A stretch of DNA of 55,824 nucleotides from Escherichia virus TH28. The position numbers were made by a program, and so were the translations under genes. The stretch is taken from the sequence record MT446402.1. One strand, given 5' to 3'. The notes under the pieces were generated by a model, which did not search any database, was not told the origin of the DNA, and saw only the letters and a list, made by a program, of their open reading frames with translations. This document shows, piece by piece, positions 1 through 55,824 of the stretch (position 1 is the stretch's first letter; the number at the start of each line of letters is the position of its first letter).

Positions 1-53
1 TTCGGGGAGATTGCGATATCAACCTGAACTAAATCAGAAATTGGGATTGACAT
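1..53 (-). CDS. tail sheath protein, N-terminal fragment cut by window edge (copy A)
   Basis: Reverse translation of 1-53 gives MSIPISDLVQVDIAISP, the N-terminus of the 482-aa ORF at 50677..52125. Confidence 0.4.
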   Translation of the reverse strand, partial: MSIPISDLVQVDIAISP

Positions 54-56
54 TTA

Positions 57-575
57 TTAAACCTTTTTGGTTGTGATAAGTGTATTACCATCATAGAAGT
101 TGCCACCAACATATGCGCCAGACATGACTCCGATAGGACTCAAATCTTCACGAATAATATTGAATTGCATTCTAACCGCTTGGCGAACTTCCCAATTGGT
201 TTCCATTTGTATGGTGGCAAGATTTAAAGGTTCTTTACCAAGAGCAGCAAACTTCTCCTGCTTCAATTTGGCTTGAACATCGGGACGGTAAAACGAATTA
301 TCAAACTTGATAAATTCATCACCCTCACGAGAAAACATTATTGCAAATGTCAGAATACGAACACCACGAGTACGGAATATCTCTTCGCCATTAATGGTTA
401 CTATTCTGTTCTCGTCAAAACCTGGGTTGGTGCTTGATAAACATTTGATTGCAGCATACTCACCATGGGGTCGGGGAGCGTTAATCTGCATGTTGTATGT
501 AAATTGTGGGATGCCCACACATACATCTACAATCTCTTTCATGGATTGTAGTTCTTCAAGTCTAATATCCATCAC
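57..575 (-). CDS. head-tail joining / tail completion protein (copy A)
   Basis: 172-aa ORF between capsid genes and sheath; near-identical paralogue at 52128..52646. Confidence 0.4.
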   Translation of the reverse strand: MMDIRLEELQSMKEIVDVCVGIPQFTYNMQINAPRPHGEYAAIKCLSSTNPGFDENRIVTINGEEIFRTRGVRILTFAIMFSREGDEFIKFDNSFYRPDVQAKLKQEKFAALGKEPLNLATIQMETNWEVRQAVRMQFNIIREDLSPIGVMSGAYVGGNFYDGNTLITTKKV

Positions 576-988
576 TTCTCCAGTACACGAGCGGCAATTA
601 CAGAGAAGAATCCGGCATCTTCATAATCGTTTATTGCTATAACTTTATACTGAATGCCATAAACAGTGATGATTGATTTCATCGGCATTTCAGTACGACT
701 ATGAATCTTCATAAATGCTGGCTGACGTTCACCAACATCAGTTGCTTTAAGCTGTTGACCAGCTACACCCGAATCCCTGTCACCATATGCAATGGGAGTA
801 CAGCGGAACTTCTTCGGAGGTGCCCAAGAGTCTTCCACCCAATTATTAAGATTGTCATAATGACCTTCTATATATACTGCAAGGGTAGGACGACCAGTGG
901 TTGTGTATTTGTTGAAAGCTAAGCGTTGATTAATCAAAACTGGAACCCAGGACTTAACCTCGGCCCAGCAAATGCCATGCGCCGCCAT
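572..988 (-). CDS. head-tail connector region protein (copy A)
   Basis: 138-aa ORF in structural block; paralogue at 52643..53059 with divergent N-terminus. Confidence 0.4.
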   Translation of the reverse strand: MAAHGICWAEVKSWVPVLINQRLAFNKYTTTGRPTLAVYIEGHYDNLNNWVEDSWAPPKKFRCTPIAYGDRDSGVAGQQLKATDVGERQPAFMKIHSRTEMPMKSIITVYGIQYKVIAINDYEDAGFFSVIAARVLEK

Positions 989-1323
989 TGCAAATAACGT
1001 TGACCGTACACGGTTGACATGAAATCAGCTTCGATATATGGAATAGTCGAAATGATTCGGTCGCTGAACTCTACCTGTACATCGTCCACATCGGTACGAC
1101 TTACAGGCATAGCTGGCATTGCGGCATCACCAGGCATTATGTCGTCAATTGTTGAAGACCAATGCGCGACAAGTGATGCCATAGCTGGGTCATAAAACCC
1201 ACACCAACGCGATTCGATTGTACCCATCACAAGTTTTGCATCTTCAACTAAGATATCAAAACGACCTTGGGTCATGTCAGCCATAGCCGGATAACGTTTC
1301 ACCAAATCGGTCAGTGTAATCAT
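934..1323 (-). CDS. head-tail connector region protein (copy A)
   Basis: 129-aa ORF; paralogue at 53005..53394. Confidence 0.4.
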   Translation of the reverse strand: MITLTDLVKRYPAMADMTQGRFDILVEDAKLVMGTIESRWCGFYDPAMASLVAHWSSTIDDIMPGDAAMPAMPVSRTDVDDVQVEFSDRIISTIPYIEADFMSTVYGQRYLQWRRMAFAGPRLSPGFQF

Positions 1324-1763
1324 TATGCCAACTTATCGTAGAGAGCCAGTTTAACATCTTCCGGCATACCCTTGACGTCAACCCCATTCTTAACAAGGAT
1401 AGCATCAATATCAGGCATACCAACTTTCACGCGTTCAACAATGGAAAGAGAGCCAGCTTTGATTGCTTCTTTGACCAGGTTGACTTTACGAGTTTTACCA
1501 GTGCTGTAATACTCCTTGATGACCAGAGCTTCTTTACCAGTCTTAACAGAAGCGCCGATATTCTCGTCATCAAGCTGAACTACTTCTTCGCGCAGTTCTT
1601 CAACTTCCGTCATGGACTCCGTAAGAGACTTGTAAACTTCATCGTCGATTTCTACAGTTGCGCCACCAGGAACATGAATAAAGTCCAGCTCAGATTTGCC
1701 AGACTTCCCTTTCTTATAGAAGAAGAATTGAAGGTTGCGGGATTCGTTGTTCTTAATCTGCAT
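1323..1763 (-). CDS. head-tail connector region protein (copy A)
   Basis: 146-aa ORF; paralogue at 53395..53835 with many substitutions. Confidence 0.4.
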   Translation of the reverse strand: MQIKNNESRNLQFFFYKKGKSGKSELDFIHVPGGATVEIDDEVYKSLTESMTEVEELREEVVQLDDENIGASVKTGKEALVIKEYYSTGKTRKVNLVKEAIKAGSLSIVERVKVGMPDIDAILVKNGVDVKGMPEDVKLALYDKLA

Positions 1764-1810
1764 TACTATTTCTCTTAAGTTGTGGGCGAGAATAGTCCCG
1801 CCCTGTTTTA

Positions 1811-2818
1811 TTAGATGCCGGAGTTGATGGAGATTGCTGCCGGGTACATCGTTTGGAAGCCAGCGAAACGACCACGGCCAGGTACTTCATAAATCAGGCC
1901 ATGAAGCTGTACTGGTTGCCAGGTCAGCGGCAGAGGCTCACGCAGACGGAAAGTACGGTTGCCCATTGCGTTGCGGCAAACAACTACGAAGCAATCAGAA
2001 CCAGCATTGCCATGACCTTTGATTGCGTTCAGACCCTTGATTTTGTCGCGGGAGTTGATGAACTGGTTGTTGGCAATGAAGAACTGACCAATCGTCTTAT
2101 CAGACTGTTCAGAACGTGCGGTGTTGAAGATGTACTGCTCATGCTCAACAGGCATCCAGATTTCATCAGGGCGCATGATTTTCAGAGTAGAGGCATACAT
2201 TGCAGACACAGCAGCAGTCAGGTCGGCGATAACTTCGGTCGGAGTCTTCTCGGTCCACTTAGTAGAACCGCCAGCACCCTGAGCAACAGTTGCTTTGGTA
2301 ATGTCTGGGTTTTCGAAGAAGCCAACGAAGCCGTTAGCCTGGTCGCCGTACCATGCAGCAGAGTTTACATACTGCTCGTAACCACGAATCGCAGCATTTG
2401 CTTTACGAGTTTCCAGCGGCAGACCAGTTACAGCAGCAGATGCAACTTCGTCAATGTCGTAGTCGAATGCAGTACCAACAGACTTAACTGTTACGCTGTA
2501 TTCTTTACCAGAAATGCTAGACTTAGGCAGGTCAGTTGCACGGGCGTTAATCACCTGAGCTTTACCAACATGGTTGTAAGAACGGTAGGTCAGAGTGTTT
2601 ACGCCAGCACCGCCAGTGGTGTCCACGCCGAAAGCAGCACGCGCTTCCAGTTCAGGGTACAGGGTGTCGTAAGTTTGAGCTTCAATGAACTCAAGCTGGC
2701 GTTGAAAGAATACTGCGTCGTCATCGTTCAGGACAACAGTGCCAGAATCCTGGATACGAGTGATGGCGTCGTTCAGTTCAAATTCAGAACCGTCAGCCAG
2801 TTTAATCATCTTAGGCAT
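1811..2818 (-). CDS. major capsid protein (copy A)
   Basis: 335-aa ORF downstream of portal, protease/scaffold and decoration genes; size fits an HK97-fold capsid protein; paralogue at 53879..54886. Confidence 0.55.
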   Translation of the reverse strand: MPKMIKLADGSEFELNDAITRIQDSGTVVLNDDDAVFFQRQLEFIEAQTYDTLYPELEARAAFGVDTTGGAGVNTLTYRSYNHVGKAQVINARATDLPKSSISGKEYSVTVKSVGTAFDYDIDEVASAAVTGLPLETRKANAAIRGYEQYVNSAAWYGDQANGFVGFFENPDITKATVAQGAGGSTKWTEKTPTEVIADLTAAVSAMYASTLKIMRPDEIWMPVEHEQYIFNTARSEQSDKTIGQFFIANNQFINSRDKIKGLNAIKGHGNAGSDCFVVVCRNAMGNRTFRLREPLPLTWQPVQLHGLIYEVPGRGRFAGFQTMYPAAISINSGI

Positions 2819-2858
2819 TGTGATGTAATTCCATTATGTTGGCATATTGCCATTAAAT

Positions 2859-3203
2859 TTATGCTGTCCACACTTTAGACAGAGATGTACCTGCAACAGA
2901 CGTCCCGTAGGAGTCCTCAATTGTGCAGTTTACAGAGAAAGTTTTGCCAACCTGGTCGGCTGGAGTGGTTCCAGTAATGTGGGCGCGATTTACCGCGTCA
3001 TTTACCAGAGATAACCCACCAGCCCCTTCGGTTTCCATAGCAAACTTATAAATATAACTTCCATCATCTGCTTCTACCACTGCGGCAGGGTCAGTACGGA
3101 TGTAAAAGTCTACAGCTTCACCAGCAGTCAGTACAGCACCGATAGTGTTGCTCCACCCGCTTGTACCATTTGCAGAGTATTGCGTCTGACCGACGGAAGT
3201 CAA
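2859..3203 (-). CDS. Ig-like (Big_2-type) domain protein, probable capsid decoration (copy A)
   Basis: 114-aa Thr/Val/Ala/Gly-rich beta-type sequence between decoration and capsid genes; counterpart 54931..55182 has a different sequence. Confidence 0.4.
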   Translation of the reverse strand: MTSVGQTQYSANGTSGWSNTIGAVLTAGEAVDFYIRTDPAAVVEADDGSYIYKFAMETEGAGGLSLVNDAVNRAHITGTTPADQVGKTFSVNCTIEDSYGTSVAGTSLSKVWTA

Positions 3204-3220
3204 TTTAGCCTTCGGTGTGG

Positions 3221-3691
3221 TTACGCCTTTGGGAGTACGTTAATCATTACTGGAACAACATCACCAGCAGCCGCCGGATAGCGAAGTGCAGTCAGGTTTG
3301 TAGCAGCAGTGTAGGTGCCATCAACGCCACCAAATTGACCAGTGGCAGATACGCCAATGTTCTTGTCAGTGATTGCAGTAACCAGTTTAACCATGATTGG
3401 GCCAGACAGCATACGCCCAGAGGCCAGCCAGCTTTGATTGCAACAGTGCCGTCACCAGGACGGTTGCGATTCGATGTTAATCTGGCGCATAGTAATGCCC
3501 AGAACAGTGCCGTCGGCTTCAATACCAGGCTTAACCTGATTAGAAGCAGTACCCTGAACAACAGCTAAACCAAAGTTAGCCATTTCAGCTTCAGCATTGA
3601 AAGTCAGGCGCTGAGAGTTAGTGGTAGCCAGGCCATATTGCTCACCCGCATATGCTGCACCAGTATTAATAGACCAATCTTGCTTTGGCAT
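3221..3691 (-). pseudogene. head decoration-like protein, disrupted copy (copy A)
   Basis: Intact 157-aa homologue at 55224..55697; here a 2-nt and a 1-nt deletion relative to copy B create an out-of-frame stretch with an in-frame TGA at 3452-3454. Confidence 0.5.
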
Positions 3692-3700
3692 TGTCTTACC

Positions 3701-4942
3701 TTATAAAGAGTTGAAGCGTTCTAAACGACGTTTGTTAGCTTCTTCGGAAATAGAAACTTTAGGCTTACGAGCTTCTGAATCTTTCTTAGCAGAGAATTGC
3801 ATAGATTGGTTCAGTGCATCGCCCAAAGTAATGGAATCACAATCTTCAAGTGCTGCATCGAAACGAGCAGAGATATAATCTTCACTCTTATCGCTGAAAT
3901 CCTTGTCATGCAATTTATTAACTACAGCCAACTTAACTTCTGAATCGGACTTGCCGGAGAAATCAAGACTGGAGAATTCGTCGCCAAGACGGGCCACATC
4001 AATGAGAAGTGCTGTACGAGCAACAACACGTTTGTCTACCTCAGCCTGAATGGCTTCATCGGATAGTCGTGCAGTTTCTGCATCAGCAAGTTTCTGCTCA
4101 AGGGTGCTAATCTTGTCAAGCGCCGCATCACGCTCTGCTTCAACAACATCAAAGGTTGCCTTATCGACAATGGAAATCTCTTCACCAGAGTCACCAATGC
4201 GAGTAGTCTGAGCACGACCACGAACAACAATTGCAGCATGGTTAGGGATAATACGAACTTTGTCGAAGTCTGCATCGGCATCTTCTGCAACAGCCAGTTC
4301 TGCATTATGCCCCAGGGAGATTTGGTCAACGCCAGAATCAACTAATCGAATGGCTTGCTCGTCATTCAAAACGATTGATGCAGCCAAGAAAGAACCGTCT
4401 GCAATTGGACGACCTTCGATGAACCCTTTCTGGAGTTCTTTGTTGTTCTTGATATTGACGTCATCTTTTGGATGGCCGATAGTAACCGGAATTGAGCGAC
4501 AACCTTCGATGGTTGCTTCATCAAATAATACTTCCGGTTTGGTGCGAACACGGCAAACAGATTCTGGGTCTAGATGTTTTGCAATCTCACCAAGTTCTTT
4601 CGCTTTGTACAGCATAATGCCAGTACGAGCAATGGTGCATTCTGCAATCATTTCGCCAGAGTCGCGTAAACGACGGGTCGTCAGAGTAGCCTTGTCGGTT
4701 AACAAAACTACTTCATTCACAGTATCTTCGTCGTTAAGCTGGACCAGGTTTTGGCTTTGCTTCACTTGCGTTACCCTTTTGGATGTTAGGAGGTTTAGGA
4801 TTTGGCTTACCAAGGTCACAAGTTCCGAACACGCCCGAATGGAACATGACTTCATTTGCAACTTGCGTAGTAATGGTGCCGTTGTTAACCAGTAGGTCAA
4901 CAGCAAATGCCAAATCTTTAGCTCGCTTCGCTTTCTCAACAT
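3701..4942 (-). CDS. prohead protease / scaffold-like protein (true start probably near 4740)
   Basis: Acidic, helix-rich 413-aa ORF directly after portal; position typical of protease-scaffold fusions; overlaps portal ORF so an internal start is likely. Confidence 0.45.
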   Translation of the reverse strand: MLRKRSELKIWHLLLTYWLTTAPLLRKLQMKSCSIRACSELVTLVSQILNLLTSKRVTQVKQSQNLVQLNDEDTVNEVVLLTDKATLTTRRLRDSGEMIAECTIARTGIMLYKAKELGEIAKHLDPESVCRVRTKPEVLFDEATIEGCRSIPVTIGHPKDDVNIKNNKELQKGFIEGRPIADGSFLAASIVLNDEQAIRLVDSGVDQISLGHNAELAVAEDADADFDKVRIIPNHAAIVVRGRAQTTRIGDSGEEISIVDKATFDVVEAERDAALDKISTLEQKLADAETARLSDEAIQAEVDKRVVARTALLIDVARLGDEFSSLDFSGKSDSEVKLAVVNKLHDKDFSDKSEDYISARFDAALEDCDSITLGDALNQSMQFSAKKDSEARKPKVSISEEANKRRLERFNSL

Positions 4943-6050
4943 TGGATTCAGGGAAGATATCTAACCATTCATAGTCATATTCTTCAATGCCAAAGTGCGC
5001 TTGGACAATCTTGTCTACCACATCTAAACGAGGGTCGAACACAGAAGTCTGCAAGCCAGTCAACAAGTCGATATAGTTTACGAGGTCAGATTCGCCCGTA
5101 GCGTTCATACCGTCTGGAGATGCAGAAAGGAAACGTGTAGCCGGAATACCAACTGCGGCAGCAACTATCTTTAAGTATTCCCAAATCAAATCTTTCACAC
5201 CAGATAGTGCAATTGACTTGGTGTCATACTTCTCAGTGTTGTCGAGAATTAGGACATTATAAATACTCTTTGCCAGCTTCATGAGTTTGAAGCGCTTCAT
5301 CACAGCAGCTTCACCTTCCGGTGATGTAAGCAGAGATTGTAAGCCTTCAACAGTTACCACATCAATTGTGGCTTCTTGAGCAAGGCTGGCAGCAGCAGCA
5401 GCGGTTGTATAAAATTGGTCAATCGTTTTCAGCAGTGGAATAAGTACCGAATCAGAATACCACATGTTACGTTGGAATTCGAACAGTGGGAGTTCAGTAC
5501 CCTCGAACCGAAGGAAACGAGTGTAGTGGATATAGCCGGGATACCCAGCCAAAGTGTAAAACTCTGGCAAACCATAATGAGGACTCAAGGGGTCCAGCAC
5601 CATAGTTCCTGCGGCAAATAAGCGTGAGCGGTCAATAACTCTCATGGATTTAATACATCCAGTCTTCAAGTTATCCAGACGCAATGGTGTATCAAGTTTA
5701 CCCGTCCCTTTCAGGTCGAGTAAAACAAATGAAGTCCCATAGAGTCTGGCCCATTGATATGCTTCACGGAACAGTTTGCGGATACGAAGTTTCTTATCTG
5801 CTTTGCGCCCTTCTTCACTATCAATATGTCGCCACTTACGCGTCATGTCTTGAGGAATAACGGTACACACTTTCTGCGATACCCAATCCTCACGGAAGCG
5901 GTTCATTAGTTCGCGATAGTTCGCGTTCTTGTTGGAGAAAGACCACTGGTTAAAAGTAGACTTATCTGCCTGACCGCCCAACCCTGTTACAAGGTTTTCT
6001 AATCCATCCGCAACTTTGACAGAGAGATTGTTTTTCTTTTTGGAAGTCAT
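4734..6050 (-). CDS. portal protein
   Basis: 438-aa ORF immediately downstream of large terminase, upstream of scaffold and capsid genes. Confidence 0.6.
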   Translation of the reverse strand: MTSKKKNNLSVKVADGLENLVTGLGGQADKSTFNQWSFSNKNANYRELMNRFREDWVSQKVCTVIPQDMTRKWRHIDSEEGRKADKKLRIRKLFREAYQWARLYGTSFVLLDLKGTGKLDTPLRLDNLKTGCIKSMRVIDRSRLFAAGTMVLDPLSPHYGLPEFYTLAGYPGYIHYTRFLRFEGTELPLFEFQRNMWYSDSVLIPLLKTIDQFYTTAAAAASLAQEATIDVVTVEGLQSLLTSPEGEAAVMKRFKLMKLAKSIYNVLILDNTEKYDTKSIALSGVKDLIWEYLKIVAAAVGIPATRFLSASPDGMNATGESDLVNYIDLLTGLQTSVFDPRLDVVDKIVQAHFGIEEYDYEWLDIFPESNVEKAKRAKDLAFAVDLLVNNGTITTQVANEVMFHSGVFGTCDLGKPNPKPPNIQKGNASEAKPKPGPA

Positions 6051-6262
6051 TATTTCTTCCTTAGAACAGTTCCATTACCTTTAACAATTTGAATGTTGTC
6101 GGAGGTGTGGAGTCGCAGATTTGACTCGTGCTTTAACTTAACACAGTCACTCTCTGTGGTAGAAACTGCCTCAATCACGCACAGAATGTTCCCTTCCAAA
6201 TCTTGAATCTGGAGGGAGTTGTTCTTGCGGGAGCGGGCATCTAATCGAGTGATTACCGCCAT
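6050..6262 (-). CDS. hypothetical small protein (internal start of ORF 6050..6412)
   Basis: ORF overlaps terminase 3' end; Met at 6262 gives a non-overlapping 70-aa product. Confidence 0.3.
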   Translation of the reverse strand: MAVITRLDARSRKNNSLQIQDLEGNILCVIEAVSTTESDCVKLKHESNLRLHTSDNIQIVKGNGTVLRKK

Positions 6263-6263
6263 A

Positions 6264-8309
6264 TTACATCCATGCCGAGTAGTTGGCACTTGGGCCGGAG
6301 AATTCGATTGCAACCATATCTGAAACGTTATCGACACAATCGTCGTGTCCAGTACCACTACCCAAAGAAGTGAATCCAAGTATTTCACGTCTAACGTGGT
6401 CAATGTGTTCATGACCAGCAGGGAAGAATATCCTCTTTTGAGAGAAATATGGGATTGCGTTAAGGAATCGAGTTACCTTGTCATTACCGTTAATGCCATC
6501 GCGAGGCAGTGGTAAGACTCGGACACTCCCATCTCTAATAAATTGTTGGTTCAAGAACTGTCCAGCAGACTTATCTTCCATGTACAAAGCACGAGGAATG
6601 CAGCCTACATATTTCAAATCCAACTTATTGCATTTATTCCAGAAGTCGATAATAGCAGTCTTGAGTTCTGGAGTTTCAAACTTACCGAGCATGATATCTA
6701 AACAATAAACATCACGCTCTTTAGTCACGCCCCAATGCTTAAGGACCGAATAGTCAGAATAAGACTTGGCAGTAGATGCCGTGTCAGCAGTAATGAAACT
6801 TCTAACTATGCGACTTCTGTCGAAAGCGTCTGGCTCATACTCTTGCCACCAATCTTCTTTAACAAGGCCATGACCTTGGGCAGACGGGTCGCCAGCATAC
6901 TGTGAGTTGTATGTGTATGGGTTGGACTCCTTCATTGCCTCCAAAGATTCTAAACTCTTACGTGAGGGCCACAATGCAGACTTCTCTTCTTTCCTGTTCA
7001 AATCATAGAGAATAGGGATAGCATGAGTGTAGTTCTGCTTCTTAATTAATTTGTCGTACCACTGAGCACTGCCAACACCTTTCTCAATAATCGCTGGGAT
7101 GTTGAGATAATGATATTTATCAGAGGAACCACCACGGAGTATATAGCCAACTAAATCTTGGTCATGAACTCGCTGCATGATGATAACCATTGGAGTACGA
7201 GAGCACTTAATTTGGTTTCCACGAGAATCGGTTATGCACCCATCATTGGCAAGACGGGACATAAAGGTGTTATCAAAGCGGTCGTTGATTTCTGCTCGAA
7301 CTGTGTCAGAGTAGGCATCCTTAGGTTTGATAACGTCATCCACCACAAAGCAACCAGAGTAGTTTGCAACAAGAAGTCCAGCACCTTTACCAGTTAATTT
7401 ACCACCAGTAGGTACTGCGTGCATAACTCCAGCTTTGGTCGTACCCCAGCGTTCAAGGGAACGTTTGTTGGGGTCGATTCTCACCTTTGGGAATATGCGT
7501 TGGAATAGTGGGTCCAGCATTACTGCGCGGATGTAACCGCTCGATTCCAATACAACGTCTTCTGCATAGGAGGTGATGATGTTGTGGCTTGATTCATTGT
7601 GGCAAAATGAATACAGTGGTAGTGCAATACTCATAAGCTGAGTCTTGGAATGTCGTGGTGGAATGGTGACAATTAGTCGGTCAATCTCACCGTCAACAAC
7701 TTTCTGACCTACTTTGAATATTACATCGTGAAAGTCTTGAGACTGGAATGGGAATCCCATTTGAATATGGAACTGCCATTTACCAAATGCTTCAAAACTC
7801 TTCATCAAAACTTTACGGACTTGTTCTGCAACCTTGGCTGGGATTACAGATGGGTCAACGTTGTGTGGGTCATAAAGGATTTTATCGACAAGCTCTTGAG
7901 TATTGTCGTGTTCAGAAGTTGGCTCTTCTAAAGTCGAACCAGCTACACGGTCTGATACCCCAGCTTGGATTCCTTTCTTCAACTCGTCGGCATACGCAGT
8001 TGAATCTTTCTTATCGCCAGAGCGAAGGCGCTCAAGTTGTGCTCGGAAAACGGAACGCAACACAGCATCGTTTTCCAGACCCTGGCCTTCTAACTCTGCT
8101 TGAATTTGTTCTTCATAGCTGTCAACTATCGCAGAGTTTTCTGAAATATATCGACGGAGCAATGGCAAAGATAGAATGCAGAATCTTTCTCTTGAGACTT
8201 TTAATACGTCACCGTAGTGTTTGGCAAGATACGAGGCTACTGTATCATTAAACTCCGGTCCGAGGTCATCAGTCTTTGACATTGATTCGTTCTCTTTGGT
8301 TTTAATCAC
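6264..8309 (-). CDS. terL: terminase large subunit
   Basis: 681 aa; Walker A-like PRHSKT, Walker B-like VVDD, C-terminal acidic nuclease motifs (ADTA, GHDD). Confidence 0.8.
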   Translation of the reverse strand: MIKTKENESMSKTDDLGPEFNDTVASYLAKHYGDVLKVSRERFCILSLPLLRRYISENSAIVDSYEEQIQAELEGQGLENDAVLRSVFRAQLERLRSGDKKDSTAYADELKKGIQAGVSDRVAGSTLEEPTSEHDNTQELVDKILYDPHNVDPSVIPAKVAEQVRKVLMKSFEAFGKWQFHIQMGFPFQSQDFHDVIFKVGQKVVDGEIDRLIVTIPPRHSKTQLMSIALPLYSFCHNESSHNIITSYAEDVVLESSGYIRAVMLDPLFQRIFPKVRIDPNKRSLERWGTTKAGVMHAVPTGGKLTGKGAGLLVANYSGCFVVDDVIKPKDAYSDTVRAEINDRFDNTFMSRLANDGCITDSRGNQIKCSRTPMVIIMQRVHDQDLVGYILRGGSSDKYHYLNIPAIIEKGVGSAQWYDKLIKKQNYTHAIPILYDLNRKEEKSALWPSRKSLESLEAMKESNPYTYNSQYAGDPSAQGHGLVKEDWWQEYEPDAFDRSRIVRSFITADTASTAKSYSDYSVLKHWGVTKERDVYCLDIMLGKFETPELKTAIIDFWNKCNKLDLKYVGCIPRALYMEDKSAGQFLNQQFIRDGSVRVLPLPRDGINGNDKVTRFLNAIPYFSQKRIFFPAGHEHIDHVRREILGFTSLGSGTGHDDCVDNVSDMVAIEFSGPSANYSAWM

Positions 8310-8487
8310 AATCCACTAATGGCTGAGTTTGCACGGGATTGATGCGAATGATGTTGCCCAAACTAGAATCAGCTTTTAAAATGCGCCGATTTAGCGGCAT
8401 GAATGAATCACAGATAGGACATTGTTGGGTGATAAAATCATCCTCTGCCACTTCGTAATGGCAGTTACTACATTGAATTGTGCGCAT
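8302..8487 (-). CDS. zinc-ribbon protein
   Basis: 61 aa with CxxC ... CxxC (CSNC, CPIC). Confidence 0.4.
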   Translation of the reverse strand: MRTIQCSNCHYEVAEDDFITQQCPICDSFMPLNRRILKADSSLGNIIRINPVQTQPLVDCD

Positions 8488-8541
8488 AAGCGACTCCGAA
8501 TAAGATAGGAGGCCAGATAGCCTCCCTATTATGCGTGCCGC

Positions 8542-8871
8542 TTAATATTTAATATCGCTCCAATCCATATCTTTAAAGAAATCTTCAAGATACTGCTGGG
8601 TAGAACCAACAACCACCACAATCTTAAATGGCAGTATCAGCGGCTTTACAGCCGACATTAAATCTTCGCGCCCACGCTTGATACGTTCGACGTTCTTGAT
8701 TGTATTTTCACCACGAGGAAGCATGAAAACGATAACATCCGCACCTGTTTCATTGCGCGTTGCAAGTGCACGGGTGAGATAAGTACCACCGCCAGTTGAA
8801 GTGACGGTGGATTTCAAATATGCAAACTTGACTTTGCGATTATTTACAACAACAGGTGAGGACAGTTTCAT
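8542..8871 (-). CDS. hypothetical protein
   Basis: 109-aa ORF on coding strand; no recognisable motif. Confidence 0.4.
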   Translation of the reverse strand: MKLSSPVVVNNRKVKFAYLKSTVTSTGGGTYLTRALATRNETGADVIVFMLPRGENTIKNVERIKRGREDLMSAVKPLILPFKIVVVVGSTQQYLEDFFKDMDWSDIKY

Positions 8872-8900
8872 TCAGATAGGTTCCAAATAGTTACTAATTA

Positions 8901-9352
8901 CTAAACTCGTCCAGTTGAACCAAACCCACCTTCACCACGAACAGTGGAATTTAAGTGGTCAACTTCAACGAAATGGTGTTGAGTAGCTTTACTAACTTGC
9001 ACTTGACAAACACGTTCGCCTGGTTGAATAACAAAGGCTGTGTCCGAGTCGTTGTGCAGCTTAACCATAAGATTACCGCGATAGTCGGAATCCAGAATGC
9101 CTGTGCAGTTTGCAAGGCGAATACCAGACTTAAAGCCGTGCCAGAACGGCTATGCACTTTGAGTTCGTATCCAATTGGTACTTCGAACTGGAGGCCAGTA
9201 TCGACAACAACAGAAGAGCCGGGATTGATAACAACAGTGGTATCGGATACAGTACAAACATCAGCAGCAGCAGCGCCAGCTGTAGCATACACAGGTAATT
9301 TCGCATTAGGGTGTACTCGTTTAACTGCAACAACTTGGGTCATACAAGACAT
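8901..9352 (-). pseudogene. dut: dUTPase, reading frame broken near 9141-9152
   Basis: N-terminal part (YATAGAAAADV, HSRSG) is in the frame of ORF 8951..9352; C-terminal motifs (GIRLANCTGILDSDYRGN, QPGERVCQ, RGEGGFGSTG) are in another frame ending at stop 8901-8903. Confidence 0.65.
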
Positions 9353-9354
9353 GG

Positions 9355-10083
9355 TTATTTCTCTACTTGATAAGTTATGCGTTCAATCCAATTGAACACT
9401 TTGAATACGGAATCGTCCACCTTACCATCAATTAGATGTTCATCCACTGTTACGCGGGTAGGTGTATTTGGGAGGTTGATGTATCTGCGAGAATCGCCCG
9501 TGAAATCAAAACCATCACGATGCAAACGCACAATGATGACGAAATCATAAGCAGACTCAACGGCAACGACTTCATCACCAAAACCGCCATCGGGATAAAT
9601 GACATTAATAACGCCACCCATACGCCCCGTGAGTTCTTCAACACGAGCAGCTTCAACCTTACCGAAGTAGTCTTGTCCGTAGCGAGGTTTATAGATGTCT
9701 TCACTAGCGTGAATAAGAGCTTGACGAGGTGTTCTGCCACCAAGACCTGCAAGGGAGATAGAGTCTTTGAGGTCACGGTCCGAAGCATAGTGGATAAACT
9801 TGTCCACATCGACTTGAAAGTGTTTGGCAGTATGCTCATACAGTGCATCCTTAAACTGGTGTTTAGTGAATCGGCGCTTACCGAGAAAGTATGATTCCTC
9901 GGCAGCAACTATCTTGTTGGCAATTGTGTCTTTACCACAGCCAGGTGGGCCATTAAGAATGACAGCTAAACGCTTAATCAAAACTTTCCTCGCTCTTGTC
10001 TGTGCGAAGGCGAACCAAAGAAGGGAAGCGGAATTTACCAGCTTCTGTCTTCTCACGATATCGAACTTGCATAATCGAACCAA
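9355..10083 (-). CDS. deoxynucleoside monophosphate kinase (T4 gp1-like P-loop kinase); start probably internal
   Basis: P-loop GPPGCGKDT; overall resemblance to T4 dNMP kinase by recollection; 5' end overlaps ligase ORF. Confidence 0.55.
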   Translation of the reverse strand: MVRLCKFDIVRRQKLVNSASLLWFAFAQTRARKVLIKRLAVILNGPPGCGKDTIANKIVAAEESYFLGKRRFTKHQFKDALYEHTAKHFQVDVDKFIHYASDRDLKDSISLAGLGGRTPRQALIHASEDIYKPRYGQDYFGKVEAARVEELTGRMGGVINVIYPDGGFGDEVVAVESAYDFVIIVRLHRDGFDFTGDSRRYINLPNTPTRVTVDEHLIDGKVDDSVFKVFNWIERITYQVEK

Positions 10084-10729
10084 CTAGCTCGTTACGATGT
10101 TCCCACAACCACTTACGGATTGCGGTGTTTGATTCTGGAATACCGTGGTCTGCCAGACAATCTTTCACCATTGAGCCAGCACTGCCGTAGTTAGAAGAGA
10201 TAGAGCCACACATACCTTTGAGAGCACCAGTACCTTCTTTCATACCAGTAATCTTCACATCGGCGTATTTGTATGGTACAATCTTCCACCACTTACCTTT
10301 TGCATCTCGGACGATAATACCCTCATGACCAAGCGCCAGATATTTATCCATCAATGCCTTAAGGTTTTCATTGCTTGGGTCCTTGCACCAGCCGATGTAC
10401 AGGCGTGGGTCAACAGCACCATCACTCAACTCATACACGTTTTCTTGAGTTAGTGCGACCGTAGGCGGGTCAATACGACCGAGGATGCTAGAAGTCTCAT
10501 TCCAACTATTACGGAATATCTCAGCATCTCTGAACTCCAGGTGCGATAAATGAGGTAAGGGTTTGGAATTACGACTCCAGACACCACCTGCTTTATTACG
10601 GATAGCTCGAATTCCGTCAATCTTGATGAAGAGTTCGCAGCGTCCTTTGATTTGGCAGTCTGGGTCTTCCCAATCATGAGCATGGGCCTTCGTATATTTT
10701 GTACCATCATCGAGAAGCTTAATAGTCAT
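9974..10729 (-). CDS. ATP-dependent DNA ligase
   Basis: Adenylation motif I KIDGIR near N-terminus; 251 aa. Confidence 0.65.
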   Translation of the reverse strand: MTIKLLDDGTKYTKAHAHDWEDPDCQIKGRCELFIKIDGIRAIRNKAGGVWSRNSKPLPHLSHLEFRDAEIFRNSWNETSSILGRIDPPTVALTQENVYELSDGAVDPRLYIGWCKDPSNENLKALMDKYLALGHEGIIVRDAKGKWWKIVPYKYADVKITGMKEGTGALKGMCGSISSNYGSAGSMVKDCLADHGIPESNTAIRKWLWEHRNELVGSIMQVRYREKTEAGKFRFPSLVRLRTDKSEESFD

Positions 10730-11243
10730 TAAGATTCAGTCTCAAGTATTCTCGGACAGCATTCTTACGTCCGATTTTGGTTTTAGGGATTGGGTCAATC
10801 TTGGCGAGTTTGCACTTAGCAATTTGCTCGTCATCTTTCAATTTGGCGAATGCAATACACTTCTTCTCTATGACTGCATCTCTACGAGATACCCCATATC
10901 GTTCCATGTATGTTATGATGCCATGACAATCATGACACAACAGTTCCAAATCTTCCGGCTGAACCAATAGAAGGTTGTCCACAAAACGGTGAAGGTCTTC
11001 CAGCTTAAGGAGTCCTCCAACCTGTTTCTTGTGGTTCACTTCAATCTCTTTCAACTTATACAGTTTCTTACAGTGATAGCACTGAATGTGGAATATTGGT
11101 TTGTTGGATGTACCAACTTTCAACGCCACACGTCGAGCCTGGATAAGAGATAGCTTGCTTGGATGTTTAGACCAAACACTGCGAATAGCAGACTGGAGCC
11201 AAGAAACAAACTTGGCTTCCGTACCGCAATAACCGTAAGCCAT
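10719..11243 (-). CDS. HNH endonuclease
   Basis: Cys/His clusters CYHC ... NH ... CHDCHG typical of HNH nucleases. Confidence 0.6.
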   Translation of the reverse strand: MAYGYCGTEAKFVSWLQSAIRSVWSKHPSKLSLIQARRVALKVGTSNKPIFHIQCYHCKKLYKLKEIEVNHKKQVGGLLKLEDLHRFVDNLLLVQPEDLELLCHDCHGIITYMERYGVSRRDAVIEKKCIAFAKLKDDEQIAKCKLAKIDPIPKTKIGRKNAVREYLRLNLNDY

Positions 11244-11254
11244 TTCAACTCCAA

Positions 11255-12316
11255 TTATTTCTGGAGATACTCTGCATGAGGGATTATACGGTTCTCTTTA
11301 AGATGGAATCGGTCGATGACACCTTTATAGTGCCACAAGCGAACGAGGTTTCCATCATCAATTTGGTGATGCATGTACACGAGTCGGCCAACTTTGAGAA
11401 GTTCTTCTTCCCAACCGTCTCCGAATCGCATGATAAATGCACCAATAACTTTCTTCAAACCTTCTGCATAAGAAGTGGTCTTATCCAAAAGTTCGAAAGA
11501 TTCGACAGCACCGACACCGCTTCGACGGAAGTATGTTTCTCCAGCCTTGGCACCAGTCTTGTAAATCTTCTCTTCCAGAACACCACAACCCATAACGTTA
11601 TCCGTTGAGTCGCCGATAAGAAGTTGATGCAAGAAGAATTTAGGGCCACAGCCTTTGACTTCTTTCTTCTTAGATTTACCGTTGTCTTTGATAATTAATT
11701 TGAGTTCACCATAATCCTTCGGGATTACAATCTTCTCACCAATGTTCTGAGATTCACGTTCCCATTGGTAGTGCTTGATTACTGGACCAGTGTCGCCGAA
11801 TTGTCCGATTTGGCGCAAGTCTTTGTCAAGCGACGCAATCCAAACTTCATCATATGTGCACGGACCAATACGCGTGAGGCTCTTAATCTCATTACGTTTA
11901 CCCATTGTTGCTTCGTATTCATGACGGGCGAATACAGCCAGAAGGTCATCTGCTTCCAGACCCTTCATCCACATTCCGTTCCATGCAACCATGAGATGTG
12001 CTTTCGCATTCTTAAGGTTTTCTGGACGCCATACGCCATCACGGTTGCCCTTATAATCAGGAGCAAATTCGTTGCGCATGGTTTTGGATGGTGAAATGAA
12101 AGTAATTACTTCTGTAGCACCAGCACGTTTGGCGAGGAATTCCATTTTAGAATCCATCGACATTTGAATCTTAGCAAAGTTAATATCTTCGGGGTCTTTG
12201 CCGTGCTCTTCAGCAGCACAGTGGCTGAATGCAACCATGTCGCCGTCTACCAGCAACAATACTCGTTTCTTACTCACTTTGGTAAGCTCCAAACTAAAGG
12301 CTCCCGAAGGAGCCAA
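11255..12316 (-). CDS. 5'-3' exonuclease / flap endonuclease (T7 gene 6-like)
   Basis: LLLVDGDMVAF and GDSTDN motifs of the FEN/5' nuclease family. Confidence 0.75.
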   Translation of the reverse strand: MAPSGAFSLELTKVSKKRVLLLVDGDMVAFSHCAAEEHGKDPEDINFAKIQMSMDSKMEFLAKRAGATEVITFISPSKTMRNEFAPDYKGNRDGVWRPENLKNAKAHLMVAWNGMWMKGLEADDLLAVFARHEYEATMGKRNEIKSLTRIGPCTYDEVWIASLDKDLRQIGQFGDTGPVIKHYQWERESQNIGEKIVIPKDYGELKLIIKDNGKSKKKEVKGCGPKFFLHQLLIGDSTDNVMGCGVLEEKIYKTGAKAGETYFRRSGVGAVESFELLDKTTSYAEGLKKVIGAFIMRFGDGWEEELLKVGRLVYMHHQIDDGNLVRLWHYKGVIDRFHLKENRIIPHAEYLQK

Positions 12317-12322
12317 TTATAA

Positions 12323-13222
12323 TCAGAACGGCATACCATTGCCGCCAGCAGCACCACCTTCCGCTTCACGCTGTGCTTTTGCAGCAGCTTGAGCTTCCAG
12401 TTCGGCTTTCATTGCTGCATCAACTTCTTCATCAGAAGCCTGATTCGGAACAGAATCATCAGCAGGTTTACCGCCCAGCAGAGCAGACAGTTTGGTTTTG
12501 TAGAAGTCAACACCAGCAGTGATGCGGTTCTTGATTGCGTAAGGAGAATCACCACCAGGCAGCTTGTTGAACACTTCTAAGTCTGGCTCAGACATGTCGA
12601 AGAATACAGTCGGGTTAACCAGAGCTTTGGCTTCTTTCTTCTCTTTGGACTTCATTGGGGAGAAGGTAGCAACCTTGTTCGCGACCTGACCAGCGTTCTT
12701 GCCAGACTGTTTGGTGTATTGAACAATGCCAACAACCAGAGGTTCGCCCAGCCAATCTGGCAGGTTCTTAGCAGGGTGGCCCTGAATACTTTGTTCCAGA
12801 TTCTGTTTAACTTCCAGAGCATCAATCGCTTTAGCGAATTTGTAGATGTGGGAGTTGTCACCCATGAAGCCATCAGCGTTGTAGGTAAACTCAAAGTCAA
12901 ACCAACGCGGCTTGTCTTCAAGATTCTTCGCCATCATTACGCCGTCATCTTCGTCCGGGTCTTGGACCATGACCATAGCACCATTGCCATCAACTTCTTT
13001 CATGTACTCGTCGAGTAGTTCGAAAGTAACCAGAAGTTTCAGGGATGGGTTTGGATATTTAGCAGAGCCTGGCTGTAAGCCCAGGTCGATAATACGGCAG
13101 ACACGAGCAGGATAACCACCCGCTTCCAGTAATGGTGCAGCAGAAGGAGTCTTGTTCGAGGCCAGGGTAGGAGCAGCAAATGCCATTTTGAGTACCTTAA
13201 ATTTCAATAATGTGAGAGTCAA
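12323..13222 (-). CDS. hypothetical protein, possible ssDNA-binding protein
   Basis: 299 aa with acidic C-terminal region ending in Phe (GMPF), as in T7 gp2.5-type SSBs; position in replication block. Confidence 0.3.
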   Translation of the reverse strand: MTLTLLKFKVLKMAFAAPTLASNKTPSAAPLLEAGGYPARVCRIIDLGLQPGSAKYPNPSLKLLVTFELLDEYMKEVDGNGAMVMVQDPDEDDGVMMAKNLEDKPRWFDFEFTYNADGFMGDNSHIYKFAKAIDALEVKQNLEQSIQGHPAKNLPDWLGEPLVVGIVQYTKQSGKNAGQVANKVATFSPMKSKEKKEAKALVNPTVFFDMSEPDLEVFNKLPGGDSPYAIKNRITAGVDFYKTKLSALLGGKPADDSVPNQASDEEVDAAMKAELEAQAAAKAQREAEGGAAGGNGMPF

Positions 13223-13442
13223 TGTCCAGGTCGGACAGGATAGATTGTGTTACTGCGAAATCTTCCGATTCCTTTAATGCTTTCAGGGCACTTTCGTAGG
13301 TGATATCGCCCTGATAATCACTTCCAAATAATGCCGAGGCGTGCATCTCAATTGCAGACACCGCCAGTTGTGTGGACGGAATATCTCCAGCCGCTTGATG
13401 GAGTTCCATCTGTTGTTTGTCGTACAAGGCTAAAACACGCAT
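13197..13442 (-). CDS. hypothetical protein
   Basis: 81-aa ORF between DNA polymerase and 12323..13222. Confidence 0.35.
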   Translation of the reverse strand: MRVLALYDKQQMELHQAAGDIPSTQLAVSAIEMHASALFGSDYQGDITYESALKALKESEDFAVTQSILSDLDIDSHIIEI

Positions 13443-15376
13443 TAGTGAATCTCCGCGTAGTTATCACCGAACTGCACATCACATGCACAATCACGGTTAA
13501 GTTTAAGTTCTTTGTTGGTACGTTCCATTGCCTCATTAAGCAAGTCCGTCCACAAATCACGGAAACCTTTCTTAACTTGGAGAATCAATTCATCGTGGAA
13601 TTGTCCAGACAGAAGCGGGTCACAGCCCCAACGTTCGTTACAAATTGCAATAATGTTGTTACACCAAATGTCAAACACATATGCACCAGTGCCCTGACAC
13701 AATGTTGAGAAGCGGTCTTTCTCTGTACGCAGCGAATACCAGAATTTGTTTACCGGATTCTGTTGCCACATTTGACCATCAACTGTGATGACTTTAGTGT
13801 TAGCAGCAATCTCTTTGATTGACCAGTTCAAGTCCCAATATGCTTTATGCAGACGTGCAGCCGTTGATTGGTCACAGTCAGCAGAACGGGCAACAGTTGG
13901 AATACCAGCACCATACTGACAAGCATAGTTAGTGGTCTTAAACATTGGACGTTGCTTACATTTCTGTATGCCATCCTTGTGGTCTTGAGATTCTTTCTCA
14001 GTGATGAATCCACCGATTACGCCAATTGCAAGGTGAGCATCGTAGTCCGGTGCCAACTGCTTCTTAACATATTCAGGGTCGTACATCCATTGGAAGTGGT
14101 GCTTACAGCGGTCTTCCAGTGAACACAAGTCAGAGCCTAACTGTTCGTAATCTTCACGCCACGCTTCCAACATTGAACGCAGTTCTTCACCGCCAAATAC
14201 ACGAATAGAAGGGAGGTTAACAAGTTCGCGATGTTTAAGGCGTAAAGTATTGGTAAGGCCACCACATCGCGCAGTAAGGAACCCATCGGAATCGACGTCA
14301 CGAAGGAAGCCATTAACAACAGACAGACGGTGTTTATACACGCCCATCCCAATAAGATGTTGAATACCAGAGTCGGGGTTTCTTTCTGCCAGCTTATGCA
14401 AGCTCGGACAAATTTCGGGATTGCCATCTTCATCCTTGACCGTGATTTGAGGAATCTGGCGAGTCTCGCCTGTCTCTTTGTTACGGTCAAACTTAAATGT
14501 TTCTGGAACCCAGCCAAGGCTGAATAACCAATCTTTGATTTGTACGTGAGAACCAGCGTTAGGTTCTTTGTAACCCTTGAGCACCTTAATGTGCAAGTCT
14601 GGGTCTTTCCAGTCCAAACCGTTTGCATCACAGACGGCTTTCCACTTCATACCAGTTGAGGACAATTGTCCATTCATCTTATGGCATTTGGCAGGACGCG
14701 ACTTTATGACATATTCGGGAACACGAGGCATTGATGCTTCCAACGCATCCGTCTTCTCTTTAATCATTGGTTCAAGTTTGGCCTTAAATGCCAATGCTTT
14801 CTCAATGTTCAGCTTCCAGCGAGTGCGTTGTTGAATAACTTGTTGACGCGCTTTGGTCATAAGGTATTCAATAAAACGCTTAACTTCGCCAGGAGTTTTA
14901 TAAATCTTGAGGAGTTGAATATATTGCTGTTCCCACAGCTTTAGCTGAATCTTACAGTCTTCCATCACACGATGGTTATATTCTTCCTGAGTTTGATTTT
15001 CCCAATCATCAATGACTGGTTTCGGCACACCAAACTCTTCTCCATAACCTTCTAAGCCGTGCTTAACACGACGAGGTTGCAGATACCAACTGATAAACAA
15101 AGTATCAATTAGTGTACATTTTGAAACGTCGTAACCCAAGAACTTTAATGCTTCAAAGTCAAAGGTTGCGCCATTGTGCATAATTAATGTTGGACCTGAG
15201 TCCAGGAATGTTTGAATGGATTTACGGTCGGTCCACTCTGTTACAACTTCTTCACGGGTTTGAACATCAATGTGTCCAATGTTGTGAAGACGTGGGGCAG
15301 CTTGTTTCCTCATCTGCTCCAACAGTCCAGTTGTTTCAATGTCACTGGCATACATTCTTTCCCAAGGATACAACAC
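13442..15376 (-). CDS. DNA polymerase, family A, with 3'-5' exonuclease domain
   Basis: Exo I motif DIETTG at N-terminus; motif B R..K...NY..YG; motif C HDE. Confidence 0.85.
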   Translation of the reverse strand: MLYPWERMYASDIETTGLLEQMRKQAAPRLHNIGHIDVQTREEVVTEWTDRKSIQTFLDSGPTLIMHNGATFDFEALKFLGYDVSKCTLIDTLFISWYLQPRRVKHGLEGYGEEFGVPKPVIDDWENQTQEEYNHRVMEDCKIQLKLWEQQYIQLLKIYKTPGEVKRFIEYLMTKARQQVIQQRTRWKLNIEKALAFKAKLEPMIKEKTDALEASMPRVPEYVIKSRPAKCHKMNGQLSSTGMKWKAVCDANGLDWKDPDLHIKVLKGYKEPNAGSHVQIKDWLFSLGWVPETFKFDRNKETGETRQIPQITVKDEDGNPEICPSLHKLAERNPDSGIQHLIGMGVYKHRLSVVNGFLRDVDSDGFLTARCGGLTNTLRLKHRELVNLPSIRVFGGEELRSMLEAWREDYEQLGSDLCSLEDRCKHHFQWMYDPEYVKKQLAPDYDAHLAIGVIGGFITEKESQDHKDGIQKCKQRPMFKTTNYACQYGAGIPTVARSADCDQSTAARLHKAYWDLNWSIKEIAANTKVITVDGQMWQQNPVNKFWYSLRTEKDRFSTLCQGTGAYVFDIWCNNIIAICNERWGCDPLLSGQFHDELILQVKKGFRDLWTDLLNEAMERTNKELKLNRDCACDVQFGDNYAEIH

Positions 15377-15442
15377 AGTATGGCTCCAATGGATTTGGTG
15401 AGGTCTACGCTGGTGGGCGAACCATGCAGCGTAGAAGCTCTG

Positions 15443-17206
15443 TTATTGATGTGGACCGTTCTTCTTAGTAAGTTGAACAATCTCTTTGGTTTCGAACAAG
15501 GAGTCGTCCCAAGAACGTTGAATGATTCGACCAGAGTCTGAGTCATAGTACGTCTTGAAGCCTTCTGTCTTACCACTCTTACGAGCTTTGATAGAACGAA
15601 TGATTGAGCAGTTCGGGTCTACTGCCTGGCTATTACGCTCAAAGCCAAACATGCCATGAGAATATTTAGCAGCAGCACGAGAGCCAGTAAAGTCTGACTT
15701 CTTGATTCGTCCACCATCTTCATGAGGTCGTTGACCTTTTGCCACAGGGTTAAGGTGCGACAAGATATTGACGTGGAACTGGTATTGGTCTGCCAGCTTA
15801 GTAATGTCTGCATACAGCTTGCCTAAGAAGTCGTTCTTCTCTGAGGCAGAAATCCCTTCCGATAAGTAGGTTAAGTTATCAAGAACAAACATATCAATGT
15901 CTGGACCAATCTGACGAAGAATCGTCTTTAACCCATCCCAAGTTTCATAAGGGTCTTCTCCAGCTTGCTTGCGGTCCCAAATCTCCATGTTACGAAGCAT
16001 CTTCGCAGCAGTTTGACGGAACTTCGCTTCATCGTATCGAGGGTCTTCACGAGTAAACGCAGGTTCCCAATACGGCAAGTTGTCATTGAGGCCAGCCATA
16101 CGGCGTAATGTTTCCGCAGGAGTTTCCTCCATGTATGCAGTAAACACTCCCCAATCATGCTGAATAATGTTGTGATGCACAATCTGTCGAGATAGTGTAG
16201 TTTTACCACCACCTTCCGCACCACCGATTGAGATAACTTCGGCACGACGTTGACCAAACATTAAGTCAGTCAGCTTAGGCCAAGGATAGTCCACACCCTG
16301 TTCAACTTCGTCATCAAGTTCTTCCATAAGAAGTTCTTTATTGACAAGAGCTGTAGGCAGAGGACGAGCAGCACGGAATACAACAGCAGATTGAGTAGCT
16401 TTCAATAAGCCACGTTTCAAACAGTCGTTGGCATCATTGGCAGGAAGTGTGGCAATCATTGCACCAGGCAACAAACGACATGCTTCCTTTGCAGCTTTAC
16501 GCCCAGGTTCATCATCATCAAATACGATAACAACCTGTTCCCAACGTTGCTTGATTTCTTCTGCAACTGGTGACAAACATTTGTGTACGGAATCGCTTCC
16601 ATCACTCAAACTAATTACAGCAAAATCCAAATCTTCATATGCACCACCACGGTTCATAGTTTTGAGGATTTGACGCAATGCGATACAGTCTTCTTCACCT
16701 TCTGTGATGAACAGTGTCTTACCGCCAATAGCTTTTGCAGCCATCCAGTTGTATGGGTCGTTGCCTTGAGTATCGCCAACAGACCACATAACTTTCTTGT
16801 TCAGAAGTTTAATCTTCCAGCGAACAAGTTTGCCATTCTTGGTATATCCATGCGCCAAAGCATTTGGAGTCTTACCATCAAACTCTGAATAGAGTAGGCG
16901 AACACCAGCAGCTTTCCAGAACTCCGGTTCAATACTGCGATGGTCTAAATCAAATGGAGGGCACGAGGTTACTTCGTCAATTTCTTCCTGAATTTCTTCT
17001 GGAGTCTTGACTTTAATTTCCGGAATATTCTCCGGATTATTGCCATACGGATTCGGAACAAGAACGCCACATGCAAAGCAGTAACCAGAGAAGTTCTTAT
17101 TACCAGCTTCATCGACATTCAACCAAACCTGTAAAGACTTGCCAGATGTGGATTTACAGTCTGGTACATCGTGCTTAATCTTGGCAACACATTGCTTGAC
17201 GTTCAT
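15443..17206 (-). CDS. primase-helicase (T7 gp4-like)
   Basis: N-terminal Cys zinc-finger region, central TOPRIM-like region, Walker A GGAEGGGKTT. Confidence 0.85.
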   Translation of the reverse strand: MNVKQCVAKIKHDVPDCKSTSGKSLQVWLNVDEAGNKNFSGYCFACGVLVPNPYGNNPENIPEIKVKTPEEIQEEIDEVTSCPPFDLDHRSIEPEFWKAAGVRLLYSEFDGKTPNALAHGYTKNGKLVRWKIKLLNKKVMWSVGDTQGNDPYNWMAAKAIGGKTLFITEGEEDCIALRQILKTMNRGGAYEDLDFAVISLSDGSDSVHKCLSPVAEEIKQRWEQVVIVFDDDEPGRKAAKEACRLLPGAMIATLPANDANDCLKRGLLKATQSAVVFRAARPLPTALVNKELLMEELDDEVEQGVDYPWPKLTDLMFGQRRAEVISIGGAEGGGKTTLSRQIVHHNIIQHDWGVFTAYMEETPAETLRRMAGLNDNLPYWEPAFTREDPRYDEAKFRQTAAKMLRNMEIWDRKQAGEDPYETWDGLKTILRQIGPDIDMFVLDNLTYLSEGISASEKNDFLGKLYADITKLADQYQFHVNILSHLNPVAKGQRPHEDGGRIKKSDFTGSRAAAKYSHGMFGFERNSQAVDPNCSIIRSIKARKSGKTEGFKTYYDSDSGRIIQRSWDDSLFETKEIVQLTKKNGPHQ

Positions 17207-17211
17207 TTATA

Positions 17212-17862
17212 TTATTCCTGATTGGTCAAAGCCTTCCAGCAAACCGGAAATAGTTCTGACATAATTTTATTCACTTCTTCCGCAAACAAGCGAACTTCAT
17301 ATTGCGCATGTTCGGAGGAACGCTGATTGTACATGGATGCCCAGCCATAAAGAGAGCCAGTCCAAACCCATTCAGTCATCATGGATTGCGGCAACACCAT
17401 GCGAGCTTGCTCTGGAGCAATCCCCAAACCAATTAACATTTCATATTCTACGATGCAAGCCATGTTATGGCTTTCCATACGATATTTAATGTCATCAGCA
17501 AAATCTTGTGGCAATGGTTGTGCAGATTGAGTCATCAACTTTTCAGGACGACCAAACACAGTATCTGGAATGAAGAATTCGATTTCGATTGCTTCACCAT
17601 CTTTGTAGCGACGGCTTACTTCATTCCAACTAAAGCCAGTTTGGTGTTTGCCAAGCTGACGTGCAATGAAGATTGGAGCTTTGCAACGAAGAGTTACCTG
17701 TGCATGACGGAACGGCGTAATGTGTTTATGCTTTGCAAGAAACTCAATCAGCTTCTCGTCACGTAAAGATATTTCATGCGACTCTGCACCATAAGAAACT
17801 CGTGCAGCATTAACAGTTGTAAGGTCGCTGCCCATGTGGTCAACGAGTGTTGCAGTAATCAT
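17212..17862 (-). CDS. thyX: ThyX-like flavin-dependent thymidylate synthase homologue with atypical motif
   Basis: Overall resemblance to ThyX as I recall it (VNAARVSYG, KAPIFIARQ, SEHAQYE) but KHQ where the RHR signature is expected. Confidence 0.7.
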   Translation of the reverse strand: MITATLVDHMGSDLTTVNAARVSYGAESHEISLRDEKLIEFLAKHKHITPFRHAQVTLRCKAPIFIARQLGKHQTGFSWNEVSRRYKDGEAIEIEFFIPDTVFGRPEKLMTQSAQPLPQDFADDIKYRMESHNMACIVEYEMLIGLGIAPEQARMVLPQSMMTEWVWTGSLYGWASMYNQRSSEHAQYEVRLFAEEVNKIMSELFPVCWKALTNQE

Positions 17863-17918
17863 TTGCTCTCCGGTTCATATGGTGGGAGATTAATTAGCTC
17901 CGCACCATGATAATGGTA

Positions 17919-18149
17919 TTATTTCAATGACGCCTGAATTTCTTTTAGCGACGCATTTAGTACAGAACGCTTTTCGTATTCGCGTTGATTGTACGTGTTT
18001 GTCAGTGCTTCCGCAGCTCCTATCGACAGAATTGCAAAACCACCAAAGGCATTGCGAACTTCTTCAATATCCATATGCAGGACTTCACTTGTAATTTGGC
18101 TGGCTATTACAGCCTTGTAAATCTCTTCGGCAATTTCAGCAGTTTTCAT
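17919..18149 (-). CDS. hypothetical protein
   Basis: 76-aa ORF on coding strand. Confidence 0.4.
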   Translation of the reverse strand: MKTAEIAEEIYKAVIASQITSEVLHMDIEEVRNAFGGFAILSIGAAEALTNTYNQREYEKRSVLNASLKEIQASLK

Positions 18150-18998
18150 GTTTCTCTCCAGTTAAATTTAAGTAAGTGTCCTGACGTGGACTATTACGAA
18201 CATTACAATACATTGGCTTAAATGGTGTTTCCACTGCGGCCAAGACACTTATTAAATTTGATTCGAACCGCCCAAGTGAATCAGCCTTGTTTATGGGGAC
18301 CATCGGGGAAAAGTATAAACCCGCTTAATGCTCGCATCATGTTTGAACATTAAGAACCCTGACTTGCATATTTCATGTGAATAGGGGCATAGTCTATGTT
18401 TAATAGCTAACACCGGACAAGGAGGATTCCAGCTTAGAGCCTGAACTCAGTTCCCGACACATCACAATCAGCGCAACTAAGCCGTATCGCTACGGTATGC
18501 CAGACGCTAACTTGAGCCTTTTTGGACAGAGGCATAACTGTTTGGAAAGTGGTGGATTCGGTGAACTCCGCGTTCACAATTACACAGTCGGACTCGGATG
18601 CTTCATCCCTATCCCATCGTGCAGGTTTCATTAACTCTACGAATCCATTGAATTCGGTGACCAGTACGTTGGTCAGACGCTGTGGCCTTTACGCGGCCAA
18701 CGTGCCATTAATGCTGGCAAGACAGAGCTAACGTTCTCAAGCACTTTTGTCTAGGTCTGTTCCCGGCCACTGTTCTAGGAAGTGACTACCTGAATTTCAC
18801 GCATTCAATACGGGGCTTCCGTCCTCGGAGGCAGCAATTTCAATTGTTATGCCCAGAGCAATTGCAGGAATTACACCTACCATGCTACAAGTAGCTAGAG
18901 TCTCGTTATTTAAAGTCACGCACTCCCTCGACTATATTATACGTGTATTTAAAGTCCCGTACCGGACTGCCAAATGAAATGCGATGGCGAGCATTTGT

Positions 18999-19211
18999 TC
19001 ACTCACTGTCGGGTAAGTTAGAACACTTTTGTGCCCACGTCTCATTGTGGACTAAAATCTGTGTTTTGGTTTCGCGTGACAAAACTTTCACTTCTGCAAC
19101 ATCCAAATAGATTGGTTGTGCAATCAAGCAATAATCACTTACGAACCCACTTTGAGAGCAACTCACTATCGACATTGCTATCAGAACTGCTAGACACTTC
19201 TTTCTGAACAT
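18999..19211 (-). CDS. o-spanin-like outer-membrane lipoprotein
   Basis: Internal start MFRKK, hydrophobic stretch, lipobox IVSC; out of frame and overlapping 19135..19371. Confidence 0.45.
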   Translation of the reverse strand: MFRKKCLAVLIAMSIVSCSQSGFVSDYCLIAQPIYLDVAEVKVLSRETKTQILVHNETWAQKCSNLPDSE

Positions 19212-19371
19212 GCGATTTAATCTCGATAGATTCCTTAATAGAATCGAATTGCTTCTCTTTGGCTTCCTGACGCTCCTCGGCTTTGCCTGAGCTTTTGCCT
19301 TTGAGGAACACTGCAATAATAATACCCAATGCAGTAAGGACGCCAAGAATAATTGACTTAAGCTGTTGCAT
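19135..19371 (-). CDS. i-spanin-like protein
   Basis: 78 aa with N-terminal transmembrane segment IILGVLTALGIIIAVF then charged region; overlaps lipoprotein ORF in another frame. Confidence 0.45.
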   Translation of the reverse strand: MQQLKSIILGVLTALGIIIAVFLKGKSSGKAEERQEAKEKQFDSIKESIEIKSHVQKEVSSSSDSNVDSELLSKWVRK

Positions 19372-19379
19372 GAATCACC

Positions 19380-19622
19380 TTAGATGGCGCACGCACCACT
19401 TGAACAGTCGTTATCACCAGCACCAGGAACGATTGCTTCTTCGTCCTGCTTCTTCTTGAGTTCTTCGATTGCTTCTTCGGCAGCACCGAAGTCTAGGTTA
19501 TCAAGTGCATCAAAATCCATGAGGACTCCAGTATTGCGGTTATTGGAATGATTGCCAATGTAAGAGTCGAACTTACATAACACCCCGTCGAGTGTCGTCT
19601 TCCCATTTAGACGAATTGGCAT
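19380..19622 (-). CDS. hypothetical acidic protein (internal start of ORF 19380..19658)
   Basis: Annotated ORF start would overlap the tRNA-like element; Met at 19622 avoids overlap. Confidence 0.35.
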   Translation of the reverse strand: MPIRLNGKTTLDGVLCKFDSYIGNHSNNRNTGVLMDFDALDNLDFGAAEEAIEELKKKQDEEAIVPGAGDNDCSSGACAI

Positions 19623-19628
19623 TAAGGG

Positions 19629-19721
19629 TGGACGAGGTTGGGTTCGAACCAACGACACATCTGTCGAACAGATTGCTCTACCTGACTAAGCTCTGGAGCA
19701 GACCTTCTGAGCTACTCGTCC
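19629..19721 (-). tRNA. tRNA-like element, 93 nt, with extra sequence in the D region
   Basis: Minus strand: 7-bp acceptor stem GGACGAG/CTCGTCC, U8-A9, D-stem halves GCTC..GAGC, T-arm GTTGG-TTCGAAC-CCAAC, discriminator A; about 21 extra nt between the D-stem halves; possible anticodon UCG. Confidence 0.4.
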
Positions 19722-20592
19722 AAAATTGGGTGGGTTTTGGTAACGCAGGTTTTCCCGAACTGCGAGGCTTGTAGAATCAGTGAGCCGCCTGTTTGGTATC
19801 TTCGGCCTGCCGTGGATTGATGGTCCCGACTCACTTCATCTCAGGTACGAGGCACTACTTTGCGAGTGCAAGCAGGTGTTGAACCCAAGTACCAACAGGC
19901 AACCTAATTTATTCCACCGTTGTGGAAACCATTGGTTAGAGCAGTTTATTTCCATGCTCAGGGCAATTCACTTTAGGGCGAATTAGGTTATACAGTGCAG
20001 CTTCGAAGTCGCTGCCACAGGCTTGAGATTCCTGTGTGGAGGGAAATCCAAAGGAGCACTTCCTCAAGGAGTTACGTTTCACATTGGCATAGCTTCTCAC
20101 ACTAAACCAATTGAAGACATTCCAGTGTGCTCGTCCGTCCTCCGGAAATATCCAACTGCATAATTAAGTTTGTACTCTGTCACATCCCTACGCGCACTGA
20201 GGGACTTAAGTCTGCATTACATCGCAGAATACAAATTAATTATTGCTCCGATTTATTAATCACATCTCGAAGCCACAATGCGCCAAATTTGGTTACATGG
20301 GATTGGAAGACCACGGAGAGAACTTAAATTTAATTAAGCTGCAACTCGCATTTCAGAATCATTTGCATTTATTTTAAATGAATAAAACAGCCGCATGATA
20401 ACGAATGAAAACTACTTCAATGAACACTCTTGTCGGGGCCACGAGATTGGGCATCGGCCTACCTCCCAACTCTAATCACAAGAATGCTCATTGAAGCCCA
20501 CTCACTCTGGAATGGGTTCAAGGCAGCACCGGACAACTTCCAGTGCACGCCAGATCGATTTAGCTTAGTCTCTCAAGTTTGCCATCGGCAAC

Positions 20593-20931
20593 TTAGAATA
20601 CCGGAGCTTCTTCAACAGCAGCTTCTGCTACTGCAACAGCGGCTTCTTCTTCGACCTTAACTTCTTTCACGGTGTCAAACACAGTGCGTTCAACTTCCGG
20701 ACAACCGGCTTCAACCCACGGCAGGTAGAATGCCAGGAATGCAGCAGCGGTATTGGTCTGCATTGAGCGAGAACGGTCAATCAGCTTGTTGGTGTTTGCG
20801 AACGCTTCAACAGCAGCTTCAATTTTAGCGCCGTTTTCCAGTTTAAAATCGTGTGCGTTACACTCAGCTTCACTCAGGAACAGGGAACCATCGTTAGCTT
20901 CGTACTGAGTTACGGTTACAATCTTAGCCAT
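20593..20931 (-). CDS. hypothetical protein
   Basis: 112-aa ORF, acidic Ala/Glu-rich C-terminus; 17-bp motif 77 nt upstream. Confidence 0.45.
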   Translation of the reverse strand: MAKIVTVTQYEANDGSLFLSEAECNAHDFKLENGAKIEAAVEAFANTNKLIDRSRSMQTNTAAAFLAFYLPWVEAGCPEVERTVFDTVKEVKVEEEAAVAVAEAAVEEAPVF

Positions 20932-21007
20932 TTGTATATACCTTATATTGAATAGTTTTGCACGCCATCATGACGTGACTGTAGATAGATTAAAGAGCCT
21001 TTCTCTT

Positions 21008-21024
21008 TTCACATCCAATTAATG
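21008..21024 (-). promoter_or_regulatory. conserved 17-bp motif (minus strand CATTAATTGGATGTGAA)
   Basis: One of 7 copies of CATTAGTTGGATGTGAA-like motif in gene orientation; 77 nt upstream of 20931 start. Confidence 0.45.
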
Positions 21025-21054
21025 TGTCAGGACTGCTCTGATTTAACAAACAAC

Positions 21055-21729
21055 TCAATACATATTGAATCGTTCGATTGTTTTGATTACCAAATCCTTT
21101 GTCTCAGCGACAGTGAGTTCAGTGATGATTGATTCGTCATAACCCTCAATCTGGATTGCTACAAAACGCCCAACACCTGTTACGGTAAGTCGGTTAGTTC
21201 TGTCACGAACAACTACACCAGCTTCTTGCGCGACTGCTCGCAACAATTTCCAGCGTAAAGTTCGGTTTGGTACAGCAAAGCCCTTTGTCAAGAACAACTC
21301 TTTCATGAGTTCCCCAAGGCAAACAGCTTCAATGTTTTTTCCTCTTCCAACTAATTCTTGCAACAGGCACAGCGTCAACATTTCTAAATTGTTGAAGTGA
21401 CCAGCGCGCTCCAAATTAAAGAACTCTGGAGGAACAGTTGAACGAGATTTAACAGCTTGCTTGTATGCACGTTCTTCTTCCTGTGCAGCAAGCATCAGCA
21501 TCTCTGGCTTAATATATTTCATAGCAGAGAAGCCAGCGCGTGTGGCTTTAATTATGCGACAAGCCTCTTTCATCTTGTAGCGTTGCCACTCACCGCGCTT
21601 CGATTCTGGATTAAAATGGACCCACATAATGATAACATCTTCCTTGGCAAGATAGACGGCATCATTATCATTGAGCCATTGCTTGCACGTCGATAGTGCA
21701 ATCTCTTTGTCATCATCATGATAAGACAT
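21055..21729 (-). CDS. hypothetical protein (internal start of ORF 21055..21786)
   Basis: 243-aa ORF overlaps upstream gene; Met at 21729 removes overlap. Confidence 0.45.
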   Translation of the reverse strand: MSYHDDDKEIALSTCKQWLNDNDAVYLAKEDVIIMWVHFNPESKRGEWQRYKMKEACRIIKATRAGFSAMKYIKPEMLMLAAQEEERAYKQAVKSRSTVPPEFFNLERAGHFNNLEMLTLCLLQELVGRGKNIEAVCLGELMKELFLTKGFAVPNRTLRWKLLRAVAQEAGVVVRDRTNRLTVTGVGRFVAIQIEGYDESIITELTVAETKDLVIKTIERFNMY

Positions 21730-21730
21730 T

Positions 21731-22057
21731 TTAGTGGCCTTGTAGGATACGTTTGTTCGCAGTTTCTGCGTCGATTCCCAAATCAACTAATGTAACCAAG
21801 CACTGCGAAATCCGCTCTTGCGCAGCTTTCTCCAGAATTTGGTATTTTTCGTCGTTAACGCCTAACACATTCTTGGCATGAATGAGTGTAGCCATTAGGC
21901 CATGGCCCAAAGCAACAGCTTGCATTGCCTGGAGTTCAAAGTTGATTGTGATGCCAGCGAGTTCATGCTCTTTCTGGATAATCTCAATCAACTCCTCTTT
22001 CGATTTGTCTTGTAAGTTCAAAATGGAACTCCGTAAGTTGGTTGGTTTGTTGTCCAT
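21731..22057 (-). CDS. hypothetical protein
   Basis: 108-aa ORF. Confidence 0.45.
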   Translation of the reverse strand: MDNKPTNLRSSILNLQDKSKEELIEIIQKEHELAGITINFELQAMQAVALGHGLMATLIHAKNVLGVNDEKYQILEKAAQERISQCLVTLVDLGIDAETANKRILQGH

Positions 22058-22329
22058 TCGCGAGTTGCAATTTGCATGGACTTGTTTGGTCCGAGGTAGA
22101 AGTATTTCTTAACTTCCTCAAGTGTGTATTTAGCACTGCTTCCGAGTATGTCTTTGAAAGTGTGCTTCCAGAACCCATCTTTCTCCGAAATTCCTACGGT
22201 AAAGTCGTTGGTGCCGTTGTACCACCAACGTCCGCCAACCAGGACGAAGTGGATTGTTTCTTCCTCACCTGTGGGAGCTGTTGTTACATTTCTTAATGTC
22301 AAAACTTTAGCAGAATGCTTGCGAATCAT
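22018..22329 (-). CDS. hypothetical protein
   Basis: 103-aa ORF. Confidence 0.45.
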   Translation of the reverse strand: MIRKHSAKVLTLRNVTTAPTGEEETIHFVLVGGRWWYNGTNDFTVGISEKDGFWKHTFKDILGSSAKYTLEEVKKYFYLGPNKSMQIATREWTTNQPTYGVPF

Positions 22330-22964
22330 AGGAACTCTCCAATTTTCGATTCAGTGTTTGTGACTTCTCTTCTCATCTTTTGGCCCAGGAACAGGCCACA
22401 GGGTAGCGCAGGAAGGCCGAAAATCGGGCCACTGCCTACCGTTTGTGTCAATTCTGGATAACTGCATTGGCGAAGGGTTACTCCCGTTAGGGTGCGATAC
22501 GCTAATCACATGAGTGTCGTCGCCATACGGCTCAGGCGTGTCACAGAGGCTTTGCAACCCTTCCCAATACATTCACCCAAATCCCAGCGTTGGCGTAGCT
22601 GGTGGCTCGGTTTTGTGCGGATTATGCCACTCTAAGCCCTGTTTGTCCGACTTTCTCGGAGCACCAGCGACTTGTGGCACAAACCTATTTTCGAATGACT
22701 AACATAAGCATGAGGCATAACCCTCTAATTATTCAGCCCTAACAGCTTGCTTATTTAGTACCAATTCAACCCAATACATCGACCTATAACAAGTGATTAG
22801 CTTCTGCGAAGAAGTATTCTGGCCCTTTGGCCTATGTTAAAAGATAAGTGTATTTGATGGAAACATTCCATCGAAAATAACTTTGTAGAATGAGTTGAAC
22901 ATTCTCGCACGTTATCGGCCGTAACGGTCTACCGAGTTACAAAGTTATTATCTGATGTTGTTTC

Positions 22965-22981
22965 TTCAATTCCAACTAATG
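22965..22981 (-). promoter_or_regulatory. conserved 17-bp motif copy
   Basis: Plus strand TTCAATTCCAACTAATG; part of a roughly 20-bp direct repeat with 23105-23121. Confidence 0.4.
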
Positions 22982-23050
22982 TTTCAGAATTATTCCAATA
23001 TTCCAAACAAAAAGAATAATAAGAATAAATTAAATAAATGAAGAAAGTGC

Positions 23051-23080
23051 TTGACACCCATTTGGCTATAAGTGTATAAT
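23051..23080 (+). promoter_or_regulatory. consensus sigma70-type promoter on the non-coding strand
   Basis: TTGACA (23051-23056), 18-bp spacer, TATAAT (23075-23080), AT-rich upstream; points rightwards, antisense to 23192-23975. Confidence 0.5.
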
Positions 23081-23104
23081 GCCTTTCTTCCCTAAGAGGT
23101 CAGA

Positions 23105-23121
23105 ATCAAATCCCACTAATG
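23105..23121 (-). promoter_or_regulatory. conserved 17-bp motif copy
   Basis: Plus strand ATCAAATCCCACTAATG, directly downstream of the plus-strand sigma70-like promoter. Confidence 0.4.
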
Positions 23122-23191
23122 TTTCAGACTAAAGCCGAAGGCCAATGCGAGTACAAAACCCGCTTGGCACTTCGAAGAAACCCGCCTGGAA

Positions 23192-23395
23192 CTATAGTGT
23201 TTTCCAGTCTGAATCAAACATTACAGTTGGTCGAGTAAAGATTGTTGAAGAATCGGTGCTCAAGAAGGTATGATTCCCATACCGTTTAACTTCCTGATAA
23301 GCAAATCCCTCAATCCACTCTCCGCTGGTGGCTTTAATCTTCGTTGGCCCCAGAATACGGTAATAAGTATTTCTTGGCTGGTGATGAACAATCAT
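23192..23395 (-). CDS. DUF1653-like small protein (internal start)
   Basis: YYRILG ... YQ ... RPTVMF resembles DUF1653 family pattern by recollection. Confidence 0.35.
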   Translation of the reverse strand: MIVHHQPRNTYYRILGPTKIKATSGEWIEGFAYQEVKRYGNHTFLSTDSSTIFTRPTVMFDSDWKTL

Positions 23396-23408
23396 CTCAG
23401 CTTCGATT

Positions 23409-23975
23409 TCAGATGTTTTCAAGCTGCGCACGAAACAATACCCCATTTGAGAAGATGAAGTCTGAACCATAATCGTGAACAAACTTCTCCCAATCAATGT
23501 AGTTCAGTAAATTATCAGGAATGCCATACGAATCGCTTTCCTGTCGGAAATACTGCTCCATAGAGTCAAATTCTCCGATATACGCATCAAGCAAATTAAC
23601 TTCTTGATAGAAGATATCAATTTCATCACTGTCGTATGCAGCCATGATAATTTCTTCACTAACTTCTGTCAGCAAATTGTTATAATGGTCGTAGCGAGTG
23701 CGACTAAAGACACCTTTAATAAAGCAGAGCTTGGTTACGCTGTCATCATCTGATTCGATAATGTCATACGTGCCGGTTTCAGGGAATTCGATTCCGTATT
23801 CTTCATGCAGATACTCCTGCATATTGAAGTCATAGAGCCGCCATGCCAGACCATCAATCCAAACATCTTCAAATTCAGAGTTGTTTTCGCCTGTGTAGAA
23901 ACGAACCAATAAGGTTTCATCTCTACGCCAGGACTTAAGTTGTTCCACTGCTTTAGTAATGTTATCGTTTTGCAT
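23409..23975 (-). CDS. ardA: ArdA-like antirestriction protein
   Basis: Highly acidic; C-terminal block LLNYIDWEKFVHDYGSDFIFSNGVLF matches the conserved ArdA C-terminus (NYID..SG.F....G.F) as I recall it. Confidence 0.6.
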   Translation of the reverse strand: MQNDNITKAVEQLKSWRRDETLLVRFYTGENNSEFEDVWIDGLAWRLYDFNMQEYLHEEYGIEFPETGTYDIIESDDDSVTKLCFIKGVFSRTRYDHYNNLLTEVSEEIIMAAYDSDEIDIFYQEVNLLDAYIGEFDSMEQYFRQESDSYGIPDNLLNYIDWEKFVHDYGSDFIFSNGVLFRAQLENI

Positions 23976-24252
23976 TAAGTTTCTCCCACATACCTTGAAG
24001 TTCCATGTTAAGGATTTTGAGCTGTTCAATTCGCCCTTTCCCGCCCTTTACTAGTATGTCCAGGATGGCGGTCTTCTCTTCATATGTTACTAGATAACAG
24101 CATCTGCCAACCTCAATTTCGTGTCTCAGACTACGGGAATCTTGCACATGATTTGACAAATGTTGGTGGAGTTCTGCCTCTGCACGAGACGTACGCTCCT
24201 GCATACGCTCTAATTCTTTCGGTATTTCCTGATATTCCATCGGATACTCCAT
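23962..24252 (-). CDS. hypothetical protein
   Basis: 96-aa ORF, charged and helical. Confidence 0.4.
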   Translation of the reverse strand: MEYPMEYQEIPKELERMQERTSRAEAELHQHLSNHVQDSRSLRHEIEVGRCCYLVTYEEKTAILDILVKGGKGRIEQLKILNMELQGMWEKLNAKR

Positions 24253-24260
24253 TGATGAAG

Positions 24261-24656
24261 TTATGCTGGAAGTTCGAAGTGCGGTGCGTCGAGGAATTTA
24301 GCCCATTTCACTGGCTTAGTGAATGAACGTTCCCATGTTCCACCCCAACGAATAACAATTCCAAGCTCCTCTGCGGCTTTGAACATGTGTTCAGCTACAA
24401 TTTGGAATCGTTCAAGGTCATTCCAGTCAATTGGGTATGGTGCAATGTCCAAAGCGTTGCCTGACATGTGTCGGCTAATAGAAACTTTGGTTGCACCCTG
24501 CTTTAAAAGCTCTTGTTGACGTTCATAAGAGCGTAAACCTTCCAAAACAGTTACATCAAAAGGCATGGTTTCACATGCCCGTTTGAAAACTGCAACTAAT
24601 GAAGGATTTACTCCCTTAAGTCGGTCTAAAGAACGTTGGCCGAGCTTAACATTCAT
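24261..24656 (-). CDS. peptidase M15 family (L-alanyl-D-glutamate peptidase-like) peptidoglycan hydrolase
   Basis: Zn-ligand motifs SRHMSGNALD and C-terminal HFE; 131 aa. Confidence 0.65.
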   Translation of the reverse strand: MNVKLGQRSLDRLKGVNPSLVAVFKRACETMPFDVTVLEGLRSYERQQELLKQGATKVSISRHMSGNALDIAPYPIDWNDLERFQIVAEHMFKAAEELGIVIRWGGTWERSFTKPVKWAKFLDAPHFELPA

Positions 24657-24931
24657 TATTTACCCTTTAATGCATCGTTTAAAGTGTTGTTCAACAGTGT
24701 GTTGAGTTCATCAAGCTCGTCAAATGCTGCCTGAGCTTTGTTAACTTCGTCAACAAGTAGTGCTCGAAGGACTGCATGCTCAACAAGCACCCATCCGTTA
24801 ATACAGTCGATGAAAACTTTAACTTTATCAACTGGAGCATTTAAATCAAAGGCCGACAAGTCGGATTTGGCATTGTCCAACTTTCCTTTTGCCTTACTTA
24901 GTTCAACAGGAACTTGGTCTATAGAAATCAT
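24656..24931 (-). CDS. hypothetical protein
   Basis: 91-aa ORF. Confidence 0.4.
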   Translation of the reverse strand: MISIDQVPVELSKAKGKLDNAKSDLSAFDLNAPVDKVKVFIDCINGWVLVEHAVLRALLVDEVNKAQAAFDELDELNTLLNNTLNDALKGK

Positions 24932-25161
24932 TGAAAATTATTTCCACTAGGGTGAATGGTTAATTTGAAGGATACTAATTCCCTATTGATTGAGGTTGTT
25001 CCTAGAACTGTTGCCTCAAACAACATGGATTTGGAAGTTTCCTTACCTACACGTTCCAAGTATTTTACAACTCGGTCGTGAATTACTGCCCATTGGCGAT
25101 ATTCGCAATCGGATTCCAGCAGGTATTGAACTCCATCAATGGTAAATTCGGATGACGTCAT
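24928..25161 (-). CDS. hypothetical protein
   Basis: 77-aa ORF. Confidence 0.4.
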   Translation of the reverse strand: MTSSEFTIDGVQYLLESDCEYRQWAVIHDRVVKYLERVGKETSKSMLFEATVLGTTSINRELVSFKLTIHPSGNNFQ

Positions 25162-25508
25162 TTAACTTCCTTACAATAGGTTGATAACAATGGAAATTTG
25201 GCATGAAAGAAGTCAATGTCACGATAAATCTGTAGCACCAAACGTTCCTCAGCGTCAACACCAACTAAGGCCAGCTTACTGCTCTGTGTATTGTAGAACA
25301 CTGTTGACATTGGATTAGGATTTCCATTATCTGGAATCTCAATCCATGTACCTTCGTGCAAAGAAATTGTTGCAATGAGTGGCTGGCTCATTGTAATTGT
25401 TTCAACGGACATTTTGTACCCGCCACACTGGAAGCTGCGAACAGATGCTTCTGATTTGAATGCGAATACTCCAAACAAAATTGTGAGTGCAATGTATAAA
25501 GTTTTCAT
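25158..25508 (-). CDS. secreted / periplasmic protein
   Basis: N-terminal signal-peptide-like MKTLYIALTILFGVFAFKSEA. Confidence 0.45.
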   Translation of the reverse strand: MKTLYIALTILFGVFAFKSEASVRSFQCGGYKMSVETITMSQPLIATISLHEGTWIEIPDNGNPNPMSTVFYNTQSSKLALVGVDAEERLVLQIYRDIDFFHAKFPLLSTYCKEVK

Positions 25509-25563
25509 AAATGCTCCAGTGATAATTAATCGAGGCCACTCGAAGTGGAATGACCTCTGTTAA

Positions 25564-26466
25564 TTACAGCTTCTTAATAAGCTCTGCGGATTTGCTTGCG
25601 GCAACTTTCATTTCATCGCGTGCGGCTTTAGTGATTGATGCCTTGTCCACGCGAATATTGCAGTTGCCAATTGCAATCTTGCCATCTGCTGTTGGTGCAA
25701 GCTGCTGTAAGTCAAGCATTTGCTCCAGCTTTTGCAGAAGAATACGCTGCGCTTCGATTGCATTTTGGATATTTAAAGTTTCCATAACTGCTCTTACCTT
25801 TCTTGAAAATGTTCCGGTTAATGCGAGGCGTACTTGTAGACCTTTAACGTTTCCATAGTCTACATTTACTTTATTGGCTGGTGAATGTGGATGTTTGTAC
25901 ACGTTTGTTACAGTTGCCCAATTATTATTTACCCAAATAACATCACCAACTTCCACATCTTTTCCGAGAACATCTTCTTCATCGGATACTTTCTGCTTCT
26001 TAGATTCTTCTACAGGAAGGAATACTGGATTTATCTGATTAGGGAACTCAATTGTTGGTGAGTTTGACATTGGTCCTGGGTTAACAATATAAACAACCCT
26101 ACTCTTAACAAAGTCGAAGTACCCTTTTTCGTGGTGCAGACGAACATCCGAGCCATAATCTTCTACGCGAGTAATGTAGAAGAAGTTCACACCGTAGCTC
26201 AGTGTTTCACCTGCTACAACCATACAAGCTTTTACTGGAGTAACCTTTGGCAACTCTTTATATGTACCAATGTTACATAAAATTTCAACAGCCTGCATAT
26301 TCTCCAGATTGAAGTATCCCTGTTTTGTGTGGTTTATTTGCACACTGTCTCTGAGTTGAATAACGTCAGCTACAGGATATTCTTCTCCCTCATGAACTAT
26401 TACATCACCTTTCTTAACCAGATTGGCTGGAATCTTTACAACCTTAATTCCCATGATATTCCTCAC
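25564..26466 (-). CDS. hypothetical protein (300 aa)
   Basis: Long ORF on coding strand; no recognised motif. Confidence 0.5.
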   Translation of the reverse strand: MRNIMGIKVVKIPANLVKKGDVIVHEGEEYPVADVIQLRDSVQINHTKQGYFNLENMQAVEILCNIGTYKELPKVTPVKACMVVAGETLSYGVNFFYITRVEDYGSDVRLHHEKGYFDFVKSRVVYIVNPGPMSNSPTIEFPNQINPVFLPVEESKKQKVSDEEDVLGKDVEVGDVIWVNNNWATVTNVYKHPHSPANKVNVDYGNVKGLQVRLALTGTFSRKVRAVMETLNIQNAIEAQRILLQKLEQMLDLQQLAPTADGKIAIGNCNIRVDKASITKAARDEMKVAASKSAELIKKL

Positions 26467-26576
26467 GCATTGCTGAACAGTGCTTACACACCCAAAAGGT
26501 TACATAATCGTTTTCATGCGAAATTTCCCAATTATGTAGCCCTATAAAACATAAAATTTTCATAGGGCATCTCCAA

Positions 26577-26954
26577 TTAGAATGGAATATCGTCGTCGAA
26601 GTCTTTCGGCTCGTTCGGATTGTAGTTACTGTTCTGCGTCTGTTGCTGAATAGGTGCTTGCTGTTGTGCAGCAGGTTGCTGGCGTTGCTGTTGCTGTTGA
26701 GCAGCAGCTTGAGGTTGAGCTTTGGCTTTAGCTTTCTCTTCACGCTTACGCATCATTTCATCAACTTGTTCTTGGGTCATGATGGTGAGTGCCAGCGAGG
26801 TAAATTCATTACCATTGGCTTGCTTGTTCCAACCAGACACCCAATACCAGATTCCGTCAACGTTAATACGTCCACGAACGTCAGGATGTTTTGGGTCTTT
26901 CTTAAAGCCATTGGAACCGATGATGCCAGTGTTTACGTCTGAATATTGTGCCAT
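26577..26954 (-). CDS. short SSB-like protein with Gln-rich linker and SSB-type C-terminal tail
   Basis: C-terminus KDFDDDIPF matches the enterobacterial SSB tip; Q/A-rich linker; N-terminal region only about 65 aa; 17-bp motif 73 nt upstream. Confidence 0.5.
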   Translation of the reverse strand: MAQYSDVNTGIIGSNGFKKDPKHPDVRGRINVDGIWYWVSGWNKQANGNEFTSLALTIMTQEQVDEMMRKREEKAKAKAQPQAAAQQQQQRQQPAAQQQAPIQQQTQNSNYNPNEPKDFDDDIPF

Positions 26955-27026
26955 GATTAAGATTCTCTTAAGTTAATTTACGGTTTAAGTTTCAGCGACA
27001 TTGCTAACCACGGAATAGCTTTGTCT

Positions 27027-27043
27027 CTCACATCCAACTAATG
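27027..27043 (-). promoter_or_regulatory. conserved 17-bp motif copy
   Basis: Plus strand CTCACATCCAACTAATG; 73 nt upstream of 26954 start. Confidence 0.45.
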
Positions 27044-27202
27044 TTGAATTAATCAGGAACACTCAATGAATGCTCCTTGTTAATTTAACGCGCCAGTTTA
27101 TATTCCTGCTTGTAATAGCAGCAGGTTGGCAAAGCCTATAACAATCGTAATTATAACAACGCTAATAGTAAGTGTCAGTATTAGGTATTTAATATTCAAT
27201 CC

Positions 27203-27490
27203 TCACATCACCTTCGATACAGGAATTGGGTCAATGTTTGATTCAGGTTTATACCAACTAACTTCACCAGAATCTTTCACAAGTTCCCAATTATCGGAGA
27301 ATGTACGATAGAGTAGAACATTGTTATCATCAATAACGACAAAACCCAAAGGAGATTGAATATACGCACCTAATGTACCACTGTTTCGAGGAACTCCGTC
27401 ACCACGACCTGCGACGATTTTGTACTTCTTGCCTTTGGTAAAGCTGGAATTAGTTTCACCAACATATTTAACGATTGAATTCTTGTTCAT
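27203..27490 (-). CDS. small hypothetical protein
   Basis: 95-aa ORF; shares short KxVG/W-rich pattern with neighbours. Confidence 0.4.
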   Translation of the reverse strand: MNKNSIVKYVGETNSSFTKGKKYKIVAGRGDGVPRNSGTLGAYIQSPLGFVVIDDNNVLLYRTFSDNWELVKDSGEVSWYKPESNIDPIPVSKVM

Positions 27491-27701
27491 TGCTCTAGTT
27501 TCTCCAAAGCTGCCAAAACTGAATCACCAGAACCGCTAATTACAAGCGACTCTCCTGGAAGATTGTAGGATATATAAGAGAACGTCCATTTTACAACAGT
27601 TCTCTGATATTAGGAGCTGTATTTATCAGACAGCTCTACATCTTGTCTTGCATCATTTAATAAGAACTCCTGTCCATTGACATTGAGTCTTTTAAACATT
27701 T

Positions 27702-28004
27702 CTATATAGTTCTTACCCACGGTTTCATCTTCTCCCATTTAGACAAACCACCTTCAAGACTAAAGATTCGGTTACAGCCAGATTCATCTTTAATGACAAA
27801 TTGAGTTCCTGTCAGTTGAATTGGCTCAAGTGCGCCAAACAACACTTTAGGTTTTGACAAGCTGGTGGCAAGAACCACATAAACTTTGCTTGGGCAAATA
27901 TCAAAAGCAAAGTCGCGAGTGTAAACTAAGTCACCAACTTTCAAATATGCTGGCAACAGGCGACCTGTGGCTGGGTCACGTTGTAAACGAGTACGTTGTT
28001 TCAT
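27702..28004 (-). CDS. small hypothetical protein
   Basis: 100-aa ORF. Confidence 0.4.
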   Translation of the reverse strand: MKQRTRLQRDPATGRLLPAYLKVGDLVYTRDFAFDICPSKVYVVLATSLSKPKVLFGALEPIQLTGTQFVIKDESGCNRIFSLEGGLSKWEKMKPWVRTI

Positions 28005-28067
28005 AAATGCTCCAAGTTAATTAATAATATTCAGCAACCACTCTCATTATAAGAATGGTTGAGGAAA

Positions 28068-28298
28068 TTATTTGACTTCTTTCCAAGTCCAAACACTGCC
28101 GTTTAATGGGACACTTTCACCAATGCTCCAGTAGGGTCTGCCATTGGCAGCCACTCGGTCCCCAACATTCGAAACAATTATTCGAGGGTCGATTCCGTGT
28201 TTTCGCTGTTTGTGGATAAGTTCTCCTTCAATCACATCTCCAACTTTTGGAGTATGTTCGGATGAAGAAGAGGATTTTATACATACAAACTTTGTCAT
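28068..28298 (-). CDS. small hypothetical protein, paralogue of 28295..28522
   Basis: Shared pattern VGDVIEGE ... NGxxWTW. Confidence 0.45.
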   Translation of the reverse strand: MTKFVCIKSSSSSEHTPKVGDVIEGELIHKQRKHGIDPRIIVSNVGDRVAANGRPYWSIGESVPLNGSVWTWKEVK

Positions 28299-28522
28299 TG
28301 TAATACACCTTGTTCACAAATGTCTGCAAACTCTGCACGATGGTCACGCTGCCATGTCCAGAATGCACCATTCATAGGAACGACAGCACCTTTACGAAAT
28401 GCTGGAGAGAACTCCTCAGCAGATTTGGTAACTTTAAATTCCAAAGGTGAAATAGCTTCACCCTCAATGATTAGGCCAACTGGAACGTAGTCTTTGTTGG
28501 AAGCAACACATTTAAATTTCAT
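28295..28522 (-). CDS. small hypothetical protein, paralogue of 28068..28298
   Basis: Shared pattern VGLIIEGE ... NGAFWTW. Confidence 0.45.
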   Translation of the reverse strand: MKFKCVASNKDYVPVGLIIEGEAISPLEFKVTKSAEEFSPAFRKGAVVPMNGAFWTWQRDHRAEFADICEQGVLQ

Positions 28523-28826
28523 GGTATAAAACTCCTAATTCAGATTCTAATTTAAATTCACGGAAGAAATCCATTGTTACAAATCGGACTTTACCTTCGT
28601 CATCAACTACGTTACAGGAAATGTCGGAGTGGACCATCCTGCCTAGCTTCAAAGCAACTTCTGAAAGATTCGCTTCGCCAGTCCCTGAGATTACACGGTA
28701 GATGCGATATGGTGTAAAGCCGCTTAAAGAGTTATTACGGCTTGGGACAATCATCATGCCTGTTTTAGTAGCCATAATAACTCCAATATTAAAAGTACAT
28801 GAATGCGCCAATAGTAAGTAGCACAA
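28512..28826 (-). CDS. hypothetical protein
   Basis: 104-aa ORF, likely internal start at MATKTG. Confidence 0.35.
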   Translation of the reverse strand: MCYLLLAHSCTFNIGVIMATKTGMMIVPSRNNSLSGFTPYRIYRVISGTGEANLSEVALKLGRMVHSDISCNVVDDEGKVRFVTMDFFREFKLESELGVLYHEI

Positions 28827-29041
28827 GTGGGAACATCAGAATACAGAATACTAATTTCTTTACGATATCCATTATTTCACCAGGAAGTAGAGAACAATAG
28901 CAACACCAACACATGTAATGATTGTTGGCATATAATTATCAATTTTACGATATTTACGTTCGACTGGCTTCTTGCCTTCGATGGCATTCATCAGTTCTTG
29001 ATGATTAATCTGCTGCATTAATGTGTTGAATTGCTGGTCGT

Positions 29042-29230
29042 TCATTTTGCCTCCAGAATTTGGCTTAATGAGCTGAACACGATTTCCTCATGTTCGTCAG
29101 GTGTACATGCATTGATGTAACCAAAGTCATAACCAACAAACTTCTCTGCCCACTGCTGTAAACGAAGTAAAGAATTGAAGTACAAACTTTGCTCTACACC
29201 ATTTAACTTAAAGTAGACGATGAAGTCCAT
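29042..29230 (-). CDS. hypothetical protein
   Basis: 62-aa ORF. Confidence 0.4.
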   Translation of the reverse strand: MDFIVYFKLNGVEQSLYFNSLLRLQQWAEKFVGYDFGYINACTPDEHEEIVFSSLSQILEAK

Positions 29231-29472
29231 GATTAACCTCGGGCTTTAATGAAGTGAGGGTGAGCAGCCATTGCCACAATTTTGTTGTGCTTGTCATTTT
29301 TGAATTGCAAGCCAAACATATTCAGGGTGTGCAGCAGGTTTCCAAACCAGACGCCCCCCTTTCTCCATAAATCATCGTGTCAGCCAACATCACTGCCTTA
29401 GTTACAGTATTAACCAAAGCATGTGAAACAACACCGTCACGATTGATGTACTGATACAGTGCATAATTCATT

Positions 29473-29724
29473 TCAGAATCCTTTAGTGTATCCAACAGTT
29501 TTACGTAGAATGATTTCATCATTTGAACCACCTGGCTCTAATTCGATTTCGATTTCAACAACATCACTGTCTTTAAGTTTACATGCACGGCTTGAGTCAT
29601 AGAATCTTACAGTGTTGTACAGACCACACTCACCCTCCACCTTAATACATTTGATAGAATTGTAAGTGAAGATTTGACCTTCTGACAGGTCAGCAAATTT
29701 TGCACGTTTGTTGATGGTGTCCAT
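29473..29724 (-). CDS. hypothetical protein
   Basis: 83-aa ORF preceded by GGAG and a G8 tract. Confidence 0.4.
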   Translation of the reverse strand: MDTINKRAKFADLSEGQIFTYNSIKCIKVEGECGLYNTVRFYDSSRACKLKDSDVVEIEIELEPGGSNDEIILRKTVGYTKGF

Positions 29725-29761
29725 TATAGCTCCGAAGTTGGAGGGTTACTCCCCCCCCATA

Positions 29762-29980
29762 TTAAACTGAAATTGGCTCTTGAACTAAATCAGAAGCTGA
29801 GATTTCTTTAAACTCTTCTTCTGTAAAAGTTCTCTCATTGTCATTTAATAAAACACCAATGTTAGAATCACCAACGAACACAGCATTTACATTAATGTCA
29901 TCTTCCAAAACCTTTTGCAGATGTTCCCCACCACGCGTGAAGAAGATTGCACCATCTTCCAAATCTTTAAAACGAGTCAT
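29762..29980 (-). CDS. hypothetical protein
   Basis: 72-aa acidic ORF, first gene after the repeat region. Confidence 0.4.
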   Translation of the reverse strand: MTRFKDLEDGAIFFTRGGEHLQKVLEDDINVNAVFVGDSNIGVLLNDNERTFTEEEFKEISASDLVQEPISV

Positions 29981-30270
29981 TTTATTCTCCTAAGTTAAAA
30001 GAAAACTCCCGTCATAACGATTGTGGAGGTCTTGTATTACCTTAATCCACCTTAAAGAATCAGGGAGTTATATAGTATTCCTGTGTGTGCCGCCATCATG
30101 GACTTCCTAGTCTGGTGGGCGCGTTGCAATCCAGCAATAAACCACACGTTTTTCACAGGCTATATATGTGACACACAAAGTGTCTAAAAACTACAATGAT
30201 TAGCTTGGAGACATAATCTCTCTAAAATCTGTCACACAATTTCAGCAGAATTCACAGAGATTTGGTCTTA

Positions 30271-30287
30271 TTCACATACAACTAATG
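30271..30287 (-). promoter_or_regulatory. conserved 17-bp motif copy
   Basis: Plus strand TTCACATACAACTAATG. Confidence 0.4.
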
Positions 30288-30339
30288 ATAAATGAACATG
30301 CTTAATTGCAACTAACTCATCTGCCAAATAGACGAATTT

Positions 30340-31164
30340 TGTCACAATTAAACATGCGTCATTAATTACAGGTTTACTCCCACCTTGAATGTATTTGGCA
30401 CATTAAGATTGGAGCAAGCAGGTACGGAAAACCGACCATGTACAGCATAATAAAACTAATTAAATAAAGGGTTTTATCCCAATATTGTCACAATATTTAC
30501 ATGCGATGATAAAGCCTTCGCTTGGCTGGAAGCCAGTATTCATGCGGGTTGCAAGAATATTGGGTCAATACTGATACAGCTATTACATGTGAAATTGGCA
30601 CAAATACTGTTACAAAATTAACATGCCGGATTGGTAGACAATTGTATCTTCGAGGTGATTAGTCCTCTAACAATTCTGCCACATTCTAACATGCCAATTT
30701 GTAGCAATATTTACATGCCATACTGTGACGCAATTGTCACAATATTTGTTGCTCAAAATCGGGGCGGGCTACGGGATTAGTTTCGCGGCTTTGCTCCGAC
30801 TCTTCTCTTCTTTCGAATTAAGATAGAAAGAAAGAAGCATGTCCAAAAGTTCCAGTCTTGCCAAAGTTATCTCCCGGCTTGTGGGTGGGCCTTTATAATA
30901 GGAGATGGAGCAATATTGTCGCAATTGAACATGCTTTAGTTGAAGAACAGTTTCGAATGATAATCCTACTTCACACATGGTTGCTGGAACTTTGTCTGGC
31001 CAAAGACAGGGAGTTCAATGATTGCCACATCATTACAACGCTGTGTGTTTAGTTGACATGCTGAAATGTTTCTAGAATGATTTCAACATGACATGCGGAA
31101 TACTTCTCCGTATTCTGTTACTTCACATCCAACTAATGTCGAATATTGAAACAATATTACATGC
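30340..31164. repeat. array of at least 8 same-orientation copies of a roughly 20-bp motif (plus strand ATTGTCACAATATTTACATGC)
   Basis: Copies at 30340-30357, 30484-30504, 30608-30626, 30677-30694, 30700-30718, 30733-30752, 30915-30934, 31150-31164 plus partial copies; irregular spacing; immediately downstream of RNAP gene. Confidence 0.7.
31122..31138 (-). promoter_or_regulatory. conserved 17-bp motif copy
   Basis: Plus strand TTCACATCCAACTAATG. Confidence 0.4.
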
Positions 31165-31200
31165 AGCAATATTGCTTGAATATTGGGAATTAAAGGATTT

Positions 31201-31247
31201 AATTAATAAAGAATAAAGAAAGGGCCATCACCTTTCGATGACAGCCC
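31201..31247 (-). terminator. putative intrinsic terminator after RNAP gene
   Basis: Minus-strand hairpin AGGGCTGTCATCGAAAGGTGATGGCCCT followed by U-rich TTCTTTATTCTTTATT; RNAP stop at 31256. Confidence 0.5.
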
Positions 31248-31255
31248 TGTTTCTC

Positions 31256-33370
31256 TTATTGACAGAAGTAGTAAGCGTGTTCGCTCATCAGAAGCTCTTC
31301 GGTTACGATGTTCTCATGATACATCTGAATGCCACCAAGTTGCTTAGACAGATTCTCGAATTGATTGTTGGTTACGAAGATTTCAACATATGCTGCACGA
31401 ATAACTTCCATCATTTTAGGAGCATCAGCTAAGCAGCAACGGAAACAATCATGGATTGAAGTAAAGCCACGAAGACCAGCTTCTTTAGCTTTGACTGCAA
31501 CAGTACGAGCAACCAATGCGTCAATACCTTGAATGTAGTTAACAACGAAGGTACGTTTGAATTCCTCTTTAGTTGGATTGGACTCACGAATGGTCCAAGG
31601 CTTATTCTCCTGAATCTGACCAAAGATGACACGAGTTTGAGAGTCAACACGAATGCTGAATGCATCACAAACATCACGAGATGGGAAGCAAGGTTTCATT
31701 ACAACTTGACCATCAGTGTGCTTATATGTGATGTACTCTTTGTTGAGTTCAACACAACGAGCAAATGCAGCATCAGCAGCTTTCTCGATGAACATGTTAA
31801 TCTTAGCACCCAATGCGTTATGGATTGCTTCAACACAAAGTTCAGCAAATGCTTCGGCTTTCTCCATAGGAATCTGGAGAGCTTCTGTCATGTATGCGGT
31901 GAAATCAGAAGAACCAGTCAATGCAGCTTTACCACCACCATATTGGATAGCCATGTATGGAGTTTTGATAAACTTACGACCAGCTTTCGGATTCAAGAAT
32001 TCATCCATAATTTCAGCGGATGGTTTCATTGAAGAACGGTCAAGCAACTTCAACAGTTCACGAAGAGATAACTGGTATGGGTCAGATGCTTTAGTCTCAG
32101 AATCAACCAGACCTGTAGCACGAGCCATTTCCATGTTACCAGCAATGAATGCCAAGTATTGGGTACCAGAACATTTAGCATCTAAGCCAAAGCCTACACG
32201 AGAATCACACTCACCTGTAGTCTCAAACTTGAACCAATCCAGAGCCAGACGAACATAAGTGAATGGCTTAGAAGGACGCTCACCTTTAGGCATGTTCAGC
32301 ATACGAGCCAAAGAACCAGCAGGATTCTGTGCAACATAAGTTAAACGTTTTGCAGAAGTCCAGTCTCCACCAGCAATATCTTCCAGCTCAAGCATGAACA
32401 TGTTGTATGCCAGAGTTGTTGAGCCATCATCATTAAACTTGCTCACAGTGTTCTCAACATTGTGGGAATACAGGCAACGAGCAAAGTCGGATGATTGTGG
32501 GTTAGGACCAGCACATGCTACATGATACAAACGACCACGGTTATCAGCAAAGTAGTCAGAGAACAGAGTGTCCTGCCCAACCATTGCTACAGCATTGTTC
32601 CAAACATGGAGTTCAGTCTGGATTGCTTCTGGCATCTGTAAGCCACCAAAGGTACGTTGTTCTAACATGGAAGAGATAACCTTAACCATTGTTGCATCAA
32701 CGTGATATTCAGTATCTTGCAGGAATTCGATTGCAGCTTTCAGAGTCTTGGATGGCTTAACTTTGCCACCTTTAACGAAAGGCTTGCGACGAGATTCAGT
32801 TGTTACACGCTCAGTGAATGGAACTGAGGTATCTTTGGTTGTAACCAGCTCAACCCATGCATCAGTCATCTGGAACGATTTGTCCTCGTTCATGGTGATG
32901 AAACCGAAGTGCTTAGCTAAACCAATGAGGTTGATAGCTGGGTCAACATAGTGCATTGCTTTCAGGTCGTTGTTATAACGGTTGGCATCAGCAATAGAAG
33001 CAGAAGCCAGCTCGACCATTGCAATGGCTGGGACAACATCATCACGAGTGAATGACGTCATCATCTTGAAGATTGCAAGAGCAGCAATAGCACAGGTCTG
33101 AGGCTGCATGTAATTCTGTTTCTCTTTGGCACGGTATACCAGAGCCGTGATAGCAGGGACAACGGATTTGATAGTTTGAGTTGAGATAGTTGTCATTTTG
33201 CGAGTCTCCAAGTTAGTTTCGGTTTTAGTTTCGGATTGTGTAGCAGCAGTGATTTCGTCAACCATTTGGTTGCAACGGTCCATCGTATCAAGCACGTCTT
33301 TCCAACCGTGGCCTTCTTCTTTTAAGCGAGCGCCATCAGCAGCCAGTGCGCGATATTCTTCGTTAGTCAT
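31256..33370 (-). CDS. single-subunit DNA-dependent RNA polymerase (T7-like)
   Basis: Motifs DNRGRLY, DAKCSGTQY (motif A), RKFIKTPYMAIQYGGG (motif B), IHDCF (motif C) match T7 RNAP; 704 aa. Confidence 0.85.
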   Translation of the reverse strand: MTNEEYRALAADGARLKEEGHGWKDVLDTMDRCNQMVDEITAATQSETKTETNLETRKMTTISTQTIKSVVPAITALVYRAKEKQNYMQPQTCAIAALAIFKMMTSFTRDDVVPAIAMVELASASIADANRYNNDLKAMHYVDPAINLIGLAKHFGFITMNEDKSFQMTDAWVELVTTKDTSVPFTERVTTESRRKPFVKGGKVKPSKTLKAAIEFLQDTEYHVDATMVKVISSMLEQRTFGGLQMPEAIQTELHVWNNAVAMVGQDTLFSDYFADNRGRLYHVACAGPNPQSSDFARCLYSHNVENTVSKFNDDGSTTLAYNMFMLELEDIAGGDWTSAKRLTYVAQNPAGSLARMLNMPKGERPSKPFTYVRLALDWFKFETTGECDSRVGFGLDAKCSGTQYLAFIAGNMEMARATGLVDSETKASDPYQLSLRELLKLLDRSSMKPSAEIMDEFLNPKAGRKFIKTPYMAIQYGGGKAALTGSSDFTAYMTEALQIPMEKAEAFAELCVEAIHNALGAKINMFIEKAADAAFARCVELNKEYITYKHTDGQVVMKPCFPSRDVCDAFSIRVDSQTRVIFGQIQENKPWTIRESNPTKEEFKRTFVVNYIQGIDALVARTVAVKAKEAGLRGFTSIHDCFRCCLADAPKMMEVIRAAYVEIFVTNNQFENLSKQLGGIQMYHENIVTEELLMSEHAYYFCQ

Positions 33371-33432
33371 GATAAGTCTCCAATTGATTATGATTTAACT
33401 GAAACGGATTAGACTTGCGTAGCCTATTCATA

Positions 33433-33449
33433 ATCACAACCAACTAATG
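33433..33449 (-). promoter_or_regulatory. conserved 17-bp motif copy
   Basis: Plus strand ATCACAACCAACTAATG; 63 nt upstream of RNAP start. Confidence 0.45.
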
Positions 33450-33499
33450 GTAAGGCTAGCTCGTTACAACAGCGTGCTCTGATTGCCTTTGACCTTGAC

Positions 33500-33960
33500 C
33501 CACTACCTAACTTGGTGTTGATTGAAAGCCGATAGGCTATAGGAAAAAGTTGGGGTAGGGACCGTATTTAAGTCCGATAGGACGTTGGGCTTCCCCTCCT
33601 CGGAGATAAAATTTTAAAAATAATAATGACACAACTTCCCCCCCCCCCCGCCACCTCAAAAATAAAATAATATCGCCACAATTCTAGTCTCATTAATATT
33701 GAAACAATTCGAGTCTCATTAATTCCGTAGCAATATTTAAATTAAAAAAAAAAAAATTATATAAAATTTTTATAACATAGTCGGGCTTCTGTTCGAACAA
33801 ATTTCGGCTAGATACAGCTGACCGATTGTGAACGAGTCTATGTCCAGATACAGTTGACCGATCATTTACCATTTGGTTTGAACTTTACGCATTCCTAATA
33901 TTACTTTAAATATTGTAGCAATATTGGGAATAAGTAATATTGAAAACTTACTTATTTTAT
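33500..33960. other. repeat- and homopolymer-rich intergenic region (candidate genome end, origin or packaging region)
   Basis: C12 at 33638-33649, A13 at 33744-33756, direct repeats CAGATACAG(C/T)TGACCGAT at 33811 and 33844, AGTCTCATTAAT at 33687 and 33711, CAATATT-type motifs. Confidence 0.45.
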
Positions 33961-34043
33961 TCTAGCTCAAAGAGAAACGACGCTAACGCATCGAATCTCT
34001 TCTCACATATTAACTGACAAACGTCAGCCTTCACCATACCCAA

Positions 34044-35162
34044 TCATAATTCAAATCCACCTAGAGCATCAGTATCAACTTCGGAGTCAATTTGCCCGAC
34101 CAGATAGGAACTAATCTCCGTTTCCTGTGGAGCAACCTGTACAGCATCCGAATTCAACCATGCGTTAATCCACGGAATCGGGTTAGTTGCACCTTTGAAT
34201 GGAGCATCTAATCCAACTGCTTGCATACGAATATTCGTGATATATTCCACATACCCGCACAGAATTTGCTTGTTTAAGCCAATCATGGAGCCATCTTTGA
34301 ACAGATAATCGGCCCAATCTTTCTCTTGTTGAGCAGCATCTTCGAACAATTTCTGGCACTCTTCACGGCATTCTTGGGCAATTTCACCCATTTCTGGGTC
34401 ATCTTTACCACTCGCAAGAATATTCAACATGTGCTGAGTTCCGGTCAAATGGAGTGCTTCATCTCGTGCAATCAGTCGAATAATCTTGGCATTTCCTTCC
34501 ATTAACTTGCGTTCAGCGAAGGCAAATGAGCAAGCAAAACTAACATAGAAGCGAATTGCTTCAAGTGCGTTGATAGACATGAGGCATAAATAGAGCTTCC
34601 TCTTCAACTCACGAAGACTAATTTCATGACCAGCATGGTTCCCTTCTCCGAACAATTGCCATAATGCAGTGAGTTGTTGAAGCTCGTCATAATATTGGGA
34701 GATGCCAATTGCTCGTGCTTTGATATGCTCGTTAGTTACAATTTCATCAAAGATAATGCTTGGGTCTGTAACGATGTTTCGAATAATGTGGGTGTAAGAA
34801 CGTGAATGGATAGTCTCGGAGAAAGACCAAGTTTCAATCCAAGTTTCAAGCTCAGGAATGCTCACGATTGGGAGCAAAACTGTGTTAGGTCCACGTCCCT
34901 GAATGGAGTCCAGAAGGATTTGATAGCGCAAATTACTGGTGAAAATGTGCTGTTCGTTTGGTGGAAGCTTCTGGTAATCAATGCGGTCTTGTGAAACATC
35001 TACCTCTTCCGGTCTCCAGAAGAATGACAATTGTTTCTCAATCAACTTCTCGAATATGCCATACTTCTGTTGGTCATAGCGAGCAACGTTGACGTTCTGA
35101 CCAAAGAACATTGGTTCTAATAGTTGGTTATTCTTGGTTTGTGAAAAGGTAGTGTAAGACAT
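34044..35162 (-). CDS. nrdB: ribonucleotide reductase class Ia small subunit
   Basis: Long blocks matching enterobacterial NrdB as I recall it ([52 protein letters not shown]). Confidence 0.9.
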
Positions 35163-35164
35163 TA

Positions 35165-35725
35165 TTATTTATTTCCTAAATACTTATAAAATTTATGTCC
35201 ACCATAGGTTCCTCTTCCAACAACTCTTTTGAAATTACATTTCTCTGTAGCTGTGCAGAAGTGGGTGGCATCGGTTACATCTGGGGCATCCAACAATGCG
35301 AAGCTAATTGCCACATTCATGGCGTCCCAAACCTGTTTTGATTCGGTCTTCCAATTTGTTTTAACTATGTTCTTCCACTGAGCATTCTTCTTCTTTGCTT
35401 CTCTTGTCCAAGCAAACTGGTTGCGTTGATATACTACATCGCAAACGGTGTTAGCGAATGGCTTCCCGAATTTGATTCGATTACGGACGACATTAGCTAC
35501 CAGAATCTTTCCATGTTTGCTTTCTCCACGAGCTTCAAACCAAATTACTTTGGCATAGCATTCTATATCTTTGCGTTGAGAAATAGATAGTTTCGGATTT
35601 CCATTTAAATAGGATTGACTTGCAAAATCTGTAATAGTGGCGTTCACTGCCCCAGCCGAAGCTGGGACATTTGCGTGAAACAGACTTACCAACAGAAATG
35701 CAAGAACTTGTGCTGAGGGCATCAT
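35165..35725 (-). CDS. SleB/CwlJ-family cell-wall hydrolase with N-terminal signal sequence (probable endolysin)
   Basis: Motif IWFEARGES ... VANVVRNR ... QRNQFAW; hydrophobic N-terminus; next to holin-like gene. Confidence 0.6.
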
Positions 35726-35740
35726 AGTTCCTTGTTTGCA

Positions 35741-36082
35741 TTATTTGGCCTTCTTAAACCAATTGAGTGGGTTGAGTTGTTTGATTGCAGCAGTGAAGCA
35801 ATCTCGAATTGTGGTAATGATTAGGTTAGCCCCAATCAAACCAATCACCATTGCAGCGATTGTGGCATAACGTGGTTCATCTTTGAATATGTCCACGAAG
35901 CCAGGGAGGGAGAAAACAAACGTACCAATAACCACACAAAGCAGAGCATCGAGAATTGCTTTCAGCAAGCCTTCCTTTTCATATGCCCCACGAATGAGTG
36001 CAGTCAATCCAGCCAGGAGTCCATGAAGAACTCCATACTGGTGCATTGCTTCCCAAATCATCTGGAAAGTTTGTCTATCCAT
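35741..36082 (-). CDS. holin-like membrane protein
   Basis: 113 aa with about three hydrophobic segments and charged C-terminus; adjacent to hydrolase. Confidence 0.5.
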   Translation of the reverse strand: MDRQTFQMIWEAMHQYGVLHGLLAGLTALIRGAYEKEGLLKAILDALLCVVIGTFVFSLPGFVDIFKDEPRYATIAAMVIGLIGANLIITTIRDCFTAAIKQLNPLNWFKKAK

Positions 36083-36612
36083 TAGATTTCATTCCAGTCG
36101 ATTGTCTTAGTTAAGTCCATTCGAGATACAAGGATTCGCTTCTTCTTCAATTCAAGAAGAGCTTCTTCATCACCTTTCTCTTGCATCTTGAGTTCAAATA
36201 CACTATCGAGCAGAGCAATCTGTTCTGACAGGCGTGAGATTGCTTTGCCCTGACGGAACTTGTTGAACAGTATGCGGTTCTCGGTGTGAGGTACAAACTT
36301 CTTACCATCAAACTTCCAGAAGTGCATTTCTTCTGCGACACCTTCTGGCAGGGCATCCAATTCAACTATGTTTCCACCTAGCGGCGTAGCCACAGTGTCA
36401 CCAGGTCCAAAGTCGATATGACGAATAGAGCCATCATTCTCATACACAACCTTGGCAGTTCCATCTTTAAGACTCTTTCGAATCTTATACCAGCACTTAC
36501 CATTCTCGTCACACCCGAAGATAATTTTGTGCTCGTCCTTGAGCACTTGCTGGTTTTCAGTTAAGTTTGTGTTCTCAACAAACCCTTTATAGTTACACAG
36601 AATAGCTGTCAT
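36082..36612 (-). CDS. tail fibre assembly / chaperone-like protein
   Basis: 176-aa ORF directly downstream of tail fibre genes. Confidence 0.35.
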   Translation of the reverse strand: MTAILCNYKGFVENTNLTENQQVLKDEHKIIFGCDENGKCWYKIRKSLKDGTAKVVYENDGSIRHIDFGPGDTVATPLGGNIVELDALPEGVAEEMHFWKFDGKKFVPHTENRILFNKFRQGKAISRLSEQIALLDSVFELKMQEKGDEEALLELKKKRILVSRMDLTKTIDWNEI

Positions 36613-37945
36613 ACCATGTTCCGTTCATATATTTCTGCAATTTACGACGACCAACGTAGTCAATAAATTCATCAGAAGTTGTGTTATAGCACGATGTAAT
36701 GACCCAACCAGATTCATCGCGGTAGCCAGGGCCACGCCATGCAGCAGTTTCTTGGTAGGATGCTAAACGAATGTCACTCATGAAATAGGCATTGACCCAA
36801 TTCTCTCGTGCAAATCGGAAAGGACCGCCATTACCAGTGTAGTCGATGTTACCATCAAGGCCGAACATCCAGTTATGTACTGCTCCGTCATCGCTTCGGC
36901 GTGAAATTACAGGACTTGAGAAGTCCGATGTTCTGGTGTATGCACCAAAGGAAATCCAAGAGCCATATCCATAACCAGTTGTGATTGTGTTCAATGTTGC
37001 AAGAGGAACCCAGGAATCTGGGCCAACTTCACAACTGTACACACCATAAGGAACGTTGCCATCTGCCTCTTGTCCCCAGCCACGACCCCAAGTTATGCCG
37101 CGATATTGACCAAGCAAGTGGAGCTTAAAGTCTTGACCAGTGCCAAGTAATTTAAGTTGGTTGTACCCTTCTGCGATAAGACGTGCAGTGAAGTCTAAAC
37201 CAGAGTTTGCATAGTGGAAGTCAATAAACGGCGTATTGTTATACAACTCTATTGCAGCAACTTCTGTGGTGCGGTCACGCTGCAAGACTCGTGCAAGCTC
37301 TCTCCAGTTGGCCCAATTCTGCGAGGCATCTAGTGTACGACTTCGAACCCAGACGTTGCCATAGATTGAAGTATAGCGTTGCTGAACATTATACGCAGAT
37401 GGAAGAACTTCCAAAGTACCAGCCATTGCTGCCGGATAGCCGCCAGCAGAGCCAGCAACAGCATCAGACTCTTGATAGTAGATACCAACATCTGACGCAC
37501 CTGTAAGCAGGTTAATGTTCATGTTTGAGGCATTCTTACAAGTCATTACAGCATGTGCTGTGTACACCCTGCTACCAGATGTGCCTTGCGAGTAGTACAT
37601 AATCGGAGGCCGTGCTGCGTTACCATGTGTTACCAAGATTGAAGCATTGCTGTTATCAGACACGCCAAGAACAGTAATGATTACATACGCACCGCTTACA
37701 GAAGATAAGTCCCACTTCTGCAACTCTGGGGGAACGTTGACAGCAGAGTTCATCTCAACGTAGAGAACTTCACCATTTACAAAAGTGTATGTATTGAAGT
37801 TGAAGTTTCTTACAAATGCCGTGGTTGGAATCTGGGCATTCTTTTGTCCAACAGTGATTACCTCACCACGAGCAGTACCTGCATTTAAGAATGCAGCAGA
37901 CTTTAAGGCGGCAACTAAGCCGCCAAATGACCAACCTTTAGCCAT
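36593..37945 (-). CDS. tail fibre protein
   Basis: 450 aa, Gly/Ser/Thr/Tyr-rich beta-type composition; in fibre block. Confidence 0.5.
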   Translation of the reverse strand: MAKGWSFGGLVAALKSAAFLNAGTARGEVITVGQKNAQIPTTAFVRNFNFNTYTFVNGEVLYVEMNSAVNVPPELQKWDLSSVSGAYVIITVLGVSDNSNASILVTHGNAARPPIMYYSQGTSGSRVYTAHAVMTCKNASNMNINLLTGASDVGIYYQESDAVAGSAGGYPAAMAGTLEVLPSAYNVQQRYTSIYGNVWVRSRTLDASQNWANWRELARVLQRDRTTEVAAIELYNNTPFIDFHYANSGLDFTARLIAEGYNQLKLLGTGQDFKLHLLGQYRGITWGRGWGQEADGNVPYGVYSCEVGPDSWVPLATLNTITTGYGYGSWISFGAYTRTSDFSSPVISRRSDDGAVHNWMFGLDGNIDYTGNGGPFRFARENWVNAYFMSDIRLASYQETAAWRGPGYRDESGWVITSCYNTTSDEFIDYVGRRKLQKYMNGTWYDSYSV

Positions 37946-37954
37946 TACATTACC

Positions 37955-39346
37955 TTATAAAGTGGATATTTGGTTTGGTGTCATCTTGAAATCCCAAACT
38001 CGGAAGTTACGAACCGCATAGTTTCTTGATGTTGGGCGATAGTGAATCTGTGGGTATCTTCCGACACATGCAGCAGCAGCATTCTGAGAAGTATCAGAAG
38101 CTACACGAACACCATCAACATAAATCTCAAGGCCAGTGGTTGTGCTAAGGGTTGCAACAATACGATACCAACGATTCACCTGGGCAGGAAGATTATAGTA
38201 AATCCAATCACTAGCTCCAGAGGCATTTCGGTTAATATTAAGCTGACCTTTGTTCTGCAAATAGAAATCTATGTTCTCGTTATTCAACCCATTTAAGGAA
38301 AAGAATACGCCAACAGAATCATCACTACTCGGTGCACGAGGTGTATTAGATAGGATGTCTACACAGATTGTGCAGTCCATAAAACCATATCCAACACCTT
38401 CATACATCACATCCAGATTATCTTGTCCAGCAGGTCGATACAAAGCACCACCGTAAGCATTGTTGAAGTACAAGCTATCGGGGGCGTTAATTGCACCCTT
38501 TCCATAATAGATGTTGAAATCACCAATCAAATGCTGGCAGAAGTTTGGTTCTGGTACAGCATACTTTGGTTCTTCACGAGCCTTAACTTCTGCAAATGTT
38601 GCATCAGTAATGATTCGAGAGTTGGTGTTTGTTGAAGCCTTTCCAACAACTGGAACACCACTGGCATCCAGACCAATACGTGTATCACCAGACTGCATGT
38701 AGAAGCCAGCAGGACCGAATGACAACTTTGTGGTTCCACTTGCATCAAACAACATACCTTGCTGGAACGTAACAGGTCCGGTATAAGTGCCGCCAATGAT
38801 AGGTACAGCACCTGCCTGAGCAGCAGTTACTTGATGGGGATTGTTTCGGTCGTTGGCGTGACTTGCAACAAGGGCATTATATTGAGCAATCAACGAATCG
38901 ATTTGTGCTTTGTTGTATGCACCAATCATGTTGGCTGTTAGTCTGTGTGGGTTAGAAGTAACATCTGCAATGTGTGCAGAAATCTTACTAACAATATCGT
39001 CGTAGTCATAACGAGATACTTGAATCGCACTTGCAGCCCACTGCCCTAAGTTCTGGCTAGGGCGCAGAGTACGACTAGGAGAACCAACAGTTGCAACATA
39101 AACAGTTCGAGTTGCATCATCCCACACAAGGGAACCAAGTCCGTACTGAACATCGGTTCCCCATTCGAAGACACCACGTTCAGCTAATGCCAGAAGAGTA
39201 GTGTCAACCTTATACTGCAAATAGTTAAGAACCTGGAAGGTTGGGATTTCTGCAATCCACCCTTGAAGATATTTAGCATCTCCTGGGTCACGCCGTAAGT
39301 TGGCGTTGTTCGAAGTCCAGACTCTATTAAGTTTTGGTCTTAACAT
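37955..39346 (-). CDS. tail fibre protein
   Basis: 463 aa; fibre-like composition. Confidence 0.5.
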   Translation of the reverse strand: MLRPKLNRVWTSNNANLRRDPGDAKYLQGWIAEIPTFQVLNYLQYKVDTTLLALAERGVFEWGTDVQYGLGSLVWDDATRTVYVATVGSPSRTLRPSQNLGQWAASAIQVSRYDYDDIVSKISAHIADVTSNPHRLTANMIGAYNKAQIDSLIAQYNALVASHANDRNNPHQVTAAQAGAVPIIGGTYTGPVTFQQGMLFDASGTTKLSFGPAGFYMQSGDTRIGLDASGVPVVGKASTNTNSRIITDATFAEVKAREEPKYAVPEPNFCQHLIGDFNIYYGKGAINAPDSLYFNNAYGGALYRPAGQDNLDVMYEGVGYGFMDCTICVDILSNTPRAPSSDDSVGVFFSLNGLNNENIDFYLQNKGQLNINRNASGASDWIYYNLPAQVNRWYRIVATLSTTTGLEIYVDGVRVASDTSQNAAAACVGRYPQIHYRPTSRNYAVRNFRVWDFKMTPNQISTL

Positions 39347-40545
39347 TATCGTCTCGCAAGCATAGAGATTTGGTTGGCAGAAAGTCTTGGATATACGGCA
39401 AAGAATCTTAGAGCCATAACAGTCTTATCTGCAAATAAGTTATTATCAATGTAGTCCTTCAAATCAAGTCCGTCAGGGAAGTTGAAGGAATCACCATCAG
39501 CAGTTCGCATGACCACATCGACTTCATCGGTAGTAACCACAACAACCACAGTGGTCGGTATATCCAGAATAGGACCAAAGAATTTCAACCCATTGTCAGA
39601 GATTTTAAATCCACCATACCAAAACTCTGGGTCAATGGTTGTCTCGACAGTCCACAAACCAACAGACTCTGCGTCATTAATATCTTCATGGAAGTTGGCA
39701 CGGAGCATTGGCACAGGAAGTGCAAACTGATTACCATACTTAATGTTGAAGCTGTTGTAGTTTGCTTCTGTGATGATTTCAAAAGCACCCGCAGAGTTGA
39801 TGAACCACGCGTGTCCACCACTGTCCACACCGATTGCAGTAGTTCCGTTGACCAATTCAAATACGCCGGTAGAATCATTTCGATGTGCATATTGTGAAAC
39901 ACCGCTACCAGCATATGCTTCTTCAGTGAAGACTATCGGACCTGTGAAGGTTCCACCAGATGTTGGAAGTGTTCCAAGTTGTTCTGGAGTTACCCTGTGA
40001 ACAGATGCACCAGTTCTGGAGATGTGATACGGGATTGTTGTAACTCGTTCGTCACTGGCAAACCTGTCATACACATAATCTTGAAGGTAGGTTCCATCAA
40101 CAATTGTGTCTACAGTATCCTTGTGCGGGTTCTGTTCTGCCATGTGGGCATTGAACGTGTTCTTGAGATATTGGACCTTTTCACTATACTGAACGAGGTT
40201 AGTCTCAAGAACTTCCTGCCACCCACTTCCAGAGGTTGAAGGATTTATATTCCCAGGAATCTCTTCCCGCTTCTGATAAATCTTACCATCAACTAATGCA
40301 AAAGCACCGAGTGAGTATGTTACAGTGTCGCACCATTGAAGTATGCCACCAAGCAACATCTCTCGAATCTTGACGTCAGTGATTTGAGTTAAGAAGTTCT
40401 GCCATTGTTCAGGAGGCTTTTCAGCTTCCCAACCAACAGTGGCATATCGGTCTGGAATATAGGATGGTGCAGTTGTATCCAAGTCGGGGTCAAGTGCTTC
40501 GCCATCCTGCGCCCAATATTCTGGGTAATTCAAACGATTTGTCAT
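39346..40545 (-). CDS. tail fibre protein
   Basis: 399 aa; follows baseplate genes. Confidence 0.5.
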   Translation of the reverse strand: MTNRLNYPEYWAQDGEALDPDLDTTAPSYIPDRYATVGWEAEKPPEQWQNFLTQITDVKIREMLLGGILQWCDTVTYSLGAFALVDGKIYQKREEIPGNINPSTSGSGWQEVLETNLVQYSEKVQYLKNTFNAHMAEQNPHKDTVDTIVDGTYLQDYVYDRFASDERVTTIPYHISRTGASVHRVTPEQLGTLPTSGGTFTGPIVFTEEAYAGSGVSQYAHRNDSTGVFELVNGTTAIGVDSGGHAWFINSAGAFEIITEANYNSFNIKYGNQFALPVPMLRANFHEDINDAESVGLWTVETTIDPEFWYGGFKISDNGLKFFGPILDIPTTVVVVVTTDEVDVVMRTADGDSFNFPDGLDLKDYIDNNLFADKTVMALRFFAVYPRLSANQISMLARR

Positions 40546-41186
40546 TGGTTCTCCGGTGGATAAACTTTAGAGACGTATGGAAGGTCAATAGCACCACCAT
40601 TGTCTGCAAGGGTTATGGAGATGCCAACAGGTTTAAAGTCTGGCAGCATGTAAGCTAACAAGACTTTCTCAGCAACTGACAAGGTATTATGAACCTGATA
40701 GTGTAACGTCTGGAACCCTTCAACAATTTCAAGATTCAAGTTACGACCAAGAACAAGGTCTACATAAACAATCAGTTCTTCGATTGTACAGCTTCCGACA
40801 ATCTTGCGAATACGAGCACGTATCGCATCTTTAAGCTGAGTGTCGGTACGAACAAAGTCACCAGAGTCTCGGTCACTATCTGACTTCAAGACACCACCAA
40901 CGCCAGGATTATTGTCATCTCCAGCAGGGAATGCACTTGGGTCAGAATAGAAGCCGAAGTACCCAAGTGGTGCAGCACCATAGATAGTACGGCTGGCACC
41001 AACGAGATATGCAATATCATCAACCATGACGCCGAATGAATCAGCAAGGTAGCGATATTTAACAGACTCTTCTTGAGCATTTTGAACGAGCTTTAACTCG
41101 TCCAAGAAAATCTGGATATATGCCCGTAAGTTTGGAGAATCGCTATACTGCATTAGCAGCATATCTAAACCAGATTTACCAGCCAT
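40542..41186 (-). CDS. baseplate protein (P2 gpI-like)
   Basis: 214 aa immediately downstream of baseplate J-like gene. Confidence 0.45.
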   Translation of the reverse strand: MAGKSGLDMLLMQYSDSPNLRAYIQIFLDELKLVQNAQEESVKYRYLADSFGVMVDDIAYLVGASRTIYGAAPLGYFGFYSDPSAFPAGDDNNPGVGGVLKSDSDRDSGDFVRTDTQLKDAIRARIRKIVGSCTIEELIVYVDLVLGRNLNLEIVEGFQTLHYQVHNTLSVAEKVLLAYMLPDFKPVGISITLADNGGAIDLPYVSKVYPPENQ

Positions 41187-41194
41187 GATTAACC

Positions 41195-42349
41195 TTATGG
41201 TGTTTCAGTGAAAATTACAGATGCAGTTGTAGCTTCCGCTTTCTTATCAATGTCCAGTTCGATTGTAGCAATTCCAGTAGGACTTGCAGAAGTACCAATG
41301 AACAATGAATCAACCTGAACACCATTAGTGGCATCCATGATAGGCTTGAAACATTCTGACCAGATAACAGAATCACCTGGGTTCAGGGAGTTGATGTAAT
41401 CCATCATAGCTGTTTGTAACTGACGGGCAGCATCATTGGAACTAATGTTAGAACCAGGGCGACGCTTGAATGTACCAGTTACATAAATGATTTCATCTTC
41501 TGGACGACTGAACTTAACTTCGTGTGGATAACCTTTACTGTCATAAATAGACACAGATGTAGTCCCATGAGTTGGGACACCGCCCGTTTTGGAAGAGTAG
41601 ATTCGACGAGCAATTTCGTCTTCTGTTCCACCCTCTACGACAACAAAGACTGTACCCGAAGGCTGAGTCCCAATAGGAGCGCCGGTATCATTATCACGAA
41701 TACGAAGGTAAGATAGATTAAGGTCAGCGAGTGCAGCGTAAATAGCTTCAACAAAGGCCGAACCGCTGTGCGCAGTAGTCCTGTCACGGCGAGTACGAAG
41801 TGCTGGGTCAGACTCATAATCCACACCTGTTTGACCAATCTCTGGGTTGTTAACTGATTCCCAACCTGCGACTGGTGTATTGATTTTATTAACAGTGTCG
41901 GCAGCAATATAATATTCACCAGTTTCTGTGGCTACTGCCGTAACAGTTCCTGGAATAATGCAATCATATTGCGTCTCAAAATCCATTGTTCCATCACTGA
42001 CAATAGAGCCAGCAGGAACAAGGGTGCCAGCCTGACCAGCACAACGGACACCAACACGAGAAGGCCAGTTGACCAATCGTTTAGTGAATGTCAGTTCACA
42101 GATGTTGTCCAGACCAATCTTCTGCATTGCACCAGGACGATAGGCATTGTATACCATTTCAGCCTGTTGCCAGCACTTAGAGATTTCTTCCGAAATGATT
42201 CCAATAACCTGACCATCTGGGCCTTCTGGACTAATGTCAAAGTTGGCACCAAACACGCTAAGGAATCTGCTATTAATGTGCGACACGATTTCTTGAACAG
42301 GCTTCTGTACGAACCCGTTTTCAGTCACGCCGTACTGGATTGTTGCCAT
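41195..42349 (-). CDS. baseplate J-like protein
   Basis: 384 aa; size and position match the gpJ/gp47 family. Confidence 0.6.
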   Translation of the reverse strand: MATIQYGVTENGFVQKPVQEIVSHINSRFLSVFGANFDISPEGPDGQVIGIISEEISKCWQQAEMVYNAYRPGAMQKIGLDNICELTFTKRLVNWPSRVGVRCAGQAGTLVPAGSIVSDGTMDFETQYDCIIPGTVTAVATETGEYYIAADTVNKINTPVAGWESVNNPEIGQTGVDYESDPALRTRRDRTTAHSGSAFVEAIYAALADLNLSYLRIRDNDTGAPIGTQPSGTVFVVVEGGTEDEIARRIYSSKTGGVPTHGTTSVSIYDSKGYPHEVKFSRPEDEIIYVTGTFKRRPGSNISSNDAARQLQTAMMDYINSLNPGDSVIWSECFKPIMDATNGVQVDSLFIGTSASPTGIATIELDIDKKAEATTASVIFTETP

Positions 42350-42696
42350 GTTAAGTAATCCTCAAGATTCCCGTAATCGGAGATAGCAATGAAAGAAATT
42401 CTCACTTCACGCTCACGGAAATCAGCATCAATGTTTATAGAGATAAGTTGTTGAACACCAGGAGTGCTTCGAATGACATTGGCGATAGCCGCCTCAATGT
42501 CGGCAGTTCGAACAGTTTTAGTGAAGATTCCTTCAAACCAAGGAAGACCAGTGGTCGGGTCATGTTTCCATTCTCCGAACACCGTCAGTAATCTGCACTT
42601 AACTATTTGAGCAACTTCTTCTACACCACCAACCCTGGTTGCACCACGACCAATAATAATATCGTGGTTAGAATCTAATAGTAAGTTTCCAGCCAT
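42325..42696 (-). CDS. baseplate wedge protein (gpW/gp25-like)
   Basis: 123 aa between spike and J-like genes. Confidence 0.45.
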   Translation of the reverse strand: MAGNLLLDSNHDIIIGRGATRVGGVEEVAQIVKCRLLTVFGEWKHDPTTGLPWFEGIFTKTVRTADIEAAIANVIRSTPGVQQLISINIDADFREREVRISFIAISDYGNLEDYLTWQQSSTA

Positions 42697-43490
42697 TATT
42701 TCATCGGCCCTACATCGCCGCCTTCTGGGTTAGTGTGAGTGTGTTCGTTAACCGTGACCCCGTTAATGGTGAACGTACCCTGTTGAATCATGTTGCCTGT
42801 GATGGACATTGTTCCACCACCACTGCCACCGGAAACGGACATTCCACCAAGTACAGTGAGTGATTTGGTAACTGTTGTGTCGCCATCCAGAAGGATTTGC
42901 GGCGAGATAACAGACGCTTTCTCTGTCGCTTCAATTACTATCTCCGAATCTTTCGTGATTGTAATCTTTGCAGCACCAGTAATAAGTTCTACCTTTCCGT
43001 CACCATGAAGTGTCAGACGTTGGTCACGACTTGCATTTCGGAGTTCAGTAACTCCTGCATTAAATCCTGGTATTGCACCTGGAATTGGTTGTGTCCCAAT
43101 AATGCACACAGCAGAATTGTGGGAGAACAATTGGCTGAATGCTGGGGCAGGTCTTCCACCAATCATGCCAGCAGAGTCTTTATTCTCTGCCAGCCAATGT
43201 TCGATTCCACGTTGAGCAAAATGAACATAGCAAGGAGTACCATCTGGGACTGGATGCGTTAAACTCCAGCCACCACCCTGAATGAATTGTACGGGAACAT
43301 TTCTGAGCCGCTTCTTCTTCTCCAGGGTGTAGGCATTGGTGTAGCCTGTGAATAGGTTTTCGATTGCAAGCTGCACCTCACATGTTTGAGTTACAGCATC
43401 GAAGTTATAAATATGGCCTGGGTATCCTGTGTTAACAGTTGCAGACTTTACATCGTTGTTATGACTCGCCACGTTCAAGCACACTCGCAT
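42696..43490 (-). CDS. baseplate spike (gpV/gp45-like)
   Basis: C-terminal Gly-rich repeat region ending NEHTHTNPEGG, typical of spike tips. Confidence 0.5.
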   Translation of the reverse strand: MRVCLNVASHNNDVKSATVNTGYPGHIYNFDAVTQTCEVQLAIENLFTGYTNAYTLEKKKRLRNVPVQFIQGGGWSLTHPVPDGTPCYVHFAQRGIEHWLAENKDSAGMIGGRPAPAFSQLFSHNSAVCIIGTQPIPGAIPGFNAGVTELRNASRDQRLTLHGDGKVELITGAAKITITKDSEIVIEATEKASVISPQILLDGDTTVTKSLTVLGGMSVSGGSGGGTMSITGNMIQQGTFTINGVTVNEHTHTNPEGGDVGPMK

Positions 43491-43821
43491 CTACAATGAA
43501 GAGGAACATTTGTCGCCAAGTGTAGACCTCTTCTCCTGGGCTTACAGTATTCGTAACGTACATGTTCGGAAGTGGTGTACTGTATTGCTTAAGAATATCA
43601 ATACCACCACGAATTGGGATTCCGTAAATCTTTTCAGATGCACCCCAAGCAAGGTCAAACATGTAACAGTTTAAATACTCGTTTAAATACAATGCAGACA
43701 TTTTGACTGTGATTCCACGAAACTCAAAAGATACATCCTTTGAAATATCGTATGGAACAGTCTTCACATATCCTGGAGGGAGTAGTGATAATATTTCTTG
43801 CAGTGCTTGTTGTTCTGTCAT
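43459..43821 (-). CDS. baseplate / tail hypothetical protein
   Basis: 120-aa ORF in baseplate block. Confidence 0.35.
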   Translation of the reverse strand: MTEQQALQEILSLLPPGYVKTVPYDISKDVSFEFRGITVKMSALYLNEYLNCYMFDLAWGASEKIYGIPIRGGIDILKQYSTPLPNMYVTNTVSPGEEVYTWRQMFLFIVDASVLERGES

Positions 43822-44768
43822 TTGAACAGTCTTCCTTTAACCGAGGACAGTGGAGATTCAAGTTTGGCAAGTTTGTCTTTCAACGTACCAAGTTGACTCA
43901 CTGCCGTAGCACCTACTGCACCCAGACCTGGGAGAGATATGCCAGCACCACCGAGAGCACCTATTCCAGCACTTTGAGCAATCTTCCCAAACTCAGAGTA
44001 GTCTGTCATGGATTGCATTGCTTTACGTGCTTCGATTGCCAATGTATCTTCACCAATAACCTGCAATTCTTCCAGCGTGATTTCAACAGCCAGTATCGCA
44101 GAAGTCATCTTGTCAGTCTTAGTTCGAATGCCTGTTACTACGCAATTCAAATAAGGCCCAATGATGGTGGAGATGTACAGCTTGGTTCCGGTCGAACGGA
44201 AGTTGTTGAACAAATCATAGGTAGACTGAATTCGGTTGCTTGTTTCAAATGCAGAAGCAACAGCACCAGCAGCAGCACCAATGATTGGGATGATTGGGTT
44301 ATTAAAGATTGCACCAGTGGCAACAGATAAACCCTGAACAGAAGCAGTCCACATTGCAGCGTTCTGCATGTTTGTTGCAACAGCAGTTAGCTTTAGGATT
44401 CGGTTCTGTTTGATGATGTGGTCACTTACCATGAAGCCCGAACTTACAGGGAACTTGGTAACGACTGATTGAGCATCATGCTCTTCACTAACCATTGCAT
44501 CAAACTTAAAAGAGTTGAAGCTCTCTGGAACCGAAGACATAACAAGGGATTCCATTGTCTTGGCAATGCCGCCAAAGGCTTTACCAAACAATCCTTCATC
44601 TTCTTTCTGAACCGATGGGCCATTTGACCACATGATTACAGATGGGTTATGCCCGTAGCTAAATGCTTTTGACAGGGATGATAATCCATCCCCGATAAGA
44701 CTTGTATCAATTAATGCCATTAGAAAGACTCCATAGCCATTCCACTGTTTAGGTAGGCTTGCTGCCAA
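43818..44768 (-). CDS. tail / baseplate structural protein
   Basis: 316-aa ORF in baseplate block. Confidence 0.4.
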   Translation of the reverse strand: MAASLPKQWNGYGVFLMALIDTSLIGDGLSSLSKAFSYGHNPSVIMWSNGPSVQKEDEGLFGKAFGGIAKTMESLVMSSVPESFNSFKFDAMVSEEHDAQSVVTKFPVSSGFMVSDHIIKQNRILKLTAVATNMQNAAMWTASVQGLSVATGAIFNNPIIPIIGAAAGAVASAFETSNRIQSTYDLFNNFRSTGTKLYISTIIGPYLNCVVTGIRTKTDKMTSAILAVEITLEELQVIGEDTLAIEARKAMQSMTDYSEFGKIAQSAGIGALGGAGISLPGLGAVGATAVSQLGTLKDKLAKLESPLSSVKGRLFK

Positions 44769-45826
44769 GCCGCTTCTTTACCGCCCATTGCAGTATTGCC
44801 ACCAAGCATTGCAGTGATGGTTGTTTGGAAAACAGTTTCATGGGTTGAGCCATGATGGACAACTTCTGTAATGAAGTATTTATCTTCCATCGCCCAACGG
44901 AACACGCTCTGGTCTGTGTTAAGAACAACACCCTTTCCAGTTACAGAGGTTACACCATTCGCCAGCAATTGTTCTCCCAACAAAGGAGATACATCAAGAA
45001 TCATTCCTGGCTGATAACTCGCATTCAGAAATGTATTCAATGAATATGTTGCAATGCCAGCAATAGGATTCCCAATAACCTGGTTGGCATCCAGCTTGAT
45101 TGGTTCACGGTCTTTTGACATTCTATCTACAGCATCTTTGTTGCCGTAGGTATCTGGGAAGATTTGAATCTCACCAGTAGTTACAGAGAATAGTAAATTG
45201 TATTCTCCAAGCAGGGTTCGGAACTCTTCCAAGAATGTGTCATGGAATACTCGACCCAACTTCAACTGAGATTTGAATACAGACTCTTCAACACCAAAAG
45301 ATGAAATAGTGGAGAAGCCGTAATCCGCACACATAGAACGAATGGCATCTTCCAACGTTGCACCATTTGGAATATCTTTCATCTGAGTAAATTCAGTAGA
45401 TGCACCATAGGCTTTGGAGATGCAGAACAATTGTGTTACGTGTTCTGGAGGACGTCTGAATCCAACTGCGTTTGTTACTATGCCAGAGAAGATTGTTGGG
45501 AGGATTTGACCAATCTCAATCCTTACTTCCGAATCAGCCTGACTTGGGCTTTGATACTTACTGTGACCAGCATTAACAATGCGCTCGTCTTCATAGTATC
45601 CTGCACGAATTTCAATATACATATCACCATAGGACTTGTCTTGAAGGAATTTAACTTCATCAACGCCCAGGTTGTATAGAGTAATATCGGCAGTATCTGC
45701 GGGCCAACCAACAGTTGACCGGATGGTGAAATCAATCTTGTGCGCTTTAAACACAGACTTGGTTTCTGGGTCATCCTTTCTTGAGACAACTATCTCTATA
45801 CCACGCATCCACGGCATGTTATACAC
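44720..45826 (-). CDS. baseplate hub-like protein
   Basis: 368-aa ORF directly after tape-measure-position gene. Confidence 0.4.
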   Translation of the reverse strand: MYNMPWMRGIEIVVSRKDDPETKSVFKAHKIDFTIRSTVGWPADTADITLYNLGVDEVKFLQDKSYGDMYIEIRAGYYEDERIVNAGHSKYQSPSQADSEVRIEIGQILPTIFSGIVTNAVGFRRPPEHVTQLFCISKAYGASTEFTQMKDIPNGATLEDAIRSMCADYGFSTISSFGVEESVFKSQLKLGRVFHDTFLEEFRTLLGEYNLLFSVTTGEIQIFPDTYGNKDAVDRMSKDREPIKLDANQVIGNPIAGIATYSLNTFLNASYQPGMILDVSPLLGEQLLANGVTSVTGKGVVLNTDQSVFRWAMEDKYFITEVVHHGSTHETVFQTTITAMLGGNTAMGGKEAAWQQAYLNSGMAMESF

Positions 45827-45892
45827 CTATTGAAATTAATACATATTCAAATAATATTAAAGAGGAATGCCGAGACGAATCCCGGCACTTTC

Positions 45893-48800
45893 TTATCTAC
45901 GTTCCATTGCACCATTACCCATGTTGATTGTTTGGGTAACAGTTTGACCGTTCGGAGTTGACACGGTTGCAGACGCTTGCTTGTTGTTCACAGTAGCTTT
46001 GACTTCAACGTTAACTACAGTGGCCTGTGTCTGACCATAAGACAGTCCGTTTCTGGTGAAGCCAGTTGCACCTTCTGCGATAGAATCACCCTGAGAAGCC
46101 CATTCACGGTACTTCTTGACGCGGTTCTGTGCCTGTAGAGGAACAGCATTGAGCCAGTCGGTTCCGTGTTTGTTGATAGCATCATCAACAGTTCCAGCAC
46201 CATCCGTATACGCCGCCATAGCCTTCTCAGCGTCACCATTATAACGCTTGAGCATTGCATCATAGTAGTCACGACCAACGCGAGCACGTTCTTCCAGTGA
46301 GTTATCACGGGCAGGTTTAACGCCAAATCCTGGGTCACGGGAAGTTGAATCAAGAACCTGCATACGACCTTTGGCACCAGTCGGAGATGTAACCACCGAA
46401 CCATCTGCGTTCAAATCGCGGTTCCCTGACTCTTCTCCTGCGATAAAGTCATATACCGTTCTGGTAGTATCAGCTAAACCATTTGACGCTGTACGCGCTA
46501 CTCTGGCCGCATCTCCACCTGCTTCGATAAATGAACTCCCGTATGATATTGCAGCTTGCGGGACTGCGTATCCTGGCAGCACCCCAGCACGCTCCGTCTG
46601 CGCTATTCCTAGCTGTGCAATACCATCGGCATACTGTGAGTTGGCACCACGGCTTACGTTCTCCTGAGCCTCGTTCACGCTGTAATCTGTACGGTCATAG
46701 GCGCGAGCCATGCCATCCAGACCTGCCATCTCCATAGCGCCAGCGATACGAGCCTGACTCCAGCCCCGCTCCTGACCACGTTCACGCATTACCCGCGCTA
46801 AGGCCACAGGGTCGCCCTGTGCCGCACGAATGTCGCCAATAGTGATAAGACCACGGGTTCCCTGAACGATGTTGACAGCGCCGCTAGGGTCGCCATTCAG
46901 GAGGGTGTTATAGGCACTATGTGTGGTTCGATTGAGTCGGCCAGCTTGTTGCTGATTAAGCCCCAACATCTCCAAGCCCTGTGACATGGAAGAATATTCA
47001 TTAGGGTTATTGACACCAGCGTCTAAAGAGTTTCCGTAGAAATCGTTCAGACCTTCGAGCGCCTCGTTACCAATCTGGGTAGCACCGATAGCCATACCCG
47101 CCACACGTCCCCACGGGGTCATCATGAGGGCATTCATTGCACCATTGGATAGTGAGCCTATGCTACCGCCAGCTACGCCAGCAGCCAATGCGCCACCAGC
47201 ACGACCGAAGTCATCTGAGAAGCTGCCACCAGTATTCCAACCACGACCGCCACCGCCACCGGAACCACCCCCACCAATGCCATAACTACTAGCATCGAAG
47301 GTGTCCCAGAAGCCGCCACCACCGCCACGACCACCATTGTCCCCGAAGTCGGCATCTTGTCCACGCAGCTTATTTTCTTCCTGAGCAGCGAGGATACCTT
47401 TCTTGACAGATACTGCCATCAAGTCATTGCCAGTTGTGCTGTCAGAGCCTACGGCAGAGGCTGTGGCTTCCCCAACTCCAGCACTGGTACGGTTGCCTAT
47501 GAATGGGTCATCGGCTGTACCAGCAGCGGCAGAGTAGCCACGCGTTGACTTCTGCTTAACATCCTTCCAGATACCATCGCCAGTCATTGCAGCACGAGCA
47601 CCTTTGATTAAATCATCATTGGACAAGTCTGAATTAGCTTCAACAAACTCTCGACCAGCATTAAGACGACCAATAGTAGAATCAATCTTATCTTTGTTGC
47701 GTTCGTACCATCCCTCGTCCTTCTCAATCCATTCCGATACCGTCTTGTCTCCGATTGTCTGAGAGAACAATGCACGACTACGGCCAGATACAAGCATGCC
47801 AAATTGAAGTTGGTCGAGATAGTCCTTATGCTCACCAGCAGACAGGTTAGAAAACTTCTTAGCCCTTTCAGGGTTCTTGTGTTCCCAAATCGCGTCATCA
47901 CCGATAAGACCATCTGGGGAATACATGAACGACGGATAATTGTCATTTGTTATTGCGCCAGCTTGCTCAATGTCGAATCCAAATTCTTTGGCGACACGGT
48001 TACGAGCAACTTCTTCCGTCCGATGACCTGCTTCGAACATTCGTTGAGTAAATTCACTTGGCCCCTTTCCGCGTTGTAGGCCAATCTTATCAACCATTGC
48101 AGCCCAGGGTCGGTTGTATTCATTGTTACCAAGAAACGAGCCAACAGTGGAACCAGTAATGTCATATTGCTTGCGGAAGTCTAACCATTCCTGAGTGCCC
48201 TGTTCCATGTTGTGATAACGGATTGGGCCTTCTTGCGGAGCTGGCTGTGGAGCAGAGTCCAAATTAGATATAGCAATGCTCTCACGACGAGAGCGAGCAG
48301 AGTTCCAACTTGTTGGAGAATCAAGTTGTGCAATAAACTCTGTTGAAGGACTTAATTCAGTAGGTCCAGTATTTCTTAAACGTTCAGCAGGGTCAAATGT
48401 TCGAGAAACTTCTGCCTCATTATATTGGTGAGCATTCTCAAGAACACCACGAATTGATGTACCAGAGTAACGAGGGTCGTCACCAATATCTTTCTTAAGG
48501 TTATCGTAACCGGAACGAACATCTGCAATGTCTGCATAACGAGAAGCAGAGTCCAGGATTAAATCTCTGTCAGAAGATTGAGTGCGATATGCATTCATTC
48601 CTCTTTCAGCACCACCAGAATAAACCTTTGCCGCAGATTTAACTACGCCAGAAACATCTTGGTAGAGTGTCTTGCTTGCATCAGACCAACCTGGAGAACC
48701 AGACAAGGATGCAGATAGGGAATATTCAGACTTGATACCTCCACCAAATGAACCTATCGGAAGACCAGATGCGTTAAGAGGCTGTCGAGGATGCAGAATA

Positions 48801-49570
48801 TCTCCAACAACAGATTCAGAACCAAGTTGAGGTAATGAATCCATGTATGAAAGTTTTGGCCCCGACTTATTTCCTACATTCATTGCAGATACGGCAGCAA
48901 CTTCTCGGAAGTTTTGCGGCAATTCTGATTCTAAACGTTTGGCTACACGATAAACATCTCGTGCATAGCGGTCTGGGTTGTCGTATTGTTCACGGTCAAC
49001 ATACATGTGAGCAAGATAGCCAAATGACTTGGCAATATCTCCACGGTTTGTGGAATATTCATCCATAATATTACCGGTATAGTGTCCGGCAAGTTCAGGC
49101 ATTATATCTTGATGACCTGCAAGAGTATCTCGCATGTACGAGTTAAGCATTCCCCAATGACCTTCCGGCTTGTTGGGGTTGGCTTTAGGCATGTGCATCC
49201 AAACATCATCAGCGGATACACCAAGTTGTTCCATGTATGCGTGAACTGCTTCTACATGGTGTCCTGGTCCGTTCATTGCAGCATGGAATGTTTCAGTCAG
49301 CCCAGCGCCAGAAATCATCTGTGCTATATGTGCTGCATCTGAAATCATATCAGAAGTCCCGTATGAAGTTTCATCCTCATACATCTGGGAATCTGGTTCG
49401 CCCAAAAGCTGTGAATTTGTTTCCATCCAACCTGACGCAGCACTTGATTCAAGTTGCTGGGCCATATCTCGTTTGCGCATACCAGGATTGAAGGACAGAC
49501 CGTACTGAGCACCCATGCCGATTAGTTCGGCCTCGGATAGCTTCATTAAATCTTTTAAGTTCTTAGCCAT
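45893..49570 (-). CDS. tape-measure-position protein with YqaJ-like nuclease domain, Gly-rich segment and C-terminal lytic transglycosylase domain
   Basis: 1225 aa; residues about 455-600 carry QGTQEW...ITGS, SPDGL, WEHK (PD-(D/E)XK YqaJ pattern); residues 740-810 are Gly-rich; residues about 1040-1140 carry the SLT motif GEESGN...SPTGAKGRMQV. Confidence 0.7.
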   Translation of the reverse strand: MAKNLKDLMKLSEAELIGMGAQYGLSFNPGMRKRDMAQQLESSAASGWMETNSQLLGEPDSQMYEDETSYGTSDMISDAAHIAQMISGAGLTETFHAAMNGPGHHVEAVHAYMEQLGVSADDVWMHMPKANPNKPEGHWGMLNSYMRDTLAGHQDIMPELAGHYTGNIMDEYSTNRGDIAKSFGYLAHMYVDREQYDNPDRYARDVYRVAKRLESELPQNFREVAAVSAMNVGNKSGPKLSYMDSLPQLGSESVVGDILHPRQPLNASGLPIGSFGGGIKSEYSLSASLSGSPGWSDASKTLYQDVSGVVKSAAKVYSGGAERGMNAYRTQSSDRDLILDSASRYADIADVRSGYDNLKKDIGDDPRYSGTSIRGVLENAHQYNEAEVSRTFDPAERLRNTGPTELSPSTEFIAQLDSPTSWNSARSRRESIAISNLDSAPQPAPQEGPIRYHNMEQGTQEWLDFRKQYDITGSTVGSFLGNNEYNRPWAAMVDKIGLQRGKGPSEFTQRMFEAGHRTEEVARNRVAKEFGFDIEQAGAITNDNYPSFMYSPDGLIGDDAIWEHKNPERAKKFSNLSAGEHKDYLDQLQFGMLVSGRSRALFSQTIGDKTVSEWIEKDEGWYERNKDKIDSTIGRLNAGREFVEANSDLSNDDLIKGARAAMTGDGIWKDVKQKSTRGYSAAAGTADDPFIGNRTSAGVGEATASAVGSDSTTGNDLMAVSVKKGILAAQEENKLRGQDADFGDNGGRGGGGGFWDTFDASSYGIGGGGSGGGGGRGWNTGGSFSDDFGRAGGALAAGVAGGSIGSLSNGAMNALMMTPWGRVAGMAIGATQIGNEALEGLNDFYGNSLDAGVNNPNEYSSMSQGLEMLGLNQQQAGRLNRTTHSAYNTLLNGDPSGAVNIVQGTRGLITIGDIRAAQGDPVALARVMRERGQERGWSQARIAGAMEMAGLDGMARAYDRTDYSVNEAQENVSRGANSQYADGIAQLGIAQTERAGVLPGYAVPQAAISYGSSFIEAGGDAARVARTASNGLADTTRTVYDFIAGEESGNRDLNADGSVVTSPTGAKGRMQVLDSTSRDPGFGVKPARDNSLEERARVGRDYYDAMLKRYNGDAEKAMAAYTDGAGTVDDAINKHGTDWLNAVPLQAQNRVKKYREWASQGDSIAEGATGFTRNGLSYGQTQATVVNVEVKATVNNKQASATVSTPNGQTVTQTINMGNGAMERR

Positions 49571-49841
49571 TGTCTTCTTCTTTAGGTTTTAGTTCATTAC
49601 GCAAATCAAGTATTGCGTGGAAAGTTAACAAATCCATAATAGAGTAGGTCCCGTCCGAGAGTTCTTTAAGAGAACAGAGAGAACTGTCCTCTATTACAGG
49701 ACGGTGCAGGAAGTATTTTATTTCCGGGAACTTCTGAGTTAAATCGTTTCCGGACTCGAATTCTTCTGCTCGGCCATTTTGGATGCTTCCACCGCCTCCA
49801 ATTGTCTGCGTTCGTTGAGTTCGAGCCCTTGCTTGAAAAAA
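49563..49841 (-). other. -1 frame extension of tail assembly chaperone (frameshift product)
   Basis: From the slippery heptamer the -1 frame stays open for about 92 codons and stops at 49563-49565, overlapping the next gene's ATG at 49568-49570. Confidence 0.5.
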
Positions 49842-50197
49842 TCAAGGAAGTTCGATTCAAGAACAAATGCAAACACATGGTGCATGAGCATTAAATTGCC
49901 GTTGTACTTCATCTGCATAGTGCGTGGATTAACTTCGACACCATCAATGGTTGCCATACACACTACACGTTTAATTAATTCTGTTACTTCCGTATGAGTT
50001 CCACCCTGCTGCATCAAATGAATAATGTCTGCAAAGTTATATTTGTTCTCAACGAATGGGAATATCGAAATACCGAGTTTCTGAACAAGCTCGACTTGGA
50101 GGTCAAGAGCTTGGCTGGCACCGAGTTGTCGCGTACCAACCAAGACTGTCTCACCAGAGTCGGCTTGTAACTCGCGTTGGCGAAGTTCACAAGCCAT
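49739..50197 (-). CDS. tail assembly chaperone
   Basis: 152-aa ORF between tube and tape-measure-position genes; contains slippery site. Confidence 0.55.
   Translation of the reverse strand: MACELRQRELQADSGETVLVGTRQLGASQALDLQVELVQKLGISIFPFVENKYNFADIIHLMQQGGTHTEVTELIKRVVCMATIDGVEVNPRTMQMKYNGNLMLMHHVFAFVLESNFLDFFKQGLELNERRQLEAVEASKMAEQKNSSPETI
49835..49841 (-). promoter_or_regulatory. -1 ribosomal frameshift slippery heptamer U UUU UUC
   Basis: Minus strand gat-ttt-ttc with zero-frame codons UUU UUC (X XXY YYZ pattern). Confidence 0.5.
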
Positions 50198-50211
50198 GCT
50201 CTTACCTTATA

Positions 50212-50667
50212 TTAAACGCCGATTTCTGGATACTGGCCAGTCACGATGGTGAGGCGTTCTACAAACACAGCCCACATATTCGAAGTGAAGGTTACACCAC
50301 GAACGATTGCTGGCTGTTGCAGAATTGCACCGTTGACACCGTTAACCAGTACGTCACCCATCTTGTCAACCAATTGCAACTGCAAAGGTTCCCAGAGGGA
50401 TTTGTTACCAGACAAACCAGTTGCACGAGTAAGCTGTGCACGTTGGTAAAGGATTTCGTTCCAGTCTGCCGTTTGCAGCAGTGGGAAAGTGATAACCCCA
50501 GACTGGTCAGCAGTGGTTGCTACAGCAAGTTTGCCGTAAGCATCCATAACAGGAACATGCTGTGGCACGTTGTAGCGTGCCGTAATTACAGATTGCCCTG
50601 CCTGAAAACCGTCTACACGAGCACCGTCAATCAGGAGGTCTGTATTATAAAACGAATATTGCTTCAC
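50212..50667 (-). CDS. tail tube protein
   Basis: 151 aa between sheath and chaperone genes. Confidence 0.5.
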   Translation of the reverse strand: MKQYSFYNTDLLIDGARVDGFQAGQSVITARYNVPQHVPVMDAYGKLAVATTADQSGVITFPLLQTADWNEILYQRAQLTRATGLSGNKSLWEPLQLQLVDKMGDVLVNGVNGAILQQPAIVRGVTFTSNMWAVFVERLTIVTGQYPEIGV

Positions 50668-50676
50668 TGTTCACCC

Positions 50677-52125
50677 TTACTGAATGAAGTTGCCAGAGAT
50701 TACAGCACCCTGGATTGCACCGGAACCGATAGCAATAAAGGAAGTACCTTCCCAAATACGTTCACCCTTCTGCGACTGCAAGAGTTCTAACGGAGTAGAA
50801 ATAACTTTGTAGCCTTCTGGATAGAAGACGCCTTCGTTATCATAGCCAGGGGCAATGAGGCCGTTAGTCTTAGCGAGTTCGAGCGCCAGGGTTACTTGCT
50901 GGTTAACCATTGCTACACCAGTGTCCGTCCAAGGAATCTTGGTAGTGGAGGTGTAGAACAAGTTGAACACGTTCAGTCGAACTTTCTGAGTCAGCCATTC
51001 AACACCTTGTACGGAGTCGAACCATGTGCCGTCAGCCATACGACCGTTGTAGAACATTACGTTGCCAGCAACAGAAATGAATGCGTTACCACCACAAGAA
51101 AGCAGCGCACTTACCTGCCCAGAAGACAGGTCAGCAGTGGCGATACCTGGACCTTTCTTGTATGCCAGAATAAGAACAGAGTTTGCAACGTTAAAGTTAA
51201 CAGTTGATGCACGACCCAGGATAGAAATTTCCGGATATTCATCACCATTCGCAGAAGCATCGTAAACACACAGAGTGTTACGCAGGTTCTGGTTCTTAGC
51301 ACGACGGAAGCTGTTATCAGTGCCGTTGATAAGAATGTTCTTGTCGTTATCACCCCAGCCAAATACTTTGCTGGATGCTTCACACCACTTCGCCACAGAC
51401 ATTTGGTTGTCTACTGGAGAGGTTTTGCCACGATACTGGCGGTCAAGGCCCACATAGAAGAAGTTGAATGGAGCATCTGCAATATTAGACAAGTCGGAAG
51501 AAATGGATAGCTCGTTCTTACCAGCAACAATAACTGCGCTGTCAGAAGATTGCAGTTTCAGTACTTCACCAACTTTACCACCAACGTTGCTGATAGTTGC
51601 GTTGATGCCAGTTGCAGAAGTGGTCAGCTTGAACTTGCCAGCTTCCTGAGTAACAGTTACGCCAGCACCAACAGAAGATAGTGCAGTAGTTACTAGAGTT
51701 GCAACTTCTTCGAAGTCAGCAGCAGCAGAGAAATCAATCGGGTCAGTAACATACTGAACACCGCTAACACTTAACTGCATGGTTGCAGCAGTTTCCAGCT
51801 TAATGGTTGCCAATACAGCAGCAGTTGCAGCAGTAACAGTGGCAGGAGTTGCTGGAGTCAAAGTATCGTACTTGATAGCACCAACCAGGAAAGTCTTCGG
51901 AGTTGGCTTCTGCGAGTACCAAGAGGTAGCAGCTTTAGCAATCTCACCACCAGGGAAGTCTGCGAGAACTTCTTTCAAACTGGTATAGGAACGAACCGGA
52001 TATACATCAACGGTCGGTACAAACTCTTTGCTCATAAAGAGCAATGGCCCAAAACCATCGGTCGCAATGGCGTTCGGGGAGATTGCGATATCAACCTGAA
52101 CTAAATCAGAAATTGGGATTGACAT
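50677..52125 (-). CDS. tail sheath protein
   Basis: 482 aa immediately upstream of tube gene; size and position fit Mu/P2-type sheath. Confidence 0.5.
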   Translation of the reverse strand: MSIPISDLVQVDIAISPNAIATDGFGPLLFMSKEFVPTVDVYPVRSYTSLKEVLADFPGGEIAKAATSWYSQKPTPKTFLVGAIKYDTLTPATPATVTAATAAVLATIKLETAATMQLSVSGVQYVTDPIDFSAAADFEEVATLVTTALSSVGAGVTVTQEAGKFKLTTSATGINATISNVGGKVGEVLKLQSSDSAVIVAGKNELSISSDLSNIADAPFNFFYVGLDRQYRGKTSPVDNQMSVAKWCEASSKVFGWGDNDKNILINGTDNSFRRAKNQNLRNTLCVYDASANGDEYPEISILGRASTVNFNVANSVLILAYKKGPGIATADLSSGQVSALLSCGGNAFISVAGNVMFYNGRMADGTWFDSVQGVEWLTQKVRLNVFNLFYTSTTKIPWTDTGVAMVNQQVTLALELAKTNGLIAPGYDNEGVFYPEGYKVISTPLELLQSQKGERIWEGTSFIAIGSGAIQGAVISGNFIQ

Positions 52126-52127
52126 TA

Positions 52128-52646
52128 TTAAACCTTTTTGGTTGTGATAAGTGTATTACCATCATAGAAGTTGCCACCAACATATGCGCCAGACATGACT
52201 CCGATAGGACTCAAATCTTCACGAATAACATTGAATTGCATTTTAACCGCTTGGCGAACTTCCCAATTGGTTTCCATTTGTATGGTGGCAAGATTTAAAG
52301 GTTCTTTACCAAGAGCAGCAAACTTCTCCTGCTTCAATTTGGCTTGAACATCGGGACGGTAAAACGAATTATCAAACTTGATAAATTCATCACCCTCACG
52401 AGAAAACATTATTGCAAATGTCAGAATACGAACACCACGAGTACGGAATATCTCTTCGCCATTAATGGTTACTATTCTGTTCTCGTCAAAACCTGGGTTG
52501 GTGCTTGATAAACATTTGATTGCAGCATACTCACCATGGGGTCGGGGAGCGTTAATCTGCATGTTGTATGTAAATTGTGGGATGCCCACACATACATCTA
52601 CAATCTCTTTCATGGATTGTAGTTCTTCAAGTCTAATATCCATCAC
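52128..52646 (-). CDS. head-tail joining / tail completion protein (copy B)
   Basis: 172 aa; 2 substitutions relative to 57..575. Confidence 0.45.
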   Translation of the reverse strand: MMDIRLEELQSMKEIVDVCVGIPQFTYNMQINAPRPHGEYAAIKCLSSTNPGFDENRIVTINGEEIFRTRGVRILTFAIMFSREGDEFIKFDNSFYRPDVQAKLKQEKFAALGKEPLNLATIQMETNWEVRQAVKMQFNVIREDLSPIGVMSGAYVGGNFYDGNTLITTKKV

Positions 52647-53059
52647 TTCTCCAGTACGCGAGCGGCAATCACGGAGAAGAACCCAGCATCTTCATAATCG
52701 TTTATTGCTATAACTTTATACTGAATGCCGTAAACAGTGATAATGGATTTCATAGGCATCTTAGTACGACTATGAATCTTCATGAATGCTGGCTGACGTT
52801 CGCCAACATCAGTCGCTTTAAGCTGTTGACCAGCTACACCTGAATCCCTGTCTCCATATGCAATGGGAGTACAGCGGAACTTCTTCGGAGGTGCCCAGGA
52901 ATCTTCCACCCAGTTATTAAGATTGTCGTAATAACCTTCTATATAAACTGCAATGGTGGGTCGGTTTGTGGTTGTGTATCTGTTAAATGCTCGACGTTGA
53001 TTTATCACATCTGCCACCCTGGAGAAATTCGAGGGCCAGCAAAAGCCATACGTCGCCAT
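52643..53059 (-). CDS. head-tail connector region protein (copy B)
   Basis: 138 aa; paralogue of 572..988. Confidence 0.4.
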   Translation of the reverse strand: MATYGFCWPSNFSRVADVINQRRAFNRYTTTNRPTIAVYIEGYYDNLNNWVEDSWAPPKKFRCTPIAYGDRDSGVAGQQLKATDVGERQPAFMKIHSRTKMPMKSIITVYGIQYKVIAINDYEDAGFFSVIAARVLEK

Positions 53060-53394
53060 TGCAAATAACGTTGCCCATAAACGGTAGACATGAGGTCAGC
53101 TTCAACATAGGGAATTGTTGAAATGATTCGGTCGCTAAACTCTACCTGCACATCGTCAACATCTGTACGACTTACAGGTATAGATGGCATAGCAGCATCC
53201 CCAGGCAGTAGGTCGTCAATTGTTGAAGACCAATGCGCAATAAGGGATGCCATTGCTGGGTCATAAAACCCACACCAACGCGATTCGATTGTTCCCATCA
53301 TCAGTTTTGCATCTTCAACTAAGATTTCAAAACGGTCTTGGGTCATGTCAGCCATTGCAGGATAACGTTTAACCAAATCGGTTAGTGTTATCAT
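53005..53394 (-). CDS. head-tail connector region protein (copy B)
   Basis: 129 aa; paralogue of 934..1323. Confidence 0.4.
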   Translation of the reverse strand: MITLTDLVKRYPAMADMTQDRFEILVEDAKLMMGTIESRWCGFYDPAMASLIAHWSSTIDDLLPGDAAMPSIPVSRTDVDDVQVEFSDRIISTIPYVEADLMSTVYGQRYLQWRRMAFAGPRISPGWQM

Positions 53395-53835
53395 TTACGC
53401 CAACTTATCGTAGAGGGCCAGTTTAGCTTCTTCCGGCATATCTTTGATGTTCACGCCGTTAGCAACCAACACTTTATCAATGTCAGGCATACCAACTTTC
53501 ACGCGTTCAACAATAGACAGACTGCCAGCTTTGATAGCTTCTTTGACCAGGTTTACTTTACGAGTTTTACCCGTGGTGTAATATTCCTTAATCACGAGTG
53601 CTTCTTTGCCAGACTTAACGTCAGCACCAATGTTGGAGTCGTCCAGCTTAACTTCTTCTTCACGCATCACTTCAACTTCAGTGACAGAAGAGGTAATTGC
53701 TTTATACACTTCATCATCAATTTCAACAGTTGCACCGCCAGGAATGTGTACAAAATCCAGTACAGGTTTGCCAGATTTATCCTTCTTATAGAAGAAGAAT
53801 TGGAGGTTGCGAGTTTCGTTGTTCTTAAGCTGCAT
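53395..53835 (-). CDS. head-tail connector region protein (copy B)
   Basis: 146 aa; paralogue of 1323..1763. Confidence 0.4.
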   Translation of the reverse strand: MQLKNNETRNLQFFFYKKDKSGKPVLDFVHIPGGATVEIDDEVYKAITSSVTEVEVMREEEVKLDDSNIGADVKSGKEALVIKEYYTTGKTRKVNLVKEAIKAGSLSIVERVKVGMPDIDKVLVANGVNIKDMPEEAKLALYDKLA

Positions 53836-53878
53836 TACATTTCTCTTAAATTAGGCGAGATTTCTCCCGCCATCTGGG

Positions 53879-54886
53879 TTAAATACCGGAGTTGATGGAG
53901 ATTGCTGCCGGGTACATTGCCTGGAAGCCAGCGAAACGGCCACGACCAGGTACTTCATAAACCAGACCATGCAGCTGAACTGGTTGCCAAGTTAACGGCA
54001 GCGGTTCACGCAGACGGAAGGTGCGGTTGCCCATAGCTTCACGGCACACAACTACGAAGCAATCTGCGCCAGAAGCACCGTGACCTTTGATTGCATTAAG
54101 GCCCTTGATTTTGTCACGGGAATTAATGAACTGGTTGTTGTCAATGAAGAACTGACCGATAGTCTTATCAGACTGCTCAGAACGTGCGGTGTTGAAGATG
54201 TACTGCTCATGCTCAACAGGCATCCAGATTTCAGAAGGACGCATGATTTTCAGAGTAGATGCGTACATTGCAGACACAGCAGTGGTCAGGTCAGCAATAA
54301 CTTCGGTCGGAGTCTTCTCGTTCCACTTGGTAGAACTGCCAGCGCCCTGAGCAACAGTTGCTTTGGTAACGTCTGGGTTTTCGAAGAAGCCAACAAAGCC
54401 GTTAGCCTGGTCGCCGTACCATGCAGCGGAGTTTACATACTGCTCGTAACCACGAATCGCAGCATTTGCTTTACGAGTTTCCAGCGGCAGACCAGTTACA
54501 GCAGCAGATGCAACTTCGTCAATGTCATAGTCGAATGCAGTACCAACAGACTTAACTGTTACGCTGTATTCTTTACCAGAAATGCTGGACTTCGGCAGGT
54601 CGGTTGCACGGGCGTTGATTACCTGAGCTTTACCAACATGGTTGTATGAACGGTAGGTCAGCGTGTTAACACCAGCGCCGCCAGTAGTATCAACACCGAA
54701 AGCAGCACGAGCTTCCAGTTCAGGATACAGGGTGTCGTAAGTTTGAGCTTCAATGAACTCAAGCTGACGTTGAAAGAACACTGCGTCGTCGTCATTCAAA
54801 ACAACGGTGCCAGAGTCCTGGATACGGGTGATGGCATCATTCAGTTCAAATTCAGAACCGTCGGCCAGTTTAATCATCTTTGGCAT
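53879..54886 (-). CDS. major capsid protein (copy B)
   Basis: 335 aa; paralogue of 1811..2818 with few substitutions. Confidence 0.55.
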   Translation of the reverse strand: MPKMIKLADGSEFELNDAITRIQDSGTVVLNDDDAVFFQRQLEFIEAQTYDTLYPELEARAAFGVDTTGGAGVNTLTYRSYNHVGKAQVINARATDLPKSSISGKEYSVTVKSVGTAFDYDIDEVASAAVTGLPLETRKANAAIRGYEQYVNSAAWYGDQANGFVGFFENPDVTKATVAQGAGSSTKWNEKTPTEVIADLTTAVSAMYASTLKIMRPSEIWMPVEHEQYIFNTARSEQSDKTIGQFFIDNNQFINSRDKIKGLNAIKGHGASGADCFVVVCREAMGNRTFRLREPLPLTWQPVQLHGLVYEVPGRGRFAGFQAMYPAAISINSGI

Positions 54887-54930
54887 TAAATTTATTCCAT
54901 TAGGCGCAGATTATTCTACGCCAATTAAAC

Positions 54931-55182
54931 TTAAGGATGCGTAATGGTGATTGCTTTAGTAGCAGTTACACCAGGAGCAGTCTTATGAGTTGCTTTGATT
55001 GTTGCAGAAGTCGCAGTACCAATCGTCGCAGTTGCAACAGTTACAGTACCATTGGCCGCCACAGTTACTCCAGTGACCGCTGGGTCAACAGTGAAGTTGT
55101 AGTCACTTGCAACAGAGTTTGCAAACGTAAACAGTTTATCAACAGTTACGGTAGCATTTACAGTTGAAGCATCAGCAGTCAC
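54931..55182 (-). CDS. Ig-like (Big_2-type) domain protein (copy B, different sequence from copy A)
   Basis: 83 aa, Thr/Val/Ala-rich beta-strand repeats (VTVAANGTVTVATATIGTAT). Confidence 0.4.
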   Translation of the reverse strand: MTADASTVNATVTVDKLFTFANSVASDYNFTVDPAVTGVTVAANGTVTVATATIGTATSATIKATHKTAPGVTATKAITITHP

Positions 55183-55223
55183 AGCCGCCGCTACCGCAGT
55201 AACGGTCGGTGCTGGAGGTGGCG

Positions 55224-55697
55224 TTACGACTTTGGGACTACGTTAATCATGACCGGAACAACATCACCAGCAGCAGCCGGATAGCGAAGTGCAGTCAGGT
55301 TGGTTGCCTTAGTATAGCCAGCGCCAACACCACCAAATTGACCAGTGGCAGACACGCCAATGTTCTTGTCAGTGATTGCAGTAACCAGTTTAACCATGAT
55401 TGGGCCAGACAGCATAACGCCCAGAGGCCAGCCAGCTTTGATTGCAACAGTGCCGTCACCAGGACGAGTTGCGGATTCGATGTTAATCTGGCGCATAGTA
55501 ATGCCCAGAACAGTGCCGTCGGCTTCAATACCAGGCTTAACCTGATTAGAAGCAGTACCCTGAACAACAGCTAAACCAAAGTTAGCCATTTCAGCTTCAG
55601 CATTGAAAGTCAGGCGCTGAGAGTTAGTGGTAGCCAGGCCATATTGCTCACCCGCATATGCTGCACCAGTATTAATAGACCAATCTTGCTTTGGCAT
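55224..55697 (-). CDS. head decoration-like protein (copy B, intact)
   Basis: 157-aa ORF; intact version of the split gene at 3221..3691. Confidence 0.45.
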   Translation of the reverse strand: MPKQDWSINTGAAYAGEQYGLATTNSQRLTFNAEAEMANFGLAVVQGTASNQVKPGIEADGTVLGITMRQINIESATRPGDGTVAIKAGWPLGVMLSGPIMVKLVTAITDKNIGVSATGQFGGVGAGYTKATNLTALRYPAAAGDVVPVMINVVPKS

Positions 55698-55706
55698 TGT
55701 CTTACC

Positions 55707-55824
55707 TTATAAAGAGTTGAAGCGTTCTAAACGACGTTTGTTAGCTTCTTCGGAAATAGAAACTTTAGGCTTACGAGCTTCTGAATCTTTCTTAGCAGAG
55801 AATTGCATAGATTGGTTCAGTGCA
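55707..55824 (-). CDS. prohead protease / scaffold-like protein, C-terminal fragment cut by window edge (copy B)
   Basis: 55697-55824 is identical to 3691-3818, which covers the 3' end of ORF 3701..4942. Confidence 0.4.
   Translation of the reverse strand, partial: ALNQSMQFSAKKDSEARKPKVSISEEANKRRLERFNSL

Follow-up and report, generated by a model that had tools for sequence, protein, structure and literature searches.

Divergent copies of a head/neck gene block at the ends of the Escherichia virus TH28 record: a probable wrap-around overlap of two variants

Terminal repeats of the Chaseviridae and the ends of the TH28 record

Genomes of the Chaseviridae are described as 52-56 kb in size and non-permuted, with fixed direct terminal repeats of 2.3-3 kb. 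In PYps23T, a direct terminal repeat of 2,339 bp was established from restriction digests, ligation-PCR, and direct sequencing (PMC8762354), while vB_EamM-Y2 and PM1 have repeats of ~2.6 kb and the ICTV profile gives ~3 kb for the family. The copies of these repeats are identical and lie in the RNA polymerase or early region. The complete record of Escherichia virus TH28 (MT446402; 55,824 bp, GC content 44.1%), which we analysed over its full length and refer to as the window, resembles these genomes in that a repeat of a few kilobases terminates a linear sequence; its end repeat, however, is divergent and lies in head genes, and thus differs from the family's terminal repeats in both location and identity of the copies. 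TH28 itself belongs to the Chaseviridae (Cleopatravirinae), with 92-100% identity to TH23, TH24, TH25, TH29, TH33, the PYps phages, MLP1, and PO103-1 and with conserved gene order. The record is flagged "UNVERIFIED" and is a Geneious de novo assembly from MiSeq reads (SRX8326074). According to the genome announcement, the sample was a plaque-purified isolate and not a metagenome, making a mixture unexpected; nine related chaseviruses (TH23-26, TH28, TH29, TH33, TH37, and TH53) were sequenced in the same project.

Two kinds of assembly product offer closer parallels. The records of TH23 (MT446397, 52,433 bp) and TH33 (MT446406, 52,851 bp), which come from the same pipeline, represent a single ~52.0-kb unit in permuted form, cut at different, arbitrary points, and they end in untrimmed wrap-around overlaps of 434 and 847 bp, respectively. 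As in TH28, the repeat coincides with the record ends and the period with the genome unit. In contrast to a usual untrimmed wrap-around overlap, the TH28 overlap is 3.8 kb long and ~90% identical, with ends apparently built from different haplotypes, so that the identical copies expected of a plain overlap are not what we find. Chimeric contigs of strain variants from mixed populations, on the other hand, share with TH28 the long identical anchors, the divergence between them, and the errors clustered at the transition; their fragmentation is matched by an independent assembly of what is apparently the TH28 run, although TH28 is a plaque-purified isolate.

We propose that the window ends are very probably a wrap-around overlap assembled from two co-present variants and left untrimmed, and hence an artefact and not a feature of the genome. 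That they reflect real terminal redundancy of virion DNA, perhaps in the form of a terminal-redundancy heterozygote excised from a mixed concatemer, might be suspected since Chaseviridae are terminally redundant, since 3.8 kb is comparable in magnitude to their 2.3-3 kb repeats, and since circular permutation was suggested for phiEcoM-GJ1 in one early report. We nevertheless consider this extremely improbable: the PYps23T repeat, whose copies are 100% identical to each other, maps to ~31.1-33.3 kb of the window (Table 1), ~21-28 kb away from the end copies and at over 21 kb from each of them; the cut points of the TH23 and TH33 records, which represent the same genome, lie elsewhere; and a single heterozygous molecule cannot be phased by a short-read consensus.

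Table 1 Features of the TH28 window, with strand and basis of assignment
Feature	Coordinates	Strand	Basis or remark
Copy A, head/neck block, extra variant haplotype	1..3818	-	blastn, global alignment, TH23 comparison
Copy B, head/neck block, TH23/TH33 haplotype	52073..55824	-	100% identical to TH23 and TH33
One complete genome unit, ~52.0 kb; corresponds to the TH23/TH33 genome without second terminal repeat	3482..55487		comparison with TH23/TH33
Homologue of PYps23T direct terminal repeat, RNA polymerase region, single-copy in window	31128..33269	-	
Tail terminator/completion gene	A 57..575, B 52128..52646	-	PF23961, phrog_12771; 2/172 residues differ
Head protein gene, 138 aa	A 572..988, B 52643..53059	-	phrog_11887; 87.5% nt identity, dN/dS 0.17
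DUF4054 head-tail adaptor gene	A 934..1323, B 53005..53394	-	PF13262; dN/dS 0.10
146-aa structural-block gene	A 1323..1763, B 53395..53835	-	phrog_14310; 79.8% nt identity, dS 0.88
Major capsid protein gene	A 1811..2818, B 53879..54886	-	PF09950; 12/335 residues differ, dN/dS 0.05
Cassette A, 114-aa protein in place of copy B's 83-aa Ig-like protein	2859..3203	-	phrog_18016
Cassette B, 83-aa Ig-domain protein	54931..55182	-	phrog_13745
Capsid cement protein gene	A 3221..3691, broken into ORFs 3452..3691 and 3221..3412; B 55224..55697, intact, 157 aa	-	PF22758
Extra T (TT to TTT), window-only, just upstream of sheath start codon, copy A	53		relatives' alignment
Window-only 1-nt deletion splitting dUTPase gene (150 aa, intact in TH23/TH33)	9140..9141		

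Two haplotypes of the head/neck block

Blastn and global alignment place the two end copies exactly where the original prediction had located them (Table 1). Copy A includes 53 nt from the start of the sheath gene at one end and C-terminal coding sequence of the head maturation protease gene at the other. By blastn, 1-2836 and 52073-54902 are 89.8% identical and 3214-3818 and 55217-55824 are 96.1% identical, while the intervening 2837-3213 and 54903-55216 are unalignable, with a cassette of 0.3-0.4 kb replaced. The copies are otherwise collinear, and identity is 96-100% after the cassette. In the global alignment, identity is 98-100% at 1-600 (with another stretch of full identity, 201-600, within the block), falls to 73-77% near 900-1000 and 1500-1700, and is 100% from 3482 to the edge. 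The haplotypes differ by up to 28% within the block. With lengths of 3818 and 3752 nt, the copies differ by 66 nt, against a predicted difference of about 65 nt, and the repeat period is 52,072 when measured at the left end and 52,003-52,006 at the right. The whole 55,824 bp contain no further long direct repeat. The window being a complete record, the repeat does not, contrary to expectation, continue past the window edges, nor is it longer than its visible part.

At the level of genes, the predicted pattern holds: the first pair is nearly identical, divergence is higher in later genes (27 of 146 residues differ between 1323..1763 and 53395..53835), and the Ig-like gene of copy B is replaced by an unrelated one (114 versus 83 aa; BLASTP E = 3.3). 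Five gene pairs are intact and functional-looking in both copies, with dS values of 0.39-0.88 and dN/dS of 0.05-0.17.

The remainder of the window is essentially the genome of TH23 and TH33. Window 3482-55824 is 99.97-100% identical to these two phages, 33473-55824 has 0 mismatches, and the region around copy B (49600-55824) is 100% identical; the differences between copy A and TH23 are confined to 1-3481, and 3482-3818 is shared. Overall, 3-5 SNPs, one deletion, and the lengths of homopolymers separate the window from TH23 and TH33, the SNPs being at 8384, 8589, and 18019 for TH23 and additionally at 8838 and 22821 for TH33. TH23 and TH33 carry copy B only, lacking copy A and cassette A, and their cement and dUTPase genes are intact. 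With one copy removed, the window becomes the unit found in independent assemblies, i.e. 3482-55487 corresponds to the ~52.0 kb of TH23/TH33, and a Logan contig from a sister run measures 52,017 nt.

These comparisons bear on the possibility, also raised in the original prediction, of a genuine tandem duplication. In a heteroallelic form of it, two divergent head/neck blocks would stand in series following unequal recombination with a co-infecting relative, giving two capsid-gene sets per particle. Such a phage would package a 55.8-kb genome plus the terminal repeat, produce the major capsid protein from two alleles alongside two different decoration cassettes, and be a natural example of a virulent phage with a heteroallelic duplication of structural genes. 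The five intact gene pairs and the presence of both copies within one deposited contig speak for it, and because family genomes reach 56 kb, a length of 55.8 kb does not by itself argue against it. However, the record holds no junction between the end of copy B and the start of copy A, the similarity ending only where the record ends; no second copy was seen in any related phage record or metagenomic contig inspected; TH23 and TH33, essentially the same genome, are single-copy; the cement gene is broken in copy A; packaged DNA including a 2.3-3 kb terminal repeat would reach ~58 kb, above the 52-56 kb of the family; and a divergence reaching dS 0.88 is much too old next to 3 SNPs to TH23 over the other 48 kb of the window. 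We therefore regard a tandem duplication as very unlikely.

The same values (dS up to 0.88 and dN/dS of 0.05-0.17 relative to copy B) argue that copy A did not diverge in place. Instead, sequence comparison identifies it as an allele of natural origin. Its best database match is PYps23T, at 96.2%, and no record is identical; aligned with ten relatives, it is a mosaic in which different segments match different phages. At 1350-2250, for instance, copy A shares 94-99% identity with PYps23T and MLP1, whereas copy B is 72-93% identical there. Exact matches to copy-A proteins are spread across TH26 and the Logan/ENA samples SRR10828589, SRR29215567, and ERZ15184968: the DUF4054 protein occurs in TH26, the 146-aa protein in two unrelated samples, and the major capsid protein in Logan SRR10828589. 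Each haplotype is thus a natural allele elsewhere, copy B in TH23/TH33 and the copy-A proteins in other phages and samples. Among candidate donors of copy A, TH53 was ruled out by its identity of 83.5-90%, and TH24, TH25, TH26, TH29, and TH37 were ruled out by segment comparison.

Assembly of the ends from two co-present variants

Altogether, the data fit a scheme whereby the TH28 genome comprises ~52.0 kb together with a duplicate of its 2.3-3 kb direct terminal repeat. Because short reads collapse this repeat, the assembly would behave as a circle and the contig could overrun its own start; overlaps of this kind are left untrimmed in this data set. The TH28 reads would contain two close haplotypes that are near-identical over most of the genome and unmergeable in the head/neck block. 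As a consequence, one contig end may have been built from haplotype B (that of TH23/TH33) and the other from haplotype A, with the shared sequence beyond the right edge of the block (from 3482) anchoring both versions to one backbone. The outcome would be a divergent terminal overlap of 3.8 kb, while each phage particle would carry a single copy of the block. The original prediction had suggested a contig joining co-existing variants of a circularly permuted genome. Its two-variant part agrees with the TH23/TH33 backbone, with the natural alleles in copy A, and with heterogeneity in the Logan data, whereas circular permutation does not fit the non-permuted genomes of the family. We infer the presence of both haplotypes in the TH28 library, rather than their introduction at another step, and likewise infer which of them belongs to the plaque-purified phage.

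The Logan assembly of SRR11772971, a run assigned to TH28 by only one unique allele (in a 61-aa protein), provides an independent view. Its contig SRR11772971_1163 has 8384C and 8589G, the alleles specific to the window, and yet differs from the window at 7956 and 7959, suggesting a second haplotype in the backbone in what is apparently the same run, and also at 9140. At only 1.7 kb, this contig is far shorter than the 52-kb contigs obtained from sister runs. Five copy-A proteins (114 aa, major capsid protein, 146 aa, 129 aa, and 171 aa) were all missing from this Logan assembly when looked up; copy A may be at low coverage in the run, may come from another source, or the contigs may be too fragmented to hold whole genes. 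The 129-aa copy-B protein was found in Logan only on five contigs, each at least 50 kb (samples being collapsed in the output), and no entry was found for the 138-aa copy-B protein or for the 76-aa protein with the 18019 allele. A reversed SRX/SRR accession numbering was considered and discarded as a misfit, in that it pairs SRR11772965, which has a TH33-like contig, with TH34, which is not a chasevirus.

The absence of the five proteins from the run with TH28-specific alleles raises the question of whether copy A came from outside the TH28 lysate, either by cross-library carry-over on a shared MiSeq run or as a foreign contig joined manually or automatically. In its favour, nine related chaseviruses were sequenced in one project, and the single-base errors in copy A are typical of thin coverage. 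Against this, none of the deposited sisters (TH23-26, TH29, TH33, TH37, and TH53) is identical to copy A, the best reaching 93%, cassette A is absent from all of them, and the run's own Logan contig shows a second haplotype in the backbone. We hold an outside source to be unlikely, if somewhat less so than a duplication, and favour two variants within the library.

Errors in the record cluster at the transition between the haplotypes. In the cement gene of copy A, single-base deletions unique to the window follow positions 3412, 3462, and 3467. At each, the base is present in 11 of 11 other sequences and the column is A/G polymorphic; they are the final three variant sites ahead of the convergence of A and B, and exactly the sites at which TH24/TH25 differ from B within 3351-3518. 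For three random sites, the chance that all fall on polymorphic columns is ~0.002. A rule by which all window-only indels lie at haplotype-variant sites holds for these three and fails at 9140, in the dUTPase gene, where the missing base is present in SRR11772971_1163 and the site is not polymorphic. Conversion of ambiguous sites into deletions is therefore a partial explanation and cannot account for every indel. The disruptions of the cement and dUTPase genes are errors specific to this record.

Consequences for the record and an exchangeable head/neck module

If our reading is correct, MT446402 overstates the TH28 genome by ~3.8 kb, presents structural genes duplicated from two haplotypes, and has its cement and dUTPase genes disrupted by frameshift errors. 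Its use would mislead gene counts, genome-size statistics, circularity and completeness checks, and pangenome clustering, and checks for exact overlaps would miss the repeat because its ends are only ~90% identical. The main value of the finding thus lies in data hygiene.

The two haplotypes also outline an exchangeable head/neck module, in which the position flanked by the cement and major capsid genes is a slot for variable cassettes. In most related contigs inspected, this slot holds the 83-aa gene of cassette B, and a scan of IMG/VR found no relatives of the cassette-A protein. Cassette A matches another Chaseviridae contig at 344 of 345 nt, while the flanks there are only ~87% identical, and this contrast points to a recent transfer of the module.

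Divergent copies of a head-gene block at the record ends

The original prediction that the window ends are divergent copies of one head-gene block was confirmed by blastn of the ends against each other and by global alignment. By blastn, positions 1-2836 of the left-hand copy (copy A; 1-3818, 3818 nt) are collinear with 52073-54902 of the right-hand copy (copy B; 52073-55824, 3752 nt) at 89.8% identity, and 3214-3818 are collinear with 55217-55824 at 96.1%. In the global alignment, identity is 98-100% over 1-600, lowest (73-77%) around 900-1000 and 1500-1700, and 100% from 3482 up to the end of the copy, while 2837-3213 and 54903-55216 are unalignable. As anticipated, the first gene pair is near-identical (2 of 172 residues differ), later genes are more divergent (27 of 146 residues in the 146-aa pair), and the Ig-like gene (83 aa) is swapped for an unrelated sequence (114 aa; E = 3.3). 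Beyond the end blocks, no further long direct repeat was found in the 55,824-nt window. The idea that the repeat is longer than what is visible is refuted, because the window is the whole TH28 record and there is no sequence past its edges.

Copy A has an extra T at position 53, within the 3 nt that separate the stop codon of the tail terminator gene from the start codon of the sheath gene; it is absent from all 11 compared sequences and leaves coding unaffected.

Genes of the repeated head/neck block, all on the minus strand
Order in window	Gene	Strand	Family
1	Tail sheath, first 53 nt only	-	
2	Tail terminator	-	PF23961
3	138-aa head protein	-	
4	Adaptor	-	DUF4054
5	146-aa protein, function not assigned	-	
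6	Major capsid protein	-	PF09950
7	Small variable gene	-	
8	Capsid cement protein	-	PF22758
9	Head maturation protease, C-terminal part	-	DUF2213

Terminal redundancy and the genome unit

Searches of a phage collection placed TH28 in the Chaseviridae, subfamily Cleopatravirinae. According to the ICTV profile, genomes of this family are linear and non-permuted and have terminal redundancy in the form of long repeats of ~3 kb, a description at odds with the circularly permuted genome that had been proposed. In the close relative PYps23T, a 2,339-bp repeat was demonstrated by restriction digests, ligation-PCR, and direct sequencing (PMC8762354), and its two copies in the PYps23T record are 100% identical. 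This repeat maps to window ~31,128-33,269, where it is present in a single copy. Because that location is >21 kb from either head-block copy, we rejected the window-end repeat as the family terminal repeat, which lies in the RNA polymerase region and has identical copies, whereas the TH28 end repeat is a divergent head block. A short-read assembly behaves as a circle because the terminal repeat collapses.

TH28 (MT446402) was announced at 55,824 bp, 44.1% GC, and 47.8x coverage (PMC7498436); the GC content of the window is also 44.1%, and the GenBank records of the announced TH phages are marked UNVERIFIED and carry no annotation. By direct comparison, the sister isolates TH23 (MT446397; 52,433 bp) and TH33 (MT446406; 52,851 bp) are one ~52.0-kb unit, permuted differently, with untrimmed terminal overlaps of 434 bp and 847 bp, respectively, both at 99.8% identity with one mismatch and one indel in each. 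Since both records keep these overlaps, untrimmed wrap-around is a habit of the data set, and the listed genome sizes of both are inflated too. The window is 100% identical to TH23 and TH33 at its right end (49600-55824) and in its middle part (20000-44000), and the whole of 3482-55824 matches them except for 3-5 SNPs, one deletion, and homopolymer lengths; in essence, TH23, TH28, and TH33 represent a single phage isolated on three hosts. The repeat period at the right end (52,003-52,006) equals the unit length of the sisters, which are identical in sequence to copy B but not to copy A (1-3481).

Two homopolymer runs, 33638-33650 (~13 C) and 33744-33757 (~14 A), vary in length among the three records and lie in an AT-rich non-coding stretch adjoining, and outside, the predicted left genome end; the differences may be sequencing slippage or genuine length variation.

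Origin of copy A and the cassette slot

Comparison with ten relatives shows copy A to be mosaic: 1-600 is like copy B and, from 451, also like TH24 and TH29; 900-1350 is 98-100% identical to TH24, TH25, TH29, and TH37; and 1350-2250 is 94-99% identical to PYps23T and MLP1, where copy B reaches just 72-93%. Exact matches to copy-A proteins exist elsewhere: the 129-aa adaptor is found in TH26; Logan SRR10828589 and ENA ERZ15184968 carry the capsid and 146-aa proteins; and Logan SRR29215567 has the 114-aa protein, where the context is that of Chaseviridae and the cement gene is intact. Copies A and B differ with dS of 0.39-0.88 and dN/dS of 0.05-0.17, values incompatible with divergence in place given that TH28 and TH23 are separated outside the block by three SNPs over the other 48 kb. 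Judged from these rates, the difference is old allelic divergence under purifying selection, and copy A is a set of natural alleles rather than a diverged duplicate.

The alternative of a genuine tandem duplication in TH28 is not supported: the age of the divergence is wrong, a B-to-A junction is absent, packaged DNA would be above the family size range, and relatives carry a single copy, with no genome holding two among the related phage records and metagenomic contigs inspected. The other reading originally offered, a contig uniting two strain variants, is supported by the identity of the backbone plus copy B to TH23/TH33 and by the natural alleles in copy A. One of the two block copies is surplus, and the end repeat is very probably a wrap-around of two haplotypes left untrimmed in a public record that is flagged as unverified. 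As by-products, the analysis corrects the TH28 record and reveals a head/neck module that can be exchanged.

Between the cement and major capsid genes (2837-3213, 54903-55216) lies a variable cassette site, compared in the window and at six further loci. Among relatives it holds a gene of 83 aa (Ig-like), 90 aa, 114 aa (phrog_18016), or 73 aa (a truncated form of the 114-aa gene), or is empty. The copy-A cassette is identical to that of Logan SRR29215567 at 344 of 345 nt in flanks of only ~87% identity, which suggests a recent module transfer. Relatives of its protein (49-66% identity) occur in Nonagvirus-like, phiEap-2-like, and Aeromonas phages, and one of them bears the annotation head outer capsid protein.

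Indels and probable haplotype mixing

A window-only 1-base deletion at 9140-9141, a site not polymorphic among the relatives checked, splits the dUTPase gene (150 aa in TH23/TH33 and relatives). A 61-aa protein with the window-specific 8384 allele has one other source in the collection, contig Logan SRR11772971_1163, presumably the TH28 run assembled independently (1,710 nt, versus 51.8-52.0 kb for sister-run contigs). Because this contig has the base at 9140, the deletion most probably reflects a mistake in the deposited sequence. The contig shares 8384C and 8589G with the window and carries T,T at 7956/7959, positions at which the window agrees with TH23; thus, the backbone consensus appears to switch haplotypes, indicating at least two in the TH28 read set. 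Of five copy-A proteins looked up, none (0/5) turned up in the SRR11772971 Logan assembly, so copy A may be a low-coverage component or may have arrived otherwise, for example through carry-over between libraries, against which no deposited sister phage is identical to copy A.

The mixing of two haplotypes also offers an account of copy A's broken cement gene, which window-only 1-base deletions after 3412, 3462, and 3467 split into two ORFs and which is intact at these sites in all 11 other sequences, including copy B. They are the last three variant positions ahead of A/B identity, each falls on an A/G polymorphic alignment column, and within 3351-3518 TH24 and TH25 differ from copy B at exactly these three; the chance of three random positions all falling on polymorphic columns is about 0.002. 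We infer a mixture of reads from two haplotypes at this place, with loss of the disputed bases from the consensus.

Follow-up and report, generated by a model that had tools for sequence, protein, structure and literature searches.

The window considered here, a stretch of 55,824 nucleotides from Escherichia virus TH28 (MT446402.1), carries on its minus strand an intact open reading frame, thyX (17212..17862), that opens with ATG, closes with TAA and specifies 216 amino acids plus the stop. A GGAG ribosome-binding site (17868..17871, minus strand), read directly from the sequence (...aaccGGAGagcaaATG), sits 5 nt upstream of the start codon. The initial annotation had taken the product for a homologue of the flavin-dependent thymidylate synthase ThyX on the strength of short sequence blocks. 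All four are indeed present, VNAARVSYG at residues 17-25, KAPIFIARQ at 61-69, KHQTGFSWNEVSRR at 72-85 and SEHAQYE at 183-189, and the profile and fold comparisons agree with the assignment. The Pfam profile PF02511 is matched from end to end (positions 1-191 of 191) at E=4.7e-43 and 147.6 bits, against a threshold of 24.8; ThyX is the sole family retrieved for this protein in the Pfam profile search, which returned no ThyA-family match. The protein scores 131.2 bits with the NCBIfam thyX equivalog model TIGR02170, whose cut-off is 87.9, PHROG 85 ('thymidylate synthase') matches at 8.7e-73, and the Thermotoga maritima (Tm) ThyX in the PDB matches at 1.2e-28. An AF2 monomer model built from 52 homologues has a mean pLDDT of 93.3. 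When this model is compared with the PDB by Foldseek, the best 50 matches are all T. maritima ThyX (TM 0.78-0.84, probability 1.00), with a TM of ~0.83 to the best structures among them, 8reo and 1o27. With the canonical enzymes of T. maritima (TM0449) and Thermus thermophilus (6J61) the protein thus shares, besides the fold, 34-35% sequence identity and the same length and domain layout.

Between positions 15000 and 19000, the window shares 100% identity with Escherichia viruses TH23 and TH33, and 88-96% with phiEcoM-GJ1, MLP1, Mangalitsa, flopper and the PYps phages (Carltongylesvirus, Chaseviridae). It belongs to a phiEcoM-GJ1-like coliphage of Carltongylesvirus, Chaseviridae. In the records of related phages the gene is annotated as thymidylate synthase and occupies the same place, flanked by a small hypothetical gene on one side and by the T7-like primase/helicase and the DNA polymerase on the other. 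The T7 gp4-like primase/helicase of TH28 (15443..17206, minus strand), recognised as an open reading frame and from the annotation of the syntenic Mangalitsa gp42, begins 5 nt past the thyX stop codon, which sets thyX within the replication gene block. The broad identity of the gene is already known, in that the TH28 sequence is public, its relatives are annotated as thymidylate synthase, and a curated equivalog model is passed.

Three other nucleotide-supply genes, a T4-type dNMP kinase, a dUTPase and nrdB, had been listed as neighbours of thyX in the initial annotation, and each stands only in part. The first, given as 9355-10083, is retained as a putative dNMP kinase (9355..9981, minus strand) by its match to PHROG 139 at 6.9e-39, but its T4-type character finds no support: for 9355-10083, a phmmer search of the PDB for T4 Dnk returned only P-loop noise, and Pfam DNMK gave no match. 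The longer reading arises because the open reading frame extends mechanically to a TTG at 10083; the 208-amino-acid form agrees with Mangalitsa gp50. The dUTPase gene (8901..9352, minus strand) is present but is split, in the TH28 sequence, by a 1-nt deletion near 9138. A tblastn comparison with the Mangalitsa dUTPase finds it in two frames and the DNA alignment supports the deletion; the mechanical reading frame 8951-9352 consists of 71 in-frame dUTPase residues followed by an out-of-frame tail, and the dUTPase profile matches are partial and sub-threshold. The third gene encodes NrdB, the beta subunit of a class Ia ribonucleotide reductase (34044..35162, minus strand; PHROG 86 at 9.2e-155, NF006576 at 717.7 bits). 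It exists and is conserved in Carltongylesvirus, but it lies 17 kb from thyX, and the genome holds no nrdA partner for it.

The chief peculiarity of the TH28 protein resides in its signature motif. Three alignment procedures, HMMER against the T. maritima and T. thermophilus enzymes, MAFFT over 98 sequences and hmmalign over 337 sequences, concur in placing K72, H73 and Q74 (codons aaa cac caa; 17641..17649, minus strand) on R78, H79 and R80 of T. maritima ThyX. The by-eye reading of KHQ where RHR is expected is therefore upheld, and the accompanying worry that it might be offset by a few residues falls away, since the three methods agree. A search of all 216 residues for an RHR string found none, so that a canonical triad elsewhere in the protein, which had been named as grounds for abandoning the reading, does not exist. 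A sequencing error at this point is ruled out as well: of the 120 nearest homologues (66-95% identity) drawn from 5.8 billion proteins, 119 read KHQ and the remaining one KHS.

The whole variant signature, from K72 to Y86 (KHQTGFSWNEVSRRY; 17605..17649, minus strand), takes in the catalytic-loop residues S83, R85 and Y86, equivalent to Tm S88, R90 and Y91, together with the subfamily-specific G76 and R84. An additional residue, F77, precedes the S78-W79-N80-E81 segment (S-x-N-E in the canonical enzymes) and sets the spacing at KHQ-X8-S. Against the textbook signature RHR-X7-8-S, TH28 ThyX thus reads K72-H73-Q74-X8-S83, in which the His and the Ser are kept, the first Arg is replaced by Lys and the third by Gln. 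Further departures from canonical ThyX are an SRRY in place of SGRY, a Leu in place of the Trp after ARQ, and a Tyr at the position of Tm R165.

Twelve functional residues are kept in TH28 ThyX, here given as Tm with the TH28 equivalent in brackets: H53 (H47), H59 (H53), R74 (R68), Q75 (Q69), N85 (N80), E86 (E81), S88 (S83), R90 (R85), Y91 (Y86), R147 (R154), R174 (R181) and H178 (H185). All 12 are invariant in the 120 close homologues. Eight of these, Q69, E81, S83, R85, Y86, R154, R181 and the folate-stacking H47, which serve dUMP binding, catalysis or folate stacking, are nearly invariant even in 150 distant representatives. The isoalloxazine-contacting residues that were examined are all kept in TH28 ThyX. 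Positions that address the adenosine part of the cofactor (Tm N163, R165, N169 and H178) differ or vary in the subfamily, although the stretch around Tm 163-169 is aligned with less confidence than the motif is. One of them, Tm R165 (R190 in Mycobacterium tuberculosis ThyX), is another FAD-phosphate contact; it is a Tyr in TH28 and variable in the subfamily, in this same less secure stretch of the alignment. Flavin binding may really differ at this point.

What the triad does in canonical ThyX is known from structures. According to a review of FDTS structures, hydrogen bonds run from the RHR residues to the AMP and FMN phosphates of FAD and to its ribityl chain, with a further one from the first Arg to the isoalloxazine ring (PMC6514825). 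The guanidinium of R78 aims at N1 and C2=O in the reduced T. maritima enzyme and stabilises the anionic FADH-, an N1-facing role that in flavoproteins usually falls to "a basic residue" (PMC11940539). A Lys at the R78 position is accordingly a conservative change, because the basic group that faces N1/C2=O is kept. Nor is the triad purely a cofactor clamp, as Tm Arg78 and Arg80 are also listed among the residues that hydrogen-bond dUMP (PMC3498832). The KHQ triad is a conserved mark of its subfamily, and its effect would fall on the clamp that holds the flavin, not on recognition of the substrate. In the mutagenesis of M. tuberculosis ThyX by Ulmer and coworkers in 2008, the RHR residues reportedly formed part of an essential extended motif; if they are essential there, the same changes in a canonical background would probably not be neutral.

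The substitutions seen in TH28 are far from private to this phage. The 98-sequence MAFFT alignment, which sets TH28 ThyX and the Tm reference beside the 96 nearest normal-length representatives of 50%-identity clusters from a 1.84-billion-protein library, shows K at the first triad position in 87 of the 98 sequences, and at the third position Q (51), K (15), T (8), V (7) or, in just six, R. The position of Tm G89 is an Arg in 89 of the 98, which turns SGRY into SRRY. The resulting subfamily signature is ARQL-x-K-H-[Q/K/T/V]-x-G-x-x-W-N-E-x-S-R-R-Y, of which G76, S83, R84, R85 and Y86 (TH28 numbering) are invariant or nearly so across the subfamily. Of the 150 nearest 50%-identity clusters, the majority consist of KHx...SRRY proteins, mainly from metagenomes; KHQ...SRRY, constant in 119 of the 120 close homologues, dominates the representatives of these clusters. 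Median identity to the query declines from 45% for KHx/SRRY to 39% for KHR/SGRY and 33% for RHR/S[GA]RY. The two variable arginines are almost mutually exclusive: in the hmmalign alignment of 215 non-close sequences, which are not phylogenetically independent, six have both R80 and R89, 32 have R80 only, 162 have R89 only and 15 have neither (Tm numbering). Such a pattern would fit an arginine that has been relocated within the active-site loops. Conservation of this kind marks the KHQ signature as evidently under purifying selection, as well as widespread, and the triad is part of a coordinated subfamily signature, not a lesion. Since the KHQ deviation is common to a whole subfamily, it is the textbook ThyX motif that is too narrow, rather than the TH28 protein that is an outlier.

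Cultured phages of diverse affiliation bear this signature. KHQ...SRRY occurs in the ThyX of Kuravirus MN03, Pseudomonas phage O4 (Zobellviridae) and Alteromonas phage H4/4 (Autographiviridae), with KHQ...SMRY in Aeromonas phage 4_4572 and KHK in Rheinheimera phage Barba5A, and in these phages thyX often adjoins genes for ribonucleotide reductase, glutaredoxin/thioredoxin, MazG or a nucleotide kinase. RHR is kept in the ThyX of PaMx25, S-ESS1, Phabba and ACG-2014b; a Streptomyces phage ThyX reads KYA with an insertion, followed by SRRY. A survey of one genome per bacterial species extends the distribution to cells. Three Nitrospinaceae MAGs encode a KHQ...SRRY ThyX at the same locus, between an AcrB-family pump gene (acrB) and ispH/mlaA, and two syntenic genomes, one labelled Dependentiae and the other only "uncultured Pseudomonadota", encode a KS[S/T]...SRRY ThyX whose gene is flanked by recD2 and an MscS channel gene and has smpB close by. 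These Nitrospinaceae and Dependentiae-type loci lie on chromosomes and are of a housekeeping kind; a literature search for the thyX or thyA content of Nitrospina or Dependentiae genomes turned up no statement on it. Some sixteen genomes of Holophagaceae and Geothrix carry KHR...SGRY, from which it follows that the R78K change on its own is also found in cellular ThyX. The enzymes of MN03, O4, H4/4, 4_4572 and Nitrospinaceae share with TH28 the ARQLxKHQxGxxWNExSRRY architecture at 43-56% identity, and in the phages also the placement of thyX among replication and dNTP-supply genes. They differ from TH28 in that they belong to other virus families and hosts, that the Nitrospinaceae gene lies on a chromosome, and that several adjoin complete ribonucleotide reductase operons, whereas TH28 has only its distant, lone nrdB. 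A search of the PDB for a solved KHx-SRRY member returned RHR-type relatives exclusively, and a literature search for biochemical or complementation data on KHx-type ThyX found none.

Taken together, the sequence comparisons indicate that the TH28 gene very probably specifies an active ThyX of the ordinary kind, which converts dUMP to dTMP for phage replication. By homology, the protein would assemble as a homotetramer, with active sites built from three subunits, and its bound flavin, which we infer to be FAD, would be reduced with NAD(P)H. The methylene group of CH2-H4folate would then be passed to flavin N5 and on to C5 of dUMP, and subsequent reduction would yield dTMP. Conversion of dTMP to dTTP could be accomplished by the phage dNMP kinase together with host kinases, for use by the phage DNA polymerase encoded in the same gene block. 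Within the variant motif, it would be K72, in place of Arg78, that presents a basic group to flavin N1/C2=O; the His (H73) is unchanged, and the third arginine would be dispensable in the subfamily. The guanidinium thereby lost close to the phosphate-binding loop is probably made up for by R84, a new and nearly invariant arginine where Tm has G89.

The alternative that survives best leaves the product unchanged. KHx-SRRY enzymes might still make dTMP and handle the cofactor otherwise, with FAD bound more weakly or exchangeably, FMN in place of FAD, or a different reductant preference, as a consequence of replacement or relocation of the FAD-phosphate-clamping Tm R78, R80 and R165. We consider this doubtful, albeit more plausible than any change of product. 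It would account for the K, Q and Y found in place of these three residues and for the new Arg at Tm 89, for the variation at adenosine-part positions alongside conserved isoalloxazine and dUMP contacts, and it concerns a subfamily without a solved structure. However, the argument is pure sequence inference, it leans in part on the less certain alignment of Tm 163-169, and H73 is retained; the Lys, together with an Arg that has moved, may do no more than re-establish the FAD contacts of the canonical enzyme.

A more radical proposal, advanced in the initial annotation, is that loss of the two signature arginines may have altered the substrate or the product and that the gene could serve a base-modification pathway. 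A neofunctionalised ThyX of this sort would stop at, or divert, the exocyclic-methylene intermediate and release another 5-substituted nucleotide (e.g., 5-hydroxymethyl-dUMP), or it would act on another pyrimidine, and its product would feed DNA modification. Some points can be cited for it. The triad does differ from canonical RHR, and replacement of the first Arg, which is directed at flavin N1/C2=O, could in principle alter the redox chemistry of the flavin; the block also holds a gene for a dNMP kinase; and the fold is known to be capable of a change in nucleotide specificity, as exemplified by the ThyX-fold paralogue PolB, the UMP/dUMP C5-methylase of Streptomyces polyoxin biosynthesis (PDB 4P5A). 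PolB nevertheless matches TH28 ThyX less closely (4.7e-20) than housekeeping ThyX does (1e-29 to 1e-28), and the TH28 gene is embedded in a phage replication block, not in an antibiotic gene cluster. The R-to-K change preserves the basic group, the residues that contact the uracil, the ribose and the phosphate of dUMP are all kept, as are those for folate, and the protein passes the thyX equivalog model. KHx/SRRY is moreover the norm in a large subfamily, and the same signature is borne by ThyX encoded on Nitrospinaceae and Dependentiae chromosomes and, within plain dNTP-synthesis modules, by that of many unrelated phages. The modified-pyrimidine reading thus finds no positive support and has several lines of evidence against it, and we regard it as highly improbable.

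The genetic context points in the same direction. Phages do recruit thymidylate synthase homologues for modified pyrimidines, as the proposal had noted, but the known phage pyrimidine hydroxymethylases are of the ThyA family, not ThyX, and thymidine hypermodification in phages begins with a ThyA-family dUMP hydroxymethyltransferase (PMC8989533). The ThyA-family hydroxymethylases of SPO1, T4, M6 and ViI, which act on dUMP or dCMP, do resemble ThyX in placing a one-carbon unit from CH2-H4folate onto pyrimidine C5 before replication; their fold and mechanism are unrelated and involve no flavin, and the TH28 window is without the downstream hypermodification genes. A search of all open reading frames of at least 140 amino acids for a ThyA-type hydroxymethylase, a 5-hmdU kinase, an aGPT-Pplase or a glycosyltransferase found none, and no ThyA-like gene turned up in the scanned window reading frames or in the 39 kb examined of an annotated relative. 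Reading frames of this size are structural, replication, lysis or nucleotide-supply genes, with two exceptions of unknown function, 12323-13186 and 21055-21786, neither of which has a Pfam match. The former encodes a 287-amino-acid protein next to the DNA polymerase, which was modelled as a possible modification enzyme; its model (pLDDT 85.6) has no significant fold match, only weak SSB/OB-like ones (E at least 0.05).

Evidence from related phages is likewise against a modified genome. The ICTV profile mentions no modified bases for Chaseviridae (PMC12842549), an absence of reports that is not a measurement. The DNA of PYps23T, whose ThyX is 85% identical to that of TH28 and also KHQ, gives NdeI and MbiI patterns that, the terminal repeat aside, agree with those predicted in silico (PMC8762354), although a small 5-hmdU-like modification might still permit cutting, and the sequence of phage flopper came from a standard Nextera library. 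The literature searched yielded no modification pathway built on ThyX. A subfamily-wide version of the proposal would hold that KHx...SRRY enzymes are not functionally equivalent to canonical ThyX at all, their clamp being re-wired (Arg78 to Lys, Arg80 and Arg165 lost, a new Arg89), and that some members release another C5 product such as 5-hydroxymethyl-dUMP or, more mildly, employ a different or exchangeable flavin. If true, the stronger version would mean that TH28 makes modified thymidine by way of ThyX, a route that has gone unrecognised, but we deem it very unlikely.

That thyX is a degenerate, catalytically dead relic, as might be imagined from the deviation of two of its three signature residues and from the frameshift in the neighbouring dUTPase gene of the TH28 sequence, can be dismissed almost outright, because the reading frame is intact with a good ribosome-binding site, the model is of high confidence, the catalytic residues are invariant in 120 homologues down to 66% identity and persist in far more distant relatives, and the variant positions are themselves conserved, unlike those of a decaying gene.

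As an ordinary dTMP-making enzyme, the TH28 protein would represent a routine auxiliary dTMP-supply gene and matter little for the phage itself. The signature has wider consequences for how ThyX is recognised. Filters that demand RHR-X7-S would discard a large, mainly phage-borne K-H-x...S-R-R-Y subfamily, and one published phylogeny dropped sequences with more than two residues dissimilar to the motif (PMC2826268). ThyX is also studied as an antibacterial target, and a structure or kinetics of a KHx enzyme would show how far the flavin-phosphate clamp varies.

The characterised viral ThyX, that of PBCV-1 (A674R; PDB 2CFA and 4FZB), belongs to the same family and likewise represents a virus-encoded supply of dTMP. 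Its numbering coincides with that of T. maritima around S88-Q89-R90 (PMC3498832). In sequence, it is much more distant from TH28 ThyX than the bacterial ThyX structures are, at E=2.9e-09 with the single sequence and 5.9e-33 with the subfamily profile.

The K-H-Q signature of the phage ThyX (the 216-aa protein at window positions 17212-17862, minus strand) is not the furthest departure from the textbook R-H-R motif. A further variant carries K-Y-[V/I/A] at the RHR positions, followed by an insertion of 5-11 residues (e.g., GSAHYEGTGDSLDAW) ahead of N-E-x-S-R-R-Y. Because His79, the middle residue of RHR in Thermotoga maritima numbering, is missing here too, this variant lies farther from the textbook motif than the phage protein does. 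Its ThyX loci are L015, L025, L027-L039, and L056, in Paenibacillus and Bacillota genomes, and L072, in Streptomyces phage LukeCage; the variant is kept in many Paenibacillus species and Streptomyces phages.

Many 50%-identity cluster representatives of the KHx-type subfamily, in which K-H-x replaces RHR, are unusually long. These proteins, among them P0123, P0127, P0142, P0152, P0166, P0193, P0196, P0235, and P0270, span 300-600 aa, and the phage ThyX matches them in two or three separate stretches, with breaks around its residues 30-37 and 92-115. This pattern suggests that conserved portions of the enzyme have been interrupted by inteins or insertions of another kind. One bacterial locus, L003 on a 560-kb contig of Novosphingobium sp. 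NPDC080210, encodes a KHQ-type ThyX, after which come a dNMP-kinase-like gene, which matches Pfam DNMK weakly, and a ribonucleotide reductase. Surrounded by short ORFs, this phage-like dNTP module within the chromosome is probably a prophage.

Elsewhere in the phage genome, the dUTPase gene (window 8901-9352, minus strand) is split over two frames by a 1-base deletion near 9138, where the window reads TCTGG-CACGG and phage Mangalitsa, its annotated syntenic relative, reads TCTGGTCACGG. The mechanically called ORF at 8951-9352 holds 71 genuine dUTPase residues and then an out-of-frame tail. The frameshifted gene may be a real pseudogene or may reflect a sequencing or assembly error. Adjoining the endolysin and tail-fibre genes is nrdB (34044-35162, minus strand), which encodes the beta subunit of a class Ia ribonucleotide reductase (NF006576 at 717 bits). 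No alpha subunit partner is encoded in the 52-kb genome, and nrdB is kept in other Carltongylesvirus genomes; the phage NrdB therefore presumably pairs with host NrdA.

Between the DNA polymerase and 5′-3′ exonuclease genes lies the gene for a Chaseviridae-specific 287-aa protein of PHROG 862, a family of unknown function (12323-13186, minus strand). Its structure, predicted with confidence (pLDDT 85.6), is rich in beta strands; the C-terminal tail is disordered and, in the family consensus, finishes with PF. Its fold matches are weak SSB/OB-fold hits only (E ≥ 0.05). The protein may bind single-stranded DNA in the manner of gp2.5.

The window ends, 1-3818 and 52073-55824, are near-duplicate but non-identical: a 2.8-kb stretch aligns at 89.9% identity and a 0.6-kb stretch at 96%. 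The related phage TH23 matches the 3′ copy at 100% identity, while the best record match of the 5′ copy reaches about 96% (PYps23T, MLP1). Rather than carrying a true terminal repeat, the window appears to be a contig that wraps around or is a chimera, joining two related phage variants. Among the nucleotide matches, PP952070.1 (H6), a genome 93.5% identical to this coliphage region, was deposited as "Staphylococcus phage Pel53" with Staphylococcus hyicus as host. Such a host is implausible for a Carltongylesvirus, so it was probably mis-assigned or the isolate contaminated.

Follow-up and report, generated by a model that had tools for sequence, protein, structure and literature searches.

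Bacteria rescue stalled ribosomes and control protein quality mainly through the tmRNA/SmpB system, which also influences how phages such as lambda-immP22 and Mu grow. We know of no viral factor that manipulates it. In the two-piece tmRNAs of alpha-proteobacteria, cyanobacteria and some beta-proteobacteria, the template and the aminoacylated part lie on separate, paired chains; both pieces come from one gene in one organism, and they pair via the acceptor stem and P2. Prophages encode anti-sRNAs, or RNA sponges, such as AgvB and AsxR of EHEC Stx phages, which pair with abundant host regulatory RNAs, and to our knowledge none of these sponges targets tmRNA. Phage derivatives of tmRNA have been described as full tmRNAs for Bxz1-like phages and Bacillus phage G and as a 'TLD-only' form for DS6A, for which interference with trans-translation in the host has been suggested (Hudson, Lau & Williams 2014, PMC4131195). 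The same survey, covering 543 RefSeq phages, found no ssrA in any enterobacterial phage (PMC4131195). In vitro, trans-translation is suppressed when synthetic oligonucleotides complementary to tmRNA are present, an effect exploited in ribosome display and cell-free translation (PMC3384345).

Here we describe an RNA of ~180 nt from Escherichia virus TH28, a Carltongylesvirus (Chaseviridae) phage. It is a member of a large, previously unannotated RNA family of Enterobacterales phages and prophages. The RNA lies at 20240–20420 on the minus strand of the window, by which we mean the whole 55,824-nt stretch of DNA that was analysed (MT446402.1), and it comprises an anti-tmRNA arm, a tmRNA-like message and two pseudoknots. 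Judged from its sequence, it is a chimera of an arm antisense to host tmRNA and a body homologous to the message half of tmRNA. With it, the phage appears either to block the tagging of stalled proteins in its host or to re-programme it. The tRNA-like domain is all that mycobacteriophage DS6A has kept of tmRNA; the present family has kept only the message/pseudoknot half and has gained an antisense arm.

An RNA family in an ORF-free region

A preliminary description of this DNA had pointed to stretches almost free of ORFs, and an ORF scan agrees, finding nothing longer than 76 aa on either strand in 18150–18990, 19722–20590 and 22330–22960. The genuine genes hereabouts in the window are on the minus strand. 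The same gaps (18150–18998, 19722–20590 and 22330–22964) are common to relatives of TH28; in phiEcoM-GJ1, ST32, SKA49 and Faunus, the last an Erwinia phage of another genus, they are unannotated or hold only tiny hypothetical ORFs. The stretches had also been described as more GC-rich and more structured than their surroundings. The GC excess is present but small (0.44–0.51 vs. 0.40–0.45 nearby), and structure beyond chance was found at 19622–20592 (MFE z = −5.1, with 0 of 20 shuffles equally good) and 22330–22964 (z = −5.6) but not at 18150–18998 (z = −1.2). The hairpin quoted as an example, GCAGC-GACTTCGAA-GCTGC, was located at 20015–19997 on the minus strand, inside a genus-specific structured RNA (19722–20159, minus strand) that falls within the z = −5.1 fold.

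The preliminary description had wavered between non-coding RNAs and decayed genes, naming no family. For 19722–20590 the answer is RNA, given a covariation-supported family RNA together with a pair of tRNA-like genes and long hairpins of the processing type. Decayed protein genes, or small proteins that went unrecognised, are barely credible here. Other annotators did call small ORFs in the relatives (GJ1 gp30, ST32 gp33/gp34), and frame-corrected tblastn locates the small ORFs of GJ1 and ST32 in the window. However, these ORFs begin with GTG or TTG, lie outside the RNA described here, and are interrupted in the window by stops or frameshifts despite ~90% DNA identity, including those that GJ1 and ST32 have annotated over 19722–20159. 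In a PHROG search none of the relatives' tiny ORFs in the gaps matched a family, while the flanking ORF at 20593–20931, serving as a positive control, matched phrog_17419 (7e-56). There is no conserved frame, and relatives differ by indels whose lengths are not divisible by three.

An Rfam scan, which had been suggested as a check, gave no match at gathering thresholds in the window or in nine related loci. At relaxed E-values there were sequence-only matches to alpha_tmRNA (17 bits, cut-off 50) and tmRNA_permuted (18.9 bits, cut-off 47); it was by this weak tmRNA match, followed by comparative work, that the RNA was identified. A relaxed match to 'mir-153' was discarded as a chance alignment to the long upstream hairpin. 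Blastn of 18150–20592 against E. coli genomes returned no similarity.

A homologous stretch is conserved in distant phages, and the family HMM matches the window once only, at 20416–20244 (E = 2e-28). The core of the RNA is present in 779 GenBank phage records, in 144 of 5426 E. coli genomes, and in more than 120 IMG/VR contigs, the last found with a gapped pattern that replaced an earlier, non-specific 14-mer scan. Carriers include P1, CBA120-, Felix O1- and N4-like phages and lambdoid prophages. The RNA always sits among tRNA genes, in tRNA clusters and late-operon leaders, and homing endonucleases and other genes have inserted in and around its locus. Neither Rfam nor ARAGORN calls the family, and a search of the open-access literature found no tmRNA-like or anti-tmRNA phage RNA and none of the tag strings.

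A ten-codon tag frame

The tag frame of the window RNA (GCA AAU GAU UCU GAA AUG CGA GUU GCA GCU UAA; 20334–20366, minus strand) specifies the peptide ANDSEMRVAA and then a stop. It has neither a start codon nor a Shine-Dalgarno sequence, and in the alignment it is in register with the E. coli ssrA tag. All 99 distinct copies of the family have exactly 10 codons plus a stop at this place, and the 21 different peptides that they specify all fit A-N/K-D/E-x5-A/V-A. The resume codon, GCA in the window, is GCN across the family, and so is the last codon of the tag, with all four wobble bases represented. The other two frames are not conserved among these copies. The wobble variation in codons 7–10 is partly due to their position in the P5 helix. 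At the level of sequence, the copies show coding-type constraint on the tag frame. An AUG-initiated frame that overlaps the tag was rejected, its length varying from 4 to 31 codons.

The nucleotides at −5 and −4 are UA in 94 of 99 copies and CA in the other five. Their counterparts in E. coli tmRNA are U85 and A86, which we take to be the frame-setting context of tmRNA. A candidate small hairpin read from the sequence, UUUAUU-CAUUUAA-AAUAAA (20368–20386, minus strand), adjoins the resume codon and contains U(−5)A(−4); at this position in the alignment, L134-type copies have UUUAUC/GAUAAA.

Conserved structure downstream of the arm

Covariation analysis against related phages, also proposed in the preliminary description, supports P5, PK2 and PK3. 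The P5-like hairpin (20316–20347, minus strand) encloses the stop codon; in the clade of the window its register is shifted and was read by eye. Across the family the outer P5 stem is 91.5% paired and covaries (CUGG/CCAG, CUGA/UCAG), with double changes in 4/4 pairs. PK2 (20283–20315, minus strand) is formed by a hairpin, CGUGG-UCUUCCAAUC-CCAUG, whose loop CCAA (20306–20303) pairs with UUGG (20286–20283). Its first stem is 98.5% paired with three compensatory pairs, and its second is 99.5% paired with compensatory changes in 4/4 (CCGA/UCGG, CCAA/UUGG, CCAG/CUGG, GUCG/CGAC). PK3 (20245–20282, minus strand) consists of CGCAUU:GAUGUG and GCUUCGA:UCGGAGC, with the invariant loop AUUAAUAAA. RNAalifold detects its stem a, where pair 195:213 covaries (CG 34, UA 12, GC 7), and its stem b occurs in at least eight unrelated complementary versions. 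For P5, PK2 and PK3 together, 97.5% of cells are paired, compared with 86.5% in shuffles, none of which (0/500) reaches the observed value, and with 32–46% when the partners are slid. Compensatory changes are present in 13 of the 19 pairs. No covarying PK1 was found, and candidate pairings for it drawn by eye had no RNAalifold support; the position of PK1 is taken by the antisense arm.

The RNA is like one-piece tmRNA (SsrA; RF00023, clan CL00001) in its A-rich spacer, U(−5)A(−4), GCA resume codon, 10-codon tag beginning ANDx and ending in Ala, stop codon in P5, and H-type pseudoknots after the message. Unlike one-piece tmRNA, it has an antisense arm in place of pseudoknot 1, two downstream pseudoknots rather than three, and a length of ~180 nt rather than 363, and it scores below every Rfam threshold. 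It also differs in having no acceptor stem, T-arm or CCA, so that neither alanylation nor binding of SmpB/EF-Tu in the manner of tmRNA is to be expected; lacking a tRNA-like domain, it would presumably not be charged or enter the ribosome alone.

An arm complementary to host tmRNA

The arm, AGUAGUUUUCAUUCGUUAUCAUGCGGCUGUUUUA (20383–20416, minus strand), is complementary to nt 80–108 of E. coli tmRNA. This stretch comprises the A-rich spacer, AGUC, the resume codon and codons 1–6. In terms of tmRNA structure, the arm is antisense to the 3' part of pseudoknot 1, the AGUC next to the resume codon, that codon and codons 3–6. The usual anti-ssrA oligonucleotide is directed at the same tag-coding region. 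RNAduplex gives −30.1 kcal/mol for the window arm, whose register is shared by every other member of the family; this arm is of the weaker type (shuffles −24.4 ± 3.1 kcal/mol, 1 of 30 as good). The family mean with ssrA nt 56–130 is −38.0 kcal/mol, against −19.7 kcal/mol with the RNA's own message and −18.7 to −21.0 kcal/mol with five control targets, and in 99/99 copies host tmRNA is a better partner for the arm than the message next to it. Intramolecular masking of the message by the arm was rejected, since the duplex energy is at background. The same tmRNA site (~nt 55–107) is used in 74 of 99 copies. Per-nucleotide pairing is 86–100% at tmRNA nt 65–80 (a few bulges excepted), nt 86–91 and nt 97–105, and lower (18–65%) at nt 92–96, the AAACG common to host and phage messages. 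In 91/99 copies the arm helix ends 10–13 nt before the phage resume codon. Apart from the arm and the tag, short-word blast against ssrA returned only noise. The RNA therefore has the extended, specific complementarity to a host RNA that marks an antisense or sponge RNA. However, AgvB- and AsxR-type sponges have Hfq-dependent sRNA targets and carry no message.

One host variant is tracked by the arm. At a place where E. coli phages carry GUAGUUUUC or AUAGUUUUCG, the arm of Erwinia phages Y2 and Faunus reads GAAGUUUUCG. The host sequence that this predicts, GAAAACUUC, occurs within a tmRNA in only three of 185,579 species genomes, namely Erwinia piriflorinigrans, a Pantoea sp. and one 'Enterobacter sp.', whose tags are ANDENFAPAALAA or ANDENFALAA. 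The change in the host is UAC to UUC (ANDENF tag), and it is matched by U to A in the arm; pairing of an arm with the tmRNA type of its own host is favoured by 2–4 kcal/mol. The tracking concerns this single Erwinia substitution, and in the Salmonella phages SP116 and SeSz-1 there was no clean compensation in the arm for the ANDETYALAA-type tmRNA.

These observations can be set against the idea that the RNA is a captured fragment of ssrA whose present role has nothing to do with tmRNA but lies in phage tRNA operons, where it would be a leader, a spacer or a processing element, so that similarity and complementarity are accidents of the capture. The location in tRNA clusters and late-operon leaders would fit, as would the insertion of homing endonucleases and other genes in and around the locus. 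We nevertheless regard it as decidedly unlikely. The frame and three covarying structures are conserved across phage families that otherwise share almost nothing, which argues for selection on the RNA itself. In addition, the arm follows the Erwinia tmRNA variant and does not pair with its own message.

Flanking hairpins and tRNA-like genes

Upstream of the RNA is a perfect 19-bp hairpin, CUUCAAUGAGCAUUCUUGU ... ACAAGAGUGUUCAUUGAAG (20415–20496, minus strand), which is part of the MFE fold and whose 3' strand continues into the arm. It may be a processing site, either for RNase III or through tRNA-like punctuation. Downstream, the sequence contains an AU-rich 19-bp hairpin, AUAAUUAAUUUGUAUUCUG ... 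CAGAGUACAAACUUAAUUAU (20160–20243, minus strand), a candidate 3' processing site; its counterpart in other phages is CACAACAGGUAAGAGCAUUG...CAGUGCUCUUUCCGUUGUG, and in Mangalitsa a superinfection-immunity gene is inserted at this position. Equivalent helices flank the RNA in all lineages. The sole likeness of these flanking helices to the acceptor piece of permuted tmRNA is a conserved G.U at the third pair.

The single tRNA-like element of the preliminary description is indeed there, but it resolves into two, at 19721–19627 and 19621–19553. The first is a tRNA-Arg(UCG)-like gene (19627–19721, minus strand) with a D-loop insertion of ~20 nt. It scores 25.6 bits with the Rfam tRNA model (cut-off 29), a match confined to model positions 9–63 because of the insertion. 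The GJ1 copy is annotated 'tRNA-Arg, may contain an intron', and ARAGORN calls this copy but not the one in the window. The second (19553–19621, minus strand) has an aberrant anticodon loop and is reported by ARAGORN as 'tRNA-???', with its anticodon undetermined. With Rfam and ARAGORN, neither gave an above-threshold cloverleaf with a readable anticodon. The two genes have A3:U70 and C3:G70, not G3:U70.

Could the RNA be a tmRNA in its own right, two-piece or permuted, alanylated and independent of host tmRNA? Its tRNA-like half would then come from the flanking 'module A' helix or from the neighbouring tRNA-like genes. In keeping with this, the flanking helix GAGCAUUG/CAGUGCUC has its conserved G.U at the third pair from the tip, some tips bear T-arm-like hairpins, and the RNA is always found among tRNA genes. 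Yet ARAGORN -m made no call at the element in 250 loci, its only hits being the positive control, E. coli ssrA, and a single call of doubtful value, and no tmRNA model of Rfam matched at its gathering threshold. In SUSP2, VLCpiS13b and swi2, the RNA starts from a sigma-70 promoter a few nt ahead of GUUUUCG and so lacks a 5' acceptor strand. We dropped the flanking helix as an alanine acceptor stem because these promoter-proximal copies have no 5' strand and the end of the helix is not fixed. A tRNA-like domain was sought with ARAGORN and by eye in the 5' and 3' flanks, the module A tips, 'module B' and the two tRNA-like genes, and none was consistent. Nor is there an adjacent acceptor piece as in permuted tmRNA, as most tips have no T-arm, no CCA is encoded, and promoter-proximal copies are without the upstream helix. 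The tRNA-like genes of the window do not have G3:U70, and a self-sufficient tmRNA leaves the antisense arm unexplained. We consider it quite unlikely.

A possible replacement of the tag template

It is a little short of an even call, in our view, that the family RNA is a non-coding RNA that anneals to host tmRNA and replaces its tag template. In the window the RNA would be read through from the phage promoter at 21027, and in other phages it would be transcribed from its own sigma-70 promoter. It would be trimmed at the long flanking hairpins and then anneal to host tmRNA. The intermolecular helix would replace pseudoknot 1 and hide the host resume codon, and the phage resume codon, ~10–12 nt past the helix, would stand at the spacing used in tmRNA. 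With the host codon masked and the phage codon so placed, ribosomes rescued by host alanyl-tmRNA/SmpB would resume on the phage template. The tag added would be the one specified by the phage, here AANDSEMRVAA, instead of AANDENYALAA; with the common type of the family it would be AANDDVVLMAA.

We put forward somewhat more tentatively that such 'tag-swap' RNAs turn host tmRNA into a hybrid two-piece tmRNA in at least six unrelated phage groups (Chaseviridae, Ackermannviridae, Felix O1-like, N4-like, P1, and lambdoid and other siphoviruses). The message would come from the phage, and SmpB and the tRNA-like half charged with alanine would come from the host. In infection or lysogeny, each ribosome that is rescued would thereby add a C-terminal peptide of the phage's choosing rather than the host degron, with presumed consequences for proteolysis. 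As in two-piece tmRNA, template and aminoacylated part would lie on separate, paired chains. In contrast to two-piece tmRNA, the partner would be the complete tmRNA of the host, paired at pseudoknot 1 and the message.

The main rival is a pure anti-tmRNA inhibitor, whose arm blocks tmRNA or triggers its cleavage by RNase III. Trans-translation or tagging would be shut down in infection, and the frame and pseudoknots would serve as a scaffold or a factor decoy, or would be a slowly decaying relic. The complementarity is the same evidence for an inhibitor as for a replacement template, the RNA has no tRNA-like domain, and no unprecedented step on the ribosome is required. Synthetic anti-tmRNA oligonucleotides do inhibit trans-translation, although they are man-made DNA and bring no replacement template (PMC3384345). 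However, an inhibitor leaves unexplained why all 99 copies preserve exactly ten sense codons closed by a stop and opened by a GCN resume codon, and why the U(−5)A(−4) context is maintained, across 21 peptides and very distant phage families. The tmRNA-like spacing from helix to resume codon is equally unaccounted for. We judge a pure inhibitor somewhat unlikely, though a serious contender.

If replacement of the template is correct, trans-translation would have its first natural template that acts in trans, and a virus would be known for the first time to take over the ribosome-rescue pathway. If the RNA either blocks or re-programmes tagging, it would add a new layer to host take-over and could alter what becomes of truncated proteins in infected cells and in lysogens. 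Programmable tags or tmRNA inhibitors could then be modelled on this natural RNA, and defence systems that contain SmpB-like domains, such as CoCoNuTs (PMC11090510), might plausibly have it as their target or trigger. The RNA has gone unannotated in hundreds of sequenced phages, among them the P1, Felix O1-like, CBA120-like and N4-like workhorses of laboratory and therapy, and it is also present in prophages of pathogenic E. coli. Searches for tmRNA that rely on the tRNA-like domain overlook an entire class of its derivatives.

Two further ORF-free regions

Region A (18150–18998, minus strand) is conserved, with invariant blocks shared with Faunus and large indels between them. It matched nothing in Rfam or in E. 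coli genomes, and its fold does not exceed chance (z = −1.2, given above). Region C (22330–22964, minus strand; z = −5.6) is also conserved and is a 635-nt ORF-free leader. It lies directly downstream of a phage-RNAP promoter (22984–22965) that matches the GJ1 promoters. In GJ1 an HNH gene is inserted at region C, and the window has the leader without it.

An unannotated tag RNA in the ORF-free stretch

The preliminary description regarded 18150-18990 and 19722-20590, together with a similar stretch at 22330-22960, as free of credible ORFs, and this was borne out: none of the three contains an ORF longer than 76 aa. The Rfam scan it proposed returned nothing in the window at gathering thresholds. 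With relaxed E-values, 20279-20429 gave weak, sequence-only matches to tmRNA models. On the minus strand, along which the local genes run, positions 20366-20334 read GCA AAU GAU UCU GAA AUG CGA GUU GCA GCU UAA, or ANDSEMRVAA and a stop, closely analogous to ANDENYALAA, the tag of E. coli tmRNA. The frame lies within a ~180-nt RNA gene (20420-20240, minus strand), here called the tag RNA. This is the only piece of the whole region found conserved beyond the genus, occurring in Erwinia and Pantoea Chaseviridae, Ackermannviridae, Klebsiella siphoviruses and one Vibrio phage.

The tag frame and its resume context

In each of the 99 distinct copies the stop comes after exactly 10 sense codons, and 96 of these stops are TAA. 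The copies encode 21 different tag peptides, every one fitting A-N/K-D/E-x5-A/V-A; the tag closes with a GCN codon, in which each of the four bases occurs at the third position, and the remaining two frames vary in length over the tag. The tag frame has neither a start codon nor a Shine-Dalgarno sequence. UA stands at -5/-4 of the resume codon in 94/99 copies, the same dinucleotide as in E. coli tmRNA (U85, A86), where these positions set the resume frame. Against E. coli ssrA, the host tmRNA gene, the family HMM aligned only at nt 80-128, in register. The phage tags keep the N-terminal AND/ANE, while the C-terminal LAA is often replaced by MAA, VAA or AVA. SspB reads residues N and Y of the ssrA degron, at which the phage tags differ from the host tag. 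Because these residues and the C-terminal LAA are altered, a changed proteolytic fate of phage-tagged proteins would be plausible.

A tmRNA-like body without a tRNA-like domain

In an alignment of 54 tag RNA copies (pairwise identity ≤95%), RNAalifold returned the PK2 hairpin and an unexpected helix of CGCANU with GN'UGUG. Pairs were then counted in the outer P5 stem, both PK2 stems and PK3 stem a, where 97.5% of cells are paired vs. 86.5% in shuffles, a value reached by 0/500 shuffles; sliding the 3' partners by 1–3 columns lowered pairing to 32–46%. Compensatory double changes occur in 13 of the 19 pairs, so that the covariation analysis suggested in the preliminary description gave a positive result for the tag RNA. 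The pairing of the PK2 loop with downstream sequence exists as CCGA/UCGG, CCAA/UUGG, CCAG/CUGG and GUCG/CGAC, and pair 195:213 covaries (CG 34, UA 12, GC 7). PK3 stem b has at least eight unrelated complementary versions, including GCCC/GGGC, GCCCUGA/UCAGGGC, GGCGGGAG/CUCCCGCC and, in the window, GCUUCGA/UCGGAGC. From this covariation and the versions of stem b, the body consists of a P5 hairpin, in which the stop codon lies, and two H-type pseudoknots after it, an order that resembles tmRNA.

The tag RNA is nevertheless not a tmRNA, since a tRNA-like domain is lacking. In tmRNA mode, ARAGORN made no call at the element across 2.0 Mb of family loci and found the E. coli control; its one dubious call lies downstream of the element in swi2. 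At gathering thresholds, Rfam found nothing in 9 related loci. In SUSP2, VLCpiS13b and swi2, a good sigma-70 promoter sets the 5' end a few nt before the conserved GUUUUCG, making a 5' acceptor strand impossible. A survey of 543 RefSeq phages with tools centred on the tRNA-like domain reported ssrA in mycobacteriophages only, and also named, from outside that dataset, Bacillus phage G and DS6A, the latter with a tRNA-like domain alone (PMC4131195).

An arm antisense to host tmRNA that follows one host variant

Small loop-outs aside, the invariant 5' motif AGUUUUCGUC..GUU(A/U/G)GCGACUUUGCGG(N)UUUUUAG matches E. coli ssrA in reverse complement. The stretch of ssrA covered runs from the 3' half of pseudoknot 1 across AGUC and the resume codon, and takes in codons 1–6. 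Over the 99 copies, the duplex of this arm with ssrA nt 56–130 has a mean energy of -38.0 kcal/mol, compared with -19.7 kcal/mol for the RNA's own message and -18.7 to -21.0 kcal/mol for five controls, namely the target reversed and four further segments of ssrA. Host ssrA is the better partner in 99/99 copies, and the site is at ~nt 55–107 in 74/99. Pairing frequency is 86–100% at ssrA nt 65–80 (a few bulged positions excepted), 86–91 and 97–105, and near zero at nt 81–85. It drops to 18–65% at nt 92–96 (AAACG, common to host and phage messages), as expected if the arm avoids self-pairing with this shared sequence. The intermolecular helix ends 10–13 nt before the phage resume codon in 91/99 copies, resembling the ~11 nt by which pseudoknot 1 is separated from the resume codon of tmRNA. 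The window arm (20416-20383) belongs to a weaker class, pairing with ssrA nt 80–108 at -30.1 kcal/mol, which 1/30 shuffles equalled.

Erwinia phages Y2 and Faunus carry GAAGUUUUCG where E. coli phages carry GUAGUUUUC or AUAGUUUUCG, which predicts GAAAACUUC in the host tmRNA, encoding Asn-Phe in place of Asn-Tyr. A scan of 185,579 species (one genome each) for a tmRNA 5' end followed 65–95 nt on by GAAAACTTC gave three matches: Erwinia piriflorinigrans, Pantoea sp. App145 and one 'Enterobacter sp.'. ARAGORN tags in these genomes are ANDENFAPAALAA or ANDENFALAA; the prediction held. Computed energies with the own host type vs. the other were -28.6 vs. -24.4 kcal/mol for the Y2 arm and -29.7 vs. 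-25.3 kcal/mol for Faunus, and the window arm gave -30.1 with E. coli vs. -28.1 kcal/mol with Erwinia tmRNA. ANDETYALAA-type tmRNAs also exist (loci L262 and L263); Salmonella phages SP116 and SeSz-1 showed no clean compensatory arm change for this type.

The tag RNA keeps every tmRNA feature that counts once the ribosome is about to resume on the message, and, judging by complementarity, its arm should anneal to precisely the part of tmRNA that bears the host message. Annealed, the phage RNA would mask the host resume codon and present its own at a spacing equal to the host's, while host tmRNA would contribute the charged tRNA-like half. Such docking and template substitution is the explanation that uses all parts, and we favor it tentatively, as quite possibly correct. 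Pairing of synthetic anti-tmRNA oligonucleotides to tmRNA interferes with trans-translation (PMC3384345). A phage RNA that purely inhibits tmRNA would be simpler than substitution; this reading leaves the strict frame conservation unexplained, and we consider it rather unlikely. Other readings share the remaining probability.

Distribution and genomic setting

A gapped pattern from the 3' part of the tag RNA matched at least 120 IMG/VR contigs, and blastn with a prophage copy matched 779 GenBank phage records (host genera including Salmonella 274, Escherichia 216, Klebsiella 120 and Erwinia 55), among them CBA120-type Ackermannviridae, Felix O1-like phages, N4-like phages and P1. The P1 copy (AF234172, 68.88–69.35 kb; L245), unannotated in that record, has the tag ANDDLMMVAA and lies in the C1-controlled ban-operon leader, 3' of the annotated 'dicF-like region' and 5' of tRNA-Asn and tRNA-Thr. 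Lambdoid prophage copies lie downstream of pR'/tR' and upstream of the holin gene. By megablast, 144/5426 complete E. coli genomes have the element, annotated in none of them. Its usual setting is amid tRNA genes, frequently adjoining tRNA-Arg(UCU). Vibrio phage vB_VhaS_MAG7 (~700–900) has a short stand-alone version that lacks PK2 and PK3: its arm is of the window type, its tag (ANDESNGEMRLVA) has 13 codons, and it also has hairpins and a Rho-independent terminator. In open-access full text, looking for the tag strings and for phage RNAs of tmRNA-like or anti-tmRNA type yielded no earlier description.

Helices of 19–20 bp flank the tag RNA on both sides in every lineage (20496-20415 and 20243-20160 in the window). 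In other phages the flanking helix reads CACAACAGGUAAGAGCAUUG[variable]CAGUGCUCUUUCCGUUGUG, with a T-arm-like hairpin sometimes at its tip, and frequently precedes a cloverleaf-like 'module B'. These helices are probably processing punctuation, for RNase III or, on tRNA-like shapes, RNase P/Z. Arrays of tRNA-like RNAs lie 3' of the tag RNA at several loci (L155, L131, L005, L130, L135, L077 and others), built from 'module A', a long helix with variable tips and in some cases T-arms, and the cloverleaf mimic 'module B', UGUGGUG-AA-UGCGCAGGCUGAUGCGC-[80-100 nt]-GCCGGAGAUCAGCACCGGC-CACCACA. The modules are sometimes tandemly repeated, the arrays terminate at genuine tRNA genes, and none of these RNAs is in Rfam.

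The tag RNA locus is an insertion hotspot. In IMG/VR UViG_2859044976_000002 (L151) a free-standing HNH homing-endonuclease gene is inserted within PK3, with the target partly duplicated; the window relatives DE15 and 4HA13 have such genes in or beside the tag RNA, and Mangalitsa has a superinfection-immunity gene at the locus.

The remainder of the ORF-free stretches

The window phage belongs to Chaseviridae/Carltongylesvirus; Escherichia viruses TH23 and TH33 are 100% identical to it across the region and phiEcoM-GJ1 is ~90% identical. Minus-strand matches to the GJ1-type phage-RNAP promoter (ACATTAGTTGGA; consensus AAACATTAGTTGGA...) lie at 23124-23105, 22984-22965, 21359-21340 and 21027-21008. 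As none lies within 18150-20590, read-through from the promoter before ORF 20931-20593 is the likeliest source of transcription for this stretch.

The gaps are likewise present in GJ1, ST32 and SKA49, and Erwinia phage Faunus, of another genus, has a corresponding gap between the spanin and the next gene. Decayed genes, one suggested origin, found no support: the small ORFs annotated in the gaps by others (GJ1 gp30, ST32 gp33/gp34, Mangalitsa gp35/gp39) are disrupted in the window, at ~90% DNA identity, through stops or frameshifts, and have no PHROG family, with a neighboring real ORF as control (phrog_17419 at 7e-56). Of the three stretches, two proved structured: compared with shuffled controls, the folding energy is far lower in 19622-20592 (z = -5.1) and in 22330-22964 (z = -5.6), and not in 18150-18998 (z = -1.2). 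The tRNA-like element described as single proved to be two adjoining aberrant minus-strand genes, one (19721-19627) resembling tRNA-Arg(UCG), with about 20 nt inserted or duplicated in its D-loop, the other (19621-19553) having a non-canonical anticodon loop. UCGAC occurs in both loops, and the two genes may be tRNA mimics that do not decode, or variants that evade a nuclease.

The 635 nt of 22330-22964 (minus strand) form a strongly structured leader immediately 3' of the promoter at 22984-22965, to which no family could be assigned. In phiEcoM-GJ1 it carries an inserted HNH endonuclease gene (gp24, annotated 'SbcC') that is absent from the window and Mangalitsa. The ~850 nt of 18150-18998 (minus strand) had no Rfam match, family or E. 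coli match. This region is strongly conserved in blocks across genera, with invariant blocks common to Faunus and large indels between them, and Erwinia phages Fifi44 and pEa_SNUABM_27 match a 41-nt piece of it (~18938-18898) at 92.7% identity.

Follow-up and report, generated by a model that had tools for sequence, protein, structure and literature searches.

The usual explanation for tRNA genes in phages is codon supply; a more recent one is the replacement of host tRNAs destroyed by defence nucleases. Not every small RNA gene in a phage tRNA cluster encodes a tRNA, the T4 cluster being an example, as its species 1 and 2 (rnaC/rnaD) are stable, dispensable non-tRNA RNAs of about 120-140 nt that are thought to be processed along with the tRNAs and have no known function. 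Bacteria also contain tRNA-like domains that do not decode, among them those of the YrlA Y RNAs. Here and in the tRNA-like domain of tmRNA, the acceptor stem, T arm and elbow are faithful to tRNA, the anticodon arm is replaced or missing, and the RNA binds proteins that recognise tRNA. Phages can carry such a module alone, as in mycobacteriophage DS6A, which has a domain-only tmRNA tRNA-like gene (PMC4131195). Additional sequence in the D arm is known from archaeal tRNA genes, for example in Aeropyrum, where it takes the form of non-canonical bulge-helix-bulge introns (PMC3241643).

Here, we describe a 93-nt tRNA-like gene on the minus strand of Escherichia virus TH28 (MT446402.1), at 19629..19721 of the window, by which we mean the whole stretch of 55,824 nucleotides that was analysed. 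The window holds the whole genome, terminal repeats included, of a coliphage in the Chaseviridae (Cleopatravirinae); two stretches were compared with Escherichia viruses TH23 and TH33, and both were 100% identical. About 40 phage records of the phiEcoM-GJ1/ST32 (Carltongylesvirus) group contain the element, with identities of 90-100%. It fits neither codon supply nor host-tRNA replacement cleanly. Like T4 species 1 and 2, as these are generally described, it is an RNA among phage tRNA genes, the T4 RNAs being longer.

The existence of the gene is already in GenBank, as an annotation oddity that was never settled. The phiEcoM-GJ1 record (EF460875, 14456-14550) has ‘tRNA-Arg, codon recognized: CGA; may contain an intron’, the ST32 paper describes a 95-bp tRNA-Arg ‘without an intron’ (PMC6266442), a Yersinia phage paper reports a tRNA ‘for arginine or leucine’, exactly the gene that PYps3T/4T/16T are missing (PMC8762354), and the Mangalitsa paper counts 0 tRNAs (PMC6753284). 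The tRNAscan-derived annotation of Ecp_YSF and Pel53 is a 71-nt tRNA-Arg that starts inside the insert described below and has a poor acceptor stem. Through some 20 years of such inconsistency (Arg, Leu, Ser, ‘intron?’, nothing), tRNAs have been both over- and under-counted in the genome papers of this family. What is new here is the resolved anatomy, the purifying selection on the body beside a free-running loop, and the grouping of the gene with other oversized, apparently non-decoding tRNA-like genes that neighbour a tmRNA-like RNA.

Anatomy of the 93-nt element

From G1 at 19721 to the discriminator A73 at 19629, the minus strand reads GGACGAG UA GCUC AGAAGGUCUGCUCCAGAGCUUAGUCAGGUA GAGC A AUCUG UUCGA CAGAU GUGUC GUUGG UUCGAAC CCAAC CUCGUCC A. 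An earlier reading of the sequence by itself (the sequence-only reading) had proposed a perfect 7-bp acceptor stem followed by U8-A9, and both are present: the 5' strand GGACGAG (19715..19721) makes 7/7 Watson-Crick pairs with 19630-19636, without variation in the 26 genomes of the alignment used for site counts, and U8-A9 (19713-19714) stand just before the first D-stem 5' half, GCUC (19709..19712), which forms 4/4 pairs with the 3' half GAGC (19675..19678) in all relatives. The canonical T arm that it had written as GTTGG-TTCGAAC-CCAAC is read likewise here as GUUGG-UUCGAAC-CCAAC (19637..19653), with the 5-bp stem and 7-nt loop of UUCRANY type expected of a tRNA and a sole variable site, C/U at position 60. 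The acceptor 3' strand CUCGUCC is followed by the discriminator A (G in some relatives) and an encoded CC (19627..19636 in all); this CC is kept in 26/26 genomes, the base after it being A or C.

Parsed as a class-I tRNA with a G10-C13/G22-C25 D stem, the sequence supplies U8-A14, A9-A23-U12, G15-C48 and G18G19, as well as G46, A26/G44, G53-C61 and U54-A58 as read from the sequence; G46 and C48, the latter able to pair with G15, belong to an invariant variable loop, GUGUC (19654..19658). In ten distinct relatives, 24/24 proposed pairs are kept. The upper half of the molecule is complete, with its 7-bp acceptor, T arm, D/T-loop elbow nucleotides, core triples and encoded 3' CC. It resembles the class-I tRNAs of phages, in particular the tRNA-Arg(UCU) of T1-like phages and T4, in its acceptor and D stems, its variable loop and T arm and its tertiary nucleotides, whereas it differs from phage tRNA-Arg(UCU) in its 20-21-nt D-loop expansion, in having no nucleotides 32 and 38 and no A20, in its unconserved triplet and in falling below the Rfam and ARAGORN thresholds.

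A canonical D arm has a stem of 3-4 bp and a loop of roughly 7-11 nt; here the stem is present and the loop is 30 nt, which agrees with the earlier description of a 93-nt element whose GCTC and GAGC halves lie about 30 nt apart. The 5' half of the D arm is duplicated, as GCUCAG at element positions 10-15 and GCUUAG at 31-36 (GCUCAG in phiEcoM-GJ1), and because it is present twice the place of the 20/21-nt insert within the D region is ambiguous. With the first copy as the stem, the insert is AAGGUCUGCUCCAGAGCUUAG (21 nt, 19686..19706). The alternative is a 23-nt linker and then a normal D arm, made of the second 5' half, GCUU (19688..19691; GCUC in GJ1), with the textbook D loop AGUCAGGUA (19679-19687) directly after it. 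Either copy pairs with GAGC in every sequence possessing those columns, and a U-G to C-G change in the second copy among relatives retains the pairing. When any 17-25 nt are deleted from the D region in silico, ARAGORN calls a clean tRNA-Arg(tcg), so that ‘a tRNA with an insertion’, the first of three options in the sequence-only reading, holds good as anatomy.

The insert exists in two forms, of 21 nt (window type) and 20 nt (GJ1 type), that differ at six sites. A small hairpin lies within both (19690-19699 in the window), GCU-CCAG-AGC in one and GCA-UUG-UGC in the other, related by one compensatory exchange of a U-A for an A-U pair; this is a single evolutionary event and lends the putative hairpin weak support. 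Free-energy folding of single sequences and of the alignment gave non-cloverleaf D-region pairings without covariation support, which were not adopted. With a repeated or mobile sequence in mind, a second copy of the insert was sought within the window and none was found; the insert is unique there. Nor did the phage collection, IMG/VR, metagenomes, GTDB genomes or E. coli genomes yield an insert-less close relative. A de-inserted query returned only generic tRNA similarity of 75-80% from the phage collection, the pattern scans of IMG/VR, metagenomes and GTDB returned the same phage clade or nothing (the metagenome pattern had the UUCGA loop fixed and could not recover loop variants), and the element, when checked for a host origin, had no match in 5426 E. 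coli genomes.

The anticodon-arm equivalent, AUCUG-UUCGA-CAGAU (19659..19673), has 15 nt against the normal 17 and an invariant stem. It can be folded in two ways, either as AUCUG/CAGAU with a 5-nt loop, UUCGA (19664-19668), or as an A.G apposition plus 4 bp closing a 7-nt loop of the form G-U-NNN-R-C, with nucleotide 26 absent. The second is the 4-bp stem with a possible UCG anticodon that had been drawn before, its loop being GUUCGAC here; the 5-bp stem with a 5-nt loop can be drawn as well. Alignment to the tRNA-Arg(UCU) of a T1-like phage places the missing nucleotides at 32 and 38. The canonical combination of 5 bp, a 7-nt loop and a conserved anticodon is not found, the arm being 15 nt long and 4/5 of its loop sites variable between phages that are nearly identical. 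Most phages have UUCGA; PYps16N, FXie-2024a and TH26 have UAAGA, TH29 has UCGAA, and Bp7 and JL1 have UUAGG, which, if read as G-U-NNN-R-C, give the anticodons UCG, AAG, CGA and UAG, respectively. Each variant is 2-3 bases away from UUCGA on a flank haplotype of its own, and shifts of 2-3 bases at once have taken place in at least three lineages, with stem and body identical meanwhile. The discriminator is G in all three AAG variants.

In all four loop variants, U occupies the place of U33 and a purine that of nucleotide 37; in the UAG variant this purine is G37, as in readers of Leu CUN codons. The retained U33/R37 would be compatible with a functioning anticodon loop, provided that the closing G-C pair opens, and these features are a counterpoint to the view of the RNA as a mimic that is set out below.

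Gene finders and covariance models see the element poorly. ARAGORN did not call it in the window, and calls tRNA-Leu(cag) in GJ1, ST32 and Bp10 and tRNA-Ser(gct) in SA91KD; Rfam at gathering thresholds found nothing in the window. A permissive scan aligned positions 9-63 of the Rfam tRNA model to 19637-19692; the score, 25.6 bits, falls short of the gathering score, 29 (E=0.006 in 700 nt and 0.46 in the whole window), and the alignment takes the second copy as the D arm (GCUU/GAGC, with AGUCAGGUA as its loop) and reports an anticodon loop 2 nt short. With a sub-threshold Rfam score, a silent ARAGORN and conflicting Arg, Leu and Ser calls in relatives, the element is not scored or called as a canonical tRNA is. 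The sequence-only reading had proposed to give the element up if covariance models made no call; in form there is none, but the conservation data override this outcome. A covariance model built from the relatives gives the window element 122 bits, and its best matches outside the clade, at 47.8 bits, are phage tRNA-Arg(UCU) genes beside a tmRNA-like RNA. The best of them, a tRNA-Arg(tct) gene in Klebsiella phage VLCpiS13b, is likewise found a short way downstream of a tmRNA-like RNA and agrees with the de-inserted element at 57/72 positions. The gene appears to descend from a class-I phage tRNA, its closest match, by a small margin, being tRNA-Arg.

Selection, distribution and related genes

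The element is more than a chance cloverleaf, given the Rfam alignment, the pairs kept and a body far more conserved than neighbouring synonymous sites. In the 26 genomes, 2/66 sites vary in the tRNA body (stems, variable loop, D-arm nucleotides and T loop, the discriminator left out), compared with 23/47 third codon positions of the adjacent 46-aa ORF (Fisher p=4.6e-9); 30/100 sites vary in the 100 nt upstream. Within the element, variation is concentrated in the 5-nt loop, at 4/5 sites (p=7.5e-5 against the body), and the insert varies at 6/21. Strong purifying selection acts on the body but not on the loop triplet or the central part of the insert, both of which vary freely. The variability of the loop is no greater than that of synonymous sites, and an arms race need not be invoked. 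The lower half of the molecule is abnormal, and it is unconstrained exactly where constraint on a decoder would be strongest.

PYps3T/4T/16T, with flanks that are otherwise near-identical, lack the gene (reported also in PMC8762354); in PYps3T the junction reads CCCAC and then ATCCTTAAC. Since the gene is absent in PYps3T, it is dispensable.

Where present, the element occupies part of a stretch of about 1.1 kb that separates small early genes from the replication module and carries no coding sequence in most relatives. The RNA-gene island of which it is part also comprises a tmRNA-like RNA; in the present phage it includes, besides, a second, likewise aberrant tRNA-like gene (19552..19621, minus strand) that starts 8 nt downstream of the 93-nt element. 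This second gene has a 6-bp acceptor stem, an undersized ‘anticodon’ loop of 6 nt and a variable loop of 3 nt; ARAGORN returns tRNA-??? with a 2-nt anticodon, ‘ac’, for 19552-19621, and a search for relatives found it in TH23 and TH33 only.

Long tRNA-like genes in other phages were sought with a covariance model from the 93-nt element and with direct scans for T-arm/acceptor closure, and both searches found them downstream of a tmRNA-like RNA. Other Chaseviridae have, at the same locus, tRNA-like genes of 84-112 nt with normal acceptor and T arms and lower halves that are not anticodon arms: one of 112 nt in Erwinia phage Y2, four in a row in Faunus (84, 98, 104 and 106 nt) and one of 98 nt in 4HA13. 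Those in other phage families measure 109-128 nt, one of them with a GAAA tetraloop arm. Several, those of Faunus and 4HA13 among them, run on into CC or CCA; the related long genes all lack G3-U70, and a normal anticodon arm is found in none of them. The Y2 gene has the T arm of the element in the form with U at 60 that most relatives carry, a 48-nt hairpin in place of the anticodon arm, and an acceptor stem that is fully changed yet perfect. The Chaseviridae genes at this locus may be either homologous or analogous to the element. As a counterpoint to the mimic view, the case for homology to the Y2 gene consists mainly of the 17-nt T arm and synteny.

A proposed tRNA mimic and its alternatives

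Taken together, the conserved fold and the site counts mark the element as a functional tRNA-like RNA gene that selection maintains in the Carltongylesvirus group of Chaseviridae. Our preferred explanation, to which we give a probability of about 0.5, is that it encodes a processed, non-decoding tRNA mimic that retains its insert. In outline, RNase P would cut the RNA out of the phage transcript at G1, and the 3' end would be trimmed or repaired to N73-CCA in the fashion of a tRNA. The mature RNA would retain the insert as an additional hairpin on its surface, since host and phage are without known means to remove it. The product would be a mimic rather than a codon reader, its upper half engaging a tRNA-binding partner. 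The likeliest role, as a guess, would be the manipulation of translation or of the tRNA-surveillance machinery; the RNA might, for instance, serve as decoy or cofactor to a nuclease directed against tRNAs, an enzyme of tRNA modification or a factor in ribosome rescue. Of the three options left by the sequence-only reading, the insertion stands as anatomy, decay does not stand, and a tRNA-like structure used for something else is favoured rather than proven, on account of an arm 2 nt short, a loop that changes at about the synonymous rate, and the other Chaseviridae genes at the same locus without an anticodon arm. A tRNA shape has been selected with its codon-reading part shortened and free, and the extra D-loop hairpin has been kept across the phage genus; if the RNA is indeed a mimic, phage-host conflict would have a tRNA-binding target still to be discovered.

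The likeness to the tRNA-like domain of tmRNA and to YrlA lies in the acceptor, T-arm and elbow module, any link to SmpB or Ro60 being hypothetical. Identity with the tmRNA domain was considered and rejected, the element having A3-U70 rather than G3-U70 and keeping, besides its D stem, a 15-nt hairpin at the anticodon position. Its ends, as opposed to those of YrlA, are free and tRNA-like.

The strongest competitor, which we hold to be possible though distinctly less probable, is a genuine non-canonical decoding tRNA, a tRNA-Arg(UCG) in most phages and a reader with AAG, CGA or UAG in others. The D-loop expansion would then be tolerated outside the elbow, and the arm would consist of A.G plus 4 bp and a 7-nt loop, without nucleotide 26; it is exactly this arm that ARAGORN draws in the insert-free sequence when calling tRNA-Arg(tcg). 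The constancy of U33 and purine 37, with G37 accompanying UAG, favours this explanation, as do the conserved CC tail and the 47.8-bit matches to phage tRNA-Arg(UCU) beside a tmRNA-like RNA. The codons matched in Watson-Crick fashion by the two most frequent triplets, UCG and AAG, would be CGA and CUU, which make up 15% of the Arg codons and 23% of the Leu codons of the phage, shares that we take to be above those of E. coli. E. coli has, to our knowledge, no UCG or AAG tRNA, an observation that suits codon supply and not mimicry of a host tRNA. The designation tRNA-Arg also appears in GenBank and in two papers (PMC6266442).

Set against a decoder is above all the triplet itself, which varies at the rate of synonymous sites in a frozen body, when the anticodon is normally the most constrained part of a tRNA; the body remains unchanged even as the anticodon switches amino-acid family. 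Charging would meet obstacles too. In E. coli, LeuRS requires A73, whereas the AAG (Leu) variants all have G73; A20, the main determinant for ArgRS, is absent; and SerRS requires a long variable arm. Moreover, G32 and C38 can pair to leave a 5-nt loop, the Rfam score is sub-threshold, and the Chaseviridae relatives at the locus have no anticodon arm.

It is unlikely that the element is a signal for processing or stability only, that is, tRNA-shaped punctuation at which RNase P and RNase Z cleave the long transcripts of the phage T7-like RNA polymerase, the excised RNA being functionless. Its position in the 1.1-kb non-coding stretch, just upstream of the conserved 46-aa ORF, would suit such a role, and the parts that RNase P needs (acceptor stem, T arm and 3' CC) are the best conserved, with loop and insert varying freely. 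Yet the D arm, anticodon stem and variable loop, which go beyond the needs of RNase P recognition, are invariant as well, with 0/35 variable sites over element positions 8-15, 37-53 and 59-68. The same flanking genes also occur in phages without the element, and the four tandem genes of Faunus would be odd as punctuation.

A tRNA-Arg gene with a short spliced intron, as the note in the phiEcoM-GJ1 record would have it, is improbable. Taking out 20-21 nt does restore a canonical D arm, GCUC-AGUCAGGUA-GAGC, and the insert evolves faster than the would-be exons while keeping a small hairpin. However, 21 nt is too short for the catalytic core of a group I or group II intron, the annotation of the related flopper genome includes neither an RNA ligase nor a splicing endonuclease, and we know of no tRNA splicing endonuclease/ligase pair in bacteria or in Chaseviridae. 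No bulge-helix-bulge motif was identified in the element by eye, and removal of the insert leaves the anticodon arm aberrant. The archaeal D-arm-intron tRNAs are alike in having a short D-region insert in an otherwise canonical tRNA gene, but the present gene is found with a bacterial host that lacks a splicing endonuclease, and its anticodon arm is abnormal too. The ST32 paper itself describes its 95-bp gene as ‘without an intron’ (PMC6266442).

Highly improbable, in our estimate, is a class II tRNA-Leu(CAG), which would recast the presumed D arm as the anticodon arm and the AUCUG hairpin as the long variable arm. ARAGORN calls a tRNA-Leu(cag) of 95 nt in three relatives (phiEcoM-GJ1, ST32 and Bp10), free loop variation is expected on a variable arm, and the loop GUCAGGU resembles that of E. 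coli tRNA-Leu(CAG). This parse was rejected on the GJ1 drawing, where only 2/4 D-stem pairs form, the anticodon stem has an A.A mismatch and the five nucleotides GUGUC are left unpaired after the variable arm, where a class II tRNA has at most 1-2; ARAGORN makes no such call on the window type and calls Ser(gct) in SA91KD, in which the supposed CAG anticodon is itself deleted, and every tertiary contact is satisfied by the class-I parse instead. A decaying pseudogene, which failure of the ARAGORN and Rfam thresholds, the insertion, the short anticodon arm and absence from some relatives might suggest, was rejected and has next to no probability, because 2/66 variable sites in the body against 23/47 third positions is not evolution at a neutral rate and every stem is intact in 26/26 genomes, with 100% of pairs kept.

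The upstream tmRNA-like RNA

About 500 nt upstream of the element, on the same strand, lies the tmRNA-like RNA (20244..20414), at which permissive scans with the Rfam tmRNA models give weak matches. It contains a tag frame (20334-20366, minus strand), GCA AAU GAU UCU GAA AUG CGA GUU GCA GCU UAA, that would encode ANDSEMRVAA*. The E. coli SsrA tag is ANDENYALAA, and the phage peptide has the same length and ends. Within the genus the tag frame shows three substitutions, all at third codon positions, and a hairpin after the tag (20296-20315, minus strand) shows strong covariation. The sequence immediately 5' of GCA diverges, and GJ1, Pel53 and TH26 have no in-frame start codon. Searches for a tRNA-like domain in this RNA yielded only inconsistent ARAGORN proposals at relaxed thresholds, which often borrowed arms of neighbouring tRNAs and were set aside.

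A possible functional link between the element and the tmRNA-like RNA is suggested by synteny. A bolder and quite doubtful proposal is that the oversized tRNA-like genes, in Chaseviridae and in several further families of enterobacterial phages, are the acceptor partners of the tmRNA-like RNA in a split, phage-encoded system resembling trans-translation, by which ribosomes would be tagged or rescued in the infected cell. Docking of the coding RNA or SmpB would then fall to the expanded D loop and to the lower half that is not an anticodon arm, and the tmRNA-like RNA would apparently be without a tRNA-like domain of its own. Neither the insert nor the whole element has complementarity to the tmRNA-like RNA better than that of shuffled sequences, and PYps3T, in which the tRNA-like gene is absent, keeps the tmRNA-like RNA.

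The upstream RNA is probably the more important lead. With its SsrA-like tag frame and its wide occurrence, this RNA, overlooked in annotation, opens a connection of phages with ribosome rescue to direct test. A literature search found no paper describing it. The same element is present without annotation in Erwinia Chaseviridae and in Felix O1-like, Vi1-like and T1-like phages, mostly beside tRNA genes, and a single pattern scan found it in at least 120 IMG/VR contigs. Nearly all tags have 10 codons, with ANDDVVLMAA, ANDDLMLMAA, ANEEMYLAVA and ANDNVFLAVA among others; an in-frame start codon is absent in 112/122 copies, and ARAGORN at default settings calls a tmRNA in 1/119. It also occurs, never annotated, in 656/5426 complete E. 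coli genomes, where the copies reside mostly on non-mobilizable plasmids of about 92-120 kb.

An unannotated tmRNA-like RNA upstream of the 93-nt gene

Upstream of the 93-nt tRNA-like gene, the RNA island carries an unannotated tmRNA-like RNA on the minus strand (window 20244-20414), with a tag frame at 20334-20366 that comprises 10 codons, ANDSEMRVAA*. Within the genus, substitutions in this frame are confined to third positions, and in most relatives its start codon is missing. The frame is followed on its 3' side by a covarying hairpin (20296-20315) and a pseudoknot-like helix. No convincing tRNA-like domain was found in this RNA. Directly 5' of the core, on the same strand, lies a long imperfect hairpin, CUUCAAUGAGCAUUCUUGU...ACAAGAGUGUUCAUUGAAG (20416-20495), which Rfam matched as a microRNA at chance level only. 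The tmRNA-like RNA is present in at least 120 IMG/VR contigs, spanning T1-like, Felix O1-like and Vi1-like phages as well as Chaseviridae. Of 5426 complete E. coli genomes, 656 also carry it; in none of the contigs or genomes that carry a copy is it annotated.

Further tRNA-like genes in other phages and in the window

The tmRNA-like RNA is followed downstream by tRNA-like genes 84-128 nt long in further Chaseviridae and also in phages of different families. In the coordinates of the respective phage sequences, designated by L-numbers, they are found at L036 893-1004, L073 2766-2874, L100 8941-9067, L119 12158-12269 and L156 2450-2547, with four in L157 (1602-1685, 1964-2061, 2067-2170 and 2247-2352), and one 127-nt family, TGTGGTGAAGCTCAATGGCGAGCT...CGCCACAA, is repeated in several contigs. 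These genes have fully paired acceptor stems of 7 bp, T arms of canonical form and frequently an encoded CC(A); in their lower halves, extra or substituted hairpins replace the anticodon arm.

The window itself holds a second aberrant tRNA-like gene on the minus strand (19552-19621), beginning 8 nt past the first, in which good D and T arms are accompanied by an acceptor stem of 6 bp, an 'anticodon' loop of 6 nt and a variable loop of 3 nt. The insertion that contains it measures about 77 nt and was seen only in TH23/TH33, and no relatives of the gene were found outside these phages.

Candidate signals around the RNA island

Across the 26 aligned genomes, a near-invariant block of about 60 nt, TTCTACAAGCCTCGCAGTTCGGGAAAACCTGCGTTACCAAAA (window 19740-19800, minus strand), lies upstream of the 93-nt tRNA-like gene, from which it is separated by a hypervariable spacer, and may represent a promoter or a processing signal. 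A 22-nt motif, TCACATCCAACTAATGT..., occurs in seven plus-strand copies (21009-21030, 22966-22987, 23106-23127, 27028-27049, 30272-30293, 31123-31144 and 33434-33455), which may be promoters for this phage's T7-like RNA polymerase; the copy at 21009-21030 is the closest upstream of the RNA island.

Other features of the sequences

In L101, a Vi1-like phage contig, a match to the Salmonella sRNA family STnc100 (1118-1331, minus strand) scores 48.7 bits, above the threshold of 47, and is separated by about 1 kb from the tmRNA-like RNA of the same contig. The window is bounded by direct repeats, each about 3.7 kb long, at its termini (1-3767 and 52073-55824). Identity between the two copies falls to 79-93% in some segments, which suggests that the window joins slightly different versions of the repeat.

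Follow-up and report, generated by a model that had tools for sequence, protein, structure and literature searches.

A repeated 17-base motif as the likely promoter of a T7-fold phage RNA polymerase in Escherichia virus TH28

The window analysed here, the whole 55,824-nucleotide stretch of Escherichia virus TH28 (MT446402.1), comes from a phiEcoM-GJ1-like myophage of the Chaseviridae, near Carltongylesvirus. The unannotated Escherichia virus TH23 is 99.9-100% identical to it across most of its length. Gene orientation in the window is minus throughout, and all features located below lie on that strand. A single-subunit RNA polymerase gene occupies 31256..33196 (PF00940 at 70 bits), its ATG at 33196 with a GGAG ribosome-binding site giving a protein of 646 aa. 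Read from an in-frame ATG further upstream, at 33370, the protein would have 704 aa; with most homologues at 630-650 aa, this longer start is probably not the conserved one. Searching solved structures with the polymerase sequence alone reached bare significance (E 0.0025), and it was the comparison of folds that settled the family. The AlphaFold model (pLDDT 90) matches T7 RNA polymerase structures at E 8.5e-20 with a TM of 0.60 and 14% identity, and the T7 catalytic motifs DxRGR, DxxCSGxQ and HDxF align in the phage protein. The hairpin SIRVDSxTRVIFGQ, part of a predicted specificity hairpin at residues 506-537 or so, sits where the T7 specificity loop does and is nearly invariant across the Cleopatravirinae genera compared, and about 200 N-terminal residues of the T7 enzyme are absent. 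On the modelled structure, the phage polymerase is a T7-family enzyme with the T7 fold. A terminator-like hairpin (31221..31248), made of a 12-bp stem and then a T-run, follows 8 nt past the polymerase stop codon. The gene is succeeded by a 1.27-kb non-coding stretch that is repeat-rich and contains two copies of the motif described below together with the predicted right edge of a terminal repeat, about 2.8 kb in length.

A de novo repeat search of the window returned, as one repeat family (D7), the same seven copies of a 17-base motif that the original prediction had listed. Their coordinates and strand hold; they are not copies of one sequence, as had been claimed, since one is exact and the others carry 1-3 mismatches. 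Allowing up to three mismatches, nine matches were observed in the window against 0.20 expected, and 0 of 100 shuffled windows contained nine. We also scored the window with a matrix derived from 20 motif sites in four other genera only, none of them from the window. The seven sites ranked at the top with 21.2-34.6 bits, against a best score in 30 shuffles that averaged 11.3 and reached a maximum of 17.6 bits; a scan of the plus strand with the same matrix found no motif copy, the top match there scoring 9.8 bits. Minus-strand ORFs of at least 50 aa leave 9.2% of the window uncovered, and all seven sites fall within that 9.2%, in agreement with the prediction that the copies are intergenic and follow the gene orientation. 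The repeated 17-base motif is genuine and far above chance.

The core of the motif reads CATTAGTTGrAwGTGAw, and the conserved block around it extends to about 21 bp, T-[T/G]-n-r-r-CATTAGTTGrAwGTGAw. In the site alignment, information content is limited to positions -4 to 17, which form a single contiguous, asymmetric block on the gene strand; within the 17-mer, T4, A5, G9, T14 and G15 are invariant. Position 18, the base after the 17-mer, is variable (T in 12 of 27 sites), and the 3' end occurs in two versions, GTGAAG and GTGATT. Read from its sequence, the 17-mer has at most 3 bp of self-complementarity and lacks the 5-7 bp stem of an N4-type hairpin promoter.

The copies are spread across 12-20 kb and lie 23-290 nt ahead of gene clusters. 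The only exact consensus copy (31122..31138; 34.6 bits) is located immediately past the polymerase gene and the terminator that follows it, about 85 nt beyond the 31221-31248 hairpin. The sequence downstream of this copy, GTAACAGAATACGGAGAAGTATTC, is also conserved in 4HA13 and PM1, and a conserved hairpin comes after the copy. The second copy in the 1.27-kb non-coding stretch (30271..30287; one mismatch) is followed 290 nt downstream by the first early small-gene cluster. Further along, one copy precedes the SSB gene (27027..27043; one mismatch), two lie 140 nt apart (23105..23121 with three mismatches and 22965..22981 with two), and another precedes a 112-aa gene, phrog_17419 (21008..21024; one mismatch). 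The weakest of the seven, CATTAGTTGGTTGTGAT at 33433..33449 (two mismatches, 21.2 bits), lies ahead of the polymerase gene; alignment to Mangalitsa places it within the direct terminal repeat, about 125 nt from the predicted left edge. The distances of 63-77 nt to a start codon given earlier for three sites hold up: the gaps measure 62, 72 and 76 nt to the starts at 33370, 26954 (SSB) and 20931 (the 112-aa gene), respectively. For the polymerase this applies to the 704-aa start, whereas the probable conserved start at 33196 is 236 nt from the motif.

The earlier site list was incomplete, missing a good copy and a degenerate one. The good copy, CATTATTTGGAAGTGAT at 13317..13333 (22.9 bits), lies between the DNA polymerase gene and a 299-aa gene, within a doubtful 81-aa ORF. 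The degenerate one, TATTATTTGAATATGTA at 45840..45856, scores 14.8 bits, inside the range of shuffled scores; it is preceded by a hairpin, and both come after a 1225-aa tail gene. In view of these two sites and of a look-alike in coding sequence, the description of the motif as absent from the late region was only nearly right. The look-alike, AATTAGTTGGAAGAGGA at 21340..21356, lies inside a 224-aa gene, where it codes for QELVGRG, and breaks the invariant T at position 14; Myduc and PM1 carry similar sequences at the matching position of the gene.

This arrangement bears on two readings in which the motif is not a transcription start. It might be a DNA-level site for replication, packaging or repressor binding, such as an iteron or operator, which would suit the two copies in the repeat-rich stretch, where the terminal repeat is predicted to have its right edge, and the third copy close to the left edge of that repeat. 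Iterons and operators are, however, usually clustered or symmetric, whereas the motif occurs as dispersed, single, asymmetric copies on the gene strand only, ahead of gene clusters and with hardly any self-complementarity; we consider this reading very improbable. Slightly less probable again is a function in RNA, as a processing site or 5'-UTR element of long read-through transcripts. The motif is on the transcribed strand and so would be part of any read-through RNA, and the hairpin behind the 31122 copy is conserved, but the distance to the start codon varies over the whole 23-290 nt range, the 17-mer is without structure of its own, and a contiguous, base-specific conserved block is typical of duplex DNA recognition.

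The type phage phiEcoM-GJ1 was reportedly described by Jamalludeen et al. in 2008, in Appl Environ Microbiol 74:516. Its GenBank record EF460875 labels AAACATTAGTTGGATGTGAA, a 20-mer, as 'putative phage promoter 1-9'. Promoters 1 to 5 correspond to the window sites at 31122, 30271, 27027, 23105 and 22965, promoter 6 to the look-alike at 21340, and promoters 7, 8 and 9 to the sites at 21008, 13317 and 45840; P1-P5 and P7 are identical or near-identical to their window counterparts. The sites also keep their places among conserved genes: downstream of the polymerase gene and of the DNA polymerase gene, and upstream of SSB and of the 112-aa gene. The motif sites are thus already known, a rediscovery of the GJ1 putative promoters as documented by GenBank features and secondary papers. 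The two phages differ in that the equivalent of the 33433 copy is unannotated in GJ1, although a variant is present at record positions 572-588, and in that the counterpart of promoter 9 is degraded in the window. Promoter function appears doubtful for the 21340 look-alike and for GJ1 promoter 6, since the site is embedded in conserved coding sequence and departs from the motif at a base that is invariant elsewhere. The ICTV 2022 profile describes Chaseviridae promoters as 'not yet identified' (PMC12842549), and a review states that the promoters used by Chaseviridae polymerases are alike in sequence and arrangement (PMC8472413). A literature search for a transcriptome, start-site or other experimental promoter study in the family found none, and a search with the motif string returned unrelated primer sequences only. 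What is added here is the conservation of the core across genera, its replacement in a sister subfamily, the lack of a sigma-70 -10 partner, the copy before the polymerase gene, and the sites at 13317 and 45840.

Of the six Cleopatravirinae genera sampled, at least five keep the core in corresponding places, while the sequence on either side has diverged. It was found in Mangalitsa, 4HA13 (Sabourvirus), Y2 (Loessnervirus), Myduc (Myducvirus) and PM1 (Suwonvirus), each time with unrelated flanks; in part of the relatives' genomes it was located by DNA search and alignment instead of a matrix scan. In most of these genomes it flanks the polymerase gene on both sides and precedes both SSB and the counterpart of the 112-aa gene. 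The copy ahead of the polymerase gene is present in Mangalitsa, GJ1, 4HA13, Myduc and PM1 and was not found in Y2, and the copy ahead of the SSB gene is present in Mangalitsa, 4HA13, Y2, Myduc and PM1. Five other genomes have a copy before the counterpart of the 112-aa gene, a correspondence judged from gene order and size. The polymerases of these genera are 66-79% identical. The motif is missing from the Nefertitivirinae, where polymerase identity falls to about 35%. Aeromonas phage pAh6-C and Shewanella phage Spp001 of that subfamily instead repeat GCTCTTCGAGCCACAAG, like the motif on the gene strand, both directly behind the polymerase gene and in intergenic gaps close by. Its sequence is unrelated to the window motif, and it differs further in forming a perfect 5-bp hairpin (GGCTC-TTC-GAGCC) and in occurring as tandem triplets about 30 nt apart. 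GCTCTTCGAGCCACAAG is a candidate for the counterpart promoter of the sister subfamily. Across the genomes compared, the motif tracks the polymerase lineage.

A sigma-70 or MotA-type promoter was considered as a candidate and rejected: no -10 element lies at 16-18 nt, and a generic promoter scan of the region gave 30 sites against 33 in shuffles. The motif had been said not to resemble a sigma-70 -35/-10 pair, and over 27 sites there is indeed neither a -10 at that spacing nor a conserved -35. The same data weigh on the other polymerase that the original prediction had left open, a host multisubunit enzyme redirected or modified by a phage-encoded factor that binds the motif, as modelled by the T4 MotA box or a phage sigma-like factor. 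Most early small genes are without known function and could supply such a factor, TTGGAT in the motif matches the -35 hexamer at 3 of 6 positions, and two sites have a 5/6 -10 hexamer at the right spacing. However, the best -10 match at 16-18 nt averages 2.67/6 over the 27 sites, against a null of 2.91 +/- 0.17, and MotA-type promoters still require a sigma-70 -10. In addition, the motif changes with the polymerase lineage, though the hosts differ too (Enterobacterales to Aeromonas and Shewanella). With no sigma-70-spaced -10 downstream and no conserved -35 upstream, a modified host polymerase is disfavoured, and we regard it as improbable.

Every computational test fits the phage polymerase as the reader of the motif, and the annotators of GJ1 interpreted these sites likewise. 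We therefore consider it likely, from sequence comparison, that the motif is the promoter for the phage's own T7-fold single-subunit RNA polymerase of 646 aa. The order of polymerase gene, terminator and best motif copy is the one expected of a site where transcription would switch from host to phage polymerase. The host polymerase would first read the polymerase gene, using AT-rich promoters of sigma-70-like type that lie further upstream, one of which is annotated in GJ1, and its transcript would end at the 31221-31248 hairpin. The newly made phage polymerase would then initiate 85 nt on, at 31122, and also at those copies that lead into early and middle gene clusters, namely the early small genes, the SSB cluster, the 112-aa gene and the genes that follow the DNA polymerase, while the weaker copy before the polymerase gene may provide positive feedback. 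Since that copy precedes the polymerase gene itself, the promoter class is not strictly 'early and middle', as it had been called. Initiation would take place at the 3' edge of the block, either at G15, which is invariant and would yield transcripts beginning GAAG or GATT, or at the base after position 17. That base is T in 12 of the 27 sites; T7-type enzymes would not usually have such a +1, which counts against a clear start point.

Late transcription is not accounted for by the motif alone, because the matrix scan of the window's structural region of about 30 kb gave no convincing copy. In Myduc, scanning the middle and late region for that phage's own consensus gave no positionally matching copy, and a repeat search of the whole window for a second late-gene promoter family found no other multi-copy non-coding family except the duplicated ends. 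A broader joint reading, which we put forward only tentatively and hold to be rather unlikely as a whole, is that the polymerase gene, served by a promoter of its own within the long terminal repeat, forms a self-amplifying 'autogene' loop conserved in at least five genera. Given the lack of a convincing promoter copy in the structural region, the late programme might then run on very long read-through transcripts or use a second recognition mode. Under the same reading, GTGAAG and GTGATT might mark temporal classes, and the repeat-rich stretch after the polymerase gene might be a transcription-primed replication origin like that of T7.

For a family whose ICTV profile gives promoters as not identified, the cross-genus consensus and its invariant positions provide a template for experiments; a motif-carrying template sequence is TTCGACATTAGTTGGATGTGAAGTAACA. 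If the proposed pairing is true, a polymerase about 27% shorter than T7 RNA polymerase, together with a short and distinctive promoter, could be developed into an orthogonal expression system of compact size. In genome annotation, the promoter features could be passed on to relatives, among them the unannotated TH-series genomes. Biologically, such a promoter is an expected feature in a phage that encodes a T7-like polymerase.

The promoters of T7, T3, SP6 and K11 are 23-bp blocks, from -17 to +6, that are read by a single-subunit polymerase. The system proposed here differs from them in several respects. The phage polymerase is only about 14% identical to that of T7 and about 240 residues shorter, mostly at the N-terminus, and the window motif has neither a TATA-like element at -4 to -1 nor a GGG start. 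A motif copy precedes the polymerase gene itself, whereas in T7 that gene is transcribed by the host enzyme only. Unlike in the T7 group, the structural region of the window has no convincing copies, and the phage, unlike T7, is a myovirus whose terminal repeat measures about 2.8 kb. With the 17-mer set at -17 to -1, ATTAG at -16 to -12 would be in common with the K11 consensus. Ungapped alignment by eye counts 7-8 of 17 positions in common with the K11 and SP6 consensuses, 8 of 17 in the case of SP6; we take this resemblance as no more than a lead. As in the T7 group, the motif is one contiguous, asymmetric block on the gene strand (here about 21 bp), the proposed cognate polymerase of T7 fold is encoded nearby, and a motif copy lies just after the polymerase gene.

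All seven copies of the 17-bp motif were confirmed on the minus strand (21008-21024, 22965-22981, 23105-23121, 27027-27043, 30271-30287, 31122-31138 and 33433-33449), although they do not share one sequence as the original prediction had it: one is exact and the rest carry 1-3 mismatches. The motif is enriched in the window far above chance, with 9 matches at ≤3 mismatches against 0.20 expected, and an unsupervised repeat search, to which the motif was not supplied, recovers the seven copies as a single family, D7. Using a scoring matrix built from 20 sites in four other genera, chosen against circularity, the seven sites score 21.2-34.6 bits, compared with a best of 17.6 bits (mean 11.3) in 30 shuffled controls and a top match of 9.8 bits on the opposite strand. 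The copies are intergenic as claimed, falling within the 9.2% of the window free of minus-strand ORFs of at least 50 aa; that strand carries essentially all long ORFs. Three copies also proved to lie at about the proposed 63-77 nt ahead of starts, with gaps of 62, 72 and 76 nt to 33370, 26954 and 20931.

The GenBank record of Escherichia phage phiEcoM-GJ1 (GJ1; EF460875) holds nine "putative phage promoter" features, whose sequences give the consensus AAACATTAGTTGGATGTGAA, and, ahead of the polymerase gene, a single sigma-70 promoter. The window copies at 31122 (the best copy), 30271, 27027, 23105, 22965 and 21008 are equivalent to GJ1 promoters 1, 2, 3, 4, 5 and 7, respectively. The list of seven was not complete, as a whole-window scan adds an eighth good copy at 13317-13333 (22.9 bits; GJ1 promoter 8) flanked by the DNA polymerase gene and a 299-aa gene, a look-alike at 21340-21356 inside a 224-aa gene (promoter 6), and a decayed copy at 45840-45856 after the 1225-aa tail gene (14.8 bits, inside the shuffle range; promoter 9). 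The decayed copy qualifies the predicted absence of the motif from the late structural region; the matrix scan found no convincing copy in these ~30 kb, and Myduc has none at the matching position. The motif thus leaves late transcription unexplained, and long read-through into the late genes is the simplest guess.

Over 20500-33600 the window shares 100% identity with Escherichia virus TH23 and TH33, both unannotated in GenBank, and 83-93% with phiEcoM-GJ1, ST32, MLP1 and the Yersinia PYps phages, which belong to the genus Carltongylesvirus (Chaseviridae, Cleopatravirinae). The window spans ~1.07 genome lengths. It matches TH23 at 99.9-100% over 3214-31473 and 33473-55824, including the right end (100%), whereas its first 2.8 kb carry the capsid region a second time, in a version 89.9% identical to TH23; the nearest relative of the first 6 kb is Yersinia phage PYps23T (95.9%). 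Both 1-3818 and 52073-55824 carry the same capsid and tail-completion genes, but at just 90-96% identity, and they do not form a true terminal repeat. Apparently the window is either a mosaic or a wrapped genome in which two co-occurring strains were assembled together.

The motif core is present in Mangalitsa, 4HA13 (Sabourvirus), Y2 (Loessnervirus), Myduc (Myducvirus) and PM1 (Suwonvirus), whose first 17 kb hold 5-9 copies each where ~0.1 are expected, on the gene strand without exception. According to the annotation tables, shared positions are directly ahead of the polymerase gene, directly after it and ~1 kb beyond, as well as ahead of the SSB gene and of the gene that takes the place of the 112-aa gene; the copy ahead of the polymerase gene was not found in Y2, unlike the other relatives examined. 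When 32 sites are aligned together with their 25-nt flanks, conservation is restricted to the motif block. Among 27 non-coding sites, T4, A5, G9, T14 and G15 are invariant, information reaches 4 nt 5' of the 17-mer (T, then T or G) and ends sharply past position 17, where an A-rich stretch follows. The 3' end takes two forms, GTGAAG(a/t)AAC and GTGATT.

We consider it likely that the motif is a promoter for the phage polymerase. A sigma-70 or MotA-type promoter fails: the motif's TTGGAT has no -10 hexamer 16-18 nt past it (mean best match 2.67/6 against a null of 2.91), and no upstream -35 is conserved in the 27 non-coding sites, in agreement with the earlier remark that the motif is unlike a sigma-70 pair. 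Neither does an operator or iteron fit copies that are single, asymmetric, dispersed and strand-specific, nor an RNA element a motif without structure at a variable distance (23-290 nt) from start codons. Judging from the alignment, a polymerase promoter would have two candidate start points, the invariant G15 and position 18 (T in 12 of the 27 sites).

The polymerase scores 70 bits against Pfam PF00940. By sequence it matches T7 polymerase only marginally (E 0.0025), with the DxRGR, DxxCSGxQ and HDxF motifs aligned, and its AlphaFold model (pLDDT 90) can be matched along its whole length to structures of T7 and mitochondrial polymerases (E 8.5e-20, TM 0.60, 14% identity). In the alignment, residue 210 corresponds to T7 residue 413, which makes the N-terminal promoter-binding region ~200 residues shorter. 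Since 114 homologues are mostly 630-650 aa and the annotated polymerases of GJ1, ST32, 4HA13, Y2, Myduc and PM1 are 631-648 aa, the start is probably the ATG at 33196 (646 aa, GGAG ribosome-binding site) rather than 33370 (704 aa). The in-frame 58-codon extension (33197-33370, minus strand) is common to Mangalitsa and some relatives and absent in GJ1, ST32 and the other genera, with a separate 55-aa ORF in its place in 4HA13; it represents a fused leader ORF or else an alternative start.

The segment SIRVDSxTRVIFGQ is nearly invariant among the Cleopatravirinae polymerases, which are 66-79% identical to that of the window; more distant homologues have other sequences there. In the model this segment is a beta-hairpin region (residues 506-537) directly preceding the part that aligns to T7 residues 775-845, and so at the place of the T7 specificity loop. 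The motif is absent from the sister subfamily Nefertitivirinae (phages pAh6-C and Spp001), whose polymerase is ~35% identical; a different repeat, GCTCTTCGAGCCACAAG, lies directly after the polymerase gene of both phages, and pAh6-C has it in intergenic gaps close by as well. The exchange of the motif for GCTCTTCGAGCCACAAG along with the polymerase lineage is expected if the phage polymerase reads the motif, with host change as a confounder. GCTCTTCGAGCCACAAG is a candidate promoter of the Nefertitivirinae polymerase. It occurs at 16813-22005 of the pAh6-C locus (L007) and 9115-9190 of the Spp001 locus (L008), holds a 5-bp hairpin, and is present in Spp001 as three tandem copies ~30 nt apart.

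A terminator-like hairpin (31221-31248, 12-bp stem) lies 8 nt past the polymerase stop codon, and the best motif copy 85 nt beyond it. Directly downstream of that copy, 31085-31121 (minus strand) reads GTAACAGAATACGGAGAAGTATTC, forming a GAATAC/GTATTC hairpin and nearly identical in 4HA13 and PM1 though the surroundings diverge; the first transcript made by the phage polymerase may thus begin with a conserved stem-loop. By alignment to the 3.2-kb direct terminal repeat predicted for Mangalitsa by PhageTerm, the predicted repeat in the window runs from ~33572 to ~30800, and the polymerase gene and copies 33433 and 31122 would thus be doubled in packaged DNA. Terminal repeats of this kind have been demonstrated experimentally in PYps23T (PMC8762354). 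Upstream of the predicted edge, AT-rich 33650-33990 (minus strand) contains tandem copies of AATTAATGAGACTnGAATTGT, a 13-T run, a 12-G run and AATATTGCTAC repeats; the GJ1 counterpart of the AATTAATGAGACTnGAATTGT region is annotated as a sigma-70 promoter. If the edge is right, host promoters at 33650-33990 precede only the right-hand polymerase gene copy.

A 1.27-kb non-coding stretch (29981-31255, minus strand) separates the polymerase gene from the first early genes and takes in two motif copies as well as the right edge predicted for the repeat. GCATGT occurs in it 10 times on the gene strand, where 0.3 are expected, and often precedes AAATATTG..CAATATT; there are 12 copies in Mangalitsa and 12 in GJ1. 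The array could consist of extended -10 host promoters; alternatively, the stretch could be a replication origin, a reading drawn from T7, where the primary origin likewise lies directly after gene 1 with two phage promoters.

Elsewhere, a perfect sigma-70 consensus (TTGACA-N18-TATAAT) at 23051-23080 on the plus strand, kept in GJ1 and Mangalitsa, opposes all genes and faces motif copy 23105. With the plus-strand terminator-like hairpins at 23267-23283 and 23315-23331, it would yield an antisense RNA of ~200-250 nt. ARAGORN calls a tRNA of undetermined anticodon at 19552-19621 (minus strand), and GJ1 has an annotated tRNA-Arg "that may contain an intron" at roughly the corresponding position.

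A 2021 review describes the promoters used by Chaseviridae polymerases as alike in sequence and arrangement (PMC8472413), and the ICTV 2022 profile states that they are "not yet identified" (PMC12842549), which we read as never validated. No start-site or transcriptome study of Chaseviridae was found in the literature searched. In summary, the motif is well supported as a real regulatory element and is a rediscovery of the already known, annotated putative promoters of the phiEcoM-GJ1 group; new over that annotation are the consensus across genera, the negative outcome for sigma-70, the finding that the sister subfamily has another repeat instead, and the copy conserved ahead of the polymerase gene.
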